From positions 416,001-480,000 of the forward strand of contig CAVXEP010000029.1 in assembly GCA_963760795.1 (NCBI GenBank): DNA of 64,000 nt, given 5' to 3'. A program made the translations under genes and the position numbers. Position 1 is the first letter of the stretch, and each line of letters starts with the position of its first letter. The notes under the pieces were generated by a model. The model saw only the letters and a program-made list of their open reading frames with translations, was not told where the DNA came from and made no database searches. The DNA comes from an uncultured delta proteobacterium. GTDB taxonomy: Bacteria > Desulfobacterota > Binatia > UBA9968. Positions 1 to 64,000 of the stretch are shown here, one piece after another.

Positions 1-933
1 GTGCCCGAGGTCGCCGAGTTGCTAAAATTAGCTGCCGATCGATTCATCAAGACGCTGGTTTACAAAACCGATGGCGGCGACTTGATCGCGGCGCTGGTGC
101 GCGGCGATCATGAAATCAACGAACTGAAACTGCGCACGGTGCTAGGTTGCCGCGAAGTAACCCTAGCCGACGAAACCGCGGTGATGGCGGCGACTGGTGT
201 GGCGCCCGGCTATTTGGGGCCGATTGGTTTGAAGTTACGCATCGTCGCCGATCTGTCGGTGCATGGCATGCGCGGCGCGGTCACCGGCGCCAACGAAGCC
301 AATTTCCATTATATCGATATCGATCAGGAGCGCGACTTCACGCCGAGCGCGTTCGCCGACTTGCGCCTCGCCGTGGCGGGCGATCCTTGTCCGCGCTGTG
401 AGTCGGGCAAGCTGCAGACCCATCGCGGCATTGAAGTGGGCCAAGTTTTTTATCTCGGCACCAAGTACAGCGAGAAGATGGGCGCGACTTATCTCGACGC
501 CGAAGGCCGCGAGCAGGCCATCGAGATGGGCTGTTATGGCATCGGCATCAGCCGCATGGTCGCAGCCGCGGTCGAGCAAAACCACGATGACAACGGCATC
601 ATCTGGCCGTTGTCCATCGCACCGTTTCAGGTGCTCGTGCTGCCGATCAATTACAAAGAAGAAAAACTGCGCGATGCCGCCGAAAAACTCTATCTAGATT
701 TGCAGCGCGCCGGCGTTGAAGTGATGCTCGACGATCGCGATGAGCGCGCCGGGGTCAAGTTCAAGGACGCCGATCTGATCGGCATTCCGTTGCGCATCAC
801 CATCGGCGCCAAGGCCCTAGACAAAGGCTGTATCGAGCTGCGTAGCCGGCGCGACGGAAAGACCAACGAAGTCGCGCTCGGCGATGCGATAAAAACCATT
901 CAAACCATCATCTCCCAGGCGGTTCAGGGATAA
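1..933 (+). CDS. proS: Proline--tRNA ligase, C-terminal part (5' end outside window)
   Basis: INS editing domain remainder, RGIEVGQVFYLGTKYS, MGCYGIGISR (motif 3), and anticodon-binding domain (DDRDERAGVKFKDADLIGIP). Confidence 0.97.
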   Translation: MPEVAELLKLAADRFIKTLVYKTDGGDLIAALVRGDHEINELKLRTVLGCREVTLADETAVMAATGVAPGYLGPIGLKLRIVADLSVHGMRGAVTGANEANFHYIDIDQERDFTPSAFADLRLAVAGDPCPRCESGKLQTHRGIEVGQVFYLGTKYSEKMGATYLDAEGREQAIEMGCYGIGISRMVAAAVEQNHDDNGIIWPLSIAPFQVLVLPINYKEEKLRDAAEKLYLDLQRAGVEVMLDDRDERAGVKFKDADLIGIPLRITIGAKALDKGCIELRSRRDGKTNEVALGDAIKTIQTIISQAVQG

Positions 934-936
934 GCC

Positions 937-1690
937 ATGACCTCGAAGCTCGAGCTGGTACGTAAACATGGTTCCATGCGCGAGCGATTGATCGTTGCCC
1001 TGGACGTCGATAATTTGGAACAAGCTGCCGAGTTTAGTGCGCCAGCTCGCCGGCGAAGTCGGCATGTTTAAGATCGGCAAGCAGCTTTTCACCCACGCCG
1101 GGCCGCAGGCGGTGCGGCAGATTCAAGAGCTGGGCGGCGAGATATTTCTCGACCTCAAGTTCCACGATATTCCCAACACAGTAGCGAAAGCGGCCATCGA
1201 AGCGACCCGGCTCGGCGTGAAAATGTTCAATGTTCATGCGTCGGGCAGCTTGGAGATGATGCGCCTGACGGTCAAGGAAGTAAGACGGGTGTGCCGGCAG
1301 CAAAAGCTGCGCAAGCCGATCATGCTGGCGGTCACCGTGTTGACGAGTTTGAACCAAGACGATCTGCAGCGCGTCGGCGTCGAGCGCAAGGTCGCCGATC
1401 AGGTGGTGCGATTAGCTCTGCTTACCAAGGAAGCGGGGATGGAAGGTGTCGTCGCTTCGCCTCATGAAGTCGCGGATATCCGCGAGGCCTGCGGCCGGCG
1501 CTTCGTCATCGTCACGCCGGGGATTCGCCCGTCGGACGGCAATCGCAACGACCAGCAACGCGTCATGACGCCGCAAGACGCCGTACGCGGCGGCATCGAC
1601 TACATCGTCGTCGGCCGGCCGATCATCGAAGCCAAAGATCCGGTGGCCGCCGCCCGCGCCATCGTCGCCGACATGCAGCTGGGCAAGTAG
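937..1690 (+). CDS. pyrF: Orotidine-5'-phosphate decarboxylase, with an apparent +1 frameshift at TTT 1033-1035
   Basis: The N-terminus MTSKLELVRKHGSMRERLIVALDVDNLEQAAE reads from ATG 937. LVRQLAGEVGMFKIG, DLKFHDIPNTV and VTPGIR are in the next frame (ORF 995-1690). Removing one T joins them. Confidence 0.93.
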
Positions 1691-1761
1691 CCGCGCTGGC
1701 GCGCGGCATTTCAAATTCCCAATATCATATTTCAAAATTCGGGTGGGCGGAGATTCGCCTG

Positions 1762-2556
1762 CTACGCTTTCCAATACCGAAAGAAATGATGCACCGGGCT
1801 GTGGCCTGCGCCGATGCGGTAGCTGTGGCGCAGCGCATCGGTGATGTAGCGTTTGGCGTTGGTCACTGCCGTTTCGATCTTCTGGCCCTTGGCCAGGTTC
1901 GCCGCGATGGCGGCGGAGAGAGTGCAGCCGGTGCCGTGGGTGTTTTTGGTGCGGATGCGTGGTGCCTTGAGTGCGGTGAAATTTTTACCATCGTAAAAAA
2001 TATCCATGGCTGGACCTTTGAGATGGCCGCCTTTGATGAGCACGGTTTTTGCGCCCATCTGGACGATTCGTTTTGCCGCTTCGCGAATTTCATCTACGCT
2101 GCGAAGCTTCATGCCGGTGAGCACCTCGGCTTCTGGGATATTTGGAGTCACCACGCCCGCCAAGGGAACCAGTTTGCTGCGCAGCGCGGCGACGGCGCTT
2201 TTTTCGATCAGCAAATCGCCCGAGGTAGCGACCATCACCGGATCGACGACTATATTCTTTAAGCGATGCTGGCGAATCTTGTTTGCCACTAGGCCGATGA
2301 TCGCAGCGTTGGCGAGCATACCGGTCTTCACCGCATGGGCGCCGATGTCGGCGATGATCGCGTCGATCTGCGCGCCGACGAGTTTGGCATTGACGGCCAA
2401 CACCGCCGTGACGCCAATGGTGTTCTGCGCCGTGATCGCGGTGATCGCCGAGGTGCCGTAGACGCCAAGGGCGGCGAAGGTTTTCAGATCGGCTTGGATG
2501 CCGGCGCCGGCGCCGGAGTCCGAGCCAGCAATGGTGAGGGCTTTGCGGATGGTCAT
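1762..2556 (-). CDS. thiD: Hydroxymethylpyrimidine/phosphomethylpyrimidine kinase
   Basis: [33 protein letters not shown] and [13 protein letters not shown] motifs. Confidence 0.96.
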
Positions 2557-2558
2557 GA

Positions 2559-2766
2559 TTATTTCGCGTTGCGCATGATCAGTCGGTTTTAGAGTTGCAC
2601 GAGTTCAGCGGTGCGCTCGCGCCATTTCTCGTGGGATACCACTGGTTATTTACGTTGTCCGGGATCGACTTGATACTTCACGTCTTTGCGGTTCATCGAG
2701 CGCTCCTGGTTGGCCATGATCTCTTGGGTTTTCGTCGTCAGCATGAAGTCGACGAAGAGCGCCGCG
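2559..2766 (-). pseudogene. 3'-end remnant of an extracellular solute-binding protein gene
   Basis: Reads [66 protein letters not shown], with two in-frame stops. It resembles the AxxFxDyxLSxEGQ C-terminus of the SBP at 53444. Confidence 0.55.
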
Positions 2767-2983
2767 ACACCAAGGGCAGGTCCATGGCCGAGGCATAGGG
2801 CCGGCAGAAGCCTAGTTTTCGCCGCGACACTATCGGCCAACTGGAAGCCACCGGTGAATTCTCCATCATGGTGACATGGCGAGCACCTCCATGGACGGTA
2901 TATTACGCGTGCTTCCGGACTGTCAATTCGATTGCTCGGGCAAAGTTGAGGTGCTACGTGTAAGGACGTTGACGGTGGTTTTC

Positions 2984-3838
2984 ATGAGCGCAAATGACAA
3001 TTCACAAAATGATATTCGCCTCGATGTGCCGTATGGCGGCGGGCCGGCGGGAAATCTTTGTGTCGATCTCTATTTGCCGAATCGCCCGGGAACGCATCCG
3101 GCACTGCTCTGTCTGCACGGCGGCGCGTGGCTGCGCGGGTCGCAGCGGCAATACAAGAGCTGGGGGCCATGGCTGGCTGAGCGAGGCTATGCCGTAGTGG
3201 CGCTCGACTATCGTCTGTCGAGCCAAGTGAGTCCGGCGTGGCCGGGCGTGTGGGAAGATGTCTGCCGCGCGTTACAGTGGTTGATCGACCAAGCCCCAAC
3301 GCTCAATCTCGATCCATTGCGGCTCGGCGCCATCGGCGACTCCGCCGGCGGCCACATGGCAGCGATGCTGTCGCTGCATGAAGCCACGGCGAAACATATT
3401 CGCGCAATGGTCGGGGTTTACGGTATTTACGATTTGCCGGATTGGTGGCGCGTCACCCAGCCGCCCAAGCGCACCGACGATCCAGTGAAACAGCTCATGG
3501 GCAAATCCTACGCCGAGGCGAAAGCGGACTACGAAAACTTCTCACCGCTGCACCGCGTGCAAGCGTTGAAAGCGCGGCCCGGCGCCGGTTATTTAATTAT
3601 CCACGGTGACGAAGACGCCATCGTGCATCACAATCAATCGGAGCGTTTCATCGCCGCGTTGCGTGAGAAGGCAGCCAGTGTCGAAGGCATGCTGATCCCC
3701 GGCGCCGGCCATCACTGGTTTACCGCTCGTGACGACAATCCGGCGCGCCGACGCGTCGATGAGGAGCCGAATGTCACGGTGGCGCCGGTGCTGCTGCGGT
3801 TTCTGCAGCGGACTCTACGTCGGGGAAGTAAGGAGTGA
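2984..3838 (+). CDS. Alpha/beta hydrolase (HSL-like esterase)
   Basis: LHGGAW oxyanion motif, GDSAGG nucleophile elbow, IIHGDED and GAGH. Start placed at ATG 2984 within ORF 2876-3838. Confidence 0.88.
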   Translation: MSANDNSQNDIRLDVPYGGGPAGNLCVDLYLPNRPGTHPALLCLHGGAWLRGSQRQYKSWGPWLAERGYAVVALDYRLSSQVSPAWPGVWEDVCRALQWLIDQAPTLNLDPLRLGAIGDSAGGHMAAMLSLHEATAKHIRAMVGVYGIYDLPDWWRVTQPPKRTDDPVKQLMGKSYAEAKADYENFSPLHRVQALKARPGAGYLIIHGDEDAIVHHNQSERFIAALREKAASVEGMLIPGAGHHWFTARDDNPARRRVDEEPNVTVAPVLLRFLQRTLRRGSKE

Positions 3839-3902
3839 ATAGTGAGGAGCGAGGAGGCTCGGATCGGAATCTTACTTGAAACGCTTTCAAGGAGAAAACA
3901 CG

Positions 3903-4804
3903 ATGAGCAACGATGCAAGTATCCTGACACTTAGAACGCTGCTCGGCGATTATCCCGAACACCAAGGCGCTCAAGACCGGCGATATTCGTTCACTCGTCC
4001 GTGTCGCATTCGATGTTCGCGGACGTGAAGGTGCCGAATACAGCCTTTAAAGATGTCGTGCGCCATTTGAAATACGATGTCGCCGAGTTGGCGATCGTAA
4101 CGTTTTTGCAGGCGAAGGCGCATGGCAAACCGCTGGTGCTTCTGCCCGCGGTGATCGTCGGCGCATTGCCGCATCCGTTTCTGGTTTGCAATGCCGAGCG
4201 CGGACGGATTGCACCCGCTGATCTCAAAGGGAAGCGCGTTGGCATCCGCGCTTATTCGGTCACGACAGCGGCTTGGGTTCGCGGCGTCTTACAGAACGAA
4301 TATCGAGTTGATCTCAACAGCATCAATTGGGTGACCTTCGAAGACCCCCATGTCGCGGAATATTCCGATCCGCCTACGGCAGTGCGCGCGCCGGCCGGTA
4401 AGTCGCTGGTGCAGATGCTCATCGACGGCGAGATCGACGCCGGCGTGGTCGGCGGTCCTGATCTAAAGGATTCGCGCTTGCAGCCGGTGATACCAAACCC
4501 CAACGAAGCGGCGCAAGCGTGGTGTAAGAAACATGGCGCGCTGCCGATCAATCACATGCTGGTTGTCAAAGAGTCGCTGGTGCAATCGAATCCGGCGGCG
4601 GTAAAAGAAGTTTTCCGGGTGGTTCGCGAAAGTAAACAAGCGATGTCACCCGCGGGCACTGCGCTCGATCCGATTCAGTTCGGATTGGCAAGCATTCGCC
4701 GCAGCCTGGAGCTGATCGTCGAGTATTCGACACAGCAAGGTTTGATTCCGCTAAAGGTTCCGGTGGATGATTTGTTCGACGATAGGACACGGAATCTGCT
4801 TTGA
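3903..4804 (+). CDS. 4,5-dihydroxyphthalate decarboxylase-like protein (PBP type-2 fold), with two apparent +1 frameshifts near 3954 and 4015
   Basis: After GGAGA RBS, ATG 3903 gives MSNDASILTLRTLLGDYP, then NTKALKTGDIRS..VAFD, then FADVKVPNTAFK..YDVAELA..DLKGKRVGIRAYSVTT..PINHMLVV. No signal peptide. Confidence 0.72.
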
Positions 4805-4860
4805 GCTTACGAAAACTTAGACGTCATTAGGCTGTGGTACGAACATGTTAGGAGCAAACC

Positions 4861-5568
4861 ATGAAACTGATCGGACTGATTTCGCCTAACTCGAGCGAAG
4901 ATACGTTGGCGGACGTTTACAATATTTTCCCCAAGGACATTCGCATCGAAGCGCGGAACTTGCATGTCGCTAAGTACACCGACGATGAATTTCACCGCGC
5001 CGAGTTGACCTTCCAAGGACTCGTCCGTGATTTGGTTAAGCAGCCGTTGGATTTTCTGATGGTCACCGGCGAACTGTTTCTCTCTTACAAAGGGCCGGGT
5101 TCGGATCGGGAAATCCTCGATCTGGTCAAACAGATCACGCCGACGCCGGCTTCGACGGTATTGACCGCGGTGACGCGCGGTTGCCGCGCACTGGGACTCA
5201 AGCGCGTGGTGATGGCTTCGCCATTCCCCGAGGACCAAGACGAGCGGCTGGTGAAATTTCTCGCCCACGACGGCATCGATGTCGTGGGCTTTCGCGGCTT
5301 GGGCTGCCCCAACGCCGAAGTGATTTGGCAACTGGCGCCGGAAACCGGTTACGACTTGTCGATGGCGCTGTTGCGCGAACATCCCGAGGTCGACGGCGTC
5401 TACATGCCGTGCAACAAGTGGCGCACGGTTTCCGTCATTGAGCGCATCGAGAAAGACAGCGGCAAACCGGTGGTGACCAATACTCAGGCGTGGACCTGGG
5501 AGGCGCTGCACGCGATGGGCATGCGCGAGCCGATTACTGGCTTCGGCCGGCTGTTGCGGCATGGGTAA
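4861..5568 (+). CDS. Maleate cis-trans isomerase / arylmalonate decarboxylase (Asp/Glu racemase) family protein
   Basis: IGLISP, ALGLKRVVMASPF, DGVYMPCNKW and GKPVVTNTQA. AGGAG RBS. Confidence 0.82.
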   Translation: MKLIGLISPNSSEDTLADVYNIFPKDIRIEARNLHVAKYTDDEFHRAELTFQGLVRDLVKQPLDFLMVTGELFLSYKGPGSDREILDLVKQITPTPASTVLTAVTRGCRALGLKRVVMASPFPEDQDERLVKFLAHDGIDVVGFRGLGCPNAEVIWQLAPETGYDLSMALLREHPEVDGVYMPCNKWRTVSVIERIEKDSGKPVVTNTQAWTWEALHAMGMREPITGFGRLLRHG

Positions 5569-5595
5569 TTATTTGAAGAACAATCGCTCTCCGAC

Positions 5596-6624
5596 TTACG
5601 ACCCCTTCAATTCATACAAGAGAAGCTGATGCTCGCGCCGATTCATGTTGGCGTAGCTGAAGCCGATAGCACCCTTCGTGCCGATAACTACATGCGGGTC
5701 TGCACATGTATCCCTGGACCGATCGCAGAAGCGCTCGTGAAACACGAGCCGGTTAGTGGAGAGATCGAAGATCGCGAACGACACGTCTGTCGGTCCGCGC
5801 CATTCGAGCCGCTGTGCGAGGGCGAGATAACGGCCGTCCGGCGTGCGGGCGATTGCTTCGATGCGATCGAATCCGCCGAGGGGCGTCGCGACTACGCGAT
5901 GGACCAAGGTTTTCGTCCGCTTCGACGGATTGATTTCGTACAGTCCGCCTTGGCGCGCCGTCAGCGTGACGTTTGCTTCAAAGACATAAAGTGTGTTGCG
6001 CACCGGGTGATAGAAGGCCGCACCCGTATAAGTGTGTAAAGGAACGGCTCGGGAATCCGCTGCAATCGCTCGAGTCGCCGCGGGCATGAGTGTCTCGCCG
6101 GTCTTGGGCGACCAAACTTCGAGCGAGCTCAGTACCAGCCCGTCAGTCGACGCGCCGATGAGACGCTGATCGATCCGGTACGTTCCAGATGGGAATGCTG
6201 TCTGCCGTTCCCATGATTTCTTGCCGTCGCTATCAATTCCAATGAGCGCAATCTCCGTCGGCGTTCCTTCCCGGCTGCACAGCCGCTCGTCCACTCTTGG
6301 CGCCAACAGTTTGGTTTGGCGCGGATGGATGGGATAGCCGTTGGTGTTCTGTTGGGGCGGCTGAGTATCGCAAGCGCCGGTTGCTTCCGTGTGCACCAAG
6401 GCATTTGCCCATCGCAGTTGGCCGGTCTGATCGAAGAAGGGCCAGTTCACGCGCGGCGCGGCTGGTTCTCCTGGGCTTCCGGGGAATGCAATGGTTTGCA
6501 CTGTGCGCTTGAGTAGTTGGATTGAGTTAGCGCTTGCGCCGAATGACCGCTTTGAATCAACACTCGCGCTAAGCGTTAATCCAACTCCCATCGACAGGAG
6601 CACCGAGGTGGACAATCGGGCCAT
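5596..6624 (-). CDS. Hypothetical secreted protein, probably beta-propeller-like
   Basis: 342-aa ORF with hydrophobic N-terminus, beta-rich sequence and a WD-like motif (IARTPDGRYLALA). Confidence 0.55.
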   Translation of the reverse strand: MARLSTSVLLSMGVGLTLSASVDSKRSFGASANSIQLLKRTVQTIAFPGSPGEPAAPRVNWPFFDQTGQLRWANALVHTEATGACDTQPPQQNTNGYPIHPRQTKLLAPRVDERLCSREGTPTEIALIGIDSDGKKSWERQTAFPSGTYRIDQRLIGASTDGLVLSSLEVWSPKTGETLMPAATRAIAADSRAVPLHTYTGAAFYHPVRNTLYVFEANVTLTARQGGLYEINPSKRTKTLVHRVVATPLGGFDRIEAIARTPDGRYLALAQRLEWRGPTDVSFAIFDLSTNRLVFHERFCDRSRDTCADPHVVIGTKGAIGFSYANMNRREHQLLLYELKGS

Positions 6625-6662
6625 GCAAAATTCAAGAAAGACGATTGGCAGCTGGAACAGGC

Positions 6663-7625
6663 TCAGTGCTTAGCGCGCCCCAGAGCCTTCGCTGCGAAAC
6701 TAAAATCGAATACTTGGCTCGGCGCGACTTCTTTGGTCAGGCCCATGCTCTTCTTGGTGAACTCGATGGCGCCGCGCATCCAAGCGTCGTCGAGATAGCT
6801 CAATCCGCCGAGACGGCTGAGTTGGAGATCGTAAACTTCCGTTGCCAAGGAACGGTCCTTGATGCCGAGATACTTGGAAATTATATCGATGGACTCGTTG
6901 CGATGTTGCGCGAAGTACTGCTGTCCCTTCAAGCTGGCGCGGACAAAGCCCAAGACTTCAGCGGGATGGTTCTTGATTTTCTCTTCCGTCGTGCCGACGC
7001 CGCCGGTGGGGTAGCTGCTCAGATAATCGCCGGAATACGCCAGCTTGGTGAAGCCGTCGCGGTAAAGGATCAGTTGGCGCGGTTGGGTGAGCAGACAGGC
7101 GGCGATGCGGCCGGTTCTCAGCGCGGTCACCAACTCCTCGGGGCTGCCGATGACAATCAACGTCGCATCCTTGTTCGCGGTCACCCCATGCTGGGCAAGA
7201 ATCGTCTGCGTCAGGATGTCCACCGCGCCGCCGCGCGACGAGATGCCGACGACCTTACCTTTCAACTGCGCCACCGCTTTGATGTCGGGTTGACCGACCA
7301 GATCGAATTGCGGTCTGGAATTGACGACCAGGACGAGTCGCACCGGCACGCCGCGGGTCGCCCCGGCAATGATCGATCCCGCCGCCGAGGTATAATCCAC
7401 CGAACCGCCGAGCAGCGCCTGCATGCCGACGGCGCCGCGAATTAATATAATTTCGACGTCGAGCCCCTCGTCGCGATAGAAACCTTTGAGCAGGGCGATT
7501 CTAAATTGCAGCTCGGTTACGGCAACCGAAGTCGCCGACAAACGCACCTTTTTCAACTGCGCCGGCGCCGGCGCGGCAGTGAAAACGAAAACGAGCGCAA
7601 TGAACGCTCCGATCATTTTACCCAT
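6663..7625 (-). CDS. ABC transporter substrate-binding protein (NMT1/SsuA-like)
   Basis: Signal peptide, GFYRDEGLDVE, ALLGGSVD, LKGKVVGISS and FDFSF. Confidence 0.9.
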   Translation of the reverse strand: MGKMIGAFIALVFVFTAAPAPAQLKKVRLSATSVAVTELQFRIALLKGFYRDEGLDVEIILIRGAVGMQALLGGSVDYTSAAGSIIAGATRGVPVRLVLVVNSRPQFDLVGQPDIKAVAQLKGKVVGISSRGGAVDILTQTILAQHGVTANKDATLIVIGSPEELVTALRTGRIAACLLTQPRQLILYRDGFTKLAYSGDYLSSYPTGGVGTTEEKIKNHPAEVLGFVRASLKGQQYFAQHRNESIDIISKYLGIKDRSLATEVYDLQLSRLGGLSYLDDAWMRGAIEFTKKSMGLTKEVAPSQVFDFSFAAKALGRAKH

Positions 7626-7718
7626 AGTTGATTCCAAACTCCTCGATAGTTGCGAACCCTAGCAAGGGGGCCAACCGTCGTCAAATAGCGGCGTGAATTG
7701 AAAGTCGACTGCTGCCTC

Positions 7719-7830
7719 CGTCATTCCCGTGAAAACGGCAAGGGAATCCAGGTACGCCGCTGTTGTCGCGCCCCTCTCGTCATACCGGGCGCAGACCCAT
7801 CTCGTTATACTGGTGCAGGACGGTATCCAT
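7719..7830. repeat. CGTC-tagged REP-like palindromes
   Basis: CGTCATTCCCGTGAAAACGG..GGGAATCCAG and CGTCATACCGGGCGCAGACC..CGGTATCCAT, related to the copy at 62897. Confidence 0.6.
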
Positions 7831-7942
7831 CTTCGTTGCCATTGAATCCGAGAGACCGACGATCACAGGCTCTCGTGCTTGACAACCCAAGCGCGAGCGA
7901 ACTAGATGGAAACAAATCATCTGCAAACCAAGGAGTGCGCCT

Positions 7943-8755
7943 ATGTTCGCCCGCATTCGCCATCTCGCCAGCCACACGGAACGTTACGACACCATGTCCA
8001 GATTCTACGGAACTATATTTGGCATGAAGCAAATCACCACCGGGTTGATGGACGAAAGCAGCAAAGCCAACGCCGAACGCGGCCACATCAGCGACGGCGT
8101 CATCGGCATGGCGCTGCTCGCCAAGCGCGCCGGCAGCGGCCAGGGGCTCGATCACTTCGGTTTCGAAGTCGAAGATATCCGCGAAGCGGTCGAGCGGATC
8201 GATCGGTTCTATCCGGAACTCATGCATACCAAAGCACTGGCCTATGTGCCCTTCGCCGGCATTCGCGCCCAGGACCCCATCGGCATACAGTTCGATCTGG
8301 CGCAAAAAGGCCAAGCCAACGTCCGCGAAGGCTACCTGAGCGACGGCTGGGAGCAACCGCGCTGGCTCAATCACATTGCCCTGCGCGCCCGCGAGCCGGA
8401 AAGAGTCGCCGAGTTTTACAGTAAAATCTTAGAGCTCAAAGGGGTTGAAGCAGGCGGGGAAGCCGGGTCGATCATGCTCACCGACGGCAAAGTTCGCTTG
8501 ATCGTTCGGCGCTGCCACAACGGTTTCTATCGCACCATGCGCCAGGGCTTCGATCACATCGGTTTCAAAGTCGACAGTATCGAGAAGACCATCCAGGAAC
8601 TAACGGATCTCGCCGCCGCGTTCCCCGAGTGCGCCGCGAAAAAAATCGCCGGCGGCGTCCAAGGCGGCGCCATTGCCAAGGATCTCCAAGCTTGTCCCAT
8701 CGGTAAACACGCCTTCGCCGACCCGGACGGCGTGCTGGTGGATATTTGCGAATAA
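7943..8755 (+). CDS. VOC (glyoxalase/extradiol dioxygenase) family protein, two domains
   Basis: RIRHLA, GLDHFGFEVED, LNHIAL, GFDHIGFKVD and ADPDGVLVD. AAGGAG RBS. Confidence 0.87.
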   Translation: MFARIRHLASHTERYDTMSRFYGTIFGMKQITTGLMDESSKANAERGHISDGVIGMALLAKRAGSGQGLDHFGFEVEDIREAVERIDRFYPELMHTKALAYVPFAGIRAQDPIGIQFDLAQKGQANVREGYLSDGWEQPRWLNHIALRAREPERVAEFYSKILELKGVEAGGEAGSIMLTDGKVRLIVRRCHNGFYRTMRQGFDHIGFKVDSIEKTIQELTDLAAAFPECAAKKIAGGVQGGAIAKDLQACPIGKHAFADPDGVLVDICE

Positions 8756-8759
8756 AAAG

Positions 8760-9030
8760 CCACGGAGGAGAGCACAGAGAACAAGATTGATTCGGATAAA
8801 TTAACCGCAAAGCATGTCCTGAGCGAAGGCGAAGGAGCTGAGCCGCGCAAAGAACGCGAAAAGGGAATCCGGATTATCTCCCGCCAAGACGCCAAGGCGC
8901 AAGGGTGACGGGCCGATGCCCATCATCCCGAGTGAATGCTAGGGATCTAAGAAAGGTTTCTCCTCTCGGTCGAAATGACAACAAATCCGAAGTTCGCGTC
9001 TTTGCGCCCCCTGCGGGAGGAATATTCGCA
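8760..9030. repeat. Nested intergenic palindromic repeat mosaic
   Basis: TCCCGCCAAGACGCCAAGGCGCAAGG ... CGCGTCTTTGCGCCCCCTGCGGGAG arms enclose CATCATCCCGAGTGAATGCTAGGGATCT ... TTTCTCCTCTCGGTCGAAATGACA. Also TGTCCTGAGCGAAGGCGAAGGA. Confidence 0.65.
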
Positions 9031-9058
9031 TTCCAACTCTTCATCGCCACAATCGCTG

Positions 9059-10078
9059 ATGGCAAAAATTCTCGCAACTTTAGTCTGCCTGGGTTTTTCT
9101 CTTATCATTTGCACAGACCTGCGCGCTGCGGCGGCAAGGCCGAAGGTGGTCATTGCCCATGCCGCGATGAATTTCCGTGTGACACCCCTTTGGGTCGCGC
9201 AAGATCAGGGATTCTTCGCCAAATACGGTATCGACTCGGAGGTCATCTACATGCGCGGCGGGCCGACGTTGCTGTCCGGCATGTTATCGGGCGATATCCA
9301 AATCGGCTGGACCGCTAGTGGCATCATCGCGCCGATCGCCGAAGGCGCCGACTTCGTTATTGTCGCCGGTTTCAACAACCGGGTTACCGACGATCTGATC
9401 GTCCGACCCGGCATCAGGCGGCCGGAAGATTTGCGCGGTAAACGCTTCGGCGTGCAGAGCATCGGCGGTGGCGGTTGGATGGGCGTTATGCTTGGTTTGG
9501 AATCGTTGGGATTGGAACCGCGGCGCGACGATATCCGTATCTTGGTCATCGGCGATTCCACCGTTCGCGGTCAAGCGCTCGAAGGCGGATTGATCGACGC
9601 CACTTCTCTCGACGGCGCCTTTAGCCGCAAGGCGAAAGCCAAAGGCTTCGTCACGCTGGCCGATTTTTCTCAGTCCAATATACCGATCATGAACCATCTG
9701 ATGGCAGTCAAAAAAAGTTATCTGCAGCGTCAGCCGGAGATCGTCGAAAACGTTTTGCGTGCGCTCATCGAGGGGCTGGCTTTTACCTGGTCGCCGAAAA
9801 GTAAAAGCGCCGTGCTCAAGAGCGTCATGCGGTGGCTGAGAATTACCGAGATGGCTCTCGCCGAAGACGGCTACCAGGAATTACTGACGCGCGGCGGCCT
9901 CGAAAAAAAACCATATCCCTCCCTGGAGGGAATGCGTAACGTGCAGCGCCTGATGCAGAGCAGCAACCCGCGCGTTGGCGAGATCAAACTGGAGGAGATC
10001 ATCGACCGCAGCATCATGCGCAAACTCGATGACAGCGGCTTTATTGATCGAATGTATAGCGTTTATCCGGCAAAGTGA
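9059..10078 (+). CDS. ABC transporter substrate-binding protein (NMT1/SsuA-like)
   Basis: Signal peptide, PLWVAQDQGFFAKYG, DLRGKRFGVQSIGGG, KPYPSLEG and RKLDDSGFID. Confidence 0.9.
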   Translation: MAKILATLVCLGFSLIICTDLRAAAARPKVVIAHAAMNFRVTPLWVAQDQGFFAKYGIDSEVIYMRGGPTLLSGMLSGDIQIGWTASGIIAPIAEGADFVIVAGFNNRVTDDLIVRPGIRRPEDLRGKRFGVQSIGGGGWMGVMLGLESLGLEPRRDDIRILVIGDSTVRGQALEGGLIDATSLDGAFSRKAKAKGFVTLADFSQSNIPIMNHLMAVKKSYLQRQPEIVENVLRALIEGLAFTWSPKSKSAVLKSVMRWLRITEMALAEDGYQELLTRGGLEKKPYPSLEGMRNVQRLMQSSNPRVGEIKLEEIIDRSIMRKLDDSGFIDRMYSVYPAK

Positions 10079-10285
10079 TCGCGTCTCTTACTGGTCCTTG
10101 CCAATGTCAATAAGAGAGCTGGGCAAAAGCGTACTGATTCAATCATTGAACGGATCGAAAATGACAGCCGCACCCGACGGTGACTAGGAGCCAGGCGTGA
10201 ACCAGGGAGACGTTAGACGGGTCAGCACTTCGCCATGCGCTCGCCAGCCATGACCGGCACTCGCGCTTAAAGTTAAGATCCGCGC

Positions 10286-10483
10286 CTAAATGACCTGCTG
10301 CAACAGAGCAACTGCCCGGTCGCGGACGTGGCGCGCGTGCGCTACACCAGCCTTGAACCGTTCTTCAGCATTGCGCTCTTCTTCCACCTTGCCCTGAGCA
10401 GCGGTGAATGATTCGAAGAATACTCTATACATGAGCTGTATCGTTGCACCGTAGGCTTCCACAACATGTGCTTTGTCATCCAT
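10286..10483 (-). CDS. Small hypothetical protein (65 aa)
   Basis: Strong GGAGGAGGAG RBS 7 nt before the ATG; helical-looking sequence. Confidence 0.55.
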   Translation of the reverse strand: MDDKAHVVEAYGATIQLMYRVFFESFTAAQGKVEEERNAEERFKAGVAHARHVRDRAVALLQQVI

Positions 10484-10879
10484 TATTTAACTCCTCCTCC
10501 GGAAAATTGATTTGCCCAGGTTTGCGACGGCCAATTTGATAATCGCTCGCCGTCGTATAGGTGGCGAGCCAACAACAGGCTTTTAACTTGGAAATGACTG
10601 CTGATTCGCGCTTCTATAGCGCCAATAGCCGATTGTAAAGCGCCGAGAGCGGTGTGAAGCGGGCTAGTCGCTGGGACAGGTTAAAGAAAATTGCGGGTTG
10701 TGCAATTTGTTTAAAAAGCGCGCCCGGCCGCGTCTACCAGTTGAACATCCCATCCACGTGTCGGCGAATGTTGCACTGGACATGTCCACTATGCTTGGAC
10801 TAAGTTGTTTGCGGTGCGGGTTCCCGCGTGCACGCTTCGGTGTCGATCAATTCACGACGTCAATTTGAGGCCACAGTCT

Positions 10880-11881
10880 ATGACCAGAAGAGCGCTAATC
10901 ATTTTGCTGTTACTTTCACTCCGGGCGGATTTCGGCGCCGCCTACGGCCAGGCGACCAAGCTCATCGTTGCTTATGCATCTCCGGCGGCGACGTTCTGTC
11001 CCGGTTGGATCGCTCGGCGCGAGGGGATCTTCGCCAAGTACAATCTCGACGTCGAGATGGTTTTGATGCAAGGCGCGTCAGCCTATATGCCGGCGCTGGC
11101 CAACGGCAACATTCAGGTGCTTTATGGCGGCGGCACCGCGGTGTCGCGGGCGATTGCGACCAGGGATTTCGATGTCATGGTGATCGCCACCGAGACGCGC
11201 TACGTGCCGCTGCGCCTGATGGTCAATGCGTCGACGATCCGCACCCCGGCTGATTTGAAAGGCAAGCGCATCGGCGCCGGCCTCGCCGGCCTCGACGAGT
11301 ACGCGACGTTGCTTTATTTGGAAAAACTCGGCCTGGTCGTGGGAAAAGACGTGCAGATGGTCTATCTCGCCGGTGGCATTCCCAGCCGGGTGGCGGCGAT
11401 GAAGCAAGGGCTGATCGACGGCGTAGCGGTAAATCCGCCTAATGAATACGAGCTCGAAAAGGCCGGTTATCGCGAACTGGTCAACTTTCTCGATTTGAAG
11501 ATGCCCTACGCCGGCGTGCCGCACACGGTGAACCGGGCTTTTCGCGACCGCAATCGCCGGGTGCTGGAAGATTATATGACCGCTCACGTCGCCGGCATGC
11601 AATTGTTTCGCACTAATAAACAATTGGCTTTCAAAGCGATTGTAGAATTAACCCGGCAAAAAGATCCGGTGATTCTCGAGCGCACCTACGACACGTATTA
11701 TAAACAGTACGAAGCCATCGACGGTCTGCCGCTGCCATGGCAAGCCGGTATCGAGAGCATGATCACCGGCTTCCACGAACGCTTCAATCCCCAGGGCATC
11801 AAAAACCGCGATGCTTCGGGTTCTCTCGATGCGTCCTTCGTGCAGAAAGCTGCCGAGCGGCTAAAGCTCGGCAAAAAATAA
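10880..11881 (+). CDS. ABC transporter substrate-binding protein (NMT1/SsuA-like)
   Basis: Signal peptide, WIARREGIFAKYNLDVE and DLKGKRIG. Its 3' end is duplicated at 17291-17445. Confidence 0.9.
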   Translation: MTRRALIILLLLSLRADFGAAYGQATKLIVAYASPAATFCPGWIARREGIFAKYNLDVEMVLMQGASAYMPALANGNIQVLYGGGTAVSRAIATRDFDVMVIATETRYVPLRLMVNASTIRTPADLKGKRIGAGLAGLDEYATLLYLEKLGLVVGKDVQMVYLAGGIPSRVAAMKQGLIDGVAVNPPNEYELEKAGYRELVNFLDLKMPYAGVPHTVNRAFRDRNRRVLEDYMTAHVAGMQLFRTNKQLAFKAIVELTRQKDPVILERTYDTYYKQYEAIDGLPLPWQAGIESMITGFHERFNPQGIKNRDASGSLDASFVQKAAERLKLGKK

Positions 11882-12001
11882 GCCAGAACGGGCAGTAGGT
11901 CGTGCGCAAGCCGCGCAAGCATTGCGCGTTAGCAGTGCAAAGCACGCAAAAAATAACCCAGAATTTTCCGGCGACGGCTACGGCATTTACAGGAGGAGTG
12001 C

Positions 12002-13054
12002 ATGCAGCAGTTTATCAAGTCGGTGTTTTTTCCCGTCGCGCTTTGGCTCTGTGGCGCAATTGCCGCATCGGTGGCCGTGATTCTCTGCGCTTTCGTTACC
12101 GTGCAGGCGGCCTCGCCGCTAGCGAGAGCTGTCATAAGCTATCCCAACGCCAACCCTCGGGTCGCGCCGCTTTGGATCGCCCAGGATCTGGATTTCTTCA
12201 GCAAGTACGGAGTCAAGGGCGAGGTGGTATTTGTCCGCAACAACCAGTCGCTCATCGCCGGGATAGCCGCCGGCGATATCGATGTCGGATACACGGGAGG
12301 CGCCACGGTTATCGGTGCGGCGGCAGGCGGTCTGGATCTGAAAATGGTTTCGAGTTTTGCCAGCCGCGGCCGGGGCTACTTGGTCGTGCGGCCGGAGATT
12401 TCCACGCCGGCCGATTTGCGCGGTAAACGGTTCGGCGTGATCAGCATCGGCGGCGCGCAGTGGATGTACGCGATGCTCGCCCTCGAGCAGTTTGGCTTAA
12501 ATGCCGTCAAGGACCGAGTTCAGTTCCTCATTATCGGCGATCCGACGGCGTTGGCTCGCGCTTTGGAAGCAAACCTGATCGACGCGACGGTTTTCACCAC
12601 GCCGAGCTACAATGCGAAACTCAAACAACAAGGCTTGAATATGCTCGCGGAACTGACGCCGCCGCTGGCCACGACCGGCATCGTCGCGAGCAGGAGTTTC
12701 ACGCAGAAGAATCCTGAAACCCTTGAGAACATTATGAAGGCATTGATCGAGGGTCTGACCTTCGTCCTGGCTCCCGGCAACAAATCACAGGTGATCAAAA
12801 CGCTGATGAACCGTTTCAAGATCTCCGATGCGTCGCTCGTCGAGGCGGAGTACGCCGATGCCATGAAAGACCTGGAGCCCAAACCTTATCCCGCGGCCGA
12901 GGGTGTTAGAAATATGCAACGACTCATGCAAGTGCAAAATCCCCGGCTCGCCAACATTAACCCTGCGAGCCTCATCGATAGCACCTTCGTTCGCAAGCTG
13001 GATGAAAGCGGCTTCATCGGCCAGCTCCAAGCACGCTACGGGGAGCGGCGATAG
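12002..13054 (+). CDS. ABC transporter substrate-binding protein (NMT1/SsuA-like)
   Basis: AGGAGG RBS, PLWIAQDLDFFSKYG, DLRGKRFGV, KPYP and RKLDESGFI. Paralog of the gene at 9059. Confidence 0.9.
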   Translation: MQQFIKSVFFPVALWLCGAIAASVAVILCAFVTVQAASPLARAVISYPNANPRVAPLWIAQDLDFFSKYGVKGEVVFVRNNQSLIAGIAAGDIDVGYTGGATVIGAAAGGLDLKMVSSFASRGRGYLVVRPEISTPADLRGKRFGVISIGGAQWMYAMLALEQFGLNAVKDRVQFLIIGDPTALARALEANLIDATVFTTPSYNAKLKQQGLNMLAELTPPLATTGIVASRSFTQKNPETLENIMKALIEGLTFVLAPGNKSQVIKTLMNRFKISDASLVEAEYADAMKDLEPKPYPAAEGVRNMQRLMQVQNPRLANINPASLIDSTFVRKLDESGFIGQLQARYGERR

Positions 13055-13095
13055 CGACGTGGCATAACCGTAAGAACGCTCCCGAACGAGGGGAA

Positions 13096-14115
13096 CTATC
13101 GCTGATTGTAAAGCACTTCGATGAAGCCACTTGCTTCGAGTTCCTTGATGAATCGCAACTCGACAAAGTCCGTCGGGCGCGCCTCTTTGCCTCTGTCGCC
13201 GAGGGACTCCAAAACCGCCTTAATACCCTCCAAAGAAGGATATTGGTTTCGCGGCAGCTTATCGTCGCCAACCGACACATCATAGCTTTTCTCGAGCACG
13301 GCCGTGTCCTTAAAGCCGCCCATGAGCTGCGTGAAATATTTTAAGCCGGTTTTTCTGTCGCGCTTCATGACATGCACCGCTTCTACTTGGGACTTCACGT
13401 AACGGCGCACGACATCCGGGTGCTCTTTGATGAAGCGTCGAGTGGTCACGGGCGCGACATTTTGAAACGGCAACGCGCTCACGTCGGCTAAAATTCTGAA
13501 GCCTTCTTTTTCTGCGGCAAATACTGTCGGTGGGTTAAGCGATGTGGCCTGAACCCGCCCGCTGCGCAAAGCCGCCAAGCGCTCGGGCGTACCCCCGACC
13601 GCGATGATCGAAACATCTTTGGCGGGATTGAGCCCAAGCTTTCTGACGGCCAATTGCGTCGCAGTGTACGAGCCGCCGGAAAGACCCGCAGCGCCGATGG
13701 TCGCGCCTCTCAGCTGTTCGGCCGACTTTATACTTGGATGGCCCACCAGCCAGTAGTCGAGACCGACGTAACCGCCGGCGACATAAACGGCGCCTGAACC
13801 GCCGAGACTACTCTGCAGCACCGCAGGGGCCGCGGCTTGAATTAATCCCACTTCACCGGAAATAAGCGCCATCGTCGACACCGCGGCCTGAGCGCGGATG
13901 ACTGTAACGTCGAGCCCGTTCCGGGCAAATATTCCAGTCTCCTTCGCCAGAACCACCGGCAGATTGATCGGGCCCACGCCGGTATAACTGACCGTCAGTT
14001 TCACCGGCTGCGCCCGGGTCTCCGAAAGAAACAGCGTGAGGCTTAAACAGATAGAAATCGCTGCGAATAACATGGGCATCGATCTCAACGCGTTGGTCAA
14101 GGTATTACTCGCCAT
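13096..14115 (-). CDS. ABC transporter substrate-binding protein (NMT1/SsuA-like)
   Basis: LAKETGIFARNGLDV, GGTPERLAALRSGRVQA, YPSLEG and KELEASGFI. Start uncertain. Confidence 0.9.
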   Translation of the reverse strand: MASNTLTNALRSMPMLFAAISICLSLTLFLSETRAQPVKLTVSYTGVGPINLPVVLAKETGIFARNGLDVTVIRAQAAVSTMALISGEVGLIQAAAPAVLQSSLGGSGAVYVAGGYVGLDYWLVGHPSIKSAEQLRGATIGAAGLSGGSYTATQLAVRKLGLNPAKDVSIIAVGGTPERLAALRSGRVQATSLNPPTVFAAEKEGFRILADVSALPFQNVAPVTTRRFIKEHPDVVRRYVKSQVEAVHVMKRDRKTGLKYFTQLMGGFKDTAVLEKSYDVSVGDDKLPRNQYPSLEGIKAVLESLGDRGKEARPTDFVELRFIKELEASGFIEVLYNQR

Positions 14116-14454
14116 TGGTTGCCGTCCATATTTTCTCTGATCCATTCTAATAGACCAGCCCACGCTCCAGCATATCCGCACGGTCGTCCGCACTGCCAAC
14201 AGAAACGACTATGGCAAAGGTCTGCTACGCCAACACTACCTGGAGCGGCACCGGTCTGAATCAAATCGTTCGCGTGGCTCCCACTAGTTGATCCACCCCT
14301 CTGCACATTTTATGCTCTCGGAATATGGCAGGGCTGTGTTTGCGTGGCCATTAGTAGCGGGTGTCTCAGGAGGAAAATCTATGTTTCCGAGTAAACGCTG
14401 TGATTCGTTCGTCTACCGCCGGTGCAGAATTGACGGTCGAAATCTTATTGCCAG

Positions 14455-15609
14455 TTGGCTATCGCCCATTGTCTCAAACTGTCTCTGCTCCTTGTCGGAC
14501 TCGCGGGGTGTGCGTCCGGGCCGGCGCAAGGTCAGGCGCCGCGCTCGCCAACGCCAGCCTCGGTGAATGGCATCGTTCAAGTCCAGTCGATCGCCAAAGG
14601 GCTCGAACATCCCTGGAGCCTCGCCATCCTACCGGACAAGCGCATGCTTGTCACTGAACGTCGAGGGCGATTGCGCGTGGTGGGAGCGGACGGACGCGTC
14701 TCCGAACCGCTCGCCGGAATCCCACAGGTTTACGCAAGCGGGCAGGGCGGACTTCTCGACGTGGTACTGAGTCCGGGATTCGAAAAGGACCGGCTCGTCT
14801 ATTTCTCTTTCGCCGAATCCGGTGATGGCGGCGCAGCCACCGCGGTCGCCCGCGGGCGGTTCGGCGAGCGCGGGCTCGAAAACACCCAAGTGATCTGGCG
14901 GCAGCAGCCTAAGGTCGGTGGCTCGAATCACTGGGGGTCGAGAATTGTTTTTCGTCCCGACGGCACGCTGTTCGTGACTTTAGGCGAGCGGTTCAACCAT
15001 TCCGAGAGAGCCCAGGATTTATCCGCCACACTCGGCAAGGTCGTGCGTATCAACCCGGACGGCTCGGCGCCGCGCGACAATCCGTTTGTCAATCGCGACG
15101 GCGCGCGCCCGGAGATCTGGTCGTATGGGCATCGCAACGTCCAAGCGGCCGCGCTCCATCCCGAGACCGGCCAGCTCTGGACCGTGGAGCATGGCGCCCG
15201 CGGCGGCGACGAACTGAACCATCCCGAAGCGGGGAAAAATTACGGCTGGCCCGTCATCTCTTACGGTACCCACTACACTTTTTTGAAGATCGGCGAGGGC
15301 ACGGTGAAACCCGGGATGGAACAACCGGTCTACTATTGGGATCCGGTGATCGCGCCCTCTGGCATGGCGGTTTATACGGGCGATCTATTCGCCGGCTGGA
15401 AGTACAACTTTCTTATCGGCTCGCTTACTCCGGGGGGATTGGTGCGGCTGGTGATGAAGGACGGCAAAGTCGTGCAAGAAGAGCGTTACCTGGGCGATTT
15501 ACGTGAACGCATCCGCGACGTGCGCCAGGCGCCGGATGGATCACTCTATCTTCTCACCGACTCGCGCGACGGGCAGATACTGCGCATAACGCCGGCAGCC
15601 AACCGTTGA
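14455..15609 (+). CDS. PQQ-dependent sugar dehydrogenase (YliI/Asd family), probable lipoprotein
   Basis: LAGC lipobox, GLEHPWSLA, GQGGLLDV, IWSYGHRNVQ, EHGARGGDELN, IAPSG and RIRDV. Confidence 0.92.
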   Translation: MAIAHCLKLSLLLVGLAGCASGPAQGQAPRSPTPASVNGIVQVQSIAKGLEHPWSLAILPDKRMLVTERRGRLRVVGADGRVSEPLAGIPQVYASGQGGLLDVVLSPGFEKDRLVYFSFAESGDGGAATAVARGRFGERGLENTQVIWRQQPKVGGSNHWGSRIVFRPDGTLFVTLGERFNHSERAQDLSATLGKVVRINPDGSAPRDNPFVNRDGARPEIWSYGHRNVQAAALHPETGQLWTVEHGARGGDELNHPEAGKNYGWPVISYGTHYTFLKIGEGTVKPGMEQPVYYWDPVIAPSGMAVYTGDLFAGWKYNFLIGSLTPGGLVRLVMKDGKVVQEERYLGDLRERIRDVRQAPDGSLYLLTDSRDGQILRITPAANR

Positions 15610-15796
15610 GTGATAAAAAAGCAGAGAATTTTTTCTCACGTCCCGCGCGTCCGCGGTAAACATCCGATGACATGCTGTTCTTCGTGTTGATATTAGAAAC
15701 CGGGGATATTGACTGCGATGAACGCAAAGGACGAAAAAATTAAACCTCGAGCATTAAATCCAATGCGCCCCGGTCCGGACCCACACACGCCGCGGG

Positions 15797-17156
15797 TTAT
15801 TTATCGAGCGAGGCCGCCGCGTGCTCTGCCGCTCTCATGCCTAGACCCAAAGAAGCGAGCAACCCGTTGCCCGGAAGATAGCCCTCCAAACCCTTGCCGG
15901 ATACGCCGCCGGCCACTCCGCCGCCGGCGTAAAGGTTGGGGATGATCGAGCCGTCGGCGCGCAGGACTTGGCCGTCGGCGGTTACCTTCAACCCGCCTTG
16001 TGTGTGGTACAGCGCCACCGTGACTTTGATGCCATAGAAGGGTCCTTGGAGCGGTTGCGGCAGCGCGCGTCCGAAAGCGTCAGTTGCCGCCGCTTGCCGC
16101 GCTGTCGTTATACTCTTGAATGGTTCGCTTCAGGCCTTCGGCGTCGATGGCCAATCTTCCTGCGAGTTGTTCCGGCGTGTCGGCTTTGAGCAAAAGCCCC
16201 GCGTCGAAGAAGCCCGACAGGTTTCTCAGGCCCGGCGCGTTTCGATGCAGCTGGTAGATACGCTCGTCGCAGATTTCGTAGGCCCGCTTGCCGGGCAGAT
16301 CGAGCATTTTGATGCCGAGCCCGCCGGGATATCGGGTTTCATCGACGAAACGCCTGCCGCCGACGTCGACCATGATGCCGCCGGATAGAGCCACCTCGGG
16401 CGCCACCGCGCGTTTTCCCGGACCGATGTATGCGGGGTACGGCTGGAAGGCGCCCATGTTTTCCGTCACCGCGCCGATCGCCAAACCCATCTTGATGCCG
16501 TCGCCGGTGCTGCCGTGGTGACCTGGAAAAGGAATGTCCACCGCTTTGGGAATGTAGCGGGCCAACAACTCCGCGCTCGCGCCAAAGCCGCCCGAGGCGA
16601 GAATAGTTTTTCGCGCCGTGAGCACGCCATCTTTTGTCGCCACGCCCGTTACCGCGCCGCCGGTTTCCTGTTGGAGCGACAATACCGGCGTCGAGAAGCG
16701 CACCTGGATATATTTCTCCCGCTCGACTGTTTCGAAGAGAAAATCGGTGATGGTTTTATCCGCCTTCCACGAGTGCGATCGCAGCGCCCCATGACCAAAG
16801 GCAAACTCGCCGATTTGAAATTCGATGCCCGCCATATCGGTCAGAAAATCGGCCACGCGCCCGGAAGTTTCCGTGAGCCGCCTGGTCAGGACTCGATCGC
16901 TCTCGTTGTTGTTCCGGCGCAGGATATCCTCGGCGTAGAGTTCCGGACTGTCCGCGATACTCAACTCGCGCTGGCGGCGGCTGCCGGCGGCGCGGATGCC
17001 TTTGGAAGAGAAAGCGGTCCCGCCTCCCGGTTTGTCGGTCTTCTCCAACAGCAGCACCCGCACGCCCTTTTTCGCCGCCACCAGCGCGGCCATGAGACCG
17101 CACCCTCCGGCACCGATGACGAGGATATCGCTGACCACCGAATCTAATTCCTGCAT
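15797..17156 (-). CDS. FAD-dependent oxidoreductase (fumarate reductase/flavocytochrome c flavin subunit-like), with an apparent +1 frameshift near 16087
   Basis: VIGAGGCG, LASGGF and STGDG in ORF 16080-17180. The frame then continues as ATDAFGR..PFYGIKV..HTQGGL..NLYAGG..GNGL into ORF 15797-16018. Confidence 0.85.
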
Positions 17157-17290
17157 CGAACCTCCAAACAGCATAGCCACAATATTTGAAAGCCGTCCGG
17201 AATTGCAACTTGCTGCTGGATTCCAGATGAACTGACTTTAGGTTGAAGCATTCGTTTCGCGTAGACACGATACAGGAAAACGAAAATGGC

Positions 17291-17445
17291 CCGCCGCCTT
17301 GGCAAGCGGGCATCGAGGCCATGCTCACCGGCTTCCACGAGCGCTTCAATCCACAGGGCATCAGAAACCGCGATGCCTCGGCTTCTCTCGATGGGTCTTT
17401 CCTGCAGAAAGCCGCCAGTGGCTGAAGTTCGGGAAGAAGTAAGCC
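17291..17445 (+). pseudogene. Displaced 3'-end copy of SBP gene 10880-11881
   Basis: About 85% nt identity (hand count ~22 mismatches plus 1 gap in ~156 nt) to 11729-11884. Reads PWQAGIEAMLTGFHERFNPQGI..KK*. No 5' part. Confidence 0.88.
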
Positions 17446-17627
17446 GCGTTGGGTAAAGCGCGGAAGAATGCTCTAGCAACGGAAATGGTTAATCTTTGCA
17501 CTGCTCGGTGCGTATGGTTCAGGAAAGATTGTCAAGATTATTTTGTCTGCGCCCGTGCATCAGCTTGATGCCTAGGGGAGTGGACCGATTGAATCATAAA
17601 GAGAACTCCCATTAATCGCCTGAGTCG

Positions 17628-18635
17628 CTAACGGCTTTTGTAGACGTTATCGACGAACCCGGTTGAGACGATTTCCCGAATGAATCTCGAATCGACAAAA
17701 CGTTGCGGCGTGACTCCCGGGGGCAAGGGCCGGGTTGCAGAAATTTCTTCTAAAATTGTTTGGATTGCCGCCGGTGTTGCTTCTGGGACTCTCTTAAAAT
17801 ACTTCGCGGCGTAGACTTCGTAAATCTTTTCCGAGGCAGGAGTCGCTTTCTGTTTCATGTACTTCTCAAGCGTTGCCAGAGCGGCAGCCTTATCCGTCCT
17901 GAAGCGATGAATGCCTTCGATATAGGCCTTTATGAACCGGCTGATTAGATCGGGTCGGTTTTTGAGAAGCGCTTGGCGCGCCGCAAAGGGTCCCAAAGGA
18001 TAAACCAATCCCGAGGTCGAGACATCGGCTAAGCGTATGTACCCGTCCGCTTCAGCCCGAAGGGTATCGGGGCCGGTGGAGAGAACGCCGCTCTGAATCG
18101 ATCCGCCCTTCAGTACGGCGAAGATTTGCGGCACAGATCCCGCTTGAAAGATCGCAACGTCCTTGTCCGGCTGAAGTCCCCATTTTTTCAAAAGGTAGCG
18201 CGCGATAAAATCTGACGTGGTTCCCAGACGGCTCACGCCCAGCTTAGTGCCGCGCAACTGCGCCGGCTCTTTGATGGAGGAAATCGCGTAAAGTTGGAAC
18301 GGCAGCGTATCGATAGTTGCACCCAGAATAGCTAGATCTGCGCCCGATAAGTTTGCTGAAATGAGAGCGACGGCTGAGGCGAAGGCGATACTGACGTCGC
18401 CGCCGATCAGAGCCTGCGTCGAAAGCGGCCCTCCCGCGATGTAGAGGATCTCCGCGTCGATGTCATATTTCTTAAAAATGCCCGCCTCTTTGGTGAGCCA
18501 GAGGGGTCCGTATGAAATCCCGATCGAAGTGTACGCGATGCGCAACGGTTGGCCATCGGCCGCATATGCTCGTATCGGCGCGAGACCCAGAACAATCCCA
18601 GCTAAGACGAAGAAGACCCTGAGCCGGGTCTTCAT
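17628..18635 (-). CDS. ABC transporter substrate-binding protein (NMT1/SsuA-like)
   Basis: Signal peptide MKTRLRVFFVLAG, PLWLTKEAGIFKKY and LRGTKLGVSRLG. Starts just after the amidohydrolase stop. Confidence 0.9.
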   Translation of the reverse strand: MKTRLRVFFVLAGIVLGLAPIRAYAADGQPLRIAYTSIGISYGPLWLTKEAGIFKKYDIDAEILYIAGGPLSTQALIGGDVSIAFASAVALISANLSGADLAILGATIDTLPFQLYAISSIKEPAQLRGTKLGVSRLGTTSDFIARYLLKKWGLQPDKDVAIFQAGSVPQIFAVLKGGSIQSGVLSTGPDTLRAEADGYIRLADVSTSGLVYPLGPFAARQALLKNRPDLISRFIKAYIEGIHRFRTDKAAALATLEKYMKQKATPASEKIYEVYAAKYFKRVPEATPAAIQTILEEISATRPLPPGVTPQRFVDSRFIREIVSTGFVDNVYKSR

Positions 18636-18636
18636 G

Positions 18637-19641
18637 TCATTGCCAGCCATAGAAACGTTTGGCATTTTCTCCCAAGATTCTAGATTTGGCCTGCTCGGAA
18701 ATATCCTCACGGCTGCGAATGGTCTTGGTGACATTGGGGAACAACCCGTCCCAGTGGGGATAGTCGGAAGCGAAAAGAATTTTATCGTCGCCGATGCGCT
18801 CGATTACATAGGGGAGAGTTTCCTCTTCAGGCTCCGTGGCGAAAAACCAATTACCCTGTTTTAAATACTCACTTGGTTTATGCTTACACAGGGGCGCTTC
18901 GACCTTGCCTCGTTTCTCCCATTCCTCATCCATCCGTTCCATCCAATAGGGAACCCAGCCGACGCCGCATTCAAGAAAGCTCACGCGCAGCTTGGGAAAC
19001 TTCTCGGCAATGCCGCCGTACATCAAGCCGGCGAATTGAATAAAAGTCTCCACTGGCCGGCCGATGGTGTGCATAAAAATAAAACTATCAAAACGTATTT
19101 CACCAGCCGGTCCCCCGCGCCGGTTATGCACGCAGAGTGGGACGTTGAGTCGTTGCATTTCTTCATAGAGCGGCCAAAAGGTTTTCGATCCCAAGTGTTC
19201 TTTCATCCCTTGACTAGCCACTGCAATCGAGCAAAGTCCAAGCTTGGTCACCGCCCGGTTGGCCTCTTCGACGGCCACTGCTGGATCCTGAAGCGGCACC
19301 AAGGCAACGGCTCTGAGTCGCGAATTTTGCCGGCACACTTCAGCGATGAAGTCATTATAAGCGCGCGCGTATGCGATCGCGTAGTCGCGCTCGATAAGAC
19401 CGTTGACAGCAAAGCTACTGGTTGGAAACAAGACCGACACGTCAATCCCTTCTTGGTCCATGTCTCTGAGCCGTGTCGGAATGTCATTGTTTAATAAACC
19501 GCCCACCAAGCCGCCCAATCCTGTGTCCAAGCCGTCCGAAGGCAGCAGTCGACCCGCCCGCTTAGAATACGGCTCTGGTAGGTACTTGCGGATATCGGCA
19601 TCTCTCTCAACGATATGGCCGTCGGCGTCTATTATGTTCAT
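18637..19641 (-). CDS. Amidohydrolase family protein (Amidohydro_2)
   Basis: IIDADGH, AYNDF, LCVH, FLECGVGW, FASDYPHWD and GENA. Confidence 0.92.
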   Translation of the reverse strand: MNIIDADGHIVERDADIRKYLPEPYSKRAGRLLPSDGLDTGLGGLVGGLLNNDIPTRLRDMDQEGIDVSVLFPTSSFAVNGLIERDYAIAYARAYNDFIAEVCRQNSRLRAVALVPLQDPAVAVEEANRAVTKLGLCSIAVASQGMKEHLGSKTFWPLYEEMQRLNVPLCVHNRRGGPAGEIRFDSFIFMHTIGRPVETFIQFAGLMYGGIAEKFPKLRVSFLECGVGWVPYWMERMDEEWEKRGKVEAPLCKHKPSEYLKQGNWFFATEPEEETLPYVIERIGDDKILFASDYPHWDGLFPNVTKTIRSREDISEQAKSRILGENAKRFYGWQ

Positions 19642-19908
19642 TGTAAATACTCCTAATCGTTTCTTGAAGATGACTGAACGAGCGGAGCTTACTCAGAGCG
19701 CGGTACCGATGTCAATTGGGAGAAATAACGGGGTTGGGAACCTTTCGTGATGCTTCGCAGCGCTAGGAGTTTCAAGTCTTGCGATGCGACAAGGCAGCTG
19801 GCTCAAGCAACGGAAATGGAATTTGGGGTCGAGCTCGAGTGTTGACTAAGACGGCCAAGTTTTGAAGACGAAGGGTTTGTTGGGGCATGTCCCCGTTGCG
19901 ACTAGGAC

Positions 19909-20145
19909 TCAGGTGCCGCAGAAGGTGCGGTAGCAGCCTCGCCCTTCCGGTGCAGGTTCGGCGAAAGCGGCAAACTCCGGTTGTTCGTCGAAGGGGCAAG
20001 ATGGAATTTTCAGAAGCGTTTCGAGAGGCGCGTAATCGGCGCGTTCCACTGCGGCGCTCAAGGCTTCCTCTACTCGATGATTGCTCGCAATGAACGCGGG
20101 ATTGACCCGCCGCATGGCTTGTGCCTGTTCCGCGGGCGTAACCGA
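19909..20145 (-). pseudogene. Displaced 3'-end copy of selO/ydiU
   Basis: 237 nt, ungapped, 23 mismatches (~90%) versus 23359-23595. Reads MRRVNPAFIASNHRVEEAL..YRTFCGT*. Confidence 0.92.
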
Positions 20146-20217
20146 CCCTCGCCGGTGCGCCTGTTTGGCCTTCCGGCTAACAACAAAGGATCGTATTAAT
20201 GCTCAGCGAAAGCCCGT

Positions 20218-22014
20218 CTAGGGCTGGGTGACGCCCGCAAACGTCACCAGGTCCGCCACGGTAAAATCTCCAGCTGCGGCAGATGGCAGAAATGGAGTGA
20301 ACCCGCCTGTTACGTTCAGGTACGACGTGGCATCTCGCTTCAACATGCGGACGAAAGTCTCGGCCACGATCCTGCCGCCCACCGGACCCAGTTCGTTTCC
20401 TCCGCCGATCACGGACGCTTCGCGTAAGATGTAGTACCACAGCGGCGTTTTCTGCAGCAGGATGCCACCGTTAGAATTCAGCAGACTCACCTCCGTCGCT
20501 GGTAGCCCCTGGGTCAGTTGCGCTGTTGTCATCGGTGTGATCCCGAAGGAATTCGCCATGCCCTTGCCGCTGGGTAAACCTAGCGCCAAGCCACGCCTAA
20601 GGTTCCGCGTCGCGAGCACCGCCATCATTCCCGTGAATCCCGGCAGCGACTCTAACCCCGCCGCCATGAAGCTGTCGATTGTGCGCGCCTTATTGTGAAC
20701 CGGGACGGGCACACCGGTATCGAATAAGGCGTTGAAGTCCACCACCCAATTTGAAAAAACCGGAAGCCGCGGATTGCGGATGAATTCGAACACCTGTCCC
20801 AGTGTTGCCGCCGGAAAGTTGAAATTTACCCAGTATGTGTCCCGGATCATGCTATGGCCGAAGCGGTAGGCAGCCACAGCAAACTCCACGGGCATGCGGA
20901 ACGAACTGCCCTGCGGCGCCACTACCGTCGAAAGAGCGTTGGTCACCATCGCTGCGCCACAAATTCGCTTGAGGAAATCGTTCACCACGGCCCATTGATA
21001 GTGATGTGTCACGATCTTTTTAGCCTCGGCGAAGATATCGCCGGCGAACAAAGCCGCTAGTAGCAGTTCGACGACTTTGTTATGGAACCTCAACATGGCG
21101 TGGTGGAATTGCGCGATGATCAGGTTTTCGTCATTGCGCGGATCTCCAATCACGGCTGTGTTCGTCCCCCCAATGCGTGGCACGTCGAACTGGGATTGCG
21201 TTACCATTCCGCCAGGAGTCCCGTTGTTGCTCGGGCCGCCCGGTCCGGTATTTGTGTTCGTCCCGAGCTGGAACTTCACTGCGGTCGTCGGACCCGTGGA
21301 AGGGAATGCGTAGAGAAACGGATCGAGCGCCGGTCCCCTCCCGTACACGGAATCGAGATCAAGCGCGGGAGTACGCATGTTGTGGATTGTGTTCGCGTCC
21401 GTCGCGCTATCAAGCGACGACGAGACATCCAGGGTAATGTCATGGTCCACGAATTGGCCGAAATATGTGTAACCCGCCGGGATCGCCGACACGCCCTGAT
21501 CCGCCGAATTATGCGATCCCGGATTCGGATCGCGACCCGGATCGCCCATCAACCCACCTAGTTGGCCCAATAACGACTGATTCACTGAGTTGAAAGCCAG
21601 CTTCGTTGCGCTCCTAACCGCAGCGCTCGACATGTAGCCAAACCTATCGGCGCACGGCGAGGCGAGCCACGGAAACGGAAACCACGTCAGCGATATCTTA
21701 CTGCCATGTAATCTCCGCTGTTCCGGCTTCAGCGCCCGCAGACTACTTTTGATTTCTTCCGGCATTTTCGCCACAGGCTGTCCGGCGTCCCGCTTGATAC
21801 GGTTCACCGTTTCCACAAGTCGCTCCACGGGAACGCTGGGTTTGAGATTCAGCTCCGCAAGCTGCTCCCGCAGCTGACGCACGGAAACCGGAGCTGGATT
21901 CACAAACCTTTTCGGAGCCGCCGTTTCTTTGAGCAGTGCCAACAACCTTGCAGGAATCGCAGGGGTCTCCGTGGGGGAACTACTCTCCTTGGTTCGCGGT
22001 TTTCTTGTAGCCAT
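20218..22014 (-). CDS. Heme peroxidase (peroxidase-cyclooxygenase / animal heme peroxidase superfamily)
   Basis: PAGYTYFGQFVDHDIT, DLDSVYG, GDPRNDEN, HHYQW, EFAVAAYRFGHSM and TPLWYYILRE. AAGGAG RBS. Confidence 0.9.
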   Translation of the reverse strand: MATRKPRTKESSSPTETPAIPARLLALLKETAAPKRFVNPAPVSVRQLREQLAELNLKPSVPVERLVETVNRIKRDAGQPVAKMPEEIKSSLRALKPEQRRLHGSKISLTWFPFPWLASPCADRFGYMSSAAVRSATKLAFNSVNQSLLGQLGGLMGDPGRDPNPGSHNSADQGVSAIPAGYTYFGQFVDHDITLDVSSSLDSATDANTIHNMRTPALDLDSVYGRGPALDPFLYAFPSTGPTTAVKFQLGTNTNTGPGGPSNNGTPGGMVTQSQFDVPRIGGTNTAVIGDPRNDENLIIAQFHHAMLRFHNKVVELLLAALFAGDIFAEAKKIVTHHYQWAVVNDFLKRICGAAMVTNALSTVVAPQGSSFRMPVEFAVAAYRFGHSMIRDTYWVNFNFPAATLGQVFEFIRNPRLPVFSNWVVDFNALFDTGVPVPVHNKARTIDSFMAAGLESLPGFTGMMAVLATRNLRRGLALGLPSGKGMANSFGITPMTTAQLTQGLPATEVSLLNSNGGILLQKTPLWYYILREASVIGGGNELGPVGGRIVAETFVRMLKRDATSYLNVTGGFTPFLPSAAAGDFTVADLVTFAGVTQP

Positions 22015-22480
22015 ACGATCTCCTTGTTTTGTTATTGTCGAAGTTAAGCTCGAAGCGAAAACATAATTGTAATTGAGTTAGACTTTGACGAATTAGCAAA
22101 AGTAGTGAAGCTCTCGAAGCATGACCTTAAGCTGTTCCCGAGCTACGCCAACAGCGTTAGATAGAGTTCGTTTAGAGTTGGCATGGATCAATTCTCTATT
22201 TTAGTTTTGATGGTAATGCCCATAACAAGCCCGCATGATTTTTCGGCTGGGACTTTACGCCCCGGTGTTCACTAGTCCAACATGTGGCAACTAATGATAG
22301 ACTGTTATCAATTAGTAACACCGCATCCGTGGTCTCTTTTTGGATTTACTCTGAATAAAATGTTACCTCAGTACTGCGCTAACGCAAGTATAGTTCCATT
22401 GAATTTCAATTGTGACTTTGCGGAAAGCACAAAAGTACCCATCTCGATTTGCCTGTGACGTTGATTGCTCGTCTACTACG

Positions 22481-22529
22481 TTTACAAAACTTCTACACGT
22501 CGTTTACAAAACCGTCGCCAAAGTTTACG
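22481..22529 (+). promoter_or_regulatory. Phased TTTACA direct repeats (OmpR/KdpE-type operator candidate)
   Basis: TTTACA at 22481, TCTACA at 22492, TTTACA at 22503 and TTTACG at 22524, about 11-bp period. Confidence 0.45.
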
Positions 22530-22771
22530 CGTCGTTGCGCTCTACCGCTCTCCTCTCAATAACGTAGTCCGAAACCTGGGGCATTAAAAGTCTACCATCG
22601 GAATTCTCGGCGCGGTGCCCGACGCGCTGGGCAACCGTTTATTCTGTGCGCGAAGCTTTTGCACCGCTGATCCAGCGCGTCGCCGAGGCCTAGTCCCGCT
22701 ATGTAATTTCTTAGGTCGGCGGCCGTCGATCTATCTCGACTGAAATTGCCGTTTGTGATAGGGGATGGCGA

Positions 22772-23098
22772 ATGCGAATACCGCGACGATTTGTTCGTTT
22801 CGTCTTATTCATGCTGCCGTTTGCTTTCGGCTGCCAAACCATGCGCAGCGAAACCACGGTGGCAATTCCCGCCGTGGAAACGGAAACGCCGCAAGATCAG
22901 ACGCTGTCAAAGTCCGTGCGGGCCCGGCTGCTCGCGGATAAGAAAGTGGATCTATCCGGCATCAAGGTGGTATCCAACAACGGGACAGTCTACTTGAGCG
23001 GAGTCGTGAGTTCTCTAGACGCACGCCAGCAAGCGATCAAGCTCGCCTGGGAAACGCACGGGGTGCAGAGCGTCGTCAATGGTCTTGAAGTTCAATAA
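22772..23098 (+). CDS. BON (OsmY-like) domain lipoprotein
   Basis: AFGC lipobox, then DQTLSKSVRARL..IKVVSNNGTVYLSGVV..GVQSVVNGL. Confidence 0.88.
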   Translation: MRIPRRFVRFVLFMLPFAFGCQTMRSETTVAIPAVETETPQDQTLSKSVRARLLADKKVDLSGIKVVSNNGTVYLSGVVSSLDARQQAIKLAWETHGVQSVVNGLEVQ

Positions 23099-23358
23099 AG
23101 ACGGCTATGACTTTGGGCAAGTTCTCGATGTGAAAGCTGCGAGTCTCATTGCTCGTAAGAAAGCGGGGACCGGCTCTTTCAATCTAAACAAATCTGGGTC
23201 GGATTCTTTAACCGTTCCAACTCTCCGAATAAGCTCCTCGCTTGTATCATCCGGTCTCCATGGTCACAGTCTGTTCGACTCGGTATCGCTCGAGGGTCAG
23301 ATGGGAACCGCTTGAGGATTGTTCCAGCTTGTTCACGCGTGTCTTTCTGTCGCATTAC

Positions 23359-24855
23359 TTAGGTGCCGCAGAATGTTTGATAGCACCCTTGCCCTTCCGG
23401 TGCAGGTTCGGCAAAAGCGGCAAACTCCGGTTGTTCGTCGAAGGGGCGTGATAGAATATTCAGCAGCGTCTCGAACGGCGCGTAATCGGCGTGCTCCACT
23501 GCGGCGCTCAAGGCTTCCTCTACTCGATGATTGCGCGCAATGAACGCGGGATTGACACGGCGCATGGCTTGCGCCCGTTCCGCGGGCGTAACCGATTCGC
23601 GCGCAAGCCGCGCTCGCCAGTGATCACTCCAGAGATCGTAGGCCGACGCATCGGCAAACAGCGCGCGAATGCGTTCTTCTTCGCCTAAGGCCGCATCGGC
23701 GAGATAGCGGAAGGCCAACGTGTAGTCTACTTTGTTGTTCGCCATGGCGGTGAGAAACCCCGTGGCAAGATTTAGATCGGCCTCGTCTTCACTGACCATT
23801 CCGAGCTTGGCGCGCATGCCTTGAAGCCAGTGGCGTTCATATAGACCGGGAAAGCCATTGATCACCTCGGTGGCTTGCGCGATGGCGCGGTTATTATCGG
23901 CATCGATCAGCGGGAGAACCGTCTCCGCCAACCGCGCCAGATTCCACTGCGCGATGCTTGGCTGATTGCCGAATGCATAGCGGCCGCGCGTGTCGATGGA
24001 GCTGAAAACTGTTGCCGGGTCATAATGATCCATGAAGGCGCATGGGCCATAGTCGATGGTCTCGCCGGAGATCGCCATGTTGTCGGTGTTCATCACGCCG
24101 TGGATGAAGCCGACATGCATCCAGCTAGCGACCAGCGCCGCTTGGCGGTCGCATACGCTCGCAAGCAATTCTAGGTAAGGGTTCGCGTGGTTTTTCAAAT
24201 CCTGATAGTGGCGATCGATTACATAATCGGCCAGGCGCCGCACCTTGTCCTGCTCGCCGCGGGCGGCGAACAATTGGAAGGTGCCGACACGGATGTGGCT
24301 CGCAGCCACGCGCGTCAAGACCGCGCCCGGCAGCGCGGTCTCGCGATACACCGGCTCGCCCGTGACCACTGCGGCAAGCGCTCTTGTCGTCGGGATCGCA
24401 AGCGCGTGCATCGCCTCGCCGATCAAATATTCACGCAACACCGGCCCGAGTGCGGCCCGGCCGTCGCCGTTGCGCGAAAACGGAGTGGGCCCCGAGCCTT
24501 TGAGCTGAATATCTCGGCGATGTCCGTTGCGGTCGATTACCTCGCCCAGGAGCAGCGCCCGGCCGTCGCCAAGTTGCGGCGAGAAGCCGCCGAACTGGTG
24601 GCCGGCGTAGGCCTGGGCCAGCGGCACCGCGCCCTCGGGTGTCTCGTTGCCGGCAAAGATTCGCGCGCCTTGCTCGGAATCGAGAGCCTCGGCATCGAGT
24701 CCCAACTCTTCGGCCAAGTCACGGTTGAGCTTAACCAACGCAGGCCGCGCCACCTGCGCCGCCTGCCAGGGCACGTAGAAGCCCTCAAGCTCGCGCGCAT
24801 AGGTATTGTCGAAGGCGAATTTTCCGGCGGCAGGGTTGTTTGGGACATGCGTCAT
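23359..24855 (-). CDS. selO: Protein adenylyltransferase SelO (YdiU)
   Basis: AQAYAGHQFG, LGDGRA, LKGSG.TPFSR.GDGRA, GFIHGVMNTDN, IDYGP and TFCGT. Confidence 0.96.
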   Translation of the reverse strand: MTHVPNNPAAGKFAFDNTYARELEGFYVPWQAAQVARPALVKLNRDLAEELGLDAEALDSEQGARIFAGNETPEGAVPLAQAYAGHQFGGFSPQLGDGRALLLGEVIDRNGHRRDIQLKGSGPTPFSRNGDGRAALGPVLREYLIGEAMHALAIPTTRALAAVVTGEPVYRETALPGAVLTRVAASHIRVGTFQLFAARGEQDKVRRLADYVIDRHYQDLKNHANPYLELLASVCDRQAALVASWMHVGFIHGVMNTDNMAISGETIDYGPCAFMDHYDPATVFSSIDTRGRYAFGNQPSIAQWNLARLAETVLPLIDADNNRAIAQATEVINGFPGLYERHWLQGMRAKLGMVSEDEADLNLATGFLTAMANNKVDYTLAFRYLADAALGEEERIRALFADASAYDLWSDHWRARLARESVTPAERAQAMRRVNPAFIARNHRVEEALSAAVEHADYAPFETLLNILSRPFDEQPEFAAFAEPAPEGQGCYQTFCGT

Positions 24856-25039
24856 AGTGACTTCCTTTGCGATTTAAAAGCGACTCTTCTCTAACCGTTC
24901 TCTACCACGATGATTTCGCGCTTAACAGCTTCGGGCGCGCAACGAAAACGGCTGTCTGAAACAGCCGCCGACGCGAGCAAGATTTCGTATCATGCAGAGG
25001 AGGCAAGATATCGACGCCAGGTGCAGTCGCCGGCGTTGG

Positions 25040-26626
25040 TTATTTCAATATATGTACAGCGGCTTCGGCACAGCGCTCGCCATCCATGGCCGCCGAGACA
25101 ATGCCGCCGGCGTAACCGGCCCCTTCGCCGCAAGGAAATAAATTTACAATCTGCGGGTGTTGCAAGGTGGTCTTGTCGCGCGGGATGCGCACCGGCGAAG
25201 AAGTGCGGCTCTCCACGCCGATGATCTGGGCGTCGTTGGTCAGGTAGCCCGGCATTTTTTGGCCGAAGTATTTAAACCCCTGACGGAGCGCGTCGGCGAT
25301 AAACTCGGGGAGAAACGCGCGCATATCGGCTGCGGTTACTCCGGGATGGTACGATGTTTCGATCAGGCTAGACGACTCTCTTCCAGCTACAAAATCGTTC
25401 AGGCGCTGGGCCGGAGCGGCTTGAGTCTTGCCGGCCACCGCCCAGGCTTTTTGTTCGACTTCCGCCTGAAACTGCATGGCGGCGAGAGCGCCGAAGCGGT
25501 GCAGATGTTTGTAATCGTTTTCATCCACTGCCACGACAATACCGGAGTTGGCAAAGCGGGCATTTCTTTGCGAAGGGCTCATGCCATTGACCACCAGCTC
25601 GCCCGGCGCAGTTGCCGCCGGGACAATAAAGCCGCCGGGGCACATGCAAAAGGAAAACACGCCTTTGTCCTTGCCATTGATCTTGGCCTGGTGCACCAGA
25701 GCATAAGCCGCTGCGGGTAAGTACGCGCCTCGCTCTCCCTGGCAATGGTATTGGATCGAATCGATCAGGCGCTGGCGATGCTCGACCCGCACACCCAAGG
25801 CGAATGGTTTGGCTTCGATCAGAATCTTTTTGTCGTTGAGCAAATGAAAGATGTCGCGGGCGGAGTGGCCGGTGGCTAAAATAATCGCCCGGCCTTCGAT
25901 GACATCGCCCTGCTGCGTGCGCACCCCTTTCAGCTCGCTGCCAGCGAACACGAAATCGGTCACGCGGGTTTGGAAATGAACTTCGCCGCCGGCCTGTTTG
26001 ATGCTGTCGCGCAGTTCGGCAACCAGTTTCGGCAGTTTGTTGGTGCCGATGTGCGGATGAGCATCGAAGAGGATTTCATCCTTGGCGCCGTGCGCTACCA
26101 GTATCTCCATGATGCGCTGGACATCGCCGCGCTTCTTCGACCGGGTATAGAGTTTGCCGTCGGAATAAGTTCCCGCCCCACCTTCGCCAAAGCAATAGTT
26201 CGAGTCGGGATCAACGATATGTTCCTTGTTGATGGCGGCGAGATCGTAGCGGCGCGCATGGACATCTTTGCCGCGCTCGAGCACCATCGGTTTGTAGCCC
26301 AATTCAATTAATCGCAGCGCTGCGAATAGGCCGGCCGGACCTGAACCGATAATCACGACCGGATCTTTGCTATGTACCGAGGGGTAGTCCTTGGCGCGCC
26401 GCGGCGGGATGTTAGCGCGCTCGACAATGTCGTATTGCACGCGCACGACTATGTTACGGCCGCGCGCGTCCACCGAGCGCTTGAGCGGCAACACGGCCAA
26501 ACTGCCATCGCGAGGGATGGACAGCTTCTTATACAAAACCGCAACGAACAAGGCCTCGTCAAAGGCCTCTTGAGGTGTCAGGACCAATTCTTTTATGTTC
26601 ATACCCGGCAGGTTTTTATCCTGCAA
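25040..26626 (-). CDS. Uncharacterized FAD-dependent dehydrogenase
   Basis: IIGSGPAGLFAA, FGEGGAGTYSDGKL, HIGTNKL, SFCMCPGG, ESRTSSPVRI and GEGAGYAGGIVSAA. Start may be ATG 26602. Confidence 0.9.
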   Translation of the reverse strand: MQDKNLPGMNIKELVLTPQEAFDEALFVAVLYKKLSIPRDGSLAVLPLKRSVDARGRNIVVRVQYDIVERANIPPRRAKDYPSVHSKDPVVIIGSGPAGLFAALRLIELGYKPMVLERGKDVHARRYDLAAINKEHIVDPDSNYCFGEGGAGTYSDGKLYTRSKKRGDVQRIMEILVAHGAKDEILFDAHPHIGTNKLPKLVAELRDSIKQAGGEVHFQTRVTDFVFAGSELKGVRTQQGDVIEGRAIILATGHSARDIFHLLNDKKILIEAKPFALGVRVEHRQRLIDSIQYHCQGERGAYLPAAAYALVHQAKINGKDKGVFSFCMCPGGFIVPAATAPGELVVNGMSPSQRNARFANSGIVVAVDENDYKHLHRFGALAAMQFQAEVEQKAWAVAGKTQAAPAQRLNDFVAGRESSSLIETSYHPGVTAADMRAFLPEFIADALRQGFKYFGQKMPGYLTNDAQIIGVESRTSSPVRIPRDKTTLQHPQIVNLFPCGEGAGYAGGIVSAAMDGERCAEAAVHILK

Positions 26627-26807
26627 TTTTATTGTTTCGCACCTGTTATTTTACGTAACTATAACACGCGGCATAAAAAAATCGGAACGCGTAACCATTC
26701 GGTGTAGGAGTGTCAAGTTTACCAAACGAATGCGGCCGGTAATTGTATTAACTGGCAGTGCCTCGCTGGACTTGCACAGCGACCCCATGCGGCAGTAGAT
26801 TCCCGCC

Positions 26808-27644
26808 ATGGCCAATAACAATGAATACGAAGTAGACGAGCGCGACGTCGAGTATCAGCGCCAGGCAGGCAAAGCGTGGCTCGCTCGCGTTTATCAACCC
26901 AAAGGTGCCGGGCCGTTCCCGACCATCGTCGATGTGCACGGCGGCGCGTGGCACAACGGCGACCGGACTAACAACACCGGTGTCGACCGGGCGCTGGCGG
27001 CCAAGGGAATAGTGGTCGCGGCGCTCGATTTCCGCCAGCCGCCGGAGGCAGGTTATCCGGCGTCGATCTGCGACGTGAACTTGGCTGTGCGCTGGTTGAA
27101 AGCACATGCGGCGGAGTTCAACGGCAGAGCCACTGTTGGAGCGTTCGGCAATTCCAGTGGCGGCCATCAAGTGGTGCTCAGTGCGCTGCGGCCGCGGCAC
27201 GCGGCTTATTCGACACTATCGTTGGCGAACCATCCTGAGATCGACGCCAGCCTCGCCTATGTGATCTCTGCCTGGCCGGTGATCTGCCCGCTATACCGAT
27301 TTCGTTTCGCCAAGGAGTTCAACCGCGAAGAACATATCAACGCCCACATTGAATACTGGCGGACGGAAGAAGCGATGGCCGAAGGCAGTCCGCAATCGAT
27401 CATCGAAAATGATAAGCAGATCGAACTACCGCCGATTTTGTACTTGCTGAAGGCGAACGACAAAAACCATCCGCTGGAAATGCAGGAGCGTTTTATCGCT
27501 TCTTATCGCAAGCGCGGCGGGGCCATCGAGGTGCATACCTTCGACGGCCTGCCGGAGCACCGCATGGTGCCGTCGCCGAGTGAGCCGGAAACCATGCGCT
27601 TCATCGAGATCGTCAGCGCATTCATCCGGCAGCAAAGCAAATAG
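26808..27644 (+). CDS. Alpha/beta hydrolase
   Basis: VHGGAW and GNSSGG motifs. Confidence 0.87.
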   Translation: MANNNEYEVDERDVEYQRQAGKAWLARVYQPKGAGPFPTIVDVHGGAWHNGDRTNNTGVDRALAAKGIVVAALDFRQPPEAGYPASICDVNLAVRWLKAHAAEFNGRATVGAFGNSSGGHQVVLSALRPRHAAYSTLSLANHPEIDASLAYVISAWPVICPLYRFRFAKEFNREEHINAHIEYWRTEEAMAEGSPQSIIENDKQIELPPILYLLKANDKNHPLEMQERFIASYRKRGGAIEVHTFDGLPEHRMVPSPSEPETMRFIEIVSAFIRQQSK

Positions 27645-27938
27645 CGATCGCCAGGCCTCTTGATTCTCATTTCATCGTTCGTTGCGAGCGCGCTTGCCAG
27701 AGACAGGATTACCAAACCGTCGGTAACGCGGACCGTCGCGCTCGACAGTCAGAGCGTAGATCTCGGAACGGTTGCCTTCACGAGAGAGAGATGCTTCCCA
27801 CTTCTAGGAAAAATTTGTCGACTACACGGCAACGTAGAAGTTCTGAGTTCGCAAGTGCAATACCGGTTCGACGCCAAAGGTTTCAACAAAAACTTGTATT
27901 CTCGTGAGCGCTGACCTGACCCGGGAAAGTGACACAGC

Positions 27939-28997
27939 CTACGGTGCCGACGGCATGGCGTCCGCGCCGGAGAGCTTGTTAAACAATTCGACAACTTCAC
28001 GGTCCCGCGGTAAGTCACGAACTGCCTTCTCGAGTTCCTCCGGCGGCAACGGCGTGGGCTCCTCGCCGACAAGCTTTTTAAATTCTGCGTAGAATTCAGG
28101 ATCAGCAAAAGTCTTGCGCATCGCTTGCCGCAGGATCTGGACCTTATCGGGCGGTGTTCCCGGAGGAAGGATGAACGGAGTTCCCGCACTGACAAAGGCC
28201 CTTTGCATGGCAAGAAGTTTTCGGTCCTTTTCCGATTTCGTAAACCGTTCGATATCGGGCAGCCGGGCGAAGACGGGATGGGGGTGTCTTCGTCCCTTCG
28301 GAACCTCGTTGACGACATGAAAATCCATCAGTTTCTTGTCGATCCAGTCGGGCGCTTCTCGTACCAGAGTGGCCTGAATGGTCCACCGAGCGTCGAGCTC
28401 GCCTTGCATCAAGGCCAGATTGACTTCGTGACCTTGGGCGAATCCGGTAACAAACTTTGGCTCTTTCATGCCGACCAGATACGCGAGGATGCGGCCGATG
28501 TTATAAAGGTTATGTCCCACAGACTGAGCGCCGATACGCACGCCTGAGGCGTTGCGGAGCTTCTCCATGCTATCCAGGCGCGCCTCTTTACGGCTCAAAA
28601 AAATGTATGGTTCGCCGCTGGTCGGAGATCCAAGATAGTTTAGTTTATTGATGTCATAGAGAACCCCAGTGGAGTCGAGCACAGCCGCCGGTACAAAGCT
28701 TGAGAGCATTACGCCCATGGTCAGCCCGTCCGGTCGAGCCCGGTAGATGTAGTTGCCAGCCTTTCGCGATCCACCGCCCGGCATGTACTCGATGATGAAG
28801 GTCGGTCTTCCCGGTATATGTTTCCGGAGAACGGAAGCGGTGGCTCTGAAACGCAAATCTACCGTGCCCCCGGGTCCGCCCCCGTAGACAACATTGATGG
28901 TCTTGCCTTGATAAAAGTGAGACTGAGAGAATCCGTGACCGCGGAGCGCGAAGCTCAACGGCACGGCCAAGAGGATCATGACAGCCAGTTTTTGCAC
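27939..28997 (-). CDS. TctC/Bug-family tripartite tricarboxylate transporter substrate-binding protein
   Basis: GTG start after AGGAGG, FYQGKTI, HIPG.P, MPGGGS, PDGLT and PPGTPPDKVQILRQA. Confidence 0.88.
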   Translation of the reverse strand: MQKLAVMILLAVPLSFALRGHGFSQSHFYQGKTINVVYGGGPGGTVDLRFRATASVLRKHIPGRPTFIIEYMPGGGSRKAGNYIYRARPDGLTMGVMLSSFVPAAVLDSTGVLYDINKLNYLGSPTSGEPYIFLSRKEARLDSMEKLRNASGVRIGAQSVGHNLYNIGRILAYLVGMKEPKFVTGFAQGHEVNLALMQGELDARWTIQATLVREAPDWIDKKLMDFHVVNEVPKGRRHPHPVFARLPDIERFTKSEKDRKLLAMQRAFVSAGTPFILPPGTPPDKVQILRQAMRKTFADPEFYAEFKKLVGEEPTPLPPEELEKAVRDLPRDREVVELFNKLSGADAMPSAP

Positions 28998-29100
28998 GGC
29001 AACCTCCTGCGCGATTTCAGGGCGGATCAGGTTGACACAGTGCCTCGTTAGCACACGCTCTCCCCTCAAACAATGGCGATGACGCGCGCGAGTCGTGCAC

Positions 29101-29475
29101 GCGATCCGGCCGAGAAGACGCGCGGCATCGCGACTATCTGTTGGTTCGCCAACATTGTGCATCCCTCGTTCCAGCGCACTATGCCGCATGAGCGTTTTGC
29201 CGAAGGCGAAGCGGCGCAAGCCGTAGTAAAGGGAAACGGGCGAAAATCGTTCAAGGCCAATTGCCAGGAGATCGACTCAATGTTCCACGGACAAGAATGG
29301 GTCATGGGCAGCGAGTTGACGCTCGTCGATCTCTACGCGCTGGTTACTGCGGCTGGGGCGCGCCGCTGATTTCCCCATGAAGGAGCTCAGCGTCTACACG
29401 GCATGGCAGGAGCGTATGATGAAGCGCCCAACGGTGCGCACCAGTATGGAGAGCGAAGAGAGCGTTTCTGCGTAA
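29101..29475 (+). pseudogene. 3'-half remnant of a beta-class-like glutathione S-transferase
   Basis: RDPAEKTR..WFANIVHPSF..ERFAE..SFKANCQEIDSM..WVMGSELTLVDLYALV, then after a frameshift FPMKELSVYTAWQERMMKRPTV..*. Confidence 0.75.
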
Positions 29476-29586
29476 AGTTCGTTGGCGCATACTCCTTCTG
29501 CTGACAGGGGAATTGCCTGTTGGTAGGCATGGTCAATGCCGAATGTCAAAAATATAGATTGACCCTAATTCCTATAAATATGAGGC

Positions 29587-29772
29587 GTCGACCGCAAACT
29601 GTTCCCATCCTCGGAGGGCTTGCGCAATGTGCAGCGAATGCTGAAACGGCGCTATGCAAAGCTCGGCGAGGTCAAGATCGACGACGTAATCGCCGCGCGC
29701 ATCATGCGCAAACTGGATGAATTCGTTTTCATTGATAGGGTTTACGCCGCGCAGGGGGTGAGTTTGAAATAA
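29587..29772 (+). pseudogene. 3'-end remnant of an NMT1-like SBP gene
   Basis: VDRKLFPSSEGLRNVQRMLKRRYAKLGEVKIDDVIAARIMRKLDEFVFIDRVYAAQGVSLK* aligns with the C-termini of the SBPs at 9059 and 12002. Confidence 0.8.
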
Positions 29773-29908
29773 GCTATTGTGAGATTTGTTGCTGGTTCAA
29801 AGAACAGTTAAGATGTAATGGTATCACCGTGTGCCCTGGGCACTAGATTTTCGATACGCCGACTGCGCCCGGCGTATTGCGTGCCGCCCGATACACGCTG
29901 CTTGAGCG

Positions 29909-30985
29909 TTGGTAAATCGACACGAGCAAGAGAAGGTGTTCGTGAAGATCTTGGATTCCCTGTCAAGTATGTTGGGGAAACACTATTTCGCGGAGAGCCC
30001 CCTGGCGTGTTCGTTGCCGTTCGAGTTGGAGCGGCGTCCCGCCGGACGTATGGTGTCCTTCGGGTCGGGAAATCCGAACAAAGTCTTCTACGTGATCTGG
30101 CGGACGCCCTTTGGCTCTGGCTTCTTCTCCAACCTCAGCCATGTGCTCTGCCACCTGATGATCGCCGATTCCCTCGGAATGGAGCCTGCCATCGATTTCG
30201 AGAATTTCCCTACTCTCTACAACGAGGATGAGGAGGTCCAGGGGACTCGGAACGCCTGGGAGTACTACTTCCGTCAGACGAGTTCGGTGCCTCTCCGCGA
30301 GGTGTACGCGAGCCGCCATGTCTTCTTCTGCGACGGCAAGTACCCAGCTGGCTTCAGTTTTAGCGTGACCAGTATTCCCGGATCAAGGGAAGCGTTCGAC
30401 AGGCACGTCAAGATCCTGCCCGATATTGAGAACAGCGTTCGGATCTGGATGGAGAAATTCGGAACTAGGACCCTGGGCATCCACTTCCGTGGCCAGGAGC
30501 AGAACCGGACCCCCGAGCATCCCTTCGGTCCGACCAAACGGCAGATACTGGATGCCACGAGGAGGCTCATCGGGGAGGGAAACTTCGATCGGACCTTCCT
30601 AGTCACGGAAGATCAGCGCTATCTTGACCTTTTCCGCAGGGAATTTGGAGATGCGGTGATCGCCACCGACAGTTTTCGAACCTGCGGCGAAAATGCCTAC
30701 AGAGTGTGGCCGAGGCCGCTTCACAGGTACATCCTGGGCCGGGAGGTGCTCGTCGACGCACTACTTCTCAGCCGCTGCCAGGCGCTGATTACCAGCGGAA
30801 GCAATGTATCGGAGTTCGCCAAGCTCATGAACGGCGGCCGTTGCGAGGTTGTTCGGCGGATCTATAACGGCTCGAACTCCTCCAACCGCCTTCTGGCCCT
30901 CTACTTGTACGGCATCCGGCGATGGCTTCCTCCGCGCCTGGGAGGACTGCCGGGGAAGGTCCTGGAAACCCGTCCCGGAGCATAG
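29909..30985 (+). CDS. NodZ/O-fucosyltransferase-like glycosyltransferase
   Basis: FYVIWR..GSGFFSNL, NAWEYYF.Q, LGIHFRGQE, FLVTED and LVDALLLSRC..GSNVS. Start uncertain. Confidence 0.7.
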   Translation: MVNRHEQEKVFVKILDSLSSMLGKHYFAESPLACSLPFELERRPAGRMVSFGSGNPNKVFYVIWRTPFGSGFFSNLSHVLCHLMIADSLGMEPAIDFENFPTLYNEDEEVQGTRNAWEYYFRQTSSVPLREVYASRHVFFCDGKYPAGFSFSVTSIPGSREAFDRHVKILPDIENSVRIWMEKFGTRTLGIHFRGQEQNRTPEHPFGPTKRQILDATRRLIGEGNFDRTFLVTEDQRYLDLFRREFGDAVIATDSFRTCGENAYRVWPRPLHRYILGREVLVDALLLSRCQALITSGSNVSEFAKLMNGGRCEVVRRIYNGSNSSNRLLALYLYGIRRWLPPRLGGLPGKVLETRPGA

Positions 30986-31039
30986 ATCCATTCGGCGGTT
31001 CCTTTTTGGTTTAGCCGTGAAGTTTACAGCCCGTCACTA

Positions 31040-31107
31040 ATCCGTTCGATCTTAAACGATTTGAACTAAGCGTAGCGATTGAACGGCTGGAACGACTTGA
31101 ACGCTCG
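31040..31107 (+). repeat. Short degenerate 9-mer tandem repeats
   Basis: TTAAACGAT TTGAAC.. TTGAACGGC TGGAACGAC TTGAACGCT between convergent genes. Confidence 0.5.
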
Positions 31108-31506
31108 CTAATCCTTCGGCGCAGTACCGCCGGCCTTGATTTCTTGGTCTTCGGGACCAAAGCGAGAATTGGCATAGGTTTCCGCCCGGCTGCCCATGAA
31201 AACATAGCCGGTGTGGCTTGGCGCTTCCTGTTGGTAATACTGGCCCTTGGGGATAACGACCAACACGCCCGGGGTAATTGATTGTCTCGTCCCGTCCGGG
31301 AAATTTATGAAGCATTCCCCTTGGAGACCATAAAAGGCCTGATCTGCCGTATGTCTGTGCATCGGGCCCTTGTCGCCCGGCACACTATGGTGAATCCAGA
31401 CATGATAGTGGTCTGAATTGAAAAGGAGCCTCTCATGCTTGCCAGCTCCGGCTCCTTTCAACGCCGGGTGTTCGTTTACATCGATACGCTTAGCGGGCAT
31501 AAACAC
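31108..31506 (-). CDS. Cupin domain protein
   Basis: GPMHRHTADQAFY..G and PG.LVVIPKG. GGAGG RBS. Confidence 0.8.
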   Translation of the reverse strand: MFMPAKRIDVNEHPALKGAGAGKHERLLFNSDHYHVWIHHSVPGDKGPMHRHTADQAFYGLQGECFINFPDGTRQSITPGVLVVIPKGQYYQQEAPSHTGYVFMGSRAETYANSRFGPEDQEIKAGGTAPKD

Positions 31507-31808
31507 CTCCGATATTTTGATTCAAATAATTTTCTTGGTAGACGATGAGACCGCGCAGGTGGTCCACCTGTCGCCTTATCCTACCATTAGAAAACAGTCT
31601 GTTTTCATCGCCAACGTTCTGCTCCTGTACCTCACCGATACTCCAAACTAAAATCTCGTGTCAACCAGGCTACCATTCGAATCAGCCTTGACACAGATCA
31701 GGCTTCGATATAGACGACGAATTCGCGGGAGGAGAGAGTGGTTGAATGGGTCGCGCAGAGGGTGAGCGTCACTAGGGCAGATGATCCAGGCAGCGAAAGG
31801 AGTTTGCT

Positions 31809-32861
31809 ATGAAGGAACGAGCGCTTTTGCTTACGCTGATTTTCTGTTTTTCAATGGTTCTTCCGGCCATCGCTCCCAAAGCCGGAGCGCAGGGCGATCA
31901 GTTTTATAAGGGAAAGACCATTCGCATCATGGTGGGCTCGACGGCCGGCGGATTTTATGACCGGTGGGGCCGTCTGTTCGGCAAGTACATGACCAAGTAT
32001 ATTCCCGGCCAGCCCGAGTTCGTCGTGCAAAATATGACCGGTGCCGGCTCAGTGATCGCCGCCAACCATGTATACAACGTTGGGAAACCGGACGGTCTGA
32101 CCCTGGTGATGCCGCTCAACGGCGTCTACATCGACCAATTTGTCGGGCGTAAGGAAGTCCAGTTCGACATGCGCAAGTTCCGATTCATCGGCTCTCCGGT
32201 GACTGAATCCAATATCTTCTACATGCGCGCCGACGCTCCCTACAAATCCATCGCGGAAATCATCAAAGCGAAAGAACCGCCCAAGTGCGGCGGCAGCGGG
32301 ACCGCGAGCAGCGATTATATCCTGTCCAAAGTGTTGGAGGAGACGGTGGGGGCGAAGTTCAACACGGTGCTGGGCTACGCCGGCGGCACCGAAATCGATC
32401 TGGCGGTGGAAAAAAACGAGGTGGTTTGCCGCGCTCACAGCATGTCGGCCCACTTCGGCCGGGAACCCTTCGATACCTGGCACAAGCGGGGCTTCGACCG
32501 GCATCTGGTTCAGACCTCGAGCAAAAAGGATTCCCGTGCCGCCGACGCGCCGACGCTTAACGAACTCTTCGATCAATATAAGGTGCCGGCAAACAGCCGC
32601 CGTCTCGCGCAGGTGCTTTTGGCGGCCGGGGATTTCGGCCGGCCGATGATGGTGACGCCGGGCACCCCGCCCGACCGAGTCAAGATGCTGAGAGACGCCT
32701 TTGTCAAAACCTTGAGCGATCCCGAAGCGATTGAGGAAGCGAAAAAAGGCCGAATGGATATAGACCCAGCGACAGGTGAAGAGCTGGAAAAGTTAGTAAA
32801 AGAGATTTTCGAATCTCCGCCGGACGTCGTCGAGCGGGTAAAGAAAATTCTTGGCAACTGA
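31809..32861 (+). CDS. TctC/Bug-family substrate-binding protein
   Basis: FYKGKTI, GGFYD, NMTGAGS, KPDGLT, GY.GG.EIDLAVE and FGRP..PGTPPDRV. Confidence 0.92.
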   Translation: MKERALLLTLIFCFSMVLPAIAPKAGAQGDQFYKGKTIRIMVGSTAGGFYDRWGRLFGKYMTKYIPGQPEFVVQNMTGAGSVIAANHVYNVGKPDGLTLVMPLNGVYIDQFVGRKEVQFDMRKFRFIGSPVTESNIFYMRADAPYKSIAEIIKAKEPPKCGGSGTASSDYILSKVLEETVGAKFNTVLGYAGGTEIDLAVEKNEVVCRAHSMSAHFGREPFDTWHKRGFDRHLVQTSSKKDSRAADAPTLNELFDQYKVPANSRRLAQVLLAAGDFGRPMMVTPGTPPDRVKMLRDAFVKTLSDPEAIEEAKKGRMDIDPATGEELEKLVKEIFESPPDVVERVKKILGN

Positions 32862-33145
32862 GAGCTCGCGAAAGTCGCCGGGCAGCAGTTTCGACCATGT
32901 CAGACCCCGTGCCCGACTAAGATCGTTAAGATTGGAAGGCCTGTCCCCGATGCTGGCCCTTCGACTGAGGATCGGTAAGGCGGAAAGGTACGGAAAACTG
33001 TCGTTGCCGCCCAGATGGTTTCGACAGTCTCGCTGCAAGTGAGACTTGGCTAATTTGCCGGTTTCAGGCTACCGGCGTCAGAATATCTCACTCCGAAGAA
33101 TTGTCTGAACAGTGAGCCGATTGCGAATGCTCGCTGAGGATAAAC

Positions 33146-34285
33146 TCAAAAGCCCAAGACCTTGAACTGAACCGTTCCGGTGAGATTTGCCTGCTGGTTG
33201 TCCGGCAAAGTGAGCCGGGATTCATTCTTGTATTCCAGTTGCAGTGACACCGATTGCTCACCCAAGAAAGACTTACCGAGCTTCCAATTCAAGCCCGTGG
33301 CGGCATTTACAAGCGATCCCGCTCTCAGTGGATCTTCGCTCGAGCCTCGGGCGTAAGAAGCGCGTCCGATCCATTGCAGGTCTCTAGAAGGCGTATAGGT
33401 TAAACCGAAGCCGGCCGAACAAGTATCGGTTTTAAGGCTCGTGATCGGCGCCCATTCCTGCTTGAAGCTCACGTTGGGCTCAAGCGTAAGCAGCGACGTG
33501 AATCGGTAGGCGAGAGAAAGTCCATGGGTAAGCGCAAGAATTTTATGATCTAAATGTTCGTTGTTCGCTACCGTTGAATAACTCGACGACAATGCCGCGT
33601 TCCAGCTCGGCTTGTTTAGGTAAAGGGACGTCGCCGTCGTTCTGGTAAGGGTCAACTGGCGGGTATCGAAATTGTCTTCCCACATTTCACCGACGGCGCC
33701 GCGTACCCGGTATGGACCCAAGTCATATTCCGCCCAGATTTGACTTTCGTCGCGAGCGTGCTCGGTCTTTACCCCAGCCGGTGATACGTAACCGCGACCG
33801 GAAAAACGCTGGGATAAACCATAACCCGCCTTTCCCCAGCGTCCGTGCACTCCTAATCGGGTCATCATGGGTGTTTGATCACTTGATGCCGGGAAGCCCA
33901 ACGTGCTGTAAGCCGCTTCGGCGTCGCCGACGAGTTTCCCGCCAAATTGTGATGTCACGGCTAGTAAATCGGCATATTTCCCCCACCGCGTGGAATTCAT
34001 CGGATCGCTCGCGCTGCCGAGGAGCGCGGGTTCCTGGATACGCTTCTCAAAGTAGGACGCTTTCACTTCGAGCAACTTGCGGCCGAACTCCAAAGCAAAA
34101 TTTACTTTCGCCAACGGTGCAGTGGAATCTATTTGTACTCCATTGATTCCGGCGAACGCTTTTGGAAAGAGCGCTGTCGCTGCGGGAATTTCCGGGGGAA
34201 ACGTACCGGAGACTTCTGCTTGTGCGAATGCCAAGGTGCGGCAAAGGCACGAGACGAGGATAAGCAGTGAAGTAAGCCTGATCAC
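33146..34285 (-). CDS. Hypothetical outer-membrane beta-barrel protein
   Basis: Signal peptide ending AFA, amphipathic beta-strands and a terminal Phe (GTVQFKVLGF). GTG start inferred. Confidence 0.6.
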   Translation of the reverse strand: MIRLTSLLILVSCLCRTLAFAQAEVSGTFPPEIPAATALFPKAFAGINGVQIDSTAPLAKVNFALEFGRKLLEVKASYFEKRIQEPALLGSASDPMNSTRWGKYADLLAVTSQFGGKLVGDAEAAYSTLGFPASSDQTPMMTRLGVHGRWGKAGYGLSQRFSGRGYVSPAGVKTEHARDESQIWAEYDLGPYRVRGAVGEMWEDNFDTRQLTLTRTTATSLYLNKPSWNAALSSSYSTVANNEHLDHKILALTHGLSLAYRFTSLLTLEPNVSFKQEWAPITSLKTDTCSAGFGLTYTPSRDLQWIGRASYARGSSEDPLRAGSLVNAATGLNWKLGKSFLGEQSVSLQLEYKNESRLTLPDNQQANLTGTVQFKVLGF

Positions 34286-34772
34286 AGCGTTTGAATCGCG
34301 ACGCGTGCAAGGACGAGACCGACTGCGGAAATGAAAGATAACCAGATCTAACTCTCCACCGGGCGAGTGGCGAAACGACTGCCCTATACCGAATCGAAAT
34401 GGATGTCTGATCGAGATGCGGCAACGAACCAGCAAAGTCGCAGCGGAAATGCTACTGCGCTGCGGTAAAAAAGTCTAGATGATTATGGCTGACGCAAAAT
34501 TTTATTGCGCCGGGGCAGATGACTAAAGAATAGCCACGACAAATTCGCGGTCATCAGGTCCTTCAGCGCCGGCGCTCCGCCAGTTCGAGCGGTAGGGAAG
34601 GGCATGGAGCTATCCTAAAGTGCGGAAACTTAACATAGATGGGCGTCGTGCACTTCAAAATCGAACGGAGATACGACGGCACGAGACCGTCGTTAATAAA
34701 TGCAGTTCCACGGCAGACAACCTTTAATAAATAATACAGGCTTCGCGTGCTTCGACCCGAACTCATTGCGGT

Positions 34773-34966
34773 ATGGAGCGCATGATGAAGCGGCCGACGG
34801 TGAAGAAAACTGTCGACGCCCAGCAGAACATTTCGACATCGCAGCTTCGCTCAGGGCAGACCCTTGCATCGTAAGAAGTTTGCATCCAAGTCGCTCCGTT
34901 GATGAACCACGTCCGGCTGGCGCACGTGTGATTGAGTTGAACGAAATAACTCAATAACTCAGGCCT
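34773..34966 (+). pseudogene. Short 3'-end remnant of the beta-class-like GST plus its downstream flank
   Basis: MERMMKRPTVKKTVDAQQNI..TLAS*. Both coding part and flank are similar to 42927-43105. Confidence 0.65.
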
Positions 34967-35074
34967 GGGGCTAGGCCTCTGACCCGGCTGTGGCCAATGC
35001 ACACAGGGCGAGAACAAACCTGACTCGGTTTCGCAAGATCATGGACAATTCCCTTGTGACGCGCCTCTGGGGTT

Positions 35075-36308
35075 CTATTTTTGTGAACGTAGGACTCCCG
35101 GACTCACATGTTCCGGGCGGATGCCGAGGCCGACGAGCCGAGCCGGGATTCGCGGCAGAAACGGAACTTTAGCTAGCAAGCGCAACGCGATCGGCGGTTT
35201 GAGCGGTCCGGTGCCGCCCAACACCGGCGCGATGATCCGGCGCTGGACGGCGACCTGCAACCCTTGCGTCACGCGGGTGGGCCACTCGCGGCGCTTTTGG
35301 ATCTGGCGCAGGTGATCGATGGCGAGGTGTCCTTGGCGCAGCGGTTTGAAAAGAACGTTGGCTGCCGCCACGGCATCCTGGATCGCGAGATTGATGCCGA
35401 CGCCGCCGACCGGAGACATGGCGTGAGCGGCGTCGCCAATGCACAACAGACCCGGCCGAAACCAATCGATCAATCGGTCCACCCGAACCGTTAAAAGCTT
35501 TACATCGTCCCAACCGCGCAGCTCATGCACGCTGTCGCTAGCGTAGGGCGCAAGCTGCACGATCGGCCGCGCGAAAAGTTGCAAATTCTTGGCGGCGCAG
35601 CTCGTCAAACTGTCCCTTGGCAATGATGTAGCCGCACTGCCAATAGTCGCCGCGATTGAGCGCGATAAAAATCCTGCCGCTATCGAACCTGCCCATGGTC
35701 GCCACGGGATCTTCCGCAGTTCGCCGGAGCCGAAACCAGAGCACATCCATCGGCGCGCCGTATTCCTTCACTTGCAAACCGGCCCGTTCGCGCACGATCG
35801 AGCTCCGGCCGTCCGCGCCGACGACTAGTTCAGCGCGGACTTCCAGCGTGCCTTTGGGAGTATTCGCGCGCACCCCGATCACGCGCCCCGACTCTTCGAT
35901 AAGCCCGTTTACCTCGGAGTCCATGATCAAAGCGAAGCTGGGATAGCGCTCCGCTTTTTCGGCGACGAAGTTGAGAAAATCCCACTGTGGCATGAGGGCG
36001 ATAAAGCCGCAGCGGGTCGGCAGATGCCGGAAATCCGCGATGGTCAGCCGCATCTCGCCAACTTGCGCGTTGAGCTTGTCGACCTCCTGATGCGGCAGTT
36101 TGAGAAACTCATCGAGCAATCCCAGCTCGTGCATCACTTCGAGGGTCGACGGATGAATGGTATCGCCGCGAAAATCGCGCAGGAAATCGCTGTGTTTTTC
36201 CAGCACTAAGACTTCGACGCCGGAGCGCGCCAGCAGATACCCAAGCATCATGCCGGCCGGGCCGCCGCCCGCGATGCAGCAGCGCGCGGAAATTTTCTCA
36301 GGCGCCAT
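35075..36308 (-). CDS. FAD-dependent oxidoreductase/monooxygenase (FAD_binding_3), with an apparent +1 frameshift near 35565
   Basis: IAGGGPAG, DFRGDTIHP and VGADGR in ORF 35538-36308. IGDAAHAMSPVGGVGINLAIQDA is in ORF 35075-35746. Confidence 0.88.
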
Positions 36309-36622
36309 GGCTTGAATTTAACGAGCGCTAACCGCCTTATCAAGAATGACGGAATAGGAAAATTGCTCCGAAATCTGGACTCGTACACTCTAAGGGATCG
36401 GCCAACGACATGTGTTGCGAGCCATCCATTGAATGTGAGCCGAAGGTGGGCGTGAAGGTCAGACAGGGGGCCGCTTTTTGCTTTTTGTTAGTGCTCTGTG
36501 GACAACTTGAACCGTTTCGCTTTTGAGCCTGCTGAGAACGGTCGACAAAGTTGATCAGAGTGGCCATCGCTAATCGCTGCGCGCAGCGAGAATTACACTT
36601 AAAGATCGGATTGCCGCTCCGC

Positions 36623-37648
36623 TTACTCATTCATCAGCGTTTTCAATCGTTGCAGCATCTCGGGCGATTGCACGACGACACTCTTTGCCGACGCCTCAAG
36701 CTCCTCACCGCGCGTCGGCGTAATGCTCAAGCTCCTTTTTTTCGCCTCGGCCAGGAGTTCAGGATCATTCATGGTTTTCATAAAGGCGTCGCGTAAAATT
36801 TTGACCTTGTCCGGGGCTACTCCGGGAGGTGCGATAATGGGCCGGCCGAAGTCGCCGCTCGCCAAGACCACAGGCACCAAGCGGCGTGCCGCTGCCGAGG
36901 TGTTGTGCTCGTCCATGAGCTCGGCAAGCGTAGGAGTATCCGGTAGGCGCGGGTCGCGCGCGCGCCCGGTCTGCATTATGATCCGGGTAAAGTTGTTTTT
37001 ACGCCAGCTATGATAGGGCTCTCGGGAATGAAAGGCCTGGACAGTCAACGCCCGGCATTGAAGCTCTCCTCGCTCCACGGCGAGGTCGATATCGCCACCG
37101 CCTTGATAGCCGGCCACAACGGTAAACTTTGTTCCCAGTGTTTCTTCCAAAAGCTTCGGAATATAACTTTCCGACGTGCCGACGCCGGTGGAACCGCATT
37201 TTGGCGACGCATTAGCCCGGCGCACGTCAGCCAGGCTCTTGTAAGGCAAATCGGCACGCATATAGAGCAGCCAATCGGACTTGTCCGAGCTGCCGATCCA
37301 GGTGAACTTTGCCCAGTCGAATTTCACCTCTTGATGTTTCTGGAGCTGGTTGAAGAATATCGACGGTTGAACCGCTCCGATCGTCAATCCATCGGATTTG
37401 GAAACGTTATACAGATAATTGGCGCCGATGATCGATCCCGCGCCGGTCATATTTTGCACAACGAAACTTGGATTTCCGGGAATATGCTTACCCATATGCT
37501 GTGTCATGAGCCGCGTGTACATATCGTAGACGCTTCCAGCGCTGACCCCGGCGACAACCGTAATGGTCTTGCCTTGGTAGAACTGGTTTTGCGCTCTCAC
37601 TTCGCACGGCGATAGGGCGAGTATCAACAACCACAAAAGTCGCTTCAT
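36623..37648 (-). CDS. TctC/Bug-family substrate-binding protein
   Basis: FYQGKTI, HIPGNP, NMTGAGS and GYQGGGDIDLAVERGE. Close paralog of the gene at 31809. Confidence 0.92.
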   Translation of the reverse strand: MKRLLWLLILALSPCEVRAQNQFYQGKTITVVAGVSAGSVYDMYTRLMTQHMGKHIPGNPSFVVQNMTGAGSIIGANYLYNVSKSDGLTIGAVQPSIFFNQLQKHQEVKFDWAKFTWIGSSDKSDWLLYMRADLPYKSLADVRRANASPKCGSTGVGTSESYIPKLLEETLGTKFTVVAGYQGGGDIDLAVERGELQCRALTVQAFHSREPYHSWRKNNFTRIIMQTGRARDPRLPDTPTLAELMDEHNTSAAARRLVPVVLASGDFGRPIIAPPGVAPDKVKILRDAFMKTMNDPELLAEAKKRSLSITPTRGEELEASAKSVVVQSPEMLQRLKTLMNE

Positions 37649-37759
37649 AAGCGTTGCGTGTAGCATTGGTCAATAGCGAAAGCAATGAGATCAGGCCTGG
37701 AGAGGTCGCACATTTCTTGATTTGATTCTATGCGAAGCATGGCCTTTCTTGCTTTTGCC

Positions 37760-37978
37760 TCACGACTTATCATCCAGCTCAGGATAGTGGTGAAAACCTG
37801 CTTGATTGAACGGCAAGCGCCGTTCGGACGCGAGATACGCGGCGCGGCAGTGCGTCCCGCCACTCGGTCGTGCAGCTTGGTCAATCGTGGATGTTTGCGT
37901 TCCTGCTTGGTCATCGCGCGCGGAAAGGCGCGCAGCCCTTCGATCATCCGGAAGAGCGACGGATCGCCGTAGGAAACT
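37760..37978 (-). pseudogene. Displaced 3'-end copy of GST gene 47707-48423 (longer, decayed)
   Basis: KVSYGDPSLFRMIEGLR-AFPRAMTKQERKHPRLTKLHDRVA matches 47707-47933 with small deletions and the same stop position. Confidence 0.88.
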
Positions 37979-38041
37979 TTGCGACGCAAACGAGCAGATC
38001 GCGCTTGAAAGTTAACGCGGGCTCGTCCTATGCTCGCCGGC

Positions 38042-39043
38042 ATGGCGAAGAAAAAAACTACTTTCGGTTTAACCTTGTCCAACCGCGCATTGGTTACGCG
38101 TGGAACGCCGCCCGAGGAGCTCATCGACATGGCAGTACGGGCCGAGGCGACCGGCGCGGTCGATGCGATATGGGTCGGCGACAGTATCTTGAGCAAACCG
38201 CGGCTGGAATGCATTCCCCTACTGGGCGCCATCGCCGCTCGGACTTCGCGTGTGAAACTAGGCGTGGCTTGCATGGCGACAATCGCCCAGCGGAATCCCG
38301 TGCTGCTCGCCTTGCAGTGGGCGAGCCTCGACGTGCTGTCAGGCGGACGCACATGGCTGGCGGCGTGCATGGGTTACCCGGCGAGCCAGCATCCCATGGC
38401 GGCCAAAGAGCTCGAAGTCATGGGCGTGGCGAGTAAAGAGCGACCCGGACGACTGGAAGAGATGATTCAGGCCATGCGGCTGCTCTGGTCGGACGAACAT
38501 GCAAGCTTTCATGGCAAGTATTATTCGTTTGAGGACGTGAATCTCCTACCGAAGCCCGCGCAACGGCCTTGTCCGATTTATATCGCCGGCACGCCGCGCG
38601 CGGCGCAGATCGGCGAGGGCGGCGTCGAGCGCTCTTTGCGGCGAATCGCGCGCTACGCCGATGGTTGGATGAGCAACCAGATCGAGCTCTCGATGTTTCG
38701 AGAACACCAAGCCAGGCTGCGGAAAATGTTGGTCGAGGAAGGCCGCGACCCGGAAGCTTTCAAAACCGTTTTGTACTACGGCGTATCCGTGAATAGCGAT
38801 CGGCAACAGGCGTTTGGCGAAGCCAAAGCATTTCTCGACGCCTATTATCAAAAGGACTTTACCCGGCAAGGCGTCGAGATCTGGACCGCCTGCGGACCGG
38901 TGGAACACTGCGTCCGCTGCGTCCAAGAATTCATCGATGCCGGCGTCGATCACGTTGCGATTCGCCCGATCGGCGAAGATCTAAACGCGCAGTTCCGCAT
39001 CTATCTGGAAGAGATTCTCCCCGCTTTGAACGCGGCAAAATGA
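38042..39043 (+). CDS. LLM-class flavin-dependent oxidoreductase
   Basis: IWVGDS, AIAARTSRVKLG, LDVLSGGR, PKP.Q.P.PIYIAG and ARYADGW. Confidence 0.92.
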   Translation: MAKKKTTFGLTLSNRALVTRGTPPEELIDMAVRAEATGAVDAIWVGDSILSKPRLECIPLLGAIAARTSRVKLGVACMATIAQRNPVLLALQWASLDVLSGGRTWLAACMGYPASQHPMAAKELEVMGVASKERPGRLEEMIQAMRLLWSDEHASFHGKYYSFEDVNLLPKPAQRPCPIYIAGTPRAAQIGEGGVERSLRRIARYADGWMSNQIELSMFREHQARLRKMLVEEGRDPEAFKTVLYYGVSVNSDRQQAFGEAKAFLDAYYQKDFTRQGVEIWTACGPVEHCVRCVQEFIDAGVDHVAIRPIGEDLNAQFRIYLEEILPALNAAK

Positions 39044-39324
39044 CACCTAGTTCGCGGCGAGGGTGTTGCGGGGGAATGCGCTGTCCGCCGACGGTTGCGC
39101 GTCGCGAATCGGAGCGGGAATCATGTAAGCCTTCACTCGCTGAATGGAAAGCGATCATGTTTGCCGGCGGCGCTTCGATGGGCTAAGGCTTGACGATATC
39201 GTCGTAGGCAAATCGCGGGTCATAAATTAGGCAGCCGGCCCATTAGTTAGGCACGGCGCGGCGTGATTTCCTGCACCCAGCTCCTCAAGTCAAATGAATC
39301 TGCCTGGCAGGTTCTCCTCCGGCA

Positions 39325-39341
39325 ACGGCATGGTAGTTGCT
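39325..39341 (+). promoter_or_regulatory. Putative sigma54 (-24/-12) promoter for GAF-glgP
   Basis: ACGGCATGGTAGTTGCT has GG-N10-GC spacing and matches TGGCAC-N5-TTGCW, about 100 nt upstream of the start. Confidence 0.6.
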
Positions 39342-39440
39342 TTTTAATGACGCCCTCACGTAAAACTATTGTCGCAGGGGCTTGATCAGTAATCCCAGTG
39401 TTATGGTGAAAAATATAATGACCGCGAAGGAATTTAGACC

Positions 39441-42110
39441 TTGAGCCAAACCAAAGCCGCGCTGTTTGATGCAGATTACGTTTTGACGTTGGAAGAAATC
39501 GCCGCGTTGGCAGCCGAAGGCGGCAAGCCGGCGGAGACTTTGATGAACGTCGTCGCCCTGATCGCTAAGAGATTCCAGACCGACGTATGTTCGGCGTATT
39601 TACTCGAGCCGGATCGCGCCAACCTGCTCCTGGCCGCCTCGCTTGGACTTCGACCCCAATGTATCGGCACCCTGCGCATGCCGATCCATGAAGGGCTTTC
39701 CGGCCTGGTGGCGGAGGAAGTGCGCCCGATCGCGGTGCAGCAAGTGAGAAACCATCCACGCTTCAAATATTTTAAAGAGGCTGGCGAAGAGGCTTACCAG
39801 TCGTTCCTCGGCGTCCCGCTCGTCGATCGGGGATTTTTGCAAGGCGTCCTGGTCGTCCAAACCATTGAAGATCGTTGTTTTCGAGACGGCGAAATTCGCA
39901 TGATGACCGAGGCCGCCGCGCAGCTTGCGCCGGTGATCTCCGAAGCGCGCACTCTGGCGCGCTTCATCGCGCCGCTTCAGGAGCGGCTGTGGTCCCTGGC
40001 GCGCAATCTCTGGTGGAGTTGGGATCAGGACTCGGTCAACGTGTTCCTCGACCTCGACCCGGCGCGCTGGCGCCAGCTCAATCACAATCCCGTTGCGCTG
40101 CTCGGCGAGATGCCCTTGGCGGGGATCGAGCGCCGCGCCGGAGAACTGGTGCTGCACGGCCGGATCAATTACGCCTACCGGCGCCAGCAGGAATATCTCC
40201 AGGCCGATCGCACCTGGGGGGCAAGCCACGCGGGCGTGTTGCGGCCGCACCCGGTCGCCTATTTTTCCGCCGAATTCGGCTTGCATGAATCGATTCCGGT
40301 TTATTCCGGCGGACTCGGCGTGCTCGCCGGCGATCACATCAAGAGCGCCTCCGATCTCGATATCCCGCTGATCGGCGTCGGCTTATTTTACAGTCACGGT
40401 TATTTTCGCCAGCAGCTCGATCTCAACGGCTGGCAGCAAGAAGTGTATCTCCAAACCGACGTGAACGAACAGCCGATGGAACCGGCGATCGGCGCCAATG
40501 GCGAGCCGGTCACCGTGCAAATCGAGACGCGCGGCAGCGCGATCAAAGCCAAAGTTTGGCGCATGCAAGTCGGCCGCTGCGCCCTGCTGCTGCTTGACTC
40601 AAACGTGGAAGGCAACACGCCGGAAGACTTGCAACTCACAGCGAACCTGTACGGCGGCGACGCGCGTACGCGCATCCGCCATGAGTTGCTCCTCGGCGTC
40701 GGCGGTTTTCGCGCGCTGACAGCGATGGGCATAACGCCCAGCGTGCTGCACATGAACGAGGGCCACAGCGGTTTTGCCGTGCTCGAAGCGATCCGCACAC
40801 GCATGGAGGACGAGGGGCTGAGCTTTGACCAGGCGGTGCCGCGGGTTTCGCGCCAGGTGGTTTTCACGACTCACACCCCGGTGCCGGCGGGTCATGACCG
40901 CTTTAACTCCGACCTGATGGAGGAACATCTCGGACCGCTGCGCGAGCAGCTTGGCTTGTCGCACGATCGTCTGATGGAACTTGGACGGGAAAATCCCGGC
41001 AACTCTTACGAAGAGTTTTGCATGACCGTGCTGGCGCTCAAGCTCTCGCGCCGCGCCAACGCCGTGTCGGCTTTGCACGGCGAAGTGTCGCGCAATATGT
41101 GGACCGGACTCTATCCGGGCAAGCCGGAGGACGCCGTGCCGATCGGCCACATCACCAACGGCGTGCATGTCCCCACCTGGCTGGCGCCGCAAATGTTCCG
41201 TCTCTATGACCGCCACTGTGGCAGCGGCTGGTATCAGCTAAGCGCCGAGGCGCGCACTTGGGAAGCGATCGAATCGGTCGACGACGGGGAGCTTTGGGAA
41301 ACCCACTTGAGCTTGAAGTCGAGGTTGATCGAATTCGTCCGCCACCGCGCCGTCGAACAAGCCGAGCGCCGCGGCGAGCCGCCGCAAACCCTGCGCCGAA
41401 TCGCCCGAGTGCTGAGCCCGGACGCGCTCACCATCGGCTTCGGCCGCCGCTTCGCCACCTACAAGCGGGCTAATCTGTTACTGAAGGACATCGAAATGCT
41501 CGCTTCGATGGTTAACGATCCGAAGCGTCCGGTGCAATTCGTTTTCGCCGGCAAGGCGCACCCGCACGACGAACCCGGCAAGCGGGTGCTGCAGCAGATC
41601 GCCGAGTTGATGCGCAATCCGGAGTTCGCCGAAAAGTTCGTGTTCGTCGAGGACTACGACATCAACGTCGGCCGCCATTTTGTCCAAGGCGTCGATGTTT
41701 GGTTGAACAATCCGCGCCGGCCGTTGGAAGCTTCCGGGACCAGCGGTATGAAAGTGGTTTTGAACGGGGGACTCAACCTCTCCGTCCTCGACGGCTGGTG
41801 GGCCGAAGCTTACGACGGGCAGAATGGTTTCGCCATCGGCACCGGCAAGACCCATACGAACATGGATGTTCACGATACCCGCGACGGCGAAGACTTGTAC
41901 AAGACCTTGCGCGAAGAAGTGATCCCGCTTTACTACCAACGCGACCGCGATGGCCTGCCGCGCGGCTGGATCAAGCGCATGAAGCGAACGATCCGCACCC
42001 TGGGCTGGCGCTTCAACGCCGATCGCATGGTGATGGACTACACGACCAAGTGCTACGTCCCCGCCGCCGGCGGCACGTCGAGCGATATGAGCCCGACGTT
42101 GGGCGGTTGA
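39441..42110 (+). CDS. glgP: Alpha-glucan (glycogen/starch) phosphorylase with N-terminal GAF domain
   Basis: GAF at about aa 15-170, then LARNLWWSW, YFSAEFG, YSGGLGVLAGD, HMNEGH, RRFATYKR and the PLP-lysine motif EASGTSGMK. Confidence 0.95.
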   Translation: MSQTKAALFDADYVLTLEEIAALAAEGGKPAETLMNVVALIAKRFQTDVCSAYLLEPDRANLLLAASLGLRPQCIGTLRMPIHEGLSGLVAEEVRPIAVQQVRNHPRFKYFKEAGEEAYQSFLGVPLVDRGFLQGVLVVQTIEDRCFRDGEIRMMTEAAAQLAPVISEARTLARFIAPLQERLWSLARNLWWSWDQDSVNVFLDLDPARWRQLNHNPVALLGEMPLAGIERRAGELVLHGRINYAYRRQQEYLQADRTWGASHAGVLRPHPVAYFSAEFGLHESIPVYSGGLGVLAGDHIKSASDLDIPLIGVGLFYSHGYFRQQLDLNGWQQEVYLQTDVNEQPMEPAIGANGEPVTVQIETRGSAIKAKVWRMQVGRCALLLLDSNVEGNTPEDLQLTANLYGGDARTRIRHELLLGVGGFRALTAMGITPSVLHMNEGHSGFAVLEAIRTRMEDEGLSFDQAVPRVSRQVVFTTHTPVPAGHDRFNSDLMEEHLGPLREQLGLSHDRLMELGRENPGNSYEEFCMTVLALKLSRRANAVSALHGEVSRNMWTGLYPGKPEDAVPIGHITNGVHVPTWLAPQMFRLYDRHCGSGWYQLSAEARTWEAIESVDDGELWETHLSLKSRLIEFVRHRAVEQAERRGEPPQTLRRIARVLSPDALTIGFGRRFATYKRANLLLKDIEMLASMVNDPKRPVQFVFAGKAHPHDEPGKRVLQQIAELMRNPEFAEKFVFVEDYDINVGRHFVQGVDVWLNNPRRPLEASGTSGMKVVLNGGLNLSVLDGWWAEAYDGQNGFAIGTGKTHTNMDVHDTRDGEDLYKTLREEVIPLYYQRDRDGLPRGWIKRMKRTIRTLGWRFNADRMVMDYTTKCYVPAAGGTSSDMSPTLGG

Positions 42111-42422
42111 GATCTGCGCTTCGCTTATTTGCTTCCTCGTCGTTCTGACCCATCAGGCTAAGGCTCGCTAAGCTTTTCTTGTCATCCTTGCGCTAGCGAA
42201 GGCGCAGCACCCGGGTAAGCGGTATTCGTTCCGTCGATGCCGAATCATTTTCATCTTGTGATCGAGTCGTCACATCATCGAGCAAGGCCCTGGTTGTTCA
42301 TTTTTCGTAAGCGCGCGAGGAGCAAAAGCTATATTTTCAGCGCCGGCACTTTTTATGGAGATTTATAGAGTAGCGTTTGGAGCCGAAAATAGGCTATAGA
42401 AGTGTTTCGCGGATGGTGCAAC

Positions 42423-42683
42423 ATGAAGCTGTCGCTCAATGCCATGATCATCGCCGGCGCGCTGTACAAGACCGCCGTCTTTCTTTTTATCTCGCTGATG
42501 AATCTCATCTTGCGTCCTTACGGCGGCGCCTACCTGGCGATGTTAACCTCGCTCTACCCCGGATATGACCCAGTCAACGTGCCGATTGCCCTAATCGTCG
42601 GCACACTCTATTCATTACTTGCAGGAGGGCTCGCCGGTCTTTTGTTCGGCTGGCTTTACAATCTCTTCACAGCGAGACGCTGA
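42423..42683 (+). CDS. Small hypothetical membrane protein
   Basis: Two to three hydrophobic segments with YGGAYL..SLYPGY and GLLFGWLYN. Confidence 0.65.
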   Translation: MKLSLNAMIIAGALYKTAVFLFISLMNLILRPYGGAYLAMLTSLYPGYDPVNVPIALIVGTLYSLLAGGLAGLLFGWLYNLFTARR

Positions 42684-42719
42684 GACTCAAATTCACGATA
42701 ATTCGCTTTCAACTCTCCC

Positions 42720-43111
42720 CTTGCCGAAGGCGCAGGCCGCGGTAAAGGAAAGCGGGCGGAAATCGTTCTGGACCAATTGCCAGGAAATCGACGCCAATGG
42801 TCCAGCGAAAAGAATGGATCTGGGGCAGCGAGTTTACGCTCGTCGAACCTTCCGCTCTGGTTTTTTATAGCAGGGCCGTGCGCGGCGGATTTCCCATGAA
42901 TGAGCTCATCGCCACCTGCCATGACTTGATGAAGCGGCCAACGACTCGGAATAATGTCGACGCCGAGCAGAACGTTTCGCGATCAAATCTTCACTCAGTT
43001 GAGACTCTTGAATCGTGGACGTTGAAGCCAAGCACACCGATGATCAACTGGATTCACCTGGTGCAGGTGTGAGCGAGACAACAAAATAACTCAATACTCA
43101 GGCCTAACCCT
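42720..43111 (+). pseudogene. 3'-end remnant of the beta-class-like GST plus its downstream flank
   Basis: AQAAVKESGRKSFWTNCQEIDA, frameshift, then EWIWGSEFTLVEPSALVFY..FPMNEL..MKRPT. Homologous to the fragments at 29101 and 34773. Confidence 0.75.
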
Positions 43112-43482
43112 CATGCTTGTGCATAAATTAGAAGAGATTGGTCTTGTGGTCTTCGATACATGTTTTAGCGAATTCGATCGCTTCTCGTTCAGCGGGCAGG
43201 AAGGATGACTCAGGGCAAAACGTTCAGTCTCGTCCTAGGAATTGCGCGCCCTGTTTCTCATAAACGCGATGCAACCCACGCCGCGTGCCTGGAAATGTCA
43301 GCGGTCCGCGAGGGCTTTGTTTCGTTTCATCCCTGGGACATTTAATCGGCTTTTGGGTCATATCCAAAACACTTGGTCATCTTACGGGGACATAAGGTTG
43401 GTACGTTCGTTGCTTTATATAGCGCACAGCGACTGCTGCAGGGTGCAAGTAACTATACGTGAATTAATTTGCAAGGGGAGTC

Positions 43483-43866
43483 ATGCAACTAAAAGAATTT
43501 ATCAATTTCCCGAAAACAGATGATCCGGAGAAAAAAACGAGCATGGGTGGCGCGTTGGCGGCCGAAACCCGCATCACAGGTTTATTCGGAGACCCGGAGC
43601 AAGCCGCAGAAGCGGTCGTACAGTTGAAAGGTGCGGGCTTTGCCGACGATAGGATTGCCGTCGCCATGCAAGACAGCGCGGCTCAGAAGAACTTTATCGC
43701 CGAAACCAAAGTGCACACGGCAGCTTCGGATGAGATTCCCAGCATTCCGGAACTCGAGGCCGGGCAGGTGCTGCTTTTGGTCGAGGCCGCCGATCAGGCT
43801 GCGCTGGCATTGGAAATCATCAATCGCAATCGAGGTGTCACCGGCGGCGTGCGCATGTCTACTTAA
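43483..43866 (+). CDS. Hypothetical general-stress (YflT-like) protein
   Basis: ITGLF..EQAAEAV.QL..AGF.DDRIAV and GQVLLLV. GGGGAG RBS. Confidence 0.6.
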   Translation: MQLKEFINFPKTDDPEKKTSMGGALAAETRITGLFGDPEQAAEAVVQLKGAGFADDRIAVAMQDSAAQKNFIAETKVHTAASDEIPSIPELEAGQVLLLVEAADQAALALEIINRNRGVTGGVRMST

Positions 43867-44001
43867 CCGTCGCGAGTTTGGGTTGGCCTCGCCCAAACTG
43901 GTAGCCAACATTTGCTTACGGCGCCATTTGGGTTTTAATTAATGGACCGTATACATAACAGCTGTAAGTATGAATTTGAATTCGATGGGAGAAAGTGGCG
44001 C

Positions 44002-44355
44002 ATGCAACAACGAATTCTCTTCGCAGAGGATGAGCCAATCAGCCGCAAACTTATCAGCATGTTTTTGCGTCGAGAGGGATATGAGGTCGATGAGGCGAAA
44101 GATGGCGCTGAGGCTCTCGATCTTCTGAATAACTTTCGATTTGATCTGTTGATTTCAGATATTCGTCTGCCCCGCGTTGATGGTATTGCGCTCATTCTGC
44201 GCCTACGTTTCATCTCCCCAGACACCCCCTTTATTGTTCTAACCTCTTACCCTAACGACGCTCTTGACGTTTCCAAAATGCCGAAATCTTTAATCATCGG
44301 CAAGCCGGTCATATTCGAGAATTTAAAATCAAATATTCAGCGGCTGCTTAACTGA
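44002..44355 (+). CDS. Single-domain response regulator (receiver)
   Basis: ILFAEDE, DLLISDIRLP..DG, VLTS and KP. Confidence 0.9.
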   Translation: MQQRILFAEDEPISRKLISMFLRREGYEVDEAKDGAEALDLLNNFRFDLLISDIRLPRVDGIALILRLRFISPDTPFIVLTSYPNDALDVSKMPKSLIIGKPVIFENLKSNIQRLLN

Positions 44356-44425
44356 ACGGCACGATAGCACCGGCGCGCCCTAAGTTTTCTATAAGATTCC
44401 ATTCATCACCTCTGTTACAAAAGAT

Positions 44426-45556
44426 ATGCGTTTGTCAGAATTCATTCTCCTAAACCTCGAGCAGATTCTCACGGAATGGGAATCCTTTGCCGCCACCGTC
44501 TTACCAAACTCAAAATTCACCAAAATCGTACTACGAAATGCAGCGGAAAAAATCCTGACGGCGATTGCGAAGGATATGGAAACTGCGCAATCTGCATCGG
44601 AGCAGGCAGAAAAATCCACAGGTCGCGGCCGACGTCCACAGGAGGACAGCGCTGCGGAATACCATGCTGCTGAGCGGCTCGACTTGGGCTTCAACCACGC
44701 CCAACTATTGTCGGAATTTCGGGCTCTTCGGGCGACTGTGATTCGGCTATGGATAGAAAGTTCACCTGACTTGGGGGACACTTCTAACGTTGACCAATTA
44801 ATCAGGTTCAATGAAGGGATTGATCAGGCGCTTAGCGAATCGACTGTTCGATTCATGCAAGAAATAGACGCGTCCCGGGATTTAGCCCTTGCTGTCATGG
44901 CGCACGATCTGCGAAATCCACTCAACGCGATCGTGTCGTCGGCGCAGATACTTCAAAGAGCTGGTTTCGATAAGGGTGCTGTCGAGGAGCTTGCCGCTAA
45001 TATGGTTCATAGTGGCATGCGTATGAGCAAGTTGATTGATAACTTGCTCGACTTTACGCGGGCCCGTTTTGGACTGCCTTTGATTGTCAAACGGGAGTTA
45101 ATAGACTTTACCCCAGTTTGTCAGCACACAGTCGCGGAATTTGTAGCGGCCTATCCAGAGCGTACCATCCGTTCAGATTGCGGCGCGGGTCTTCACGGCG
45201 CTATGGATTACATACGCATAAGCCAGATGCTTGCAAATCTTGTTTCCAACGCAATACAGCATGGTGACCCGACATCCCCCGTGAGCATTGATGCATACGG
45301 GGAATCGAAGGAAATTGTCATAACAGTACACAATAATGGCGTCCCGATCCCTCAATCCGACCTTCAGACAATTTTCGATCCTTTCTCTAGTGCCGCCAAG
45401 CAAGAAAAATACACTAGGCATTTCGGTCTTGGGCTGTTCGTTGCTCGTGAGATTGTCGAAGCGCATGCGGGAAAAATCAGCGTAACCTCCACAGCGGAAG
45501 ACGGAACGAAATTCGTGGTACGTCTGCCTCGGGACACAACCCCCGAGCAAGCTTAA
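44426..45556 (+). CDS. Cytoplasmic sensor histidine kinase with RsbRD_N-like N-terminal domain
   Basis: MRLSEFI..EQILTEWE..HA.ER...GF, H-box AHDLRNPL, N-box NLVSNAIQH and G-box GLGLF. Confidence 0.9.
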   Translation: MRLSEFILLNLEQILTEWESFAATVLPNSKFTKIVLRNAAEKILTAIAKDMETAQSASEQAEKSTGRGRRPQEDSAAEYHAAERLDLGFNHAQLLSEFRALRATVIRLWIESSPDLGDTSNVDQLIRFNEGIDQALSESTVRFMQEIDASRDLALAVMAHDLRNPLNAIVSSAQILQRAGFDKGAVEELAANMVHSGMRMSKLIDNLLDFTRARFGLPLIVKRELIDFTPVCQHTVAEFVAAYPERTIRSDCGAGLHGAMDYIRISQMLANLVSNAIQHGDPTSPVSIDAYGESKEIVITVHNNGVPIPQSDLQTIFDPFSSAAKQEKYTRHFGLGLFVAREIVEAHAGKISVTSTAEDGTKFVVRLPRDTTPEQA

Positions 45557-45687
45557 ACTTCAGCTCGAGGTATGCGGACTCCTCGTTGGAAGGACCCAGA
45601 AATTCTTTTACGCTGCCAACTTTCCAACCCTTCTCCTCCAAACGTGTTTTCTTTTGCTTACGCATGGTCATAATCCTTCAATCGCTT
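45537..45687 (-). pseudogene. Remnant of a type II toxin-antitoxin pair (RelE/HigB 3' tip plus HigA-like XRE antitoxin 5' part)
   Basis: KRLKDYDHA* overlaps ATG 45665 of MRKQKKTRLEEKGWKVGSVKEFLGPSNEESAYLELKFKLARGL, which breaks off before any HTH. Confidence 0.6.
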
Positions 45688-45813
45688 TTCTCACCACAAT
45701 AGCCTTCCCATTGCGGCGAAATGTTACATTCCGGTGACAATTTGTTTTTTGAAGCATGCGCGCCTTGATACCGCGCCTATCAATGTTAGTTTGAAGTATA
45801 CGGTTATGCTTTT

Positions 45814-46173
45814 ATGTCACGCGTGAAGACAATATTATTGGCGGCGTTGGTTTTGTTGAGCCTCGAATTCCTCGCGCCGAGCTTTTTCACCAATAGGGTT
45901 TTCTACCGGAGCGCGCAGCCTATTCCGGCTCAGCGACAGGCAGCCTCGCGCGACGATGCCGGAGCCGCTAGAATAGACATCCCGGCAACAACGGCCGCTC
46001 AATTCGCCTTTGAAATGTATGGCGAACTAACGCCGCGCTCGGCAGGTTTTTTTACCGCGAAAGAAAATCCCGGCGTTCCGCCGCGACGCGTCATCGTCGT
46101 CCGACAATTGTTCACAATGATTTTTGCCCCTAAAGTTTCTCGCCACATTTCGAAATCCGTTCTCAATATCTAA
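45814..46173 (+). CDS. Hypothetical protein with N-terminal signal/TM segment
   Basis: 119-aa ORF with hydrophobic N-terminus, ending FAPKVSRHISKSVLNI. Confidence 0.5.
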   Translation: MSRVKTILLAALVLLSLEFLAPSFFTNRVFYRSAQPIPAQRQAASRDDAGAARIDIPATTAAQFAFEMYGELTPRSAGFFTAKENPGVPPRRVIVVRQLFTMIFAPKVSRHISKSVLNI

Positions 46174-46262
46174 TTTCACCGGTTCCATCCAGACCGTCTG
46201 GTTCCTCAAATCATCGGCTGTAATCGAATTGGATAGTTGTTTCTTAAGTCAATTAGGAGGTT

Positions 46263-46797
46263 ATGTTTATGCATGAAGTTCAAAAAATTCTTATTCCAGT
46301 CAACTTTTCAGAAGATTTGCGCTAACGGACTCAAATACGCGGTCTCCTTGGCCAAGGAAACGCAAGCTGAACTCGTAGTGTTGCACGTCGCGCAAAAGAA
46401 GGAGGCGGAATCCTTCTTGGACTTACTGGCCGTCTTGGAAGGATCGCCCGCGTTGAATCGTCCGGCCGGGATTCCCGTCGATCGCTTGTTGCGCGAGAAA
46501 GCATTGGATCTTTATCGTTTTATCGAGGACGTTGTTAGAACCCCCGGCCGGCTGAAAATCGCTAGAAAAGTAGTCCTCGGCGACAAAGAGGAAAAGATTC
46601 TGGAAATCGTCAATGCCGAGAGTATCGATCTGGTAGTGCTTCCGGTTCAAAAGAAACTCTTCTTTGCTCAAATGTTGGCACAAGGAAAGCTGCTGAAAAT
46701 GATCGCGAGATTACCCTGCCCCGTGCTCCTTAAGCTGCCGATTTTCGAACCCTGGCCGCACTATGGAATATTCCGGCGCTCGGCTTTCGCTCGGTAG
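46263..46797 (+). CDS. Universal stress protein (UspA family), with an apparent +1 frameshift at TTT 46316-46318
   Basis: AGGAGG RBS, MFMHEVQKILIPVNFSED, then CANGLKYAVSLA..LVVLHV..IDLVVL..PCPVL. Confidence 0.82.
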
Positions 46798-46959
46798 TGA
46801 GCGCCGTCGACGGACAGGCAGAGATGCAAGCGCGATCGCCAGACTGCTCAAGGAATTCATAAAGCACTGTATGACGCGCGCCTCTGGGAAAGGGTATTGG
46901 GGTCGAGCCAGTGTATTGACTTATTTCACGTTGGCATCGTTGGACAAGTGTTCTCCACC

Positions 46960-47043
46960 TCACGACCCAGCATCCAACTCAGGGTAGTGGCGAAAGATCC
47001 CTTGCTGATTGAAAGGGAAGCGCCGGTCGGACGCGAGAGGCGC
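46960..47043 (-). pseudogene. Displaced 3'-tip copy of GST gene 47707-48423
   Basis: 84 nt, ungapped, about 11 mismatches versus 47707-47790. Reads LASDRRFPFNQQGIFRHYPELDAGS*. Confidence 0.85.
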
Positions 47044-47102
47044 ACCAGCAAACGTCTGGATTGCCGCCAGTTAGTGTTCCTAACTATCGGTCCACCGGCT
47101 TT

Positions 47103-47531
47103 TTACTTGAGCGCTTTCCTCAAGAGGCTGACCGCGCTATCCGCGTCCGCCGCGCTGTCGAAAGCCAAGTAACTTACGGAGCGCCGCCCCAGCGCCGCCG
47201 CCGAAAGACCACGCAAGTTGATCCCAGCGTCGGCGATGGCTTTGGTCATTTTTGCGCCGAGTCCCGCTTTGTCGGGGCCGTCAACCCGCACCGAATGGAG
47301 GCTATCGGTGGTGGCGAAGCCTGTCCCTTGGGCCGCGCTTTTCTGTTTTGCTCCTTTGATTGGAGTGACGAAAACAACCCCTGAGCCAGGTTTGTCGGCG
47401 GCGCGGCGCGCGATTAGAAACTCAAGACTTGCGCCGGCATTACTTAAGGATTGTATCTTCTCGGCCAGCCCTCCCGGACGATCGGCGATTTCGCCTGCCC
47501 AAACGTCGACTTTCTTTACGCTATACGCCAT
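47103..47531 (-). CDS. ACT domain-containing protein (two ACT repeats)
   Basis: DRPGGLA...L..AGASLEF and DKAGLGA.....IADAGINL. AGGAGG RBS. Confidence 0.85.
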   Translation of the reverse strand: MAYSVKKVDVWAGEIADRPGGLAEKIQSLSNAGASLEFLIARRAADKPGSGVVFVTPIKGAKQKSAAQGTGFATTDSLHSVRVDGPDKAGLGAKMTKAIADAGINLRGLSAAALGRRSVSYLAFDSAADADSAVSLLRKALK

Positions 47532-47706
47532 GGTCATTCCTCCTTACTGTTTGGAATTAAGACGTAAAGCCGGTCGTAATACATTCGCGCGCCGGTCGTC
47601 AAGCCCAATTTGTCGCCCTGTTGGTCCTTAACTCTGTTGGCTAGCGACTCGGGGTACGAAGGCGGGTATTTTTCTTAAATCCACCTGTTGCCTTTCGCCT
47701 CTTACC

Positions 47707-48423
47707 TCACGACCGATCATCCAGCTCAGGATAGTGGCGAAAGATCCCTTCCTGATTGAAGGGCAAGCGCCGCTCGGAGGCGAGATACGCGGCGAGCCGG
47801 GGGCGCGCCGCGACTCGGTCGTGCAGCGCGATCACTCGGCGCTGTTTGCGTTCCTGCTTGGTCATCGCGCGGGGAAAGGCGTAGCGCAGCCCTTCGATCA
47901 TCTGGAACAGCGACAGATCGACGTAGGAAACCTTATTGCCGATAAGGACGCGGCCACCGTTGCGCGCCAAGACCTGCTCGAAGTAATTCAAAAACTTCGG
48001 CAGACGCTCGGCTGTGAAAATCACTGCGCGGCGCTTGGATTCACGCTTTTGATCTTCGTAATACAGACTACCTGCGATCGGATGATGGCTGTCATGAACC
48101 TCGCCGACCCAATCGGCGATGGTGAGTTGTAATTGATGGGCCCAAAGCCGGCCCGCGTCTGGTTTCGGCGCGAGGCCGAGGCGCGGGCCGAGGAAGAATA
48201 GAATGTTGGCGGTCTGGGCGATGACCACATTCCCGGCTTTTAAAAACGGCGGCGCGAACGGCGGCCGCTTGACCGACCGGCTGTCCATAAAGCGCGACAT
48301 CGCCGCCATCCCGCGCGGCCGGCGCGCGACTTCGAGGTAATCCGCGCCGGCGTCTTCCAAGGCGAGCCGGACGAATTCTCCGCGGCCCTGTATGCCGGGC
48401 CAATAATACAATTCGTAGCGCAT
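47707..48423 (-). CDS. Glutathione S-transferase
   Basis: YELYYWPGIQGRGEFVRLALE, PFAPPFL, IAQTANIL and SYVDLSLFQ. Confidence 0.93.
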   Translation of the reverse strand: MRYELYYWPGIQGRGEFVRLALEDAGADYLEVARRPRGMAAMSRFMDSRSVKRPPFAPPFLKAGNVVIAQTANILFFLGPRLGLAPKPDAGRLWAHQLQLTIADWVGEVHDSHHPIAGSLYYEDQKRESKRRAVIFTAERLPKFLNYFEQVLARNGGRVLIGNKVSYVDLSLFQMIEGLRYAFPRAMTKQERKQRRVIALHDRVAARPRLAAYLASERRLPFNQEGIFRHYPELDDRS

Positions 48424-48475
48424 GATTTATCTCCGGGGCAATCTCGTCTAGCGACTGCTGAAAAAATCTGTCGGA

Positions 48476-48585
48476 GTCCTTTGACGTTGCTCAAAACCGG
48501 CCCTGAGTTATCGAAGGGACGAACGGAGGGGTTTTGATATCATCGAGGATTTTCCGTTCTGCTGAGCCCCGCGAAGCGTTCCGCA
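48476..48585. repeat. REP-like inverted element
   Basis: CCTTTGACGTTGCTC..CCCTGAGTTATCGAAGGGACGAACGG ... CCGTTCTGCTGAGCCCCGCGAAGC. Confidence 0.5.
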
Positions 48586-48716
48586 CCATTGCAGCAGCCG
48601 GCTATTCCCGACCGGAAAGACACTCAAGAAGCGGACGCTCCGCAAGATCGTCTATAGCCCGGAGAACCTGCGCGGACTATCGTCGAAACTCCGGTTTTAC
48701 TTCTCCTCAATGCAAG

Positions 48717-50036
48717 CTACTGATGCAAAGTGTATGATTTTACCAATGCTTCTGAGAAATCGGCTACCCAAAAGGCAAATTGATTTGAATTCAGCCTATA
48801 GCTAGTTGTACTCCACACTTCTTTGCCATTGATCGCAAAGACCAGGGCACTTCCGTTCAGTTTCATTTGGAGCGTGTCGAAGTTATTTTCGCCATTGATG
48901 CTGATAATTCCTTCTGAAAACCGTGAAAACGGCGCGTACGTTCGGCTTCTTCCCGGGCCGATCGAATAATATCCTCCATTCGTAGAGTGGAGAGTAAACA
49001 GTAGAAAATCCTCGGGACGGTAATTCCAAGCGATGCCGTAGCGGGTAGAGCCGCCGTTTCTGGTCGATTTAATTTGAAAATTGATGAGAAAATCCTTGCT
49101 GAGTTCCAAATTGTCGACTCTAAACGGACTGCTAATGTAACTGCCCTCAGTACTGATCTTCAATTGAAAATCAGGTGAATTAAAAGTGTGGGTTTTCTCC
49201 TGGCCCCCGCGCTTATCAGAAACAGCCGAGTTCGCGGGTTTTCTTTCAATCTGCGACGAGTCAGATAGATTCTTCGCCATCGATGGCGAAGGAGCGTTCG
49301 CCTTCGGAGCCTCACCCAGAAGTTTACCTTTGCCCGCCGCGACGAGTGGTTTTGCACTTTCAGCGTCAGCAATAAGTTTGTTCGCTTCAGTATTTGCGCC
49401 TGCCGACGGAGCCTCTTTTTCGGCCTTCAACGTCTCTTGAGGAGTCTTTTGGTAATACAAAAAACCACCGACTGCGACGGCTATCACCGACGCTCCGGCA
49501 ATGGCGAACCAAGGCTTCTTCGCGGCTGGTCGCGGTGGCGCCGCTGCATCTGTCTTTGCGCCTGACGGCGTGTCATTTCGTGCGACCAGACCTAACCGCT
49601 TGACCAACTCCTGAACATCGGACTCCCAACGGTTGTGGCTAAGCTCGAATCCATTGCGGTACGCCAAGTCGCTGAGATCTTCCGGTAATTGTTCCGCAGT
49701 GGGCATTTGCGCGCCGTGGAGCAGCAGCGGTGTGACCGGAATATTGCGCTTGAGAGCCGCGGTAATTTCCATGCGCACGAAATCGCCGGGAATGTCGAGT
49801 CGGCGCCGACCTGACTTGTCCTTGCCATCAACCCAGTCCCGTCCAATCAGTGCCAACATCACATCGCAGGTCGCCAGCCGTTCCTGAAGGACCGCGCGGA
49901 AGTCCCGTCCTAAGCCAATGCTGTCCACGTCCATAAACACCGAGTCCCGGCCGAGCCTGGCCACGAGGTCCTGGAACAACGCTCGAGCTTGACCTTCGGA
50001 ATCTTCCCTTCGATAACTGATGAAAACCGAACCCAA
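48717..50036 (-). CDS. TIR-domain transmembrane protein with C-terminal beta-sandwich domain
   Basis: VFISYRREDS, VFMDVDSI..G.DF and DFVRME (TIR_2), TM segment WFAIAGASVIAVAVGGFLYY, and a beta-rich C-terminus. TTG start after AGGAG. Confidence 0.85.
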   Translation of the reverse strand: MGSVFISYRREDSEGQARALFQDLVARLGRDSVFMDVDSIGLGRDFRAVLQERLATCDVMLALIGRDWVDGKDKSGRRRLDIPGDFVRMEITAALKRNIPVTPLLLHGAQMPTAEQLPEDLSDLAYRNGFELSHNRWESDVQELVKRLGLVARNDTPSGAKTDAAAPPRPAAKKPWFAIAGASVIAVAVGGFLYYQKTPQETLKAEKEAPSAGANTEANKLIADAESAKPLVAAGKGKLLGEAPKANAPSPSMAKNLSDSSQIERKPANSAVSDKRGGQEKTHTFNSPDFQLKISTEGSYISSPFRVDNLELSKDFLINFQIKSTRNGGSTRYGIAWNYRPEDFLLFTLHSTNGGYYSIGPGRSRTYAPFSRFSEGIISINGENNFDTLQMKLNGSALVFAINGKEVWSTTSYRLNSNQFAFWVADFSEALVKSYTLHQ

Positions 50037-50175
50037 AGAAATCTCCTAACTTGTCGCCTTATACCAAATGATTTGGCGTCCCCGTACGCGAATGGCTTGT
50101 TTATTGAGTAGAAGAAGCATCAAAGTCTGGGAACCAGGATGGGCACGAATCTCTCCGTACGGTCAAATGGATCGC

Positions 50176-51231
50176 CTATAGCCCGTAGAACCGGCGCGGA
50201 TTATCGTCGAGAATCTTGCGGGCAACGGACGCGGGTATCTCGCCTTTTTCGCCGCGTTGCTCGATGACGTCGAGGGCGTGGATCTCGGCGGATTGATCGG
50301 CGTGGCTATAGTCGGTGCCGATCATCAGGTTGTCTTCCATGCCGTACTTGAGGATGTAAGGAAGATCGTCGTTGGTTTGGCAGGCCACATAGAAGCGGTT
50401 GCGGCGGAACAGGTCTTCCTTGAAATTGATCGGCAGGAACGTGCGCCGAAGTTTTTTTGCCTCCAGATCGGCATAGAGATAAGGCACCCAGGAAGCGCCG
50501 GTTTCGATGAATCCGACTCTAAGCTTGGGAAACATGTCCGGGATGCCATGCTCGGCGAGCGCGCTGAAGGCGGCGATGGCGATCATGCCGCCGCCGAGGC
50601 CGGAGCCTTCGGTCGTGGCGGACTCGATGTGGCCGTTGGCATTGTGGATGCAGATGGGCAGGTCGAGACGGCTCGCCTCGTCGTAGATTGGAAAGAAATG
50701 TGGATCGCTGGCGGGGCGGCCGCCGGCTTCGATGCCCTTCTTGAACACGCCGCAGGCGCCGTGATCTTTGGCCCAACGCAGCTCTTCCACTGCCTTACCG
50801 ATATCGAGCATCGGCAGCACTGCGACCCAGCGCAGCCGGCCGCGGCTCTTATCCGTGGCGGTGGCGATCCAGCGATTGTAAGATTTGCAAAGTGCCACGT
50901 CGATCTCCGCGCGAGCGGTGAAAGCGTGCAGGAATAAAGTCGGGTAGAGCACCTGCACGTCGACGCGCAACTCGTCCATGTGGCGCAAGCGGGCTTCCAC
51001 GTCGAGAAGTTCCCGGGTCGCCTGAACCGTTCCGGTTCGCAGATCATCGCGCCAGCGCTTGAGCTGGATCGTGCCGTCAATCAGCCAGAGGCGGTGCGGC
51101 CGGGCATCGCCCGGCGCCGTCGCCGCTCCCGGATCGACCAATACCGGTTTGAAGCGGCGGGCGCCGTCGTCGAGGTATTCCCAGGTTGCTTCCGTTTCGT
51201 CTATATGGGCGTCGACGTCAACACGAAACAT
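50176..51231 (-). CDS. Amidohydrolase family protein (Amidohydro_2)
   Basis: VDVDAH, SYNRW, ICIH, FIETGASW and IGTDYSH. Confidence 0.9.
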   Translation of the reverse strand: MFRVDVDAHIDETEATWEYLDDGARRFKPVLVDPGAATAPGDARPHRLWLIDGTIQLKRWRDDLRTGTVQATRELLDVEARLRHMDELRVDVQVLYPTLFLHAFTARAEIDVALCKSYNRWIATATDKSRGRLRWVAVLPMLDIGKAVEELRWAKDHGACGVFKKGIEAGGRPASDPHFFPIYDEASRLDLPICIHNANGHIESATTEGSGLGGGMIAIAAFSALAEHGIPDMFPKLRVGFIETGASWVPYLYADLEAKKLRRTFLPINFKEDLFRRNRFYVACQTNDDLPYILKYGMEDNLMIGTDYSHADQSAEIHALDVIEQRGEKGEIPASVARKILDDNPRRFYGL

Positions 51232-51296
51232 GATTCCTCCTTGGCTGGTGGTTATTTTCTTGCTTACCTAGCATCACGCTTGAGCAGCGATTCCAG

Positions 51297-52145
51297 TTAT
51301 GTTCCCGCTTTGGGCTGGGGAATTTCCGCCGGCCAATTTTCGATATAAACCGGTTCGGGCGGAAAGCCCAGGACATTGAGATAAAGATACTCGCGCCAAG
51401 CGGGAAAATACCGCACGTTATCCACCGGCACGTTGAAGTATTTGCGCAAGAAGTCGCGGCGCGGCGGATCGAAAACCGTACGCGGGCGGCTATTGAGCGC
51501 CTGGGCTTCGATCTCGCCGATGCGGCGCCGAATCGGCGTTTCGCCGTAGGTATCAATCTGTTCCCAGACGTAGTCGTGGATCTTCTGCAAGATCGCGTCG
51601 TGATGGGTGCGCTCTTCGGCATGAACCACGCGCTCTTCGAAATCGAGCAGCTTCGGCGTGGTGATTTGGATGCTCTGGATGCTTGCCGCCGTGCAGTGGC
51701 CGTAGGGCCACAAGTTGCCGGAAAAAATATAGCTGAGAAAATCGCGCTTCATGATTTGGTGGTGCTCGGTGCGCGGCGTCAGGCCATATTGACGCTCAAA
51801 TTCGGGGTCGGGTTTTGAGTGGTCGCGGCGCGGGTCAATGGCATTCGCTTGGCGGATATACCCCCAACCGTGGCCGGCTTCGGTGCCGATATGTTCGCCC
51901 AGATGATGGCGCCAATCGGCATCCATCTCGAAGTGAGACATGGCGTAGCATGCGGTGCCGACGGTGATTTCAAGTTCGTCGCGGCCGCGATGGGCGAGCC
52001 AGCGCGCTAAACGCTCGCGCTCCTCATCGTCTTTGGGCGGGCGCTTGAGGTTATCGCGGCTCTTGCGGAAAGCCTCCAACTCCGCGCTGATCGGATTATC
52101 CTCGCTGTAAGTGATTTTCTTGCCAACGCCTCGGATATCGGCCAT
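51297..52145 (-). CDS. Hypothetical ferritin-like (di-metal four-helix bundle) protein
   Basis: Helical 282-aa ORF with RDELE, TEAGH (ExxH) and EERTHH (ExxH). AGGAGG RBS. Confidence 0.6.
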   Translation of the reverse strand: MADIRGVGKKITYSEDNPISAELEAFRKSRDNLKRPPKDDEERERLARWLAHRGRDELEITVGTACYAMSHFEMDADWRHHLGEHIGTEAGHGWGYIRQANAIDPRRDHSKPDPEFERQYGLTPRTEHHQIMKRDFLSYIFSGNLWPYGHCTAASIQSIQITTPKLLDFEERVVHAEERTHHDAILQKIHDYVWEQIDTYGETPIRRRIGEIEAQALNSRPRTVFDPPRRDFLRKYFNVPVDNVRYFPAWREYLYLNVLGFPPEPVYIENWPAEIPQPKAGT

Positions 52146-52164
52146 AACAACCTCCTAAACATTG

Positions 52165-53178
52165 CTACTTTGTCGCATAGAGCGACCGGACAAAGCCTTC
52201 CTTATCGATGCGTTCAAGCAGGCTCATGTCTAACACGCCGAAGGGATTTCGATTCGACTGATTGGGTGACAGCTTGATCACGGTCTCAATCGCCTCTTTC
52301 GGCACCAGCGGCAGCCGCTCGTAGAGCGCGACGACTCTTTGATAAACTTCGTCGATAACCTCCGGGTCAGTGAGCCTCATGTTTCGACTGATGGTCCTCT
52401 TTGCCATATCTGGATTGGTCAGTGCAAGTTTGAGCCCATGCAGGAGCCCCTTGAGAAATCGTCCCAGCGCCATCGGCGATTTCTCCAGCACCGCTCGGGT
52501 GGTCACCACCGAAGTAAACATACAGGGAATCCGTGCCGTGGCCAAATCGATGATCATGTGAAGTGCCAATTTTCTCGCTTCGATGGTTTCCGGTGGCGAT
52601 AACAGCGCGGCGTCGACAACCCCAGTGAACAGCGCCTGGGAGACGAGCCCCAACCGACCGAACGCGATTAGCTTGACATCCCGCGACGAATCGAGCCCGG
52701 CGCGCTGCAGCATAACCGCGGTAGCCAAGTTGAGCGACGTGCCCGGCAGCGTGTTGGCAATCATTTTTCCTTTGAGGTCTTTGAGCTGCGAAATCTCCGG
52801 CTTGGCCCAAAGTTGATAGGGAACGGTGTTCACTAGCCCGCCGATGATGCGCACGTCCACGCCTTTGAGAAAAGCGCTCAACGCCTGGCCGCCGCCGACA
52901 ATGGCGACATCCAAGCTGCGCGCATCCAAAGCGCGAATCATGGTGGTGCCAGCTGACTGGATAAACTCCACGTTCACGCCGTAAAGGTCGAACAATTTCT
53001 GCTCCACGGCTATCGAACCTGCCAACTGGGTCGCAGTCGCTCCGGAAAATCCAAGACGAAGCGATTCCGCGCTCCAAACGCTGGCGCTCTGATGAACGAA
53101 GATGAACGCCACGAGAGCAAGAAGTACGCGCAACTTGGGTATGAAACAGAGAACTTTATTGGCTAACATTGATATCAT
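52165..53178 (-). CDS. ABC transporter substrate-binding protein (NMT1/SsuA-like)
   Basis: Signal peptide, LRLGFS, DLKGKMIA, VDAALLSPP and DKEGFV. Confidence 0.88.
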   Translation of the reverse strand: MISMLANKVLCFIPKLRVLLALVAFIFVHQSASVWSAESLRLGFSGATATQLAGSIAVEQKLFDLYGVNVEFIQSAGTTMIRALDARSLDVAIVGGGQALSAFLKGVDVRIIGGLVNTVPYQLWAKPEISQLKDLKGKMIANTLPGTSLNLATAVMLQRAGLDSSRDVKLIAFGRLGLVSQALFTGVVDAALLSPPETIEARKLALHMIIDLATARIPCMFTSVVTTRAVLEKSPMALGRFLKGLLHGLKLALTNPDMAKRTISRNMRLTDPEVIDEVYQRVVALYERLPLVPKEAIETVIKLSPNQSNRNPFGVLDMSLLERIDKEGFVRSLYATK

Positions 53179-53443
53179 TTCTTGTTATCGTGCCACTGGC
53201 ATTCCGTAAGAACGTCTTTCCTCCGGGGTCAACTGTCGCGATACACGAGACCGAGTCTTTGACAGAAGTCGCTCAAGTCCGACGTCGAACCCGCCAATCC
53301 ATTCCTCGAACCGATCTTGAACGGCAAGTCGCCGCGGGAAAAAGACGGGGTCTCTGCTGTCTCAACGCTGCTCCCCAACGCTCTACATCTCGCCGATGCT
53401 GAAGATTGTCCGCTAACAAATTTAACCAGCATCCCGTGCGATC

Positions 53444-54443
53444 TTAACGCAAGTACTTCTTGTAGTCGTCCATGATTGGATTGAGACGATCGGCGATGGT
53501 GAAGTCCTCGGAAATCACTTTGATGCGGGCCAATTCCTCCTGGGGAATATCGCTGCGCGAAATCACCCGCCCCATTTTTCTGACCAACATTTGCCCTTCC
53601 TTGGAAAGCACGTAGTCGATGAAAACCTTCCCGGCGTTGGCATGGGGCGCGTTCGCGGCAAGCGCGAGAGGATGAATATTTTTCGTGACAAACGGCATCG
53701 GCGCGGCATCGATGGGCGCGCCGCGATTCTTAAAGCGCAGCACCTGGGTGTCATAAACAAAGCCGATACTGAACTCGCCGGCGGCAATCATTTGCGTCAC
53801 CAACACTTGGGCGCCGCGAAATTGAAGCTCCTGGCGCGACAGCCCCTGGAAAAATTTTCTGCCGCGCTCTTCGCCCATGATTTTCAGCATGGTGGCGAAC
53901 CAGGAATACTGCCCTTCGGGAAAACCGATCTGGCCTTTCCACGCCTGGGTCCAAAAGATCCTCGTAGCGTTTGGGAATTTTGTCCTTGGGCACCAATTTG
54001 GTGTTGTAGGCGACCATGCGCAGATTCGAATACATATCGGCCCAGCGCCCCGCCGGATCTCGCGAATCGGCCATGAACGAAGAAAACTCCGGTATCGTGT
54101 GACGCGCCAGCAAGCCCATCTTGCCGAGCAAATGAATCTCCATGCCGCTGTTGGTGACGGCATCGAAGAAATGGCTGCCGGCGCGCCCCTCGGTGATGAC
54201 TCGCTGCAAAAGCTTCTCACTGCCCAAGCGGGTGATGTCGACGCGAATCGCTGGATATTTGGCCTGAAAGGCGTCCGCGACCACCTTGCTTTCTTCCGCG
54301 CCCATGGACGTGTAGAAATTGACCCGCCCTTCTTTCTTGGCGAGTTCGACGGTCTTGTCGTCGGCTGCGTCGATCGCCGTCGGGCAACGGCCGGCGCAAA
54401 AAGTCAGGAAAAAGATCAGGAAGAACTTTCTCGTTGCGCTCAT
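53444..54443 (-). CDS. Extracellular solute-binding protein (Fe3+/thiamine-type), with an apparent +1 frameshift near 53946
   Basis: AKKEGRVNFYTS, F..KYP and AYNT.LV....PK.YEDLLDP, then AWKGQI..APHANAGKVFIDYVLSKEGQ in the next frame. ATGA-coupled to the upstream gene. Confidence 0.86.
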
Positions 54444-55078
54444 TTTCGATCCCAAATCGCGCTGATGTCGGCAGCCGAGACAACTTCGAAAAACGTCTGC
54501 TCCATCAGCTTGAGCGCCATTTCATGCAATTCGCGGTTGCGCGAGCCGACACAATCTTTCAAGACAACCACGTCGTAGCCAAGATTACGCGCGCTGCGCG
54601 CGGTGCCCTCGACGCCGCCTTCGGTGGCGACACCGCCGATGAGAATCGTTTTGATGCCGTTGCTGCGCAGCATCAGGTCGAGATCGGTGCCGATAAAGCC
54701 GTCGGGCCGCCGTTTATGAAAGACGATGTCTTGCGGCTGGGGTGTCAATTCGGCGACGATCTCGCGGTCATGGGGATCTTCTTTCTCGCTCAAGAGCTGC
54801 TTGGGATCGCTCACTTTGGCGCGCTTCATTCTGATGCGCACCCAGACGCCGGCTTCTTCCTTCGCCAGGTCGAAACCGGTCTGCACCGAATAAAAAACCC
54901 GCACGCCACTACGCCGCGCCAAGGCGGAAAGCTCCTGAAGCTTCGGCAGCAGGTCTTTGTAGTTGAAAGCATTGGGAGCGATGGCGTACTCCATGTCCCA
55001 AATCAGCAAGGCCGTGTGGGAGGGATCGACGATCTCCGCAAAGGTGCTGGCGATTTTTTTACCGGCGATCTCGAACAT
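54440..55078 (-). CDS. Cysteine hydrolase/isochorismatase family protein
   Basis: TALLIWDM, K.R..GF.GTDLD..LR, GGVATEGGVEGTAR and VVLKDC. The usual TxxC Cys appears as Gly. Confidence 0.88.
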   Translation of the reverse strand: MFEIAGKKIASTFAEIVDPSHTALLIWDMEYAIAPNAFNYKDLLPKLQELSALARRSGVRVFYSVQTGFDLAKEEAGVWVRIRMKRAKVSDPKQLLSEKEDPHDREIVAELTPQPQDIVFHKRRPDGFIGTDLDLMLRSNGIKTILIGGVATEGGVEGTARSARNLGYDVVVLKDCVGSRNRELHEMALKLMEQTFFEVVSAADISAIWDRK

Positions 55079-55393
55079 GATTCACCTCCGTATGAACTGT
55101 CTAGCCCAGACTATTCGCGGTAAAACTGCGATCGAGCTGCAACCCTTCCGGCACGAAGGCAAAGCAGTTGTGTCTTGAAGATGCCAGCGGGACGAGTTGC
55201 TTGTGCGATCAGCAGCGAAAAGGTCAAACATCGTGCCCAGCATCGAGCACAAGATGAAACATTCGCGCCAGTGCCTTCGTTCCTCCAGGGTTACACCTCG
55301 ATCGACAGAGTGTAATTAGGCTTCCTCGTAACATTAATCCCGGCGTAGCTTTTCACAGGGCCATGCACATTTAGCCGCCAATGCCGCTGAACC

Positions 55394-57100
55394 CTACAGA
55401 GAGGGGTGGCCGTTGTGGTGGTTTCTCAAGACGCGGCCGGGAAAAGCGCCGGTGTGCTCGCCGTCTTGTACCAAGATGGCACCATTGACCATGGTGGTTT
55501 TCACGCCGATGGCGCGCTGGATGAGACGCTTTTCCCCGCCCGGCAAGTCGTTGACCATTTCCGGCTCACACTCGCGTACGGTCTGCGGGTCGAAGAGCAC
55601 CAGGTCGGCGGCCATACCTGGGCGAATCAGGCCGCGATCGTATAGACCGAAGACTGACGCGACCATGAAAGTAAGCTTGCGGATAGCTTCTTCCAACGGC
55701 ATCACGGCTTTTTCGCGCACCCAGTAACCGAGAAAACGCGTCGCGTAGCCGTAGCCGGCATGATAGACGAGATGAGCGCCGGCATCGGACTGGCCGACCA
55801 AAGTGATCGGACTCTTGAGGATCTCGGCGGTGGCTTCCTCGTCGCGACTGCCGGAATTCTGGAACATGGTCTCGAGGTTCTCTTCCACCGCGATATCGAG
55901 AAAGGTGTCGATCACGTCCTTATTCAGCGACTGGGCGATTTCTTCGACGCTCTTACCCTCAAGCGGTTGATTCTTCGCCTGGACGGCTTTGATTAAAAAA
56001 ATCTGGTCCCAGCGCCGGGAAAACGTCGTCGGTTTTTGGTCTTCCACCGCTTCGAAACGGAGCTGTCGGCGCCGTTCGGTGTCGCTGAAAAGCTCCGCCC
56101 GTTGCTCCACCGGGGCAAACATCACCTGTTTCCAACTCGGCAGATCGTCGAAGGTTTGCGCGTTCTTGAGGGTAAAGCGGCCGTTGAACAGACGGGCGTT
56201 GGTGAGCGGATAAGAAGGAGCGCCCGACGCGAGGGAGTCTTGCGCCAAATCGAGCAGCTTGCGCCATAGCTCCGGGGCGTTCCACCGATGGGCGATGCTT
56301 TGCCAGATCACCGGCCGGCCGGAGGTCGAAGCGAGACGGCGAAAGAAATCGATATCTTCCTCCACCGGTCGCGCAGTTCCCAGGGTGCCGCGCGAGATTT
56401 GCATGGAGCCGCAATTGAGTTCGCCCAGCACACTCGCCAGTTCGACAATCTCCTCGTCGGTGGCCAGGCGGCTCGGTATCGGCCGGCCATCCTCACGCAT
56501 ATGGCGGCGATTTTGATTGGTCGAAAACCCGATCGCCCCAGCCTTCATGCCTTCTCTGACCAGAGCTTTCATCTGAGCGATTTCCGCGGGTATCGCGGCG
56601 CGCTCCGAAGACTCCTCGCCCATGACGAATTGACGCACGGCGCAGTGTCCCATGAGCGCGGCGACATTGACGCCGAGTTTCTCCTGCAGCCGGTCGAGAT
56701 ATTGCGGGAAGCTGGTCCATTCCCATTTGACCGCTTGGCGCAGCACTTGAGAGGGCATCGCCTCGACCCGAACGAAGCTGCCGATCAAATTGTCGCGGTC
56801 TTGCGCGCGGCATGGGGCGAGGGACAGGCCGCAGTTGCCGGGAATCAGAGTCGTCACTCCGTGGAAACAAGAGGAGGTTGCCAGCGGGTCCCACAGGAGC
56901 TGGGCATCCATGTGCGTGTGAAAATCGATAAAGCCGGGCGCCACGGCCAAACCTTCGGCATTGACGACGCGCCGCGCGCTGTCATTGATCCGCCCCACTT
57001 CGACGATCCGATCGCCGTTAATCGCGACATCGCCGAAATAGGAAGGCAATCCGCTGCCGTCATAAATCCGTCCGCCCTTGATCACGACATCGTAAGCCAT
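55394..57100 (-). CDS. N-acyl-D-amino-acid deacylase family amidohydrolase
   Basis: VAPGFIDFHTHMD, HGVTT...GNCG, SDAGAH and RG.IRPG.AADLV.FD. Confidence 0.92.
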   Translation of the reverse strand: MAYDVVIKGGRIYDGSGLPSYFGDVAINGDRIVEVGRINDSARRVVNAEGLAVAPGFIDFHTHMDAQLLWDPLATSSCFHGVTTLIPGNCGLSLAPCRAQDRDNLIGSFVRVEAMPSQVLRQAVKWEWTSFPQYLDRLQEKLGVNVAALMGHCAVRQFVMGEESSERAAIPAEIAQMKALVREGMKAGAIGFSTNQNRRHMREDGRPIPSRLATDEEIVELASVLGELNCGSMQISRGTLGTARPVEEDIDFFRRLASTSGRPVIWQSIAHRWNAPELWRKLLDLAQDSLASGAPSYPLTNARLFNGRFTLKNAQTFDDLPSWKQVMFAPVEQRAELFSDTERRRQLRFEAVEDQKPTTFSRRWDQIFLIKAVQAKNQPLEGKSVEEIAQSLNKDVIDTFLDIAVEENLETMFQNSGSRDEEATAEILKSPITLVGQSDAGAHLVYHAGYGYATRFLGYWVREKAVMPLEEAIRKLTFMVASVFGLYDRGLIRPGMAADLVLFDPQTVRECEPEMVNDLPGGEKRLIQRAIGVKTTMVNGAILVQDGEHTGAFPGRVLRNHHNGHPSL

Positions 57101-57373
57101 GAAGCCTCCTGTGCTGGTGAAATCGTTAAAGTCTCTCGGTCGGTCTTAGACCGGCGTGGGCAATCCTTCGGTTGCTATGAACTCGGTTCTGAGGTCGCTT
57201 ATAATCAACGTGGTTATCAGCTGTCAACGTCAAATCGAATCAAACCGATTTTCTCCCTCTCATGGATCTGTTGCTCGACTCCTGGTGTCATTCCGAGGCC
57301 CTTCAACTTTACTCAGGATGACAGCAATCAGACTTTTGCGGATTGCGACACAGTCTCGAAGCTCGGAAGTGCT

Positions 57374-58384
57374 TTAGCGATCCCAGCCATAAAGTCTCAT
57401 GGCGTTGGCACTGAGAATTTTATTTTTCGCACTTTCCGAAATATCCTTGCGTTCTTTAAGCGTCGAGACCATGTAGGGAAAGTTACCGTCCCAGTGGGGA
57501 TAATCTGACGCGAAAAGAATCACATCTTCGCCGACTCGATCGAGCACGAAGGGTAAAGTCGCCTCTTCCGGCTCCGCGGCGTAGAACCAGTTGCCGCGGG
57601 CCATGTATTCGCTGGGCTTGGCCTTGAGCAAGGGCGCCTCGGATTTTCGCTTCTCCCACTCTTCATCCATGCGATCCATCCAGTAGGGCACCCAGCCCGC
57701 GCCGCATTCGAGAAAGGCAATGCGCAGCTTGGGAAATTGTTCCGGCACGCCGCCATACATGAGCGCAGCACAATCGATCAGCGTCTCGATGGGGCGGCCA
57801 ATCGTATGCTTGAACAGAAAAGTATCGAAACGAATCTCGCCCGCCGGTCCCTGGCGGGAATTGTGCACCAGCAGCGGCACGTTGAGCCGCTGGATCTCCT
57901 CGTAGATCGGCCAAAATTCCGGCTTGCCGAGATGCTCTTTCATGCCAAAAGAGGCGATGGCGATTCCCGCCAGTGCGAGCTTGGTCACGGCACGATTTAC
58001 TTCTTCCACGGCGGCGGCGACATTTTGAAAGGGCACCAGAGCTACTCCCTTGATGCGCGGGCTTTCCTTGCAGTGTTCAGCGATCCAGTTGTTGTAAGCA
58101 CGGCAATACGCCGCTGCGTAGTCCTTTTCGGTAAGTTGGCTCATGTGAAAGGCGCTGGTCGGGAACAGCACTGAAGTATCGATGGTTTCTTTATCCATGT
58201 CACGAAGTCTCATCGCGACATCGCTGACCCTCAGCCCAAGCGTGCCATACATACTGGAGTCCCACTCGTCGCCGGGTAAAAGCGATCCGCGTCGTTTGCA
58301 ATAGGGCTCTTCCAAATGCGGTCTGATATCGGTATCGCGCTCCTGGACATGTCCGTCGGAATCTATGACTCTCAGAGTTGCCAT
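57374..58384 (-). CDS. Amidohydrolase family protein (Amidohydro_2), close paralog of 18637-19641
   Basis: IDSDGH, GPAGEIRFD, HTIGRP, FLECGAGW and FASDYPHWD. Confidence 0.92.
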   Translation of the reverse strand: MATLRVIDSDGHVQERDTDIRPHLEEPYCKRRGSLLPGDEWDSSMYGTLGLRVSDVAMRLRDMDKETIDTSVLFPTSAFHMSQLTEKDYAAAYCRAYNNWIAEHCKESPRIKGVALVPFQNVAAAVEEVNRAVTKLALAGIAIASFGMKEHLGKPEFWPIYEEIQRLNVPLLVHNSRQGPAGEIRFDTFLFKHTIGRPIETLIDCAALMYGGVPEQFPKLRIAFLECGAGWVPYWMDRMDEEWEKRKSEAPLLKAKPSEYMARGNWFYAAEPEEATLPFVLDRVGEDVILFASDYPHWDGNFPYMVSTLKERKDISESAKNKILSANAMRLYGWDR

Positions 58385-58571
58385 TTTAACCTCCTACTTC
58401 ATGCGAAGATTTCATGAACACGCTTAGCAATCTTCAGTTGTTGCGTACAGGCGTGATCGACCCGAGATCGCCGGCAACGGTCGCTTATGGCAATCACACA
58501 ATGCACCGGTGCGCTGGAAACGCTGGGCGTGTTTCACAGCCGCGCTTAAGTGCGTTCACGCGCTGAGCGAA

Positions 58572-58778
58572 CTATTCAAATACGTCCAACAGATTTCCCT
58601 CCGGGTCGCATAACTGGTGCTGGCCGTAACGGCAGCCCGCTAACAGGCGCATGACGACCTCATTTTCCGACGGTAAAATAGGTGTCTTGGGCGACATCCA
58701 TTCCGGGTCGACGCCGGTGAGGATTTCCAGATCCTTTTTAAAGTTCGCGACGCTTTCGACTTTGAAACCGACATGCTG
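58572..58778 (-). pseudogene. 3'-end remnant of a VOC family gene
   Basis: QHVGFKVESVANFKKDLEILTGVDPEWMSPK..LAGCRYGQHQLCDPEGNLLDVFE* aligns with the C-terminus of 7943-8755. No start or 5' part. Confidence 0.78.
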
Positions 58779-58883
58779 ACATCGAAAATCTTCCGACCTT
58801 CGTGATCTTCATACTACTATCCATTAGAATTTGCGGCGCCTGCGCAAATTTTCTGGCCTACCGATCACCGCTCCGCCGCCCCA

Positions 58884-58906
58884 GGGCGTATGCCATACGC
58901 CCCTAC
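58884..58906 (-). repeat. GTAG-tagged REP palindrome
   Basis: Minus strand reads GTAG-GGGCGTATG-G-CATACGCCC. Confidence 0.65.
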
Positions 58907-59239
58907 GCTCGGACTTCCTCTTGGAATTTATTTTGCGCCCTTTGTGGTTAAATTTCCGAATCCTGCTCTTTTCTTTGGATGCGGCTTCGCAGCGCGGTCT
59001 CCTTCGTGGTGAACAATATCTTCGCTTCTACTTGTCCGACCGCGCCGCGGCGGCGCTTATTCGAGACACCAGCGATCCTATTTGCGAACCGTGCTCTTGT
59101 CCAATGCTTTAAAGAAACCTTCTTTTTCGAGTTCGTCGCATCATCTGAATCGGCGCGCCTGACGGCGCGTCATCGTAAATCCATTTAATCCTCACAAACG
59201 TAGGTACTTGCAGATGCGATAAAACCCAAGGAGGATTTC

Positions 59240-60121
59240 ATGATGAAGAGATTTGTATGGATTCTGGTGGTTTTTGTGGCCGTGCTGGCGGCCCAGGCAG
59301 CTAACGCCGCTCAAGCAGGCTGCGGCAACCGTAGCCGCATAACTAACAGTGGTCGGTTGAACACCATCCTCGCGCTCACAGACGATCAACGGCTGCTGCG
59401 GTTCCAGGAGTGTAGCACACGAACCCGCCAAATTGGCAGCATAGCCGGGCTTCAAGCGGGGGACACGGCGCTGGTGGGCATGGATTTCCGCATCCAGGAT
59501 GGTCTGCTCTATGGCGTTGGCAACGGCGGCGGTCTGTACACAATCAACACAGACACGGCGGTGGCCACCCCGGTTGGGCAGTTGACGGTTGCCCTTAGCG
59601 GCAACTCCTTCGGCGTGGACTTTAATCCGGCCGCCAACGCTCTGCGAATCATCAGCGACAACGGCCAGAACCTCAGACATCCATTTGCCAATCTGCAGAC
59701 GGCTACGACCGCAGTCGACGGCGCCCTCAACTATGCCGGCAACGCGGCGACTGGGGTCATCGGCGCCGCCTATACGAACAACGATCTCGAGCCGAACACG
59801 GCGACGACTCTATTTAATATCGACACGTCGTTAAACCAAGTCAACGTCCAGTCGCCGGCGAATGCCGGCTCGCTTGCGCCAGCCGGCATGTTGACCGTCG
59901 ATGCCGACACACCGGTCGGATTCGACATCTACACGGAGGCGCGGGATGATCGGAGCATCGACGATCGGGCCATCAACAACAGTGGCTTCGCATCGCTAGT
60001 CGTGGCTGGTGTAACTGGATTCTATCGAATTAATCTCCTAACCGGAGAGGCTTTCTTTATCGATGACTTTAGCGATGCGGTGATCGACATCGCCATTCCG
60101 CTCAACCAGAGATCAAGATAG
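59240..60121 (+). CDS. DUF4394 domain-containing secreted protein
   Basis: Signal peptide, LVGMDFR..DG.LYG, FGVDFNPAAN.LRIIS..GQNLR and AAYTN. AGGAGG RBS. Confidence 0.85.
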   Translation: MMKRFVWILVVFVAVLAAQAANAAQAGCGNRSRITNSGRLNTILALTDDQRLLRFQECSTRTRQIGSIAGLQAGDTALVGMDFRIQDGLLYGVGNGGGLYTINTDTAVATPVGQLTVALSGNSFGVDFNPAANALRIISDNGQNLRHPFANLQTATTAVDGALNYAGNAATGVIGAAYTNNDLEPNTATTLFNIDTSLNQVNVQSPANAGSLAPAGMLTVDADTPVGFDIYTEARDDRSIDDRAINNSGFASLVVAGVTGFYRINLLTGEAFFIDDFSDAVIDIAIPLNQRSR

Positions 60122-60133
60122 CTGAGAAGCGAG

Positions 60134-60176
60134 AAAGGGGTTAGTTCGCACGCTGCCGTGACTAACCCCTTTTTTC
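60134..60176 (+). terminator. Rho-independent terminator
   Basis: AAAGGGGTTAGT...ACTAACCCCTTT stem followed by a T-run. Confidence 0.75.
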
Positions 60177-60393
60177 ACCCGGCCCACCGCGCAAAGCAAT
60201 GGGCTAAAATACTTTTTCGACAATCGCGGGCTTTTCACAGCTTCGGTTCAATCAGATATCTAGTGGGCCGAACGCCTTTGTGTCCGAGGCGTTGTAAATC
60301 TCAATGCTCCGTTTCTCAGCACACCAATCAGTTGAGATTTTGGATTCCATGGATGTGAGAACGGCTGCTCACGCGCGGTGATGTCGGAAGCGC

Positions 60394-60714
60394 TCAGACC
60401 ACACCGGCATCCAACAGCGAGTAAACGATATCTTTTAGCGATGGGTCGATGGTATCGAGGCGGGTCACCGCCGGGCCGCCGGCGAGTGAATTGACGATCT
60501 CCGGCAGATCCTCTTTCTGGACGCCGGCGTACCAGTTTTTTTGCGGATGCACGACGACATTAGGGCCAAAGTCGCAGCCGCCGAAGCAGATATAAGACTT
60601 CACTTCAGCGTCAATGCCTTTGGCGGCGACCATCTCGGTGAGTTCGTTCATCAGCGCTTCCGAGCCGCGGCTCTGGCAGTCGATATTTTGGCAGACAAAG
60701 CAAGTTTGTTTCAT
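60394..60714 (-). CDS. Thioredoxin-like [2Fe-2S] ferredoxin
   Basis: FVCQNIDCQSRGS...CFGGCDFGP.VVV.P...WY. Confidence 0.88.
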   Translation of the reverse strand: MKQTCFVCQNIDCQSRGSEALMNELTEMVAAKGIDAEVKSYICFGGCDFGPNVVVHPQKNWYAGVQKEDLPEIVNSLAGGPAVTRLDTIDPSLKDIVYSLLDAGVV

Positions 60715-60816
60715 GGTGATGATTTCCCCTTTTCACTAGAGTAATTATCTGAGAAGTTCAGCCAGTGTCAATATGAGGTGGGCGAAAGCCTTAATGGCGT
60801 CAGGCAAGCAGCAAAA

Positions 60817-61326
60817 ATGCGCAAGCGAAGCGGCAAATTGAAATCAACTGCCAAGAAGCGGTCCAGGGTCTCGGTCAAGCGAGTTTCCGCCGAGAAAGAT
60901 CTTGCGCTGGCCTACGCCATCCGGATCAGAGTGTTCGTCAAGGAACAGGGCGTGCCCAGTGACATCGAGTTGGATGACGACGACCAGAGGGCGATTCATT
61001 TTCTCGCCAGCGTCGGCGCCAAAGCGGTTGGCACGGCAAGGGTGGTGTGGCATCGCGGCGCCGCCAAGATCGGCCGCATGGCGGTGCTGAAAAGCTACCG
61101 GCGCAGAGGCGTGGGCCGGCGATTGCTAACGCGGGCGGTCGCGGTCGCGCGACGGTTGCAAGCGCGGCGGATTTACTTGCACGCACAAGTCGCTGTGAGC
61201 GGTTTCTACGAGCGCCTGAACTTTCGCGGTACTGGAGCGATCTTCGACGAAGCAGGCATCGCCCATCGGAAAATGATCTGGCGCGGGCGCCTGTCGGGTC
61301 GCCAACGACGGGTCAATAAACACTAG
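60817..61326 (+). CDS. GNAT N-acetyltransferase (ElaA/YjcF-like)
   Basis: IR..VFV.EQGVP..IELD, KIGRMAV...YRRRGVG, LHAQ, FYE and EAGIAH. Confidence 0.9.
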   Translation: MRKRSGKLKSTAKKRSRVSVKRVSAEKDLALAYAIRIRVFVKEQGVPSDIELDDDDQRAIHFLASVGAKAVGTARVVWHRGAAKIGRMAVLKSYRRRGVGRRLLTRAVAVARRLQARRIYLHAQVAVSGFYERLNFRGTGAIFDEAGIAHRKMIWRGRLSGRQRRVNKH

Positions 61327-61718
61327 CCGAGCAAAGCCAGGAAGTGTCCCGTCGTGTCGAAGTTACAAAACCGTCGCGTAGTTCCGGTGGCGCGGCTTGC
61401 TAAACGCCGGACCCTGAGTGGCTCAAGTCCGGTGGCCGAAAGTTCCTAAATCGCGCCGAAATATCTCTGGATTGCCGATTTGCTTGTTCAGCTTCTCCCT
61501 GTGACGGCCCAATTCGGTCGGTCCATCTTTCGTAGAACTTCCAGAAGTGCGATTTTCTTCCTAGCCTCACCGAGGTTCAATTGGCCTCACCGTTGCTACC
61601 TTGTCTCGGCGACGACGCAATCGAAAAGATTCCTAACTACTCATAACCATCCCGGCAGTCGGCGATTAGCGCGCATGCGCCATTGGAACCCAATGGCTGA
61701 CAGTGTCGCCGGGAGAAA

Positions 61719-62802
61719 TTGGAGGGACCCATGGAATACAGCCAAGCAATCGTGCTCCACGGCAACAAAAGATGCATTGAACTCAGGGAAGATGCCGTCG
61801 TTTCGATCCCTGGTTCATTGGAGGCAAGTCCACTAGTGCCGGATATGGCCAAACTGACACCAAAGATTCGCGCCATGACCATCGCCATGGTCGGAATATT
61901 AGCGATGCCGCTTTGCGGTCTGATGGCGGGGGATGAAAATCTCTGGGATAAGCTGCAAACTTTAATCGAAGCGGAAAGAGCGACCAAGACTCAGAGCACG
62001 GTGTTAGCCGTGGACACCTCGGGTCTGAGCGTGCGCTCGAAAAGCGCTTCGGCGTCGACCAAGGAACTTTTTGAACAGGCAGCGATGGAACATCTCGCCC
62101 GGCTGCATCACACGTTCAATAGCTGGTCCGACCGCAAGCAAGAGCTGATGGGCAGTGTGTCGTTGAAGCTCATGGTCGACGCTGCCGGCAATGTGGTGCG
62201 CGTCGATCCGGTGAATTCTCATGTCAATAATTCAAGCTTTATCAAAACCGTGATCGACGATGTGCGCGAATGGAAATTCCCCGAGGGCAGCACTGAAGCG
62301 GCGGAAATCACCGTGCCGCTGTTGTTCATTCCCAAAGGAATGGACCCAGAGATGATCGTCCAGTGGGAGCGCAAAGTGCGCCGCGCGCCGGGCGATGACG
62401 ATTCGCCAAGTGCTTTGGCAAATGCCCCGGCGCGACCGGCGGCCAAGGTCACGGAAAAGGCGCTCGACATCGCTGCTATCACTCCCATGCAGAAGGAGCA
62501 AAAATCCGTTGCCGCGGCGCCGGCACAACCGCAGATTGCCGTCAACGCCCATCGCCGTCACCACCGTCGCGCCAACGGCTAAAGCGAAAGCTCAGGCGAA
62601 AGCTCTCGTCGTGGTGGTCGCGAACCGCCCACTGGCGATGCGCGACAACCCGCGCTATTCCGCCAACAGCGTGCGCGAAGTGCAAGAAGCGACGCAGCTG
62701 AGCATCTTGGAACATCGCGGCGACTGGCTCAAAGTGCGAAGCGCAGCGGGCGGCCAGGTCGGGTTTGTCCGAAAAGAATATGTCTCGCCATTGAATGGCT
62801 GA
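61719..62802 (+). CDS. Membrane protein with TonB-C/AgmX-like domain and C-terminal SH3b domain, with an apparent frameshift near 62550
   Basis: TM segment, then G.VSLKL.VDAAGNVV..V.EWKFP..ITVPLLF. The next frame has LAMR..P..S....V......IL...GDWLKV.....GFV.KEYV. Confidence 0.65.
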
Positions 62803-62896
62803 CCAGCGGGCGACAGGCAATCGGCAACGGTAAGATTCGATCGGAATTTCAGCTTGACGGTAGTGTGGGGACCCGGATTTCATTACAGAATTCATC

Positions 62897-62986
62897 CGTC
62901 ATTCCGGGCAATCCCGGCGCAAGGCCGGGGTTGCCCGGAATCCATGAAAATCGCCAACCTGGATGCCGGCCTGCGCCGGTATGACG
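62897..62986. repeat. CGTC-tagged REP doublet between convergent genes
   Basis: CGTCATTCCGGGCAATCCCGGC..GCCGGGGTTGCCCGGAATCCA ... TGGATGCCGGCCTGCGCCGGTATGACG. Confidence 0.7.
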
Positions 62987-63070
62987 ATATCTCGCCCTCC
63001 GACTTGCTTTGCGAACTCCCGTTAACGACACGAAGCTCCAGAGCGATAGCTTAGCGCTTTCCGAAAAGTT

Positions 63071-63811
63071 TTAAGAAGACTTCGATACCAGGACCATCGG
63101 TCCGGTGGGCGCGGCGGTGCTGCCCATGGGCTCGACGGTGACGGCGAAGGTTTCGATGGGTCGATCGGGTCGTGGTGTATTGATGTGCAAGCCACCCTTG
63201 CCGGCGGCGTCGGTCTTGATCGTGCCGACGTAACGCGGCGCGGATTGCTGTGCGATGGTCCAGACGGCGTACATCTTTCCTTCCGGCGCAGCCGGCAAAT
63301 CACTGACGAAGATATGGCCTTCGCCGGACTCATTCCAGAGAAACCTACCTTTGGCATGAGGCGTCGGGCCGGCTCCATAAAGCGGAGAATCCCGCGTCGC
63401 CGGATCGCGCAGTAGCTCAATGACCGAACTGTAAAGCGTGTGGCGCGGCTCGTAGCGGTAACTGTAGTAGGTGGCGCTGATGATAATACCAGCAACGCCC
63501 GCGGCGATGGTGCCGATCATTCTTCTCCAGGACTTCGGACGCTCTTGGCGTGCCTTGGCCGTGGATGCAACTTCAGCGCTTGTCACGCCGATCTGATCGA
63601 ACAGTCTCGCCTTCACCGCGGGCGGTGCTAGTTCGGGTCGGAGTGAGCCGTGCAAGAGATTCAGCGTCGCGTGGGTTTCCCGGAGATAGGCCTGACAAAC
63701 TTCACAACCGGATGCGAGATGTGCTTGATAATCTTGCAGCTCTTCGCCATCGAGCGCGCCGAGGGCATAGACCTCCGACTGTGCTTGCCAATGTTCGTGT
63801 TCCGTAGCCAC
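63071..63811 (-). CDS. Anti-sigma factor (RskA-like, ZAS zinc finger)
   Basis: YALGALD, HLASGCEVC, TM segment, LP.APEGK.Y.VW and FAVTVEP.G...PTGP. Confidence 0.9.
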   Translation of the reverse strand: MATEHEHWQAQSEVYALGALDGEELQDYQAHLASGCEVCQAYLRETHATLNLLHGSLRPELAPPAVKARLFDQIGVTSAEVASTAKARQERPKSWRRMIGTIAAGVAGIIISATYYSYRYEPRHTLYSSVIELLRDPATRDSPLYGAGPTPHAKGRFLWNESGEGHIFVSDLPAAPEGKMYAVWTIAQQSAPRYVGTIKTDAAGKGGLHINTPRPDRPIETFAVTVEPMGSTAAPTGPMVLVSKSS

Positions 63812-64000
63812 TACGCTGCTTTCGTTCTCAGGATATCTTTGAGACGCTGCATGCCGCTGCGCATTCTAGTTTTCACCGTGCCCAGCGGTTCTTTGAGCCG
63901 CGCGGCGATTTCGCTTTGGCTCAAGCCATCGAAATAGGCCAGCTCCAACACCCGACGCTGCGCTTCCGGCAGATTCGCCAGAGCGCTATTCATGGTCAGC
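63811..64000 (-). CDS. ECF sigma factor (SigK-like), region 4 (5' end outside window)
   Basis: LPEAQRRVLELAYFDGLSQSEIA....PLGTVKTRMRSG, coupled to the anti-sigma gene. Confidence 0.92.
   Translation of the reverse strand, partial: LTMNSALANLPEAQRRVLELAYFDGLSQSEIAARLKEPLGTVKTRMRSGMQRLKDILRTKAA

Follow-up and report, generated by a model that had tools for sequence, protein, structure and literature searches.

Genes followed by cargo and a displaced copy of their own 3' end in a Binatia genome with no integrase nearby

In the genome of an uncultured delta proteobacterium of the Binatia from soil (GenBank assembly GCA_963760795.1, hereafter G000), intact genes are repeatedly followed by 0.1-15 kb of cargo and then by a fragment of their own 3' part. 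The union of two independent scans contains 36 such cases from 35 parent genes, and the pattern is above chance across the genome. It was first noticed in one window, the whole stretch of 64,000 nucleotides that was analysed (contig CAVXEP010000029.1, positions 416,001 to 480,000), for which a first-pass annotation had proposed gene capture anchored at the 3' ends of ordinary genes. This proposal is partly supported, by the geometry and by empty sites in relatives, although some cases resemble local duplications. We consider the chances about evenly balanced that the pattern reflects DNA inserted again and again, with homology to the 3' part of a gene as the anchor and a far joint made without homology.

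Results

Three parent genes in the window

The three pairs of parent and fragment reported in the first-pass annotation were recovered by repeat finding and alignments. In each, the fragment lies downstream of its parent on the same strand, at 83-90% identity.

10805..11881, + strand: parent 1, intact NMT1-type solute-binding protein (SBP) gene (Pfam NMT1/NMT1_2)
11882..17290: cargo 1, 5.4 kb, between the SBP parent and the displaced end
12002-13054, + strand: SBP gene in cargo 1 (Pfam)
13096-14199, - strand: SBP gene in cargo 1 (Pfam)
14455-15609, + strand: glucose/sorbosone dehydrogenase gene in cargo 1 (Pfam)
16080-17180, - strand: FAD_binding_2 gene in cargo 1 (Pfam, profile 1-340 of 414)
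17291..17445, + strand: displaced SBP 3' end, parent positions 925-1080 of 1077, 85%
23359..24855, - strand: parent 2, intact selO gene (Pfam SelO 1.8e-120)
20153..23358: cargo 2, 3.2 kb, between selO and the displaced end
20218-22014, - strand: haem-peroxidase-like gene in cargo 2 (Pfam)
22772-23098, + strand: BON-domain gene in cargo 2 (Pfam)
19907..20152, - strand: displaced selO 3' end, parent positions 1261-1499 of 1497, 89-90%
47707..48423, - strand: parent 3, intact glutathione S-transferase (GST) gene (Pfam GST_C_3)
47044..47706, - strand: cargo 3a, 0.66 kb, with ACT-domain gene 47103-47537 (Pfam ACT)
46957..47043, - strand: displaced GST 3' end no. 2, parent positions 639-720, 87-89%
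37742..37980, - strand: displaced GST 3' end no. 1, parent positions 490-734 of 717, 83-84%, frameshifted

For the SBP pair, repeat finding gave 87% identity between 17291-17416 and 11729-11854. The displaced end was also found in the related genome G019, in which 11934-14346 of cargo 1 is cleanly absent and the joint bears no repeat. Between G000 and G019 this fragment is 79% identical, compared with 86.5% at codon position 3, and its evolution is therefore about neutral.

The selO repeat measures 246 nt at 89% by repeat finding (19907-20152 versus 23357-23602) and reaches 90% in the refined nucleotide alignment (19907-20145 versus selO 1261-1499), with homology ending 2 nt past the stop codon. 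The fragment is present in G003 and absent in G019; cargo 2 is common to both at 92-97%. In seven other genomes compared, homology in this region is limited to the selO gene. The cargo is younger than selO, with identity at codon position 3 of 0.89 in the cargo and 0.73 in selO.

The nearer GST fragment matches its parent at 87% by repeat finding (46957-47043 versus 47704-47790) and at 89% in the refined nucleotide alignment (46957-47038 versus GST 639-720). The other, 9.7 kb downstream of the parent, gave a repeat of 86% (37852-37930 versus 47803-47881), and in G019 the stretch 37731-37954 is exactly missing with a contiguous joint. The unit of fragment and ACT gene recurs in G019:C6 and on G013:C18, in the latter away from the GST gene. 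This gene is a repeated target: among its partial matches in 31 genomes of the genus, 12 of 13 extend to at least position 704 of 717, while the remaining one covers 1-562. Eleven of the 12 span less than 60% of the gene, the twelfth covering 160-707, and the 5' edges of GST fragments vary (438, 482, 490, 639).

Orphan fragments in the window

Further pieces were sought by comparing the window by blastx with the 4559 long ORFs of G000 itself.

29103..29433, + strand: GST-like 3' fragment ('+' series), best parent on a different contig, C5:109180-109881, aa 109-219 of 233, 58-60%
42720..43016, + strand: second GST-like '+' fragment (blastx; repeats D7, D9, D10)
29584..29769, + strand: orphan SBP 3' fragment, aa 296-357 of 357 of C1:20491-21564, 77%
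43522..43863, + strand: orphan 3' fragment, aa 151-265 of 265 of C29:212885-213682, 77%
58575..58775, - strand: orphan 3' fragment, aa 226-290 of 292 of C19:74467-75345, 65%
55088..55294, - strand: 5' fragment, aa 1-69 of 411 of C21:31685-32920, 64%

The first GST-like piece is linked to 42729-42862 by repeats D9/D10 and lies at a synteny break relative to G019, and the tail of the second is repeated at 34783-34872 (D7). At least 10 orphan 3' fragments had been claimed; at least eight in the window are real, the candidate at 2571-2828 is a weak match (37% aa), and the 5'-type pieces had gone unlisted. There are three of these. The piece at 55088-55294 is solid and is a counter-example to a rule of 3' ends only, 8889-9008 is a dispersed ~150-nt repeat and 62924-63028 is weak.

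Excess of displaced 3' ends and absence of nearby recombinases

Genome-wide, genes were called with a simple custom ORF caller on the 35 contigs of G000 (89% complete, 6% contamination), and parents are best hits within the same genome. The blastx scan, filtered for at least 60% aa identity and after exclusion of six dispersed-repeat subjects and of any piece no more than 100 nt from a contig end, returned 80 3' versus 53 5' fragments. For 42 fragments the best parent is at most 20 kb away, and every one of them shares its parent's orientation (3'-downstream 26, 3'-upstream 5, 5'-upstream 7, 5'-downstream 4). The nucleotide scan returned 58 3' versus 23 5' fragments, and near parents 28 3' pieces lie downstream and three upstream, with five 5' pieces upstream (the mirror class) and two downstream. 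Fragments of the two kinds are neither symmetric nor randomly placed, so that the refuting outcome named in the first-pass annotation did not appear (binomial tests: 28 versus 3, p=5e-6; 28 versus 5, p=7e-5). Internal pieces from the same scan, taken as a control, lie downstream in 11 cases and upstream in 12. Identities of the parent and fragment repeats range from 74 to 99%.

The region had also been described as free of integrases, and this holds well beyond it. Neither integrase nor transposase was found among 53 window ORFs (Pfam), and the nearest PF00589 match on the window's contig is ~290 kb off. The whole genome holds 13 PF00589 matches, none of them closer than 20 kb to one of the 36 cases, and 0 matches to the resolvase family PF00239. 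Among 124 ORFs in 20 loci, no integrase or resolvase and one DDE transposase were found.

Arrays and empty sites in relatives

At the fragment positions, the five relatives examined have the corresponding fragment, lack it cleanly or carry a different block. A LigXa_C-like gene is followed by arrays of four co-oriented fragments each in G003 and G018, whose 5' edges range between 271 and 555. In the genus, nine of its 11 partial matches end at the stop codon and none of the 11 contains the 5' end. For a Meth_synt_2-like gene, 14 of 31 genomes had between them at least ~29 short matches to the 3' terminus by a hand count among the matches listed, and there were three 5'-side matches, two of them at contig ends.

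Empty sites had been named as a check, and two were found. At the C13 locus, whose cargo is a toxin-antitoxin pair (MNT/HepT), the parent gene of G019 is followed directly by the flank of the fragment, and the G000 fragment with its flank aligns to the G019 gene through the stop codon. The second rests on flank adjacency: block R1 directly follows the LigXa_C-like gene in G014 and follows the displaced end f271 in G003.

Divergence between parents and fragments

Pooled over 28 cases, mismatches between parent and fragment by codon position are 123/88/266, and the rates of difference between G000 and G019 orthologues are 0.037/0.026/0.135. The bias to third positions suggests that the copies diverged mainly as working alleles, and as a whole the divergence fits a mostly selection-type component with a small neutral part. 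In G018, three fragments are mutually 96-99% alike and are 84-87.5% identical to their own gene, compared with 91-94% to the alleles of G000, G003 and G013. The earlier statement that the copies are alleles and not fresh duplications is supported by the third-position bias. Some cases look like local duplications, among them the selO duplication of G003 and its fragment f271, which is 96-99% identical to its own parent.

Discussion

A possible route of insertion

Incoming or ectopic DNA would carry a homologous copy of the 3' part of a gene with other genes behind it. Pairing with the resident gene would give a single homologous joint within the gene, and the far end of the insert would be joined without homology further upstream in the same gene, either through end joining or because the incoming DNA had first become a circle that then recombined in a single crossover. 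The product would be an intact, possibly hybrid gene, then the cargo, the old 3' end of the resident gene and its old downstream flank. Repeats of the process at one gene would stack several displaced ends, and the direct repeats could then permit homologous excision, duplication and reshuffling of units of cargo and fragment, a dedicated recombinase being unnecessary. We infer the homology-driven anchoring and the non-homologous second joint, as well as the route by which DNA would enter; the genome contains Ku and ComEC homologues, which count in favour. The proposed mechanisms are all symmetric for 5' and 3' ends, so that the bias of 28 to 5 requires an added assumption, and selection against duplicated promoters and 5' pieces may be its cause.

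Several findings count against anchored insertion. In 16 of 26 cases the joint is no more than 4 nt away from the stop codon, and in eight of 26 G000 cases the duplication extends +17 to +150 beyond the stop. In the selO tree the fragment and parent of G003 group together (99/97), and the G000 fragment is no nearer than the G000 parent to the selO of G019 or of the outgroup. The MNT/HepT cargo occurs in the same architecture behind two different anchor genes, which pure homology-driven cassette hopping does not predict. Finally, the last 81 nt of the C13 parent are 96% identical to G019 and the rest of the gene 94.5%, and no breakpoint is visible there.

Other explanations

One alternative is that a segment was duplicated locally, in tandem or as an 'insertion with long target duplication'. 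A stretch beginning inside the gene would be duplicated around or with its downstream neighbours, both copies would stem from the same genome and differential loss would follow. We regard this origin as rather unlikely. It would explain G003, where the order is selO, BON, peroxidase and then the selO 3' end with a second BON copy, a repeat of 880 nt at 84% that extends 640 nt beyond the stop and thereby speaks against anchored insertion. It would also accommodate the closeness of f271 to its parent, the last 81 nt of the C13 parent, which have no foreign look, and block S, which lies after R1 in G014 and before f271-R1 in G003 as duplication with reciprocal loss predicts. One toxin-antitoxin cargo with duplicated target flanks in two genes matches the restriction-modification class in the available text of PMC2853133. 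Nevertheless, such duplication predicts equal numbers of 5'-upstream and 3'-downstream pieces at birth, whereas 5 and 28 were observed, and it predicts neither repeats that end at the stop codon, nor the third-position bias (56% versus ~43%), nor the G018 fragments, which resemble alleles of other genomes more closely than their resident gene.

That arrays of tandem paralogues simply decayed, full-length co-oriented copies losing the 5' part of the downstream copy, is improbable in our view. Co-orientation and proximity by themselves are not special, and the abundance of tandem co-oriented paralogues counts in favour of decay: 595 genes have a best paralogue at least 60% identical, which lies within 20 kb in 150 of the 595 and is co-oriented in 147 of these 150. 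A plain deletion in G019 (window 6767 to ~10049) left two 3' remnants of divergent SBP genes, termination at the stop codon is also frequent among far fragments (17 of 49), and low-identity totals are similar for 5' and 3' pieces (228 versus 234 at 30% or more). Decay predicts no asymmetry between upstream and downstream, however, and this is true of the internal pieces but not of the 3' pieces. A near paralogue exists for only 10 of 152 genes with a paralogue of 80% or more, whereas ~18 near fragments (hand count) match their parent at 80% identity or more. To leave four displaced ends behind one gene, decay would have to start from five copies in tandem, all of them eroded on the 5' side. 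The check for simple decay suggested earlier found no full-length paralogue at any fragment position in the five relatives examined, and among 24 other genus genomes searched, selO is a single full-length copy in each genome with a match. In G008 the single selO copy is split across two contigs.

Direct repeats of the 3' end, similarity up to the stop codon, a restored gene, tandem accretion and 3' bias are features of attL/attR at protein-gene targets. All are observed here, and many Meth_synt_2-like fragments start within ~20 nt of position 1300, as if tyrosine recombinases acting in trans or since lost had left decayed islands or cis-mobilisable elements accreting in tandem. We hold such site-specific integration to be a doubtful account: besides the lack of integrases within 20 kb of the cases, 35 target genes would depend on ~nine tyrosine recombinase loci and on no serine recombinase, 5' edges differ within one gene (GST; LigXa_C-like), and no common motif was seen by eye at the edges.

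An assembly artefact, conceivable for a metagenome-assembled genome of this completeness, contamination and contig number, is hardly credible, since the same architectures occur with diverged sequence in the separately assembled G003, G019, G013 and G018 and since, in answer to the earlier concern about misassembly, the selO junctions are carried by G003 and by contigs of public soil runs from two studies, those of runs X1 and X7 bridging the peroxidase/selO-fragment joint at 20152 and one contig bridging the selO stop/BON joint.

Comparison with known systems

Several systems were compared with the pattern. An integrase island at a gene 3' end fits poorly, with no recombinase in or beside the elements and no fixed crossover core. 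An integron fits poorly too, with no integrase nearby and cargo genes on both strands, and for ISCR/IS91 rolling-circle capture no HUH (Y2) transposase was found among the 53 and 124 ORFs. Islands at tRNA genes and gene 3' ends form by integrase-mediated attL/attR and tandem accretion. The likeness is real: the gene is restored, its 3' end forms direct repeats and is displaced downstream, partial copies form arrays and relatives carry empty sites. Here, however, an integrase is absent in cis, the crossover points are variable, 35 targets occur in one genome and the cargo is small.

The closest known kinds are the C-terminal displacement of Rhs and T6SS proteins, homology-facilitated illegitimate recombination (HFIR) and insertion with long target duplication. 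Displacement in Rhs/CdiA was reportedly described by Jackson in 2009 and by Poole in 2011. In the available text of Kirchberger 2017 (PMC5361080), C-termini are displaced at Rhs/CdiA loci and T6SS effector-immunity modules are displaced sequentially, and arrays grow by successive insertions without an integrase, HFIR being proposed. The likeness lies in an intact gene followed by strings of displaced 3' ends, free of integrases. In those systems a conserved 5' core serves as the anchor, the 3' tips consist of toxin domains unrelated to one another and immunity genes make up the cargo. Here ordinary genes serve as anchors (SBP, selO, GST, oxygenase, methyltransferase-like), each displaced end is an allele nearly identical to the current end and the cargo can be of any kind; no 5' core with toxin tips and immunity genes was found and the cargo is unrelated, so this system was rejected as such.

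HFIR, in which a homologous anchor and a non-homologous joint bring in foreign DNA, is said to go back to de Vries and Wackernagel in 2002 and Prudhomme in 2002. As published, it is an insertion with deletion of recipient DNA beside the anchor, not a duplication. The architecture would be compatible with one homologous and one non-homologous joint, and the joints at the 5' edges of fragments bear no repeat. Here recipient DNA is duplicated, not deleted, the C13 fragment and its flank being the empty-site sequence of G019, and this difference is counted against anchored insertion.

Insertion of restriction-modification units with long target duplication was reportedly seen by Nobusato in 2000. 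In the available text of Furuta 2010 (PMC2853133), such units are inserted without a mobility gene, with direct repeats of 30 to 420 bp, a target that is single in the empty-site genome and, in some cases, overlap with a gene 3' end. The toxin-antitoxin case at C13 fits this description. Direct repeats above 30 bp, single in the empty-site genome and with no mobility gene, were found at C13 (G019) and at the LigXa_C-like locus (G003/G014). In the published units, as that text presents them, the repeats are nearly identical and untied to gene ends and the cargo is made of restriction-modification genes, whereas here they are 74-99% identical, usually end at the stop codon, are stacked in arrays and enclose any cargo. 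The pooled third-position bias argues that many of these pairs are diverged alleles, short cases being indistinguishable. DNA gained behind genes with a stranded 3' end resembles known routes of gene gain, and it is unusually widespread in this bacterium and its relatives.

Displaced gene ends in the window

The G000 source assembly amounts to 6.58 Mb in 35 contigs, with 89% completeness and 6% contamination. The window contains many NMT1- and TctC-type binding proteins, amidohydrolases and oxidoreductases, and Pfam searches of its 53 ORFs revealed no transposase and, in agreement with the first-pass annotation, no integrase. The annotation had also described three unrelated genes followed by cargo and then by a displaced copy of their own 3' end. 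Repeat finding and alignment recovered all three pairs, together with a second GST fragment.

Parent genes and displaced fragments in the window; each fragment lies downstream of its parent on the same strand and spans the parent's 3' end
10805-11881, solute-binding protein (SBP) parent; fragment 17291-17445, 85% identical, 5.4 kb apart
23359-24855, selO parent; fragment 19907-20152, 89-90% identical, 3.2 kb apart
47707-48423, GST parent; fragment 46957-47043, 87-89% identical, 0.66 kb apart
47707-48423, same GST parent; fragment 37742-37980, 83-84% identical, 9.7 kb apart

Searching by blastx against the long ORFs of G000 itself confirmed further 3' fragments at window positions 29103, 29584, 42720, 43522 and 58575, but the signal at 2571 was weak and 5'-type pieces were present as well (55088, 8889 and 62924). 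The piece at 8889 is a dispersed repeat (window 8845-9049) of about 150-190 nt. Copies of 80-85% identity are numerous in the relatives G013 and G019, and G000 has the repeat at six or more loci. Because ORF ends overlap it, the repeat looks like a 5' fragment of C12:246603-248831 (aa 14-54).

G019:C6 and G003:C9 share synteny with the window, and G013:C11 does so in part; gene-sized blocks are present, absent or reordered. Synteny breaks against G019, G003 or G013 coincide with nearly all window fragments, and the indel joints are clean, without target duplication. The joint between the peroxidase gene and the selO fragment is bridged by contigs of public soil runs from two studies, and that between the selO stop and BON by one contig; the source sample may be among these runs. 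One contig from a single public soil run links 11785 to 17349, as in a parent/fragment recombinant form, but with 34 letters on one side and a depth of 2.6 it is too weak. No circle junction was found among public-run contigs, in which rare forms are not visible.

Other features of the window
5569-6662, 1.1-kb G000-specific segment with a single ORF (5596-6624, minus strand) and no Pfam family; it fills the entire gap between the convergent stop codons of Amdase (5568) and SBP (6663), and homology in G019, G003 and G013 breaks off about 10 nt or less from either stop
20218-22014, 598-aa animal-haem-peroxidase-like gene, 94-97% conserved among G000, G003 and G019, above its neighbours
35075-36308 (FAD_binding_3 gene) and 53444-54455 (SBP gene), each as two overlapping ORFs; the frameshifts may be sequencing errors
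39441-42110, 889-aa protein combining a GAF domain, DUF3417 and a glycogen-phosphorylase-like domain
48717-50036, 439-aa protein with an N-terminal TIR domain adjoining the GST anchor, which may be a defence or signalling gene

Genome-wide asymmetry of gene fragments

For the genome-wide tally, 4559 long, well-scoring ORFs were taken from a simple caller and the remainder of G000 was searched against them. With pieces up to 100 nt from contig ends and six dispersed-repeat subjects dropped, blastx at 60% amino acid identity or more gave 80 3' and 53 5' fragments; at 30% or more, before removals, the numbers were 234 and 228. All 42 fragments within 20 kb of their best parent were co-oriented with it: 26 were 3' fragments downstream and five 3' fragments upstream, together with seven 5' fragments upstream and four downstream. 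An independent nucleotide scan (at least 75% identity over at least 50 nt, in at most three places) found 58 3' versus 23 5' fragments. Near parents, the tally was again asymmetric, with 28 3' fragments downstream against three upstream and five 5' fragments upstream, and two 5' fragments downstream. Pieces reaching neither gene end served as a built-in control and were found 11 times downstream and 12 times upstream. The two scans united yield 36 cases behind 35 parents, with cargo of 126 to 15,351 nt.

For 595 genes the best paralogue reaches 60% identity or more; it lies within 20 kb for 150 of them, in 147 cases co-oriented. Proximity and co-orientation are therefore not special alone, and the asymmetry is the special feature.

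Joints, cargo and recombinases

Homology stops no more than 4 nt from the final base of the parental stop codon in 16 of 26 cases (18 of the 27 pairs aligned) and runs 17 to 150 nt past the stop in eight. Such an ending is rarer in far fragments (17/49). Inspection by eye of 27 pairs revealed no shared motif at the 5' edges or just past the stop codons. A hairpin or palindrome as break site at the 5' edges was not retained either: the folding energy of the DNA at the edge, ranked among other windows of that gene, showed no enrichment (median percentile 0.64; 10 of 37 below the 25th). In the same way, retention of fragments as the promoter of the next gene found no clear support, this gene being co-oriented in 21 and convergent in 15 of the 36 cases.

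The cargo is mixed and comprises asparagine synthase, binding proteins, amidohydrolases, a carrier-protein enzyme and three toxin-antitoxin pairs. Among 124 ORFs at 20 loci there is one DDE transposase and no integrase. Genome-wide, G000 has 13 tyrosine-recombinase matches at about nine loci, all more than 20 kb from every case, and no resolvase. Ku and ComEC homologues are encoded. The Ku homologue lies at G000:C29:252547-253101 (PF02735, E 1.6e-48), and only Bacillus subtilis among 14 control genomes has such a homologue.

Empty sites and stacked ends in relatives

Empty sites were sought in relatives and found at two genes. At the G000 contig C13 case, the parent in G019 is followed directly by the fragment's flank, and the alignment of the G000 fragment and flank to G019 continues through the stop codon, which identifies the fragment as the displaced resident end. 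No recombination breakpoint was detectable in 81 nt of the parent gene. The cargo of this case, an MNT/HepT toxin-antitoxin unit (1940-2626 in extracted locus L015), is 85% identical to a unit on G013:C8 (4451-5138 in L048) that is flanked by another binding-protein gene and a 343-nt 3' fragment of that other gene. The shared sequence, placed behind two different binding-protein genes, starts exactly at the HepT stop codon.

Downstream of a LigXa_C-like gene (C35:4291-4914), four co-oriented fragments that differ in their 5' edges are found in G003 and another four in G018. G014 has none, and the sequence directly behind its gene stands behind a displaced end in G003. Across the 31 genomes of the genus set, which includes the unpublished G004 without any individual claim depending on it, nine of 11 partial matches are stop-terminated and none includes the 5' end. 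For GST, 12 of 13 partial matches in the same set extend to the 3' end. The GST fragment at 37731-37954 is exactly absent from G019, and G013 shows the order GST, cargo block, 282-308-nt 3' fragment, another block, 234-237-nt 3' fragment. Ordering the events of this region (blocks 33-48 kb) failed, as no simple insertion series fits the orders of G000, G003, G019 and G013. At selO, the order selO-BON-peroxidase-fragment is common to G000 and G003, the G003 repeat extends 640 nt beyond the stop into a second BON copy, and G019 has the cargo but lacks the fragment.

By hand count among the matches listed, a Meth_synt_2-like gene gave at least about 29 short 3'-terminal matches (14 of 31 genomes) versus three 5'-side ones, two of them at contig ends. 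Alignment of 17 copies distinguished sub-families with 40-90 nt in common past the stop and with 5' edges clustering around position 1300, which indicates that some units extend into downstream sequence and were copied within arrays. Many copies begin near a GC-rich palindromic stretch at about that position. In both G000:C30:47747-121917 and G013:C31:161403-225752, four co-oriented copies of its final 100-190 nt lie behind such a gene, distributed across 60-73 kb.

Age and origin of the copies

The SBP fragments of G000 and G019 are 79% identical, compared with 96, 97 and 86.5% at gene codon positions 1, 2 and 3. Fragments thus drift about neutrally and are old enough for sharing between species. 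Parent-fragment mismatches in 28 cases fall 123/88/266 over the three positions, which fits a large selection-type and a small neutral component, so that most divergence arose while both copies were in working genes. This agrees with the first-pass view of the copies as alleles rather than fresh duplications, but some cases fit local duplication better.

Three LigXa_C-like fragments of G018 are closer to foreign alleles than to its own gene. Divergence is lower in the selO cargo than in selO, and in G019 selO the differences are greatest in the last 250 nt. In the selO 3'-end tree, the G003 copies cluster with each other, which is a sign of gene conversion or of independent events. The tree does not group the fragment with the "resident" alleles.

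Proposed mechanism

The excess of 3' ends downstream points to insertion anchored in the 3' part of a gene with a non-homologous second joint, and stacked ends, empty sites, absent recombinases, variable inner edges and allele-type divergence all fit. An insert would be anchored by homology within the gene's 3' part and joined at its other side without homology, and the resulting repeats would later undergo homologous exchange. In substance, this matches the 3'-anchored capture first proposed, with circles as its putative intermediate; local duplication remains the better account of some cases. Anchored insertion does not account for the bias of 3' over 5' ends, for the stop-codon joints or for the occurrence of one cargo at two anchor genes.

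A bolder and rather improbable extension is a genus-wide "integron without an integrase". Many ordinary gene 3' ends would be attachment sites; circles of cargo plus gene 3' fragment would excise by homologous recombination between direct repeats and integrate again, in their cell of origin or a different one, behind the original gene or at an earlier-formed fragment, and accessory genes would accrete and shuffle in arrays tens of kb long. On this reading, joints on the stop codon may reflect a novel stop-proximal targeting or trimming step.

Significance and comparison with known systems

Little has been documented, beyond toxin loci and restriction-modification (RM) systems, on gene gain at sites without integrases, transposases or tRNA targets. 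The 36 scars behind 35 ordinary genes, with the stacked scars and empty sites of relatives, provide a countable and datable record of additive gene gain, and the stop-codon precision of the joints is a mechanistic clue. If homology anchors the insertion, the 3' ends of genes would act as general "safe harbours", which could explain recombination hotspots without mobile-element genes, and displaced 3' ends could flag recent acquisitions in metagenome genomes. A limited literature search, which is no proof of absence, found no report of this pattern for ordinary genes genome-wide.

Integrase-borne islands, integrons and ISCR capture each have defining features that are missing here. The closer likenesses are to C-terminal displacement at Rhs and T6SS loci and to homology-facilitated illegitimate recombination (both PMC5361080), and to the insertion of RM units with long target duplication (PMC2853133); each of these, too, has defining features that the present pattern lacks.
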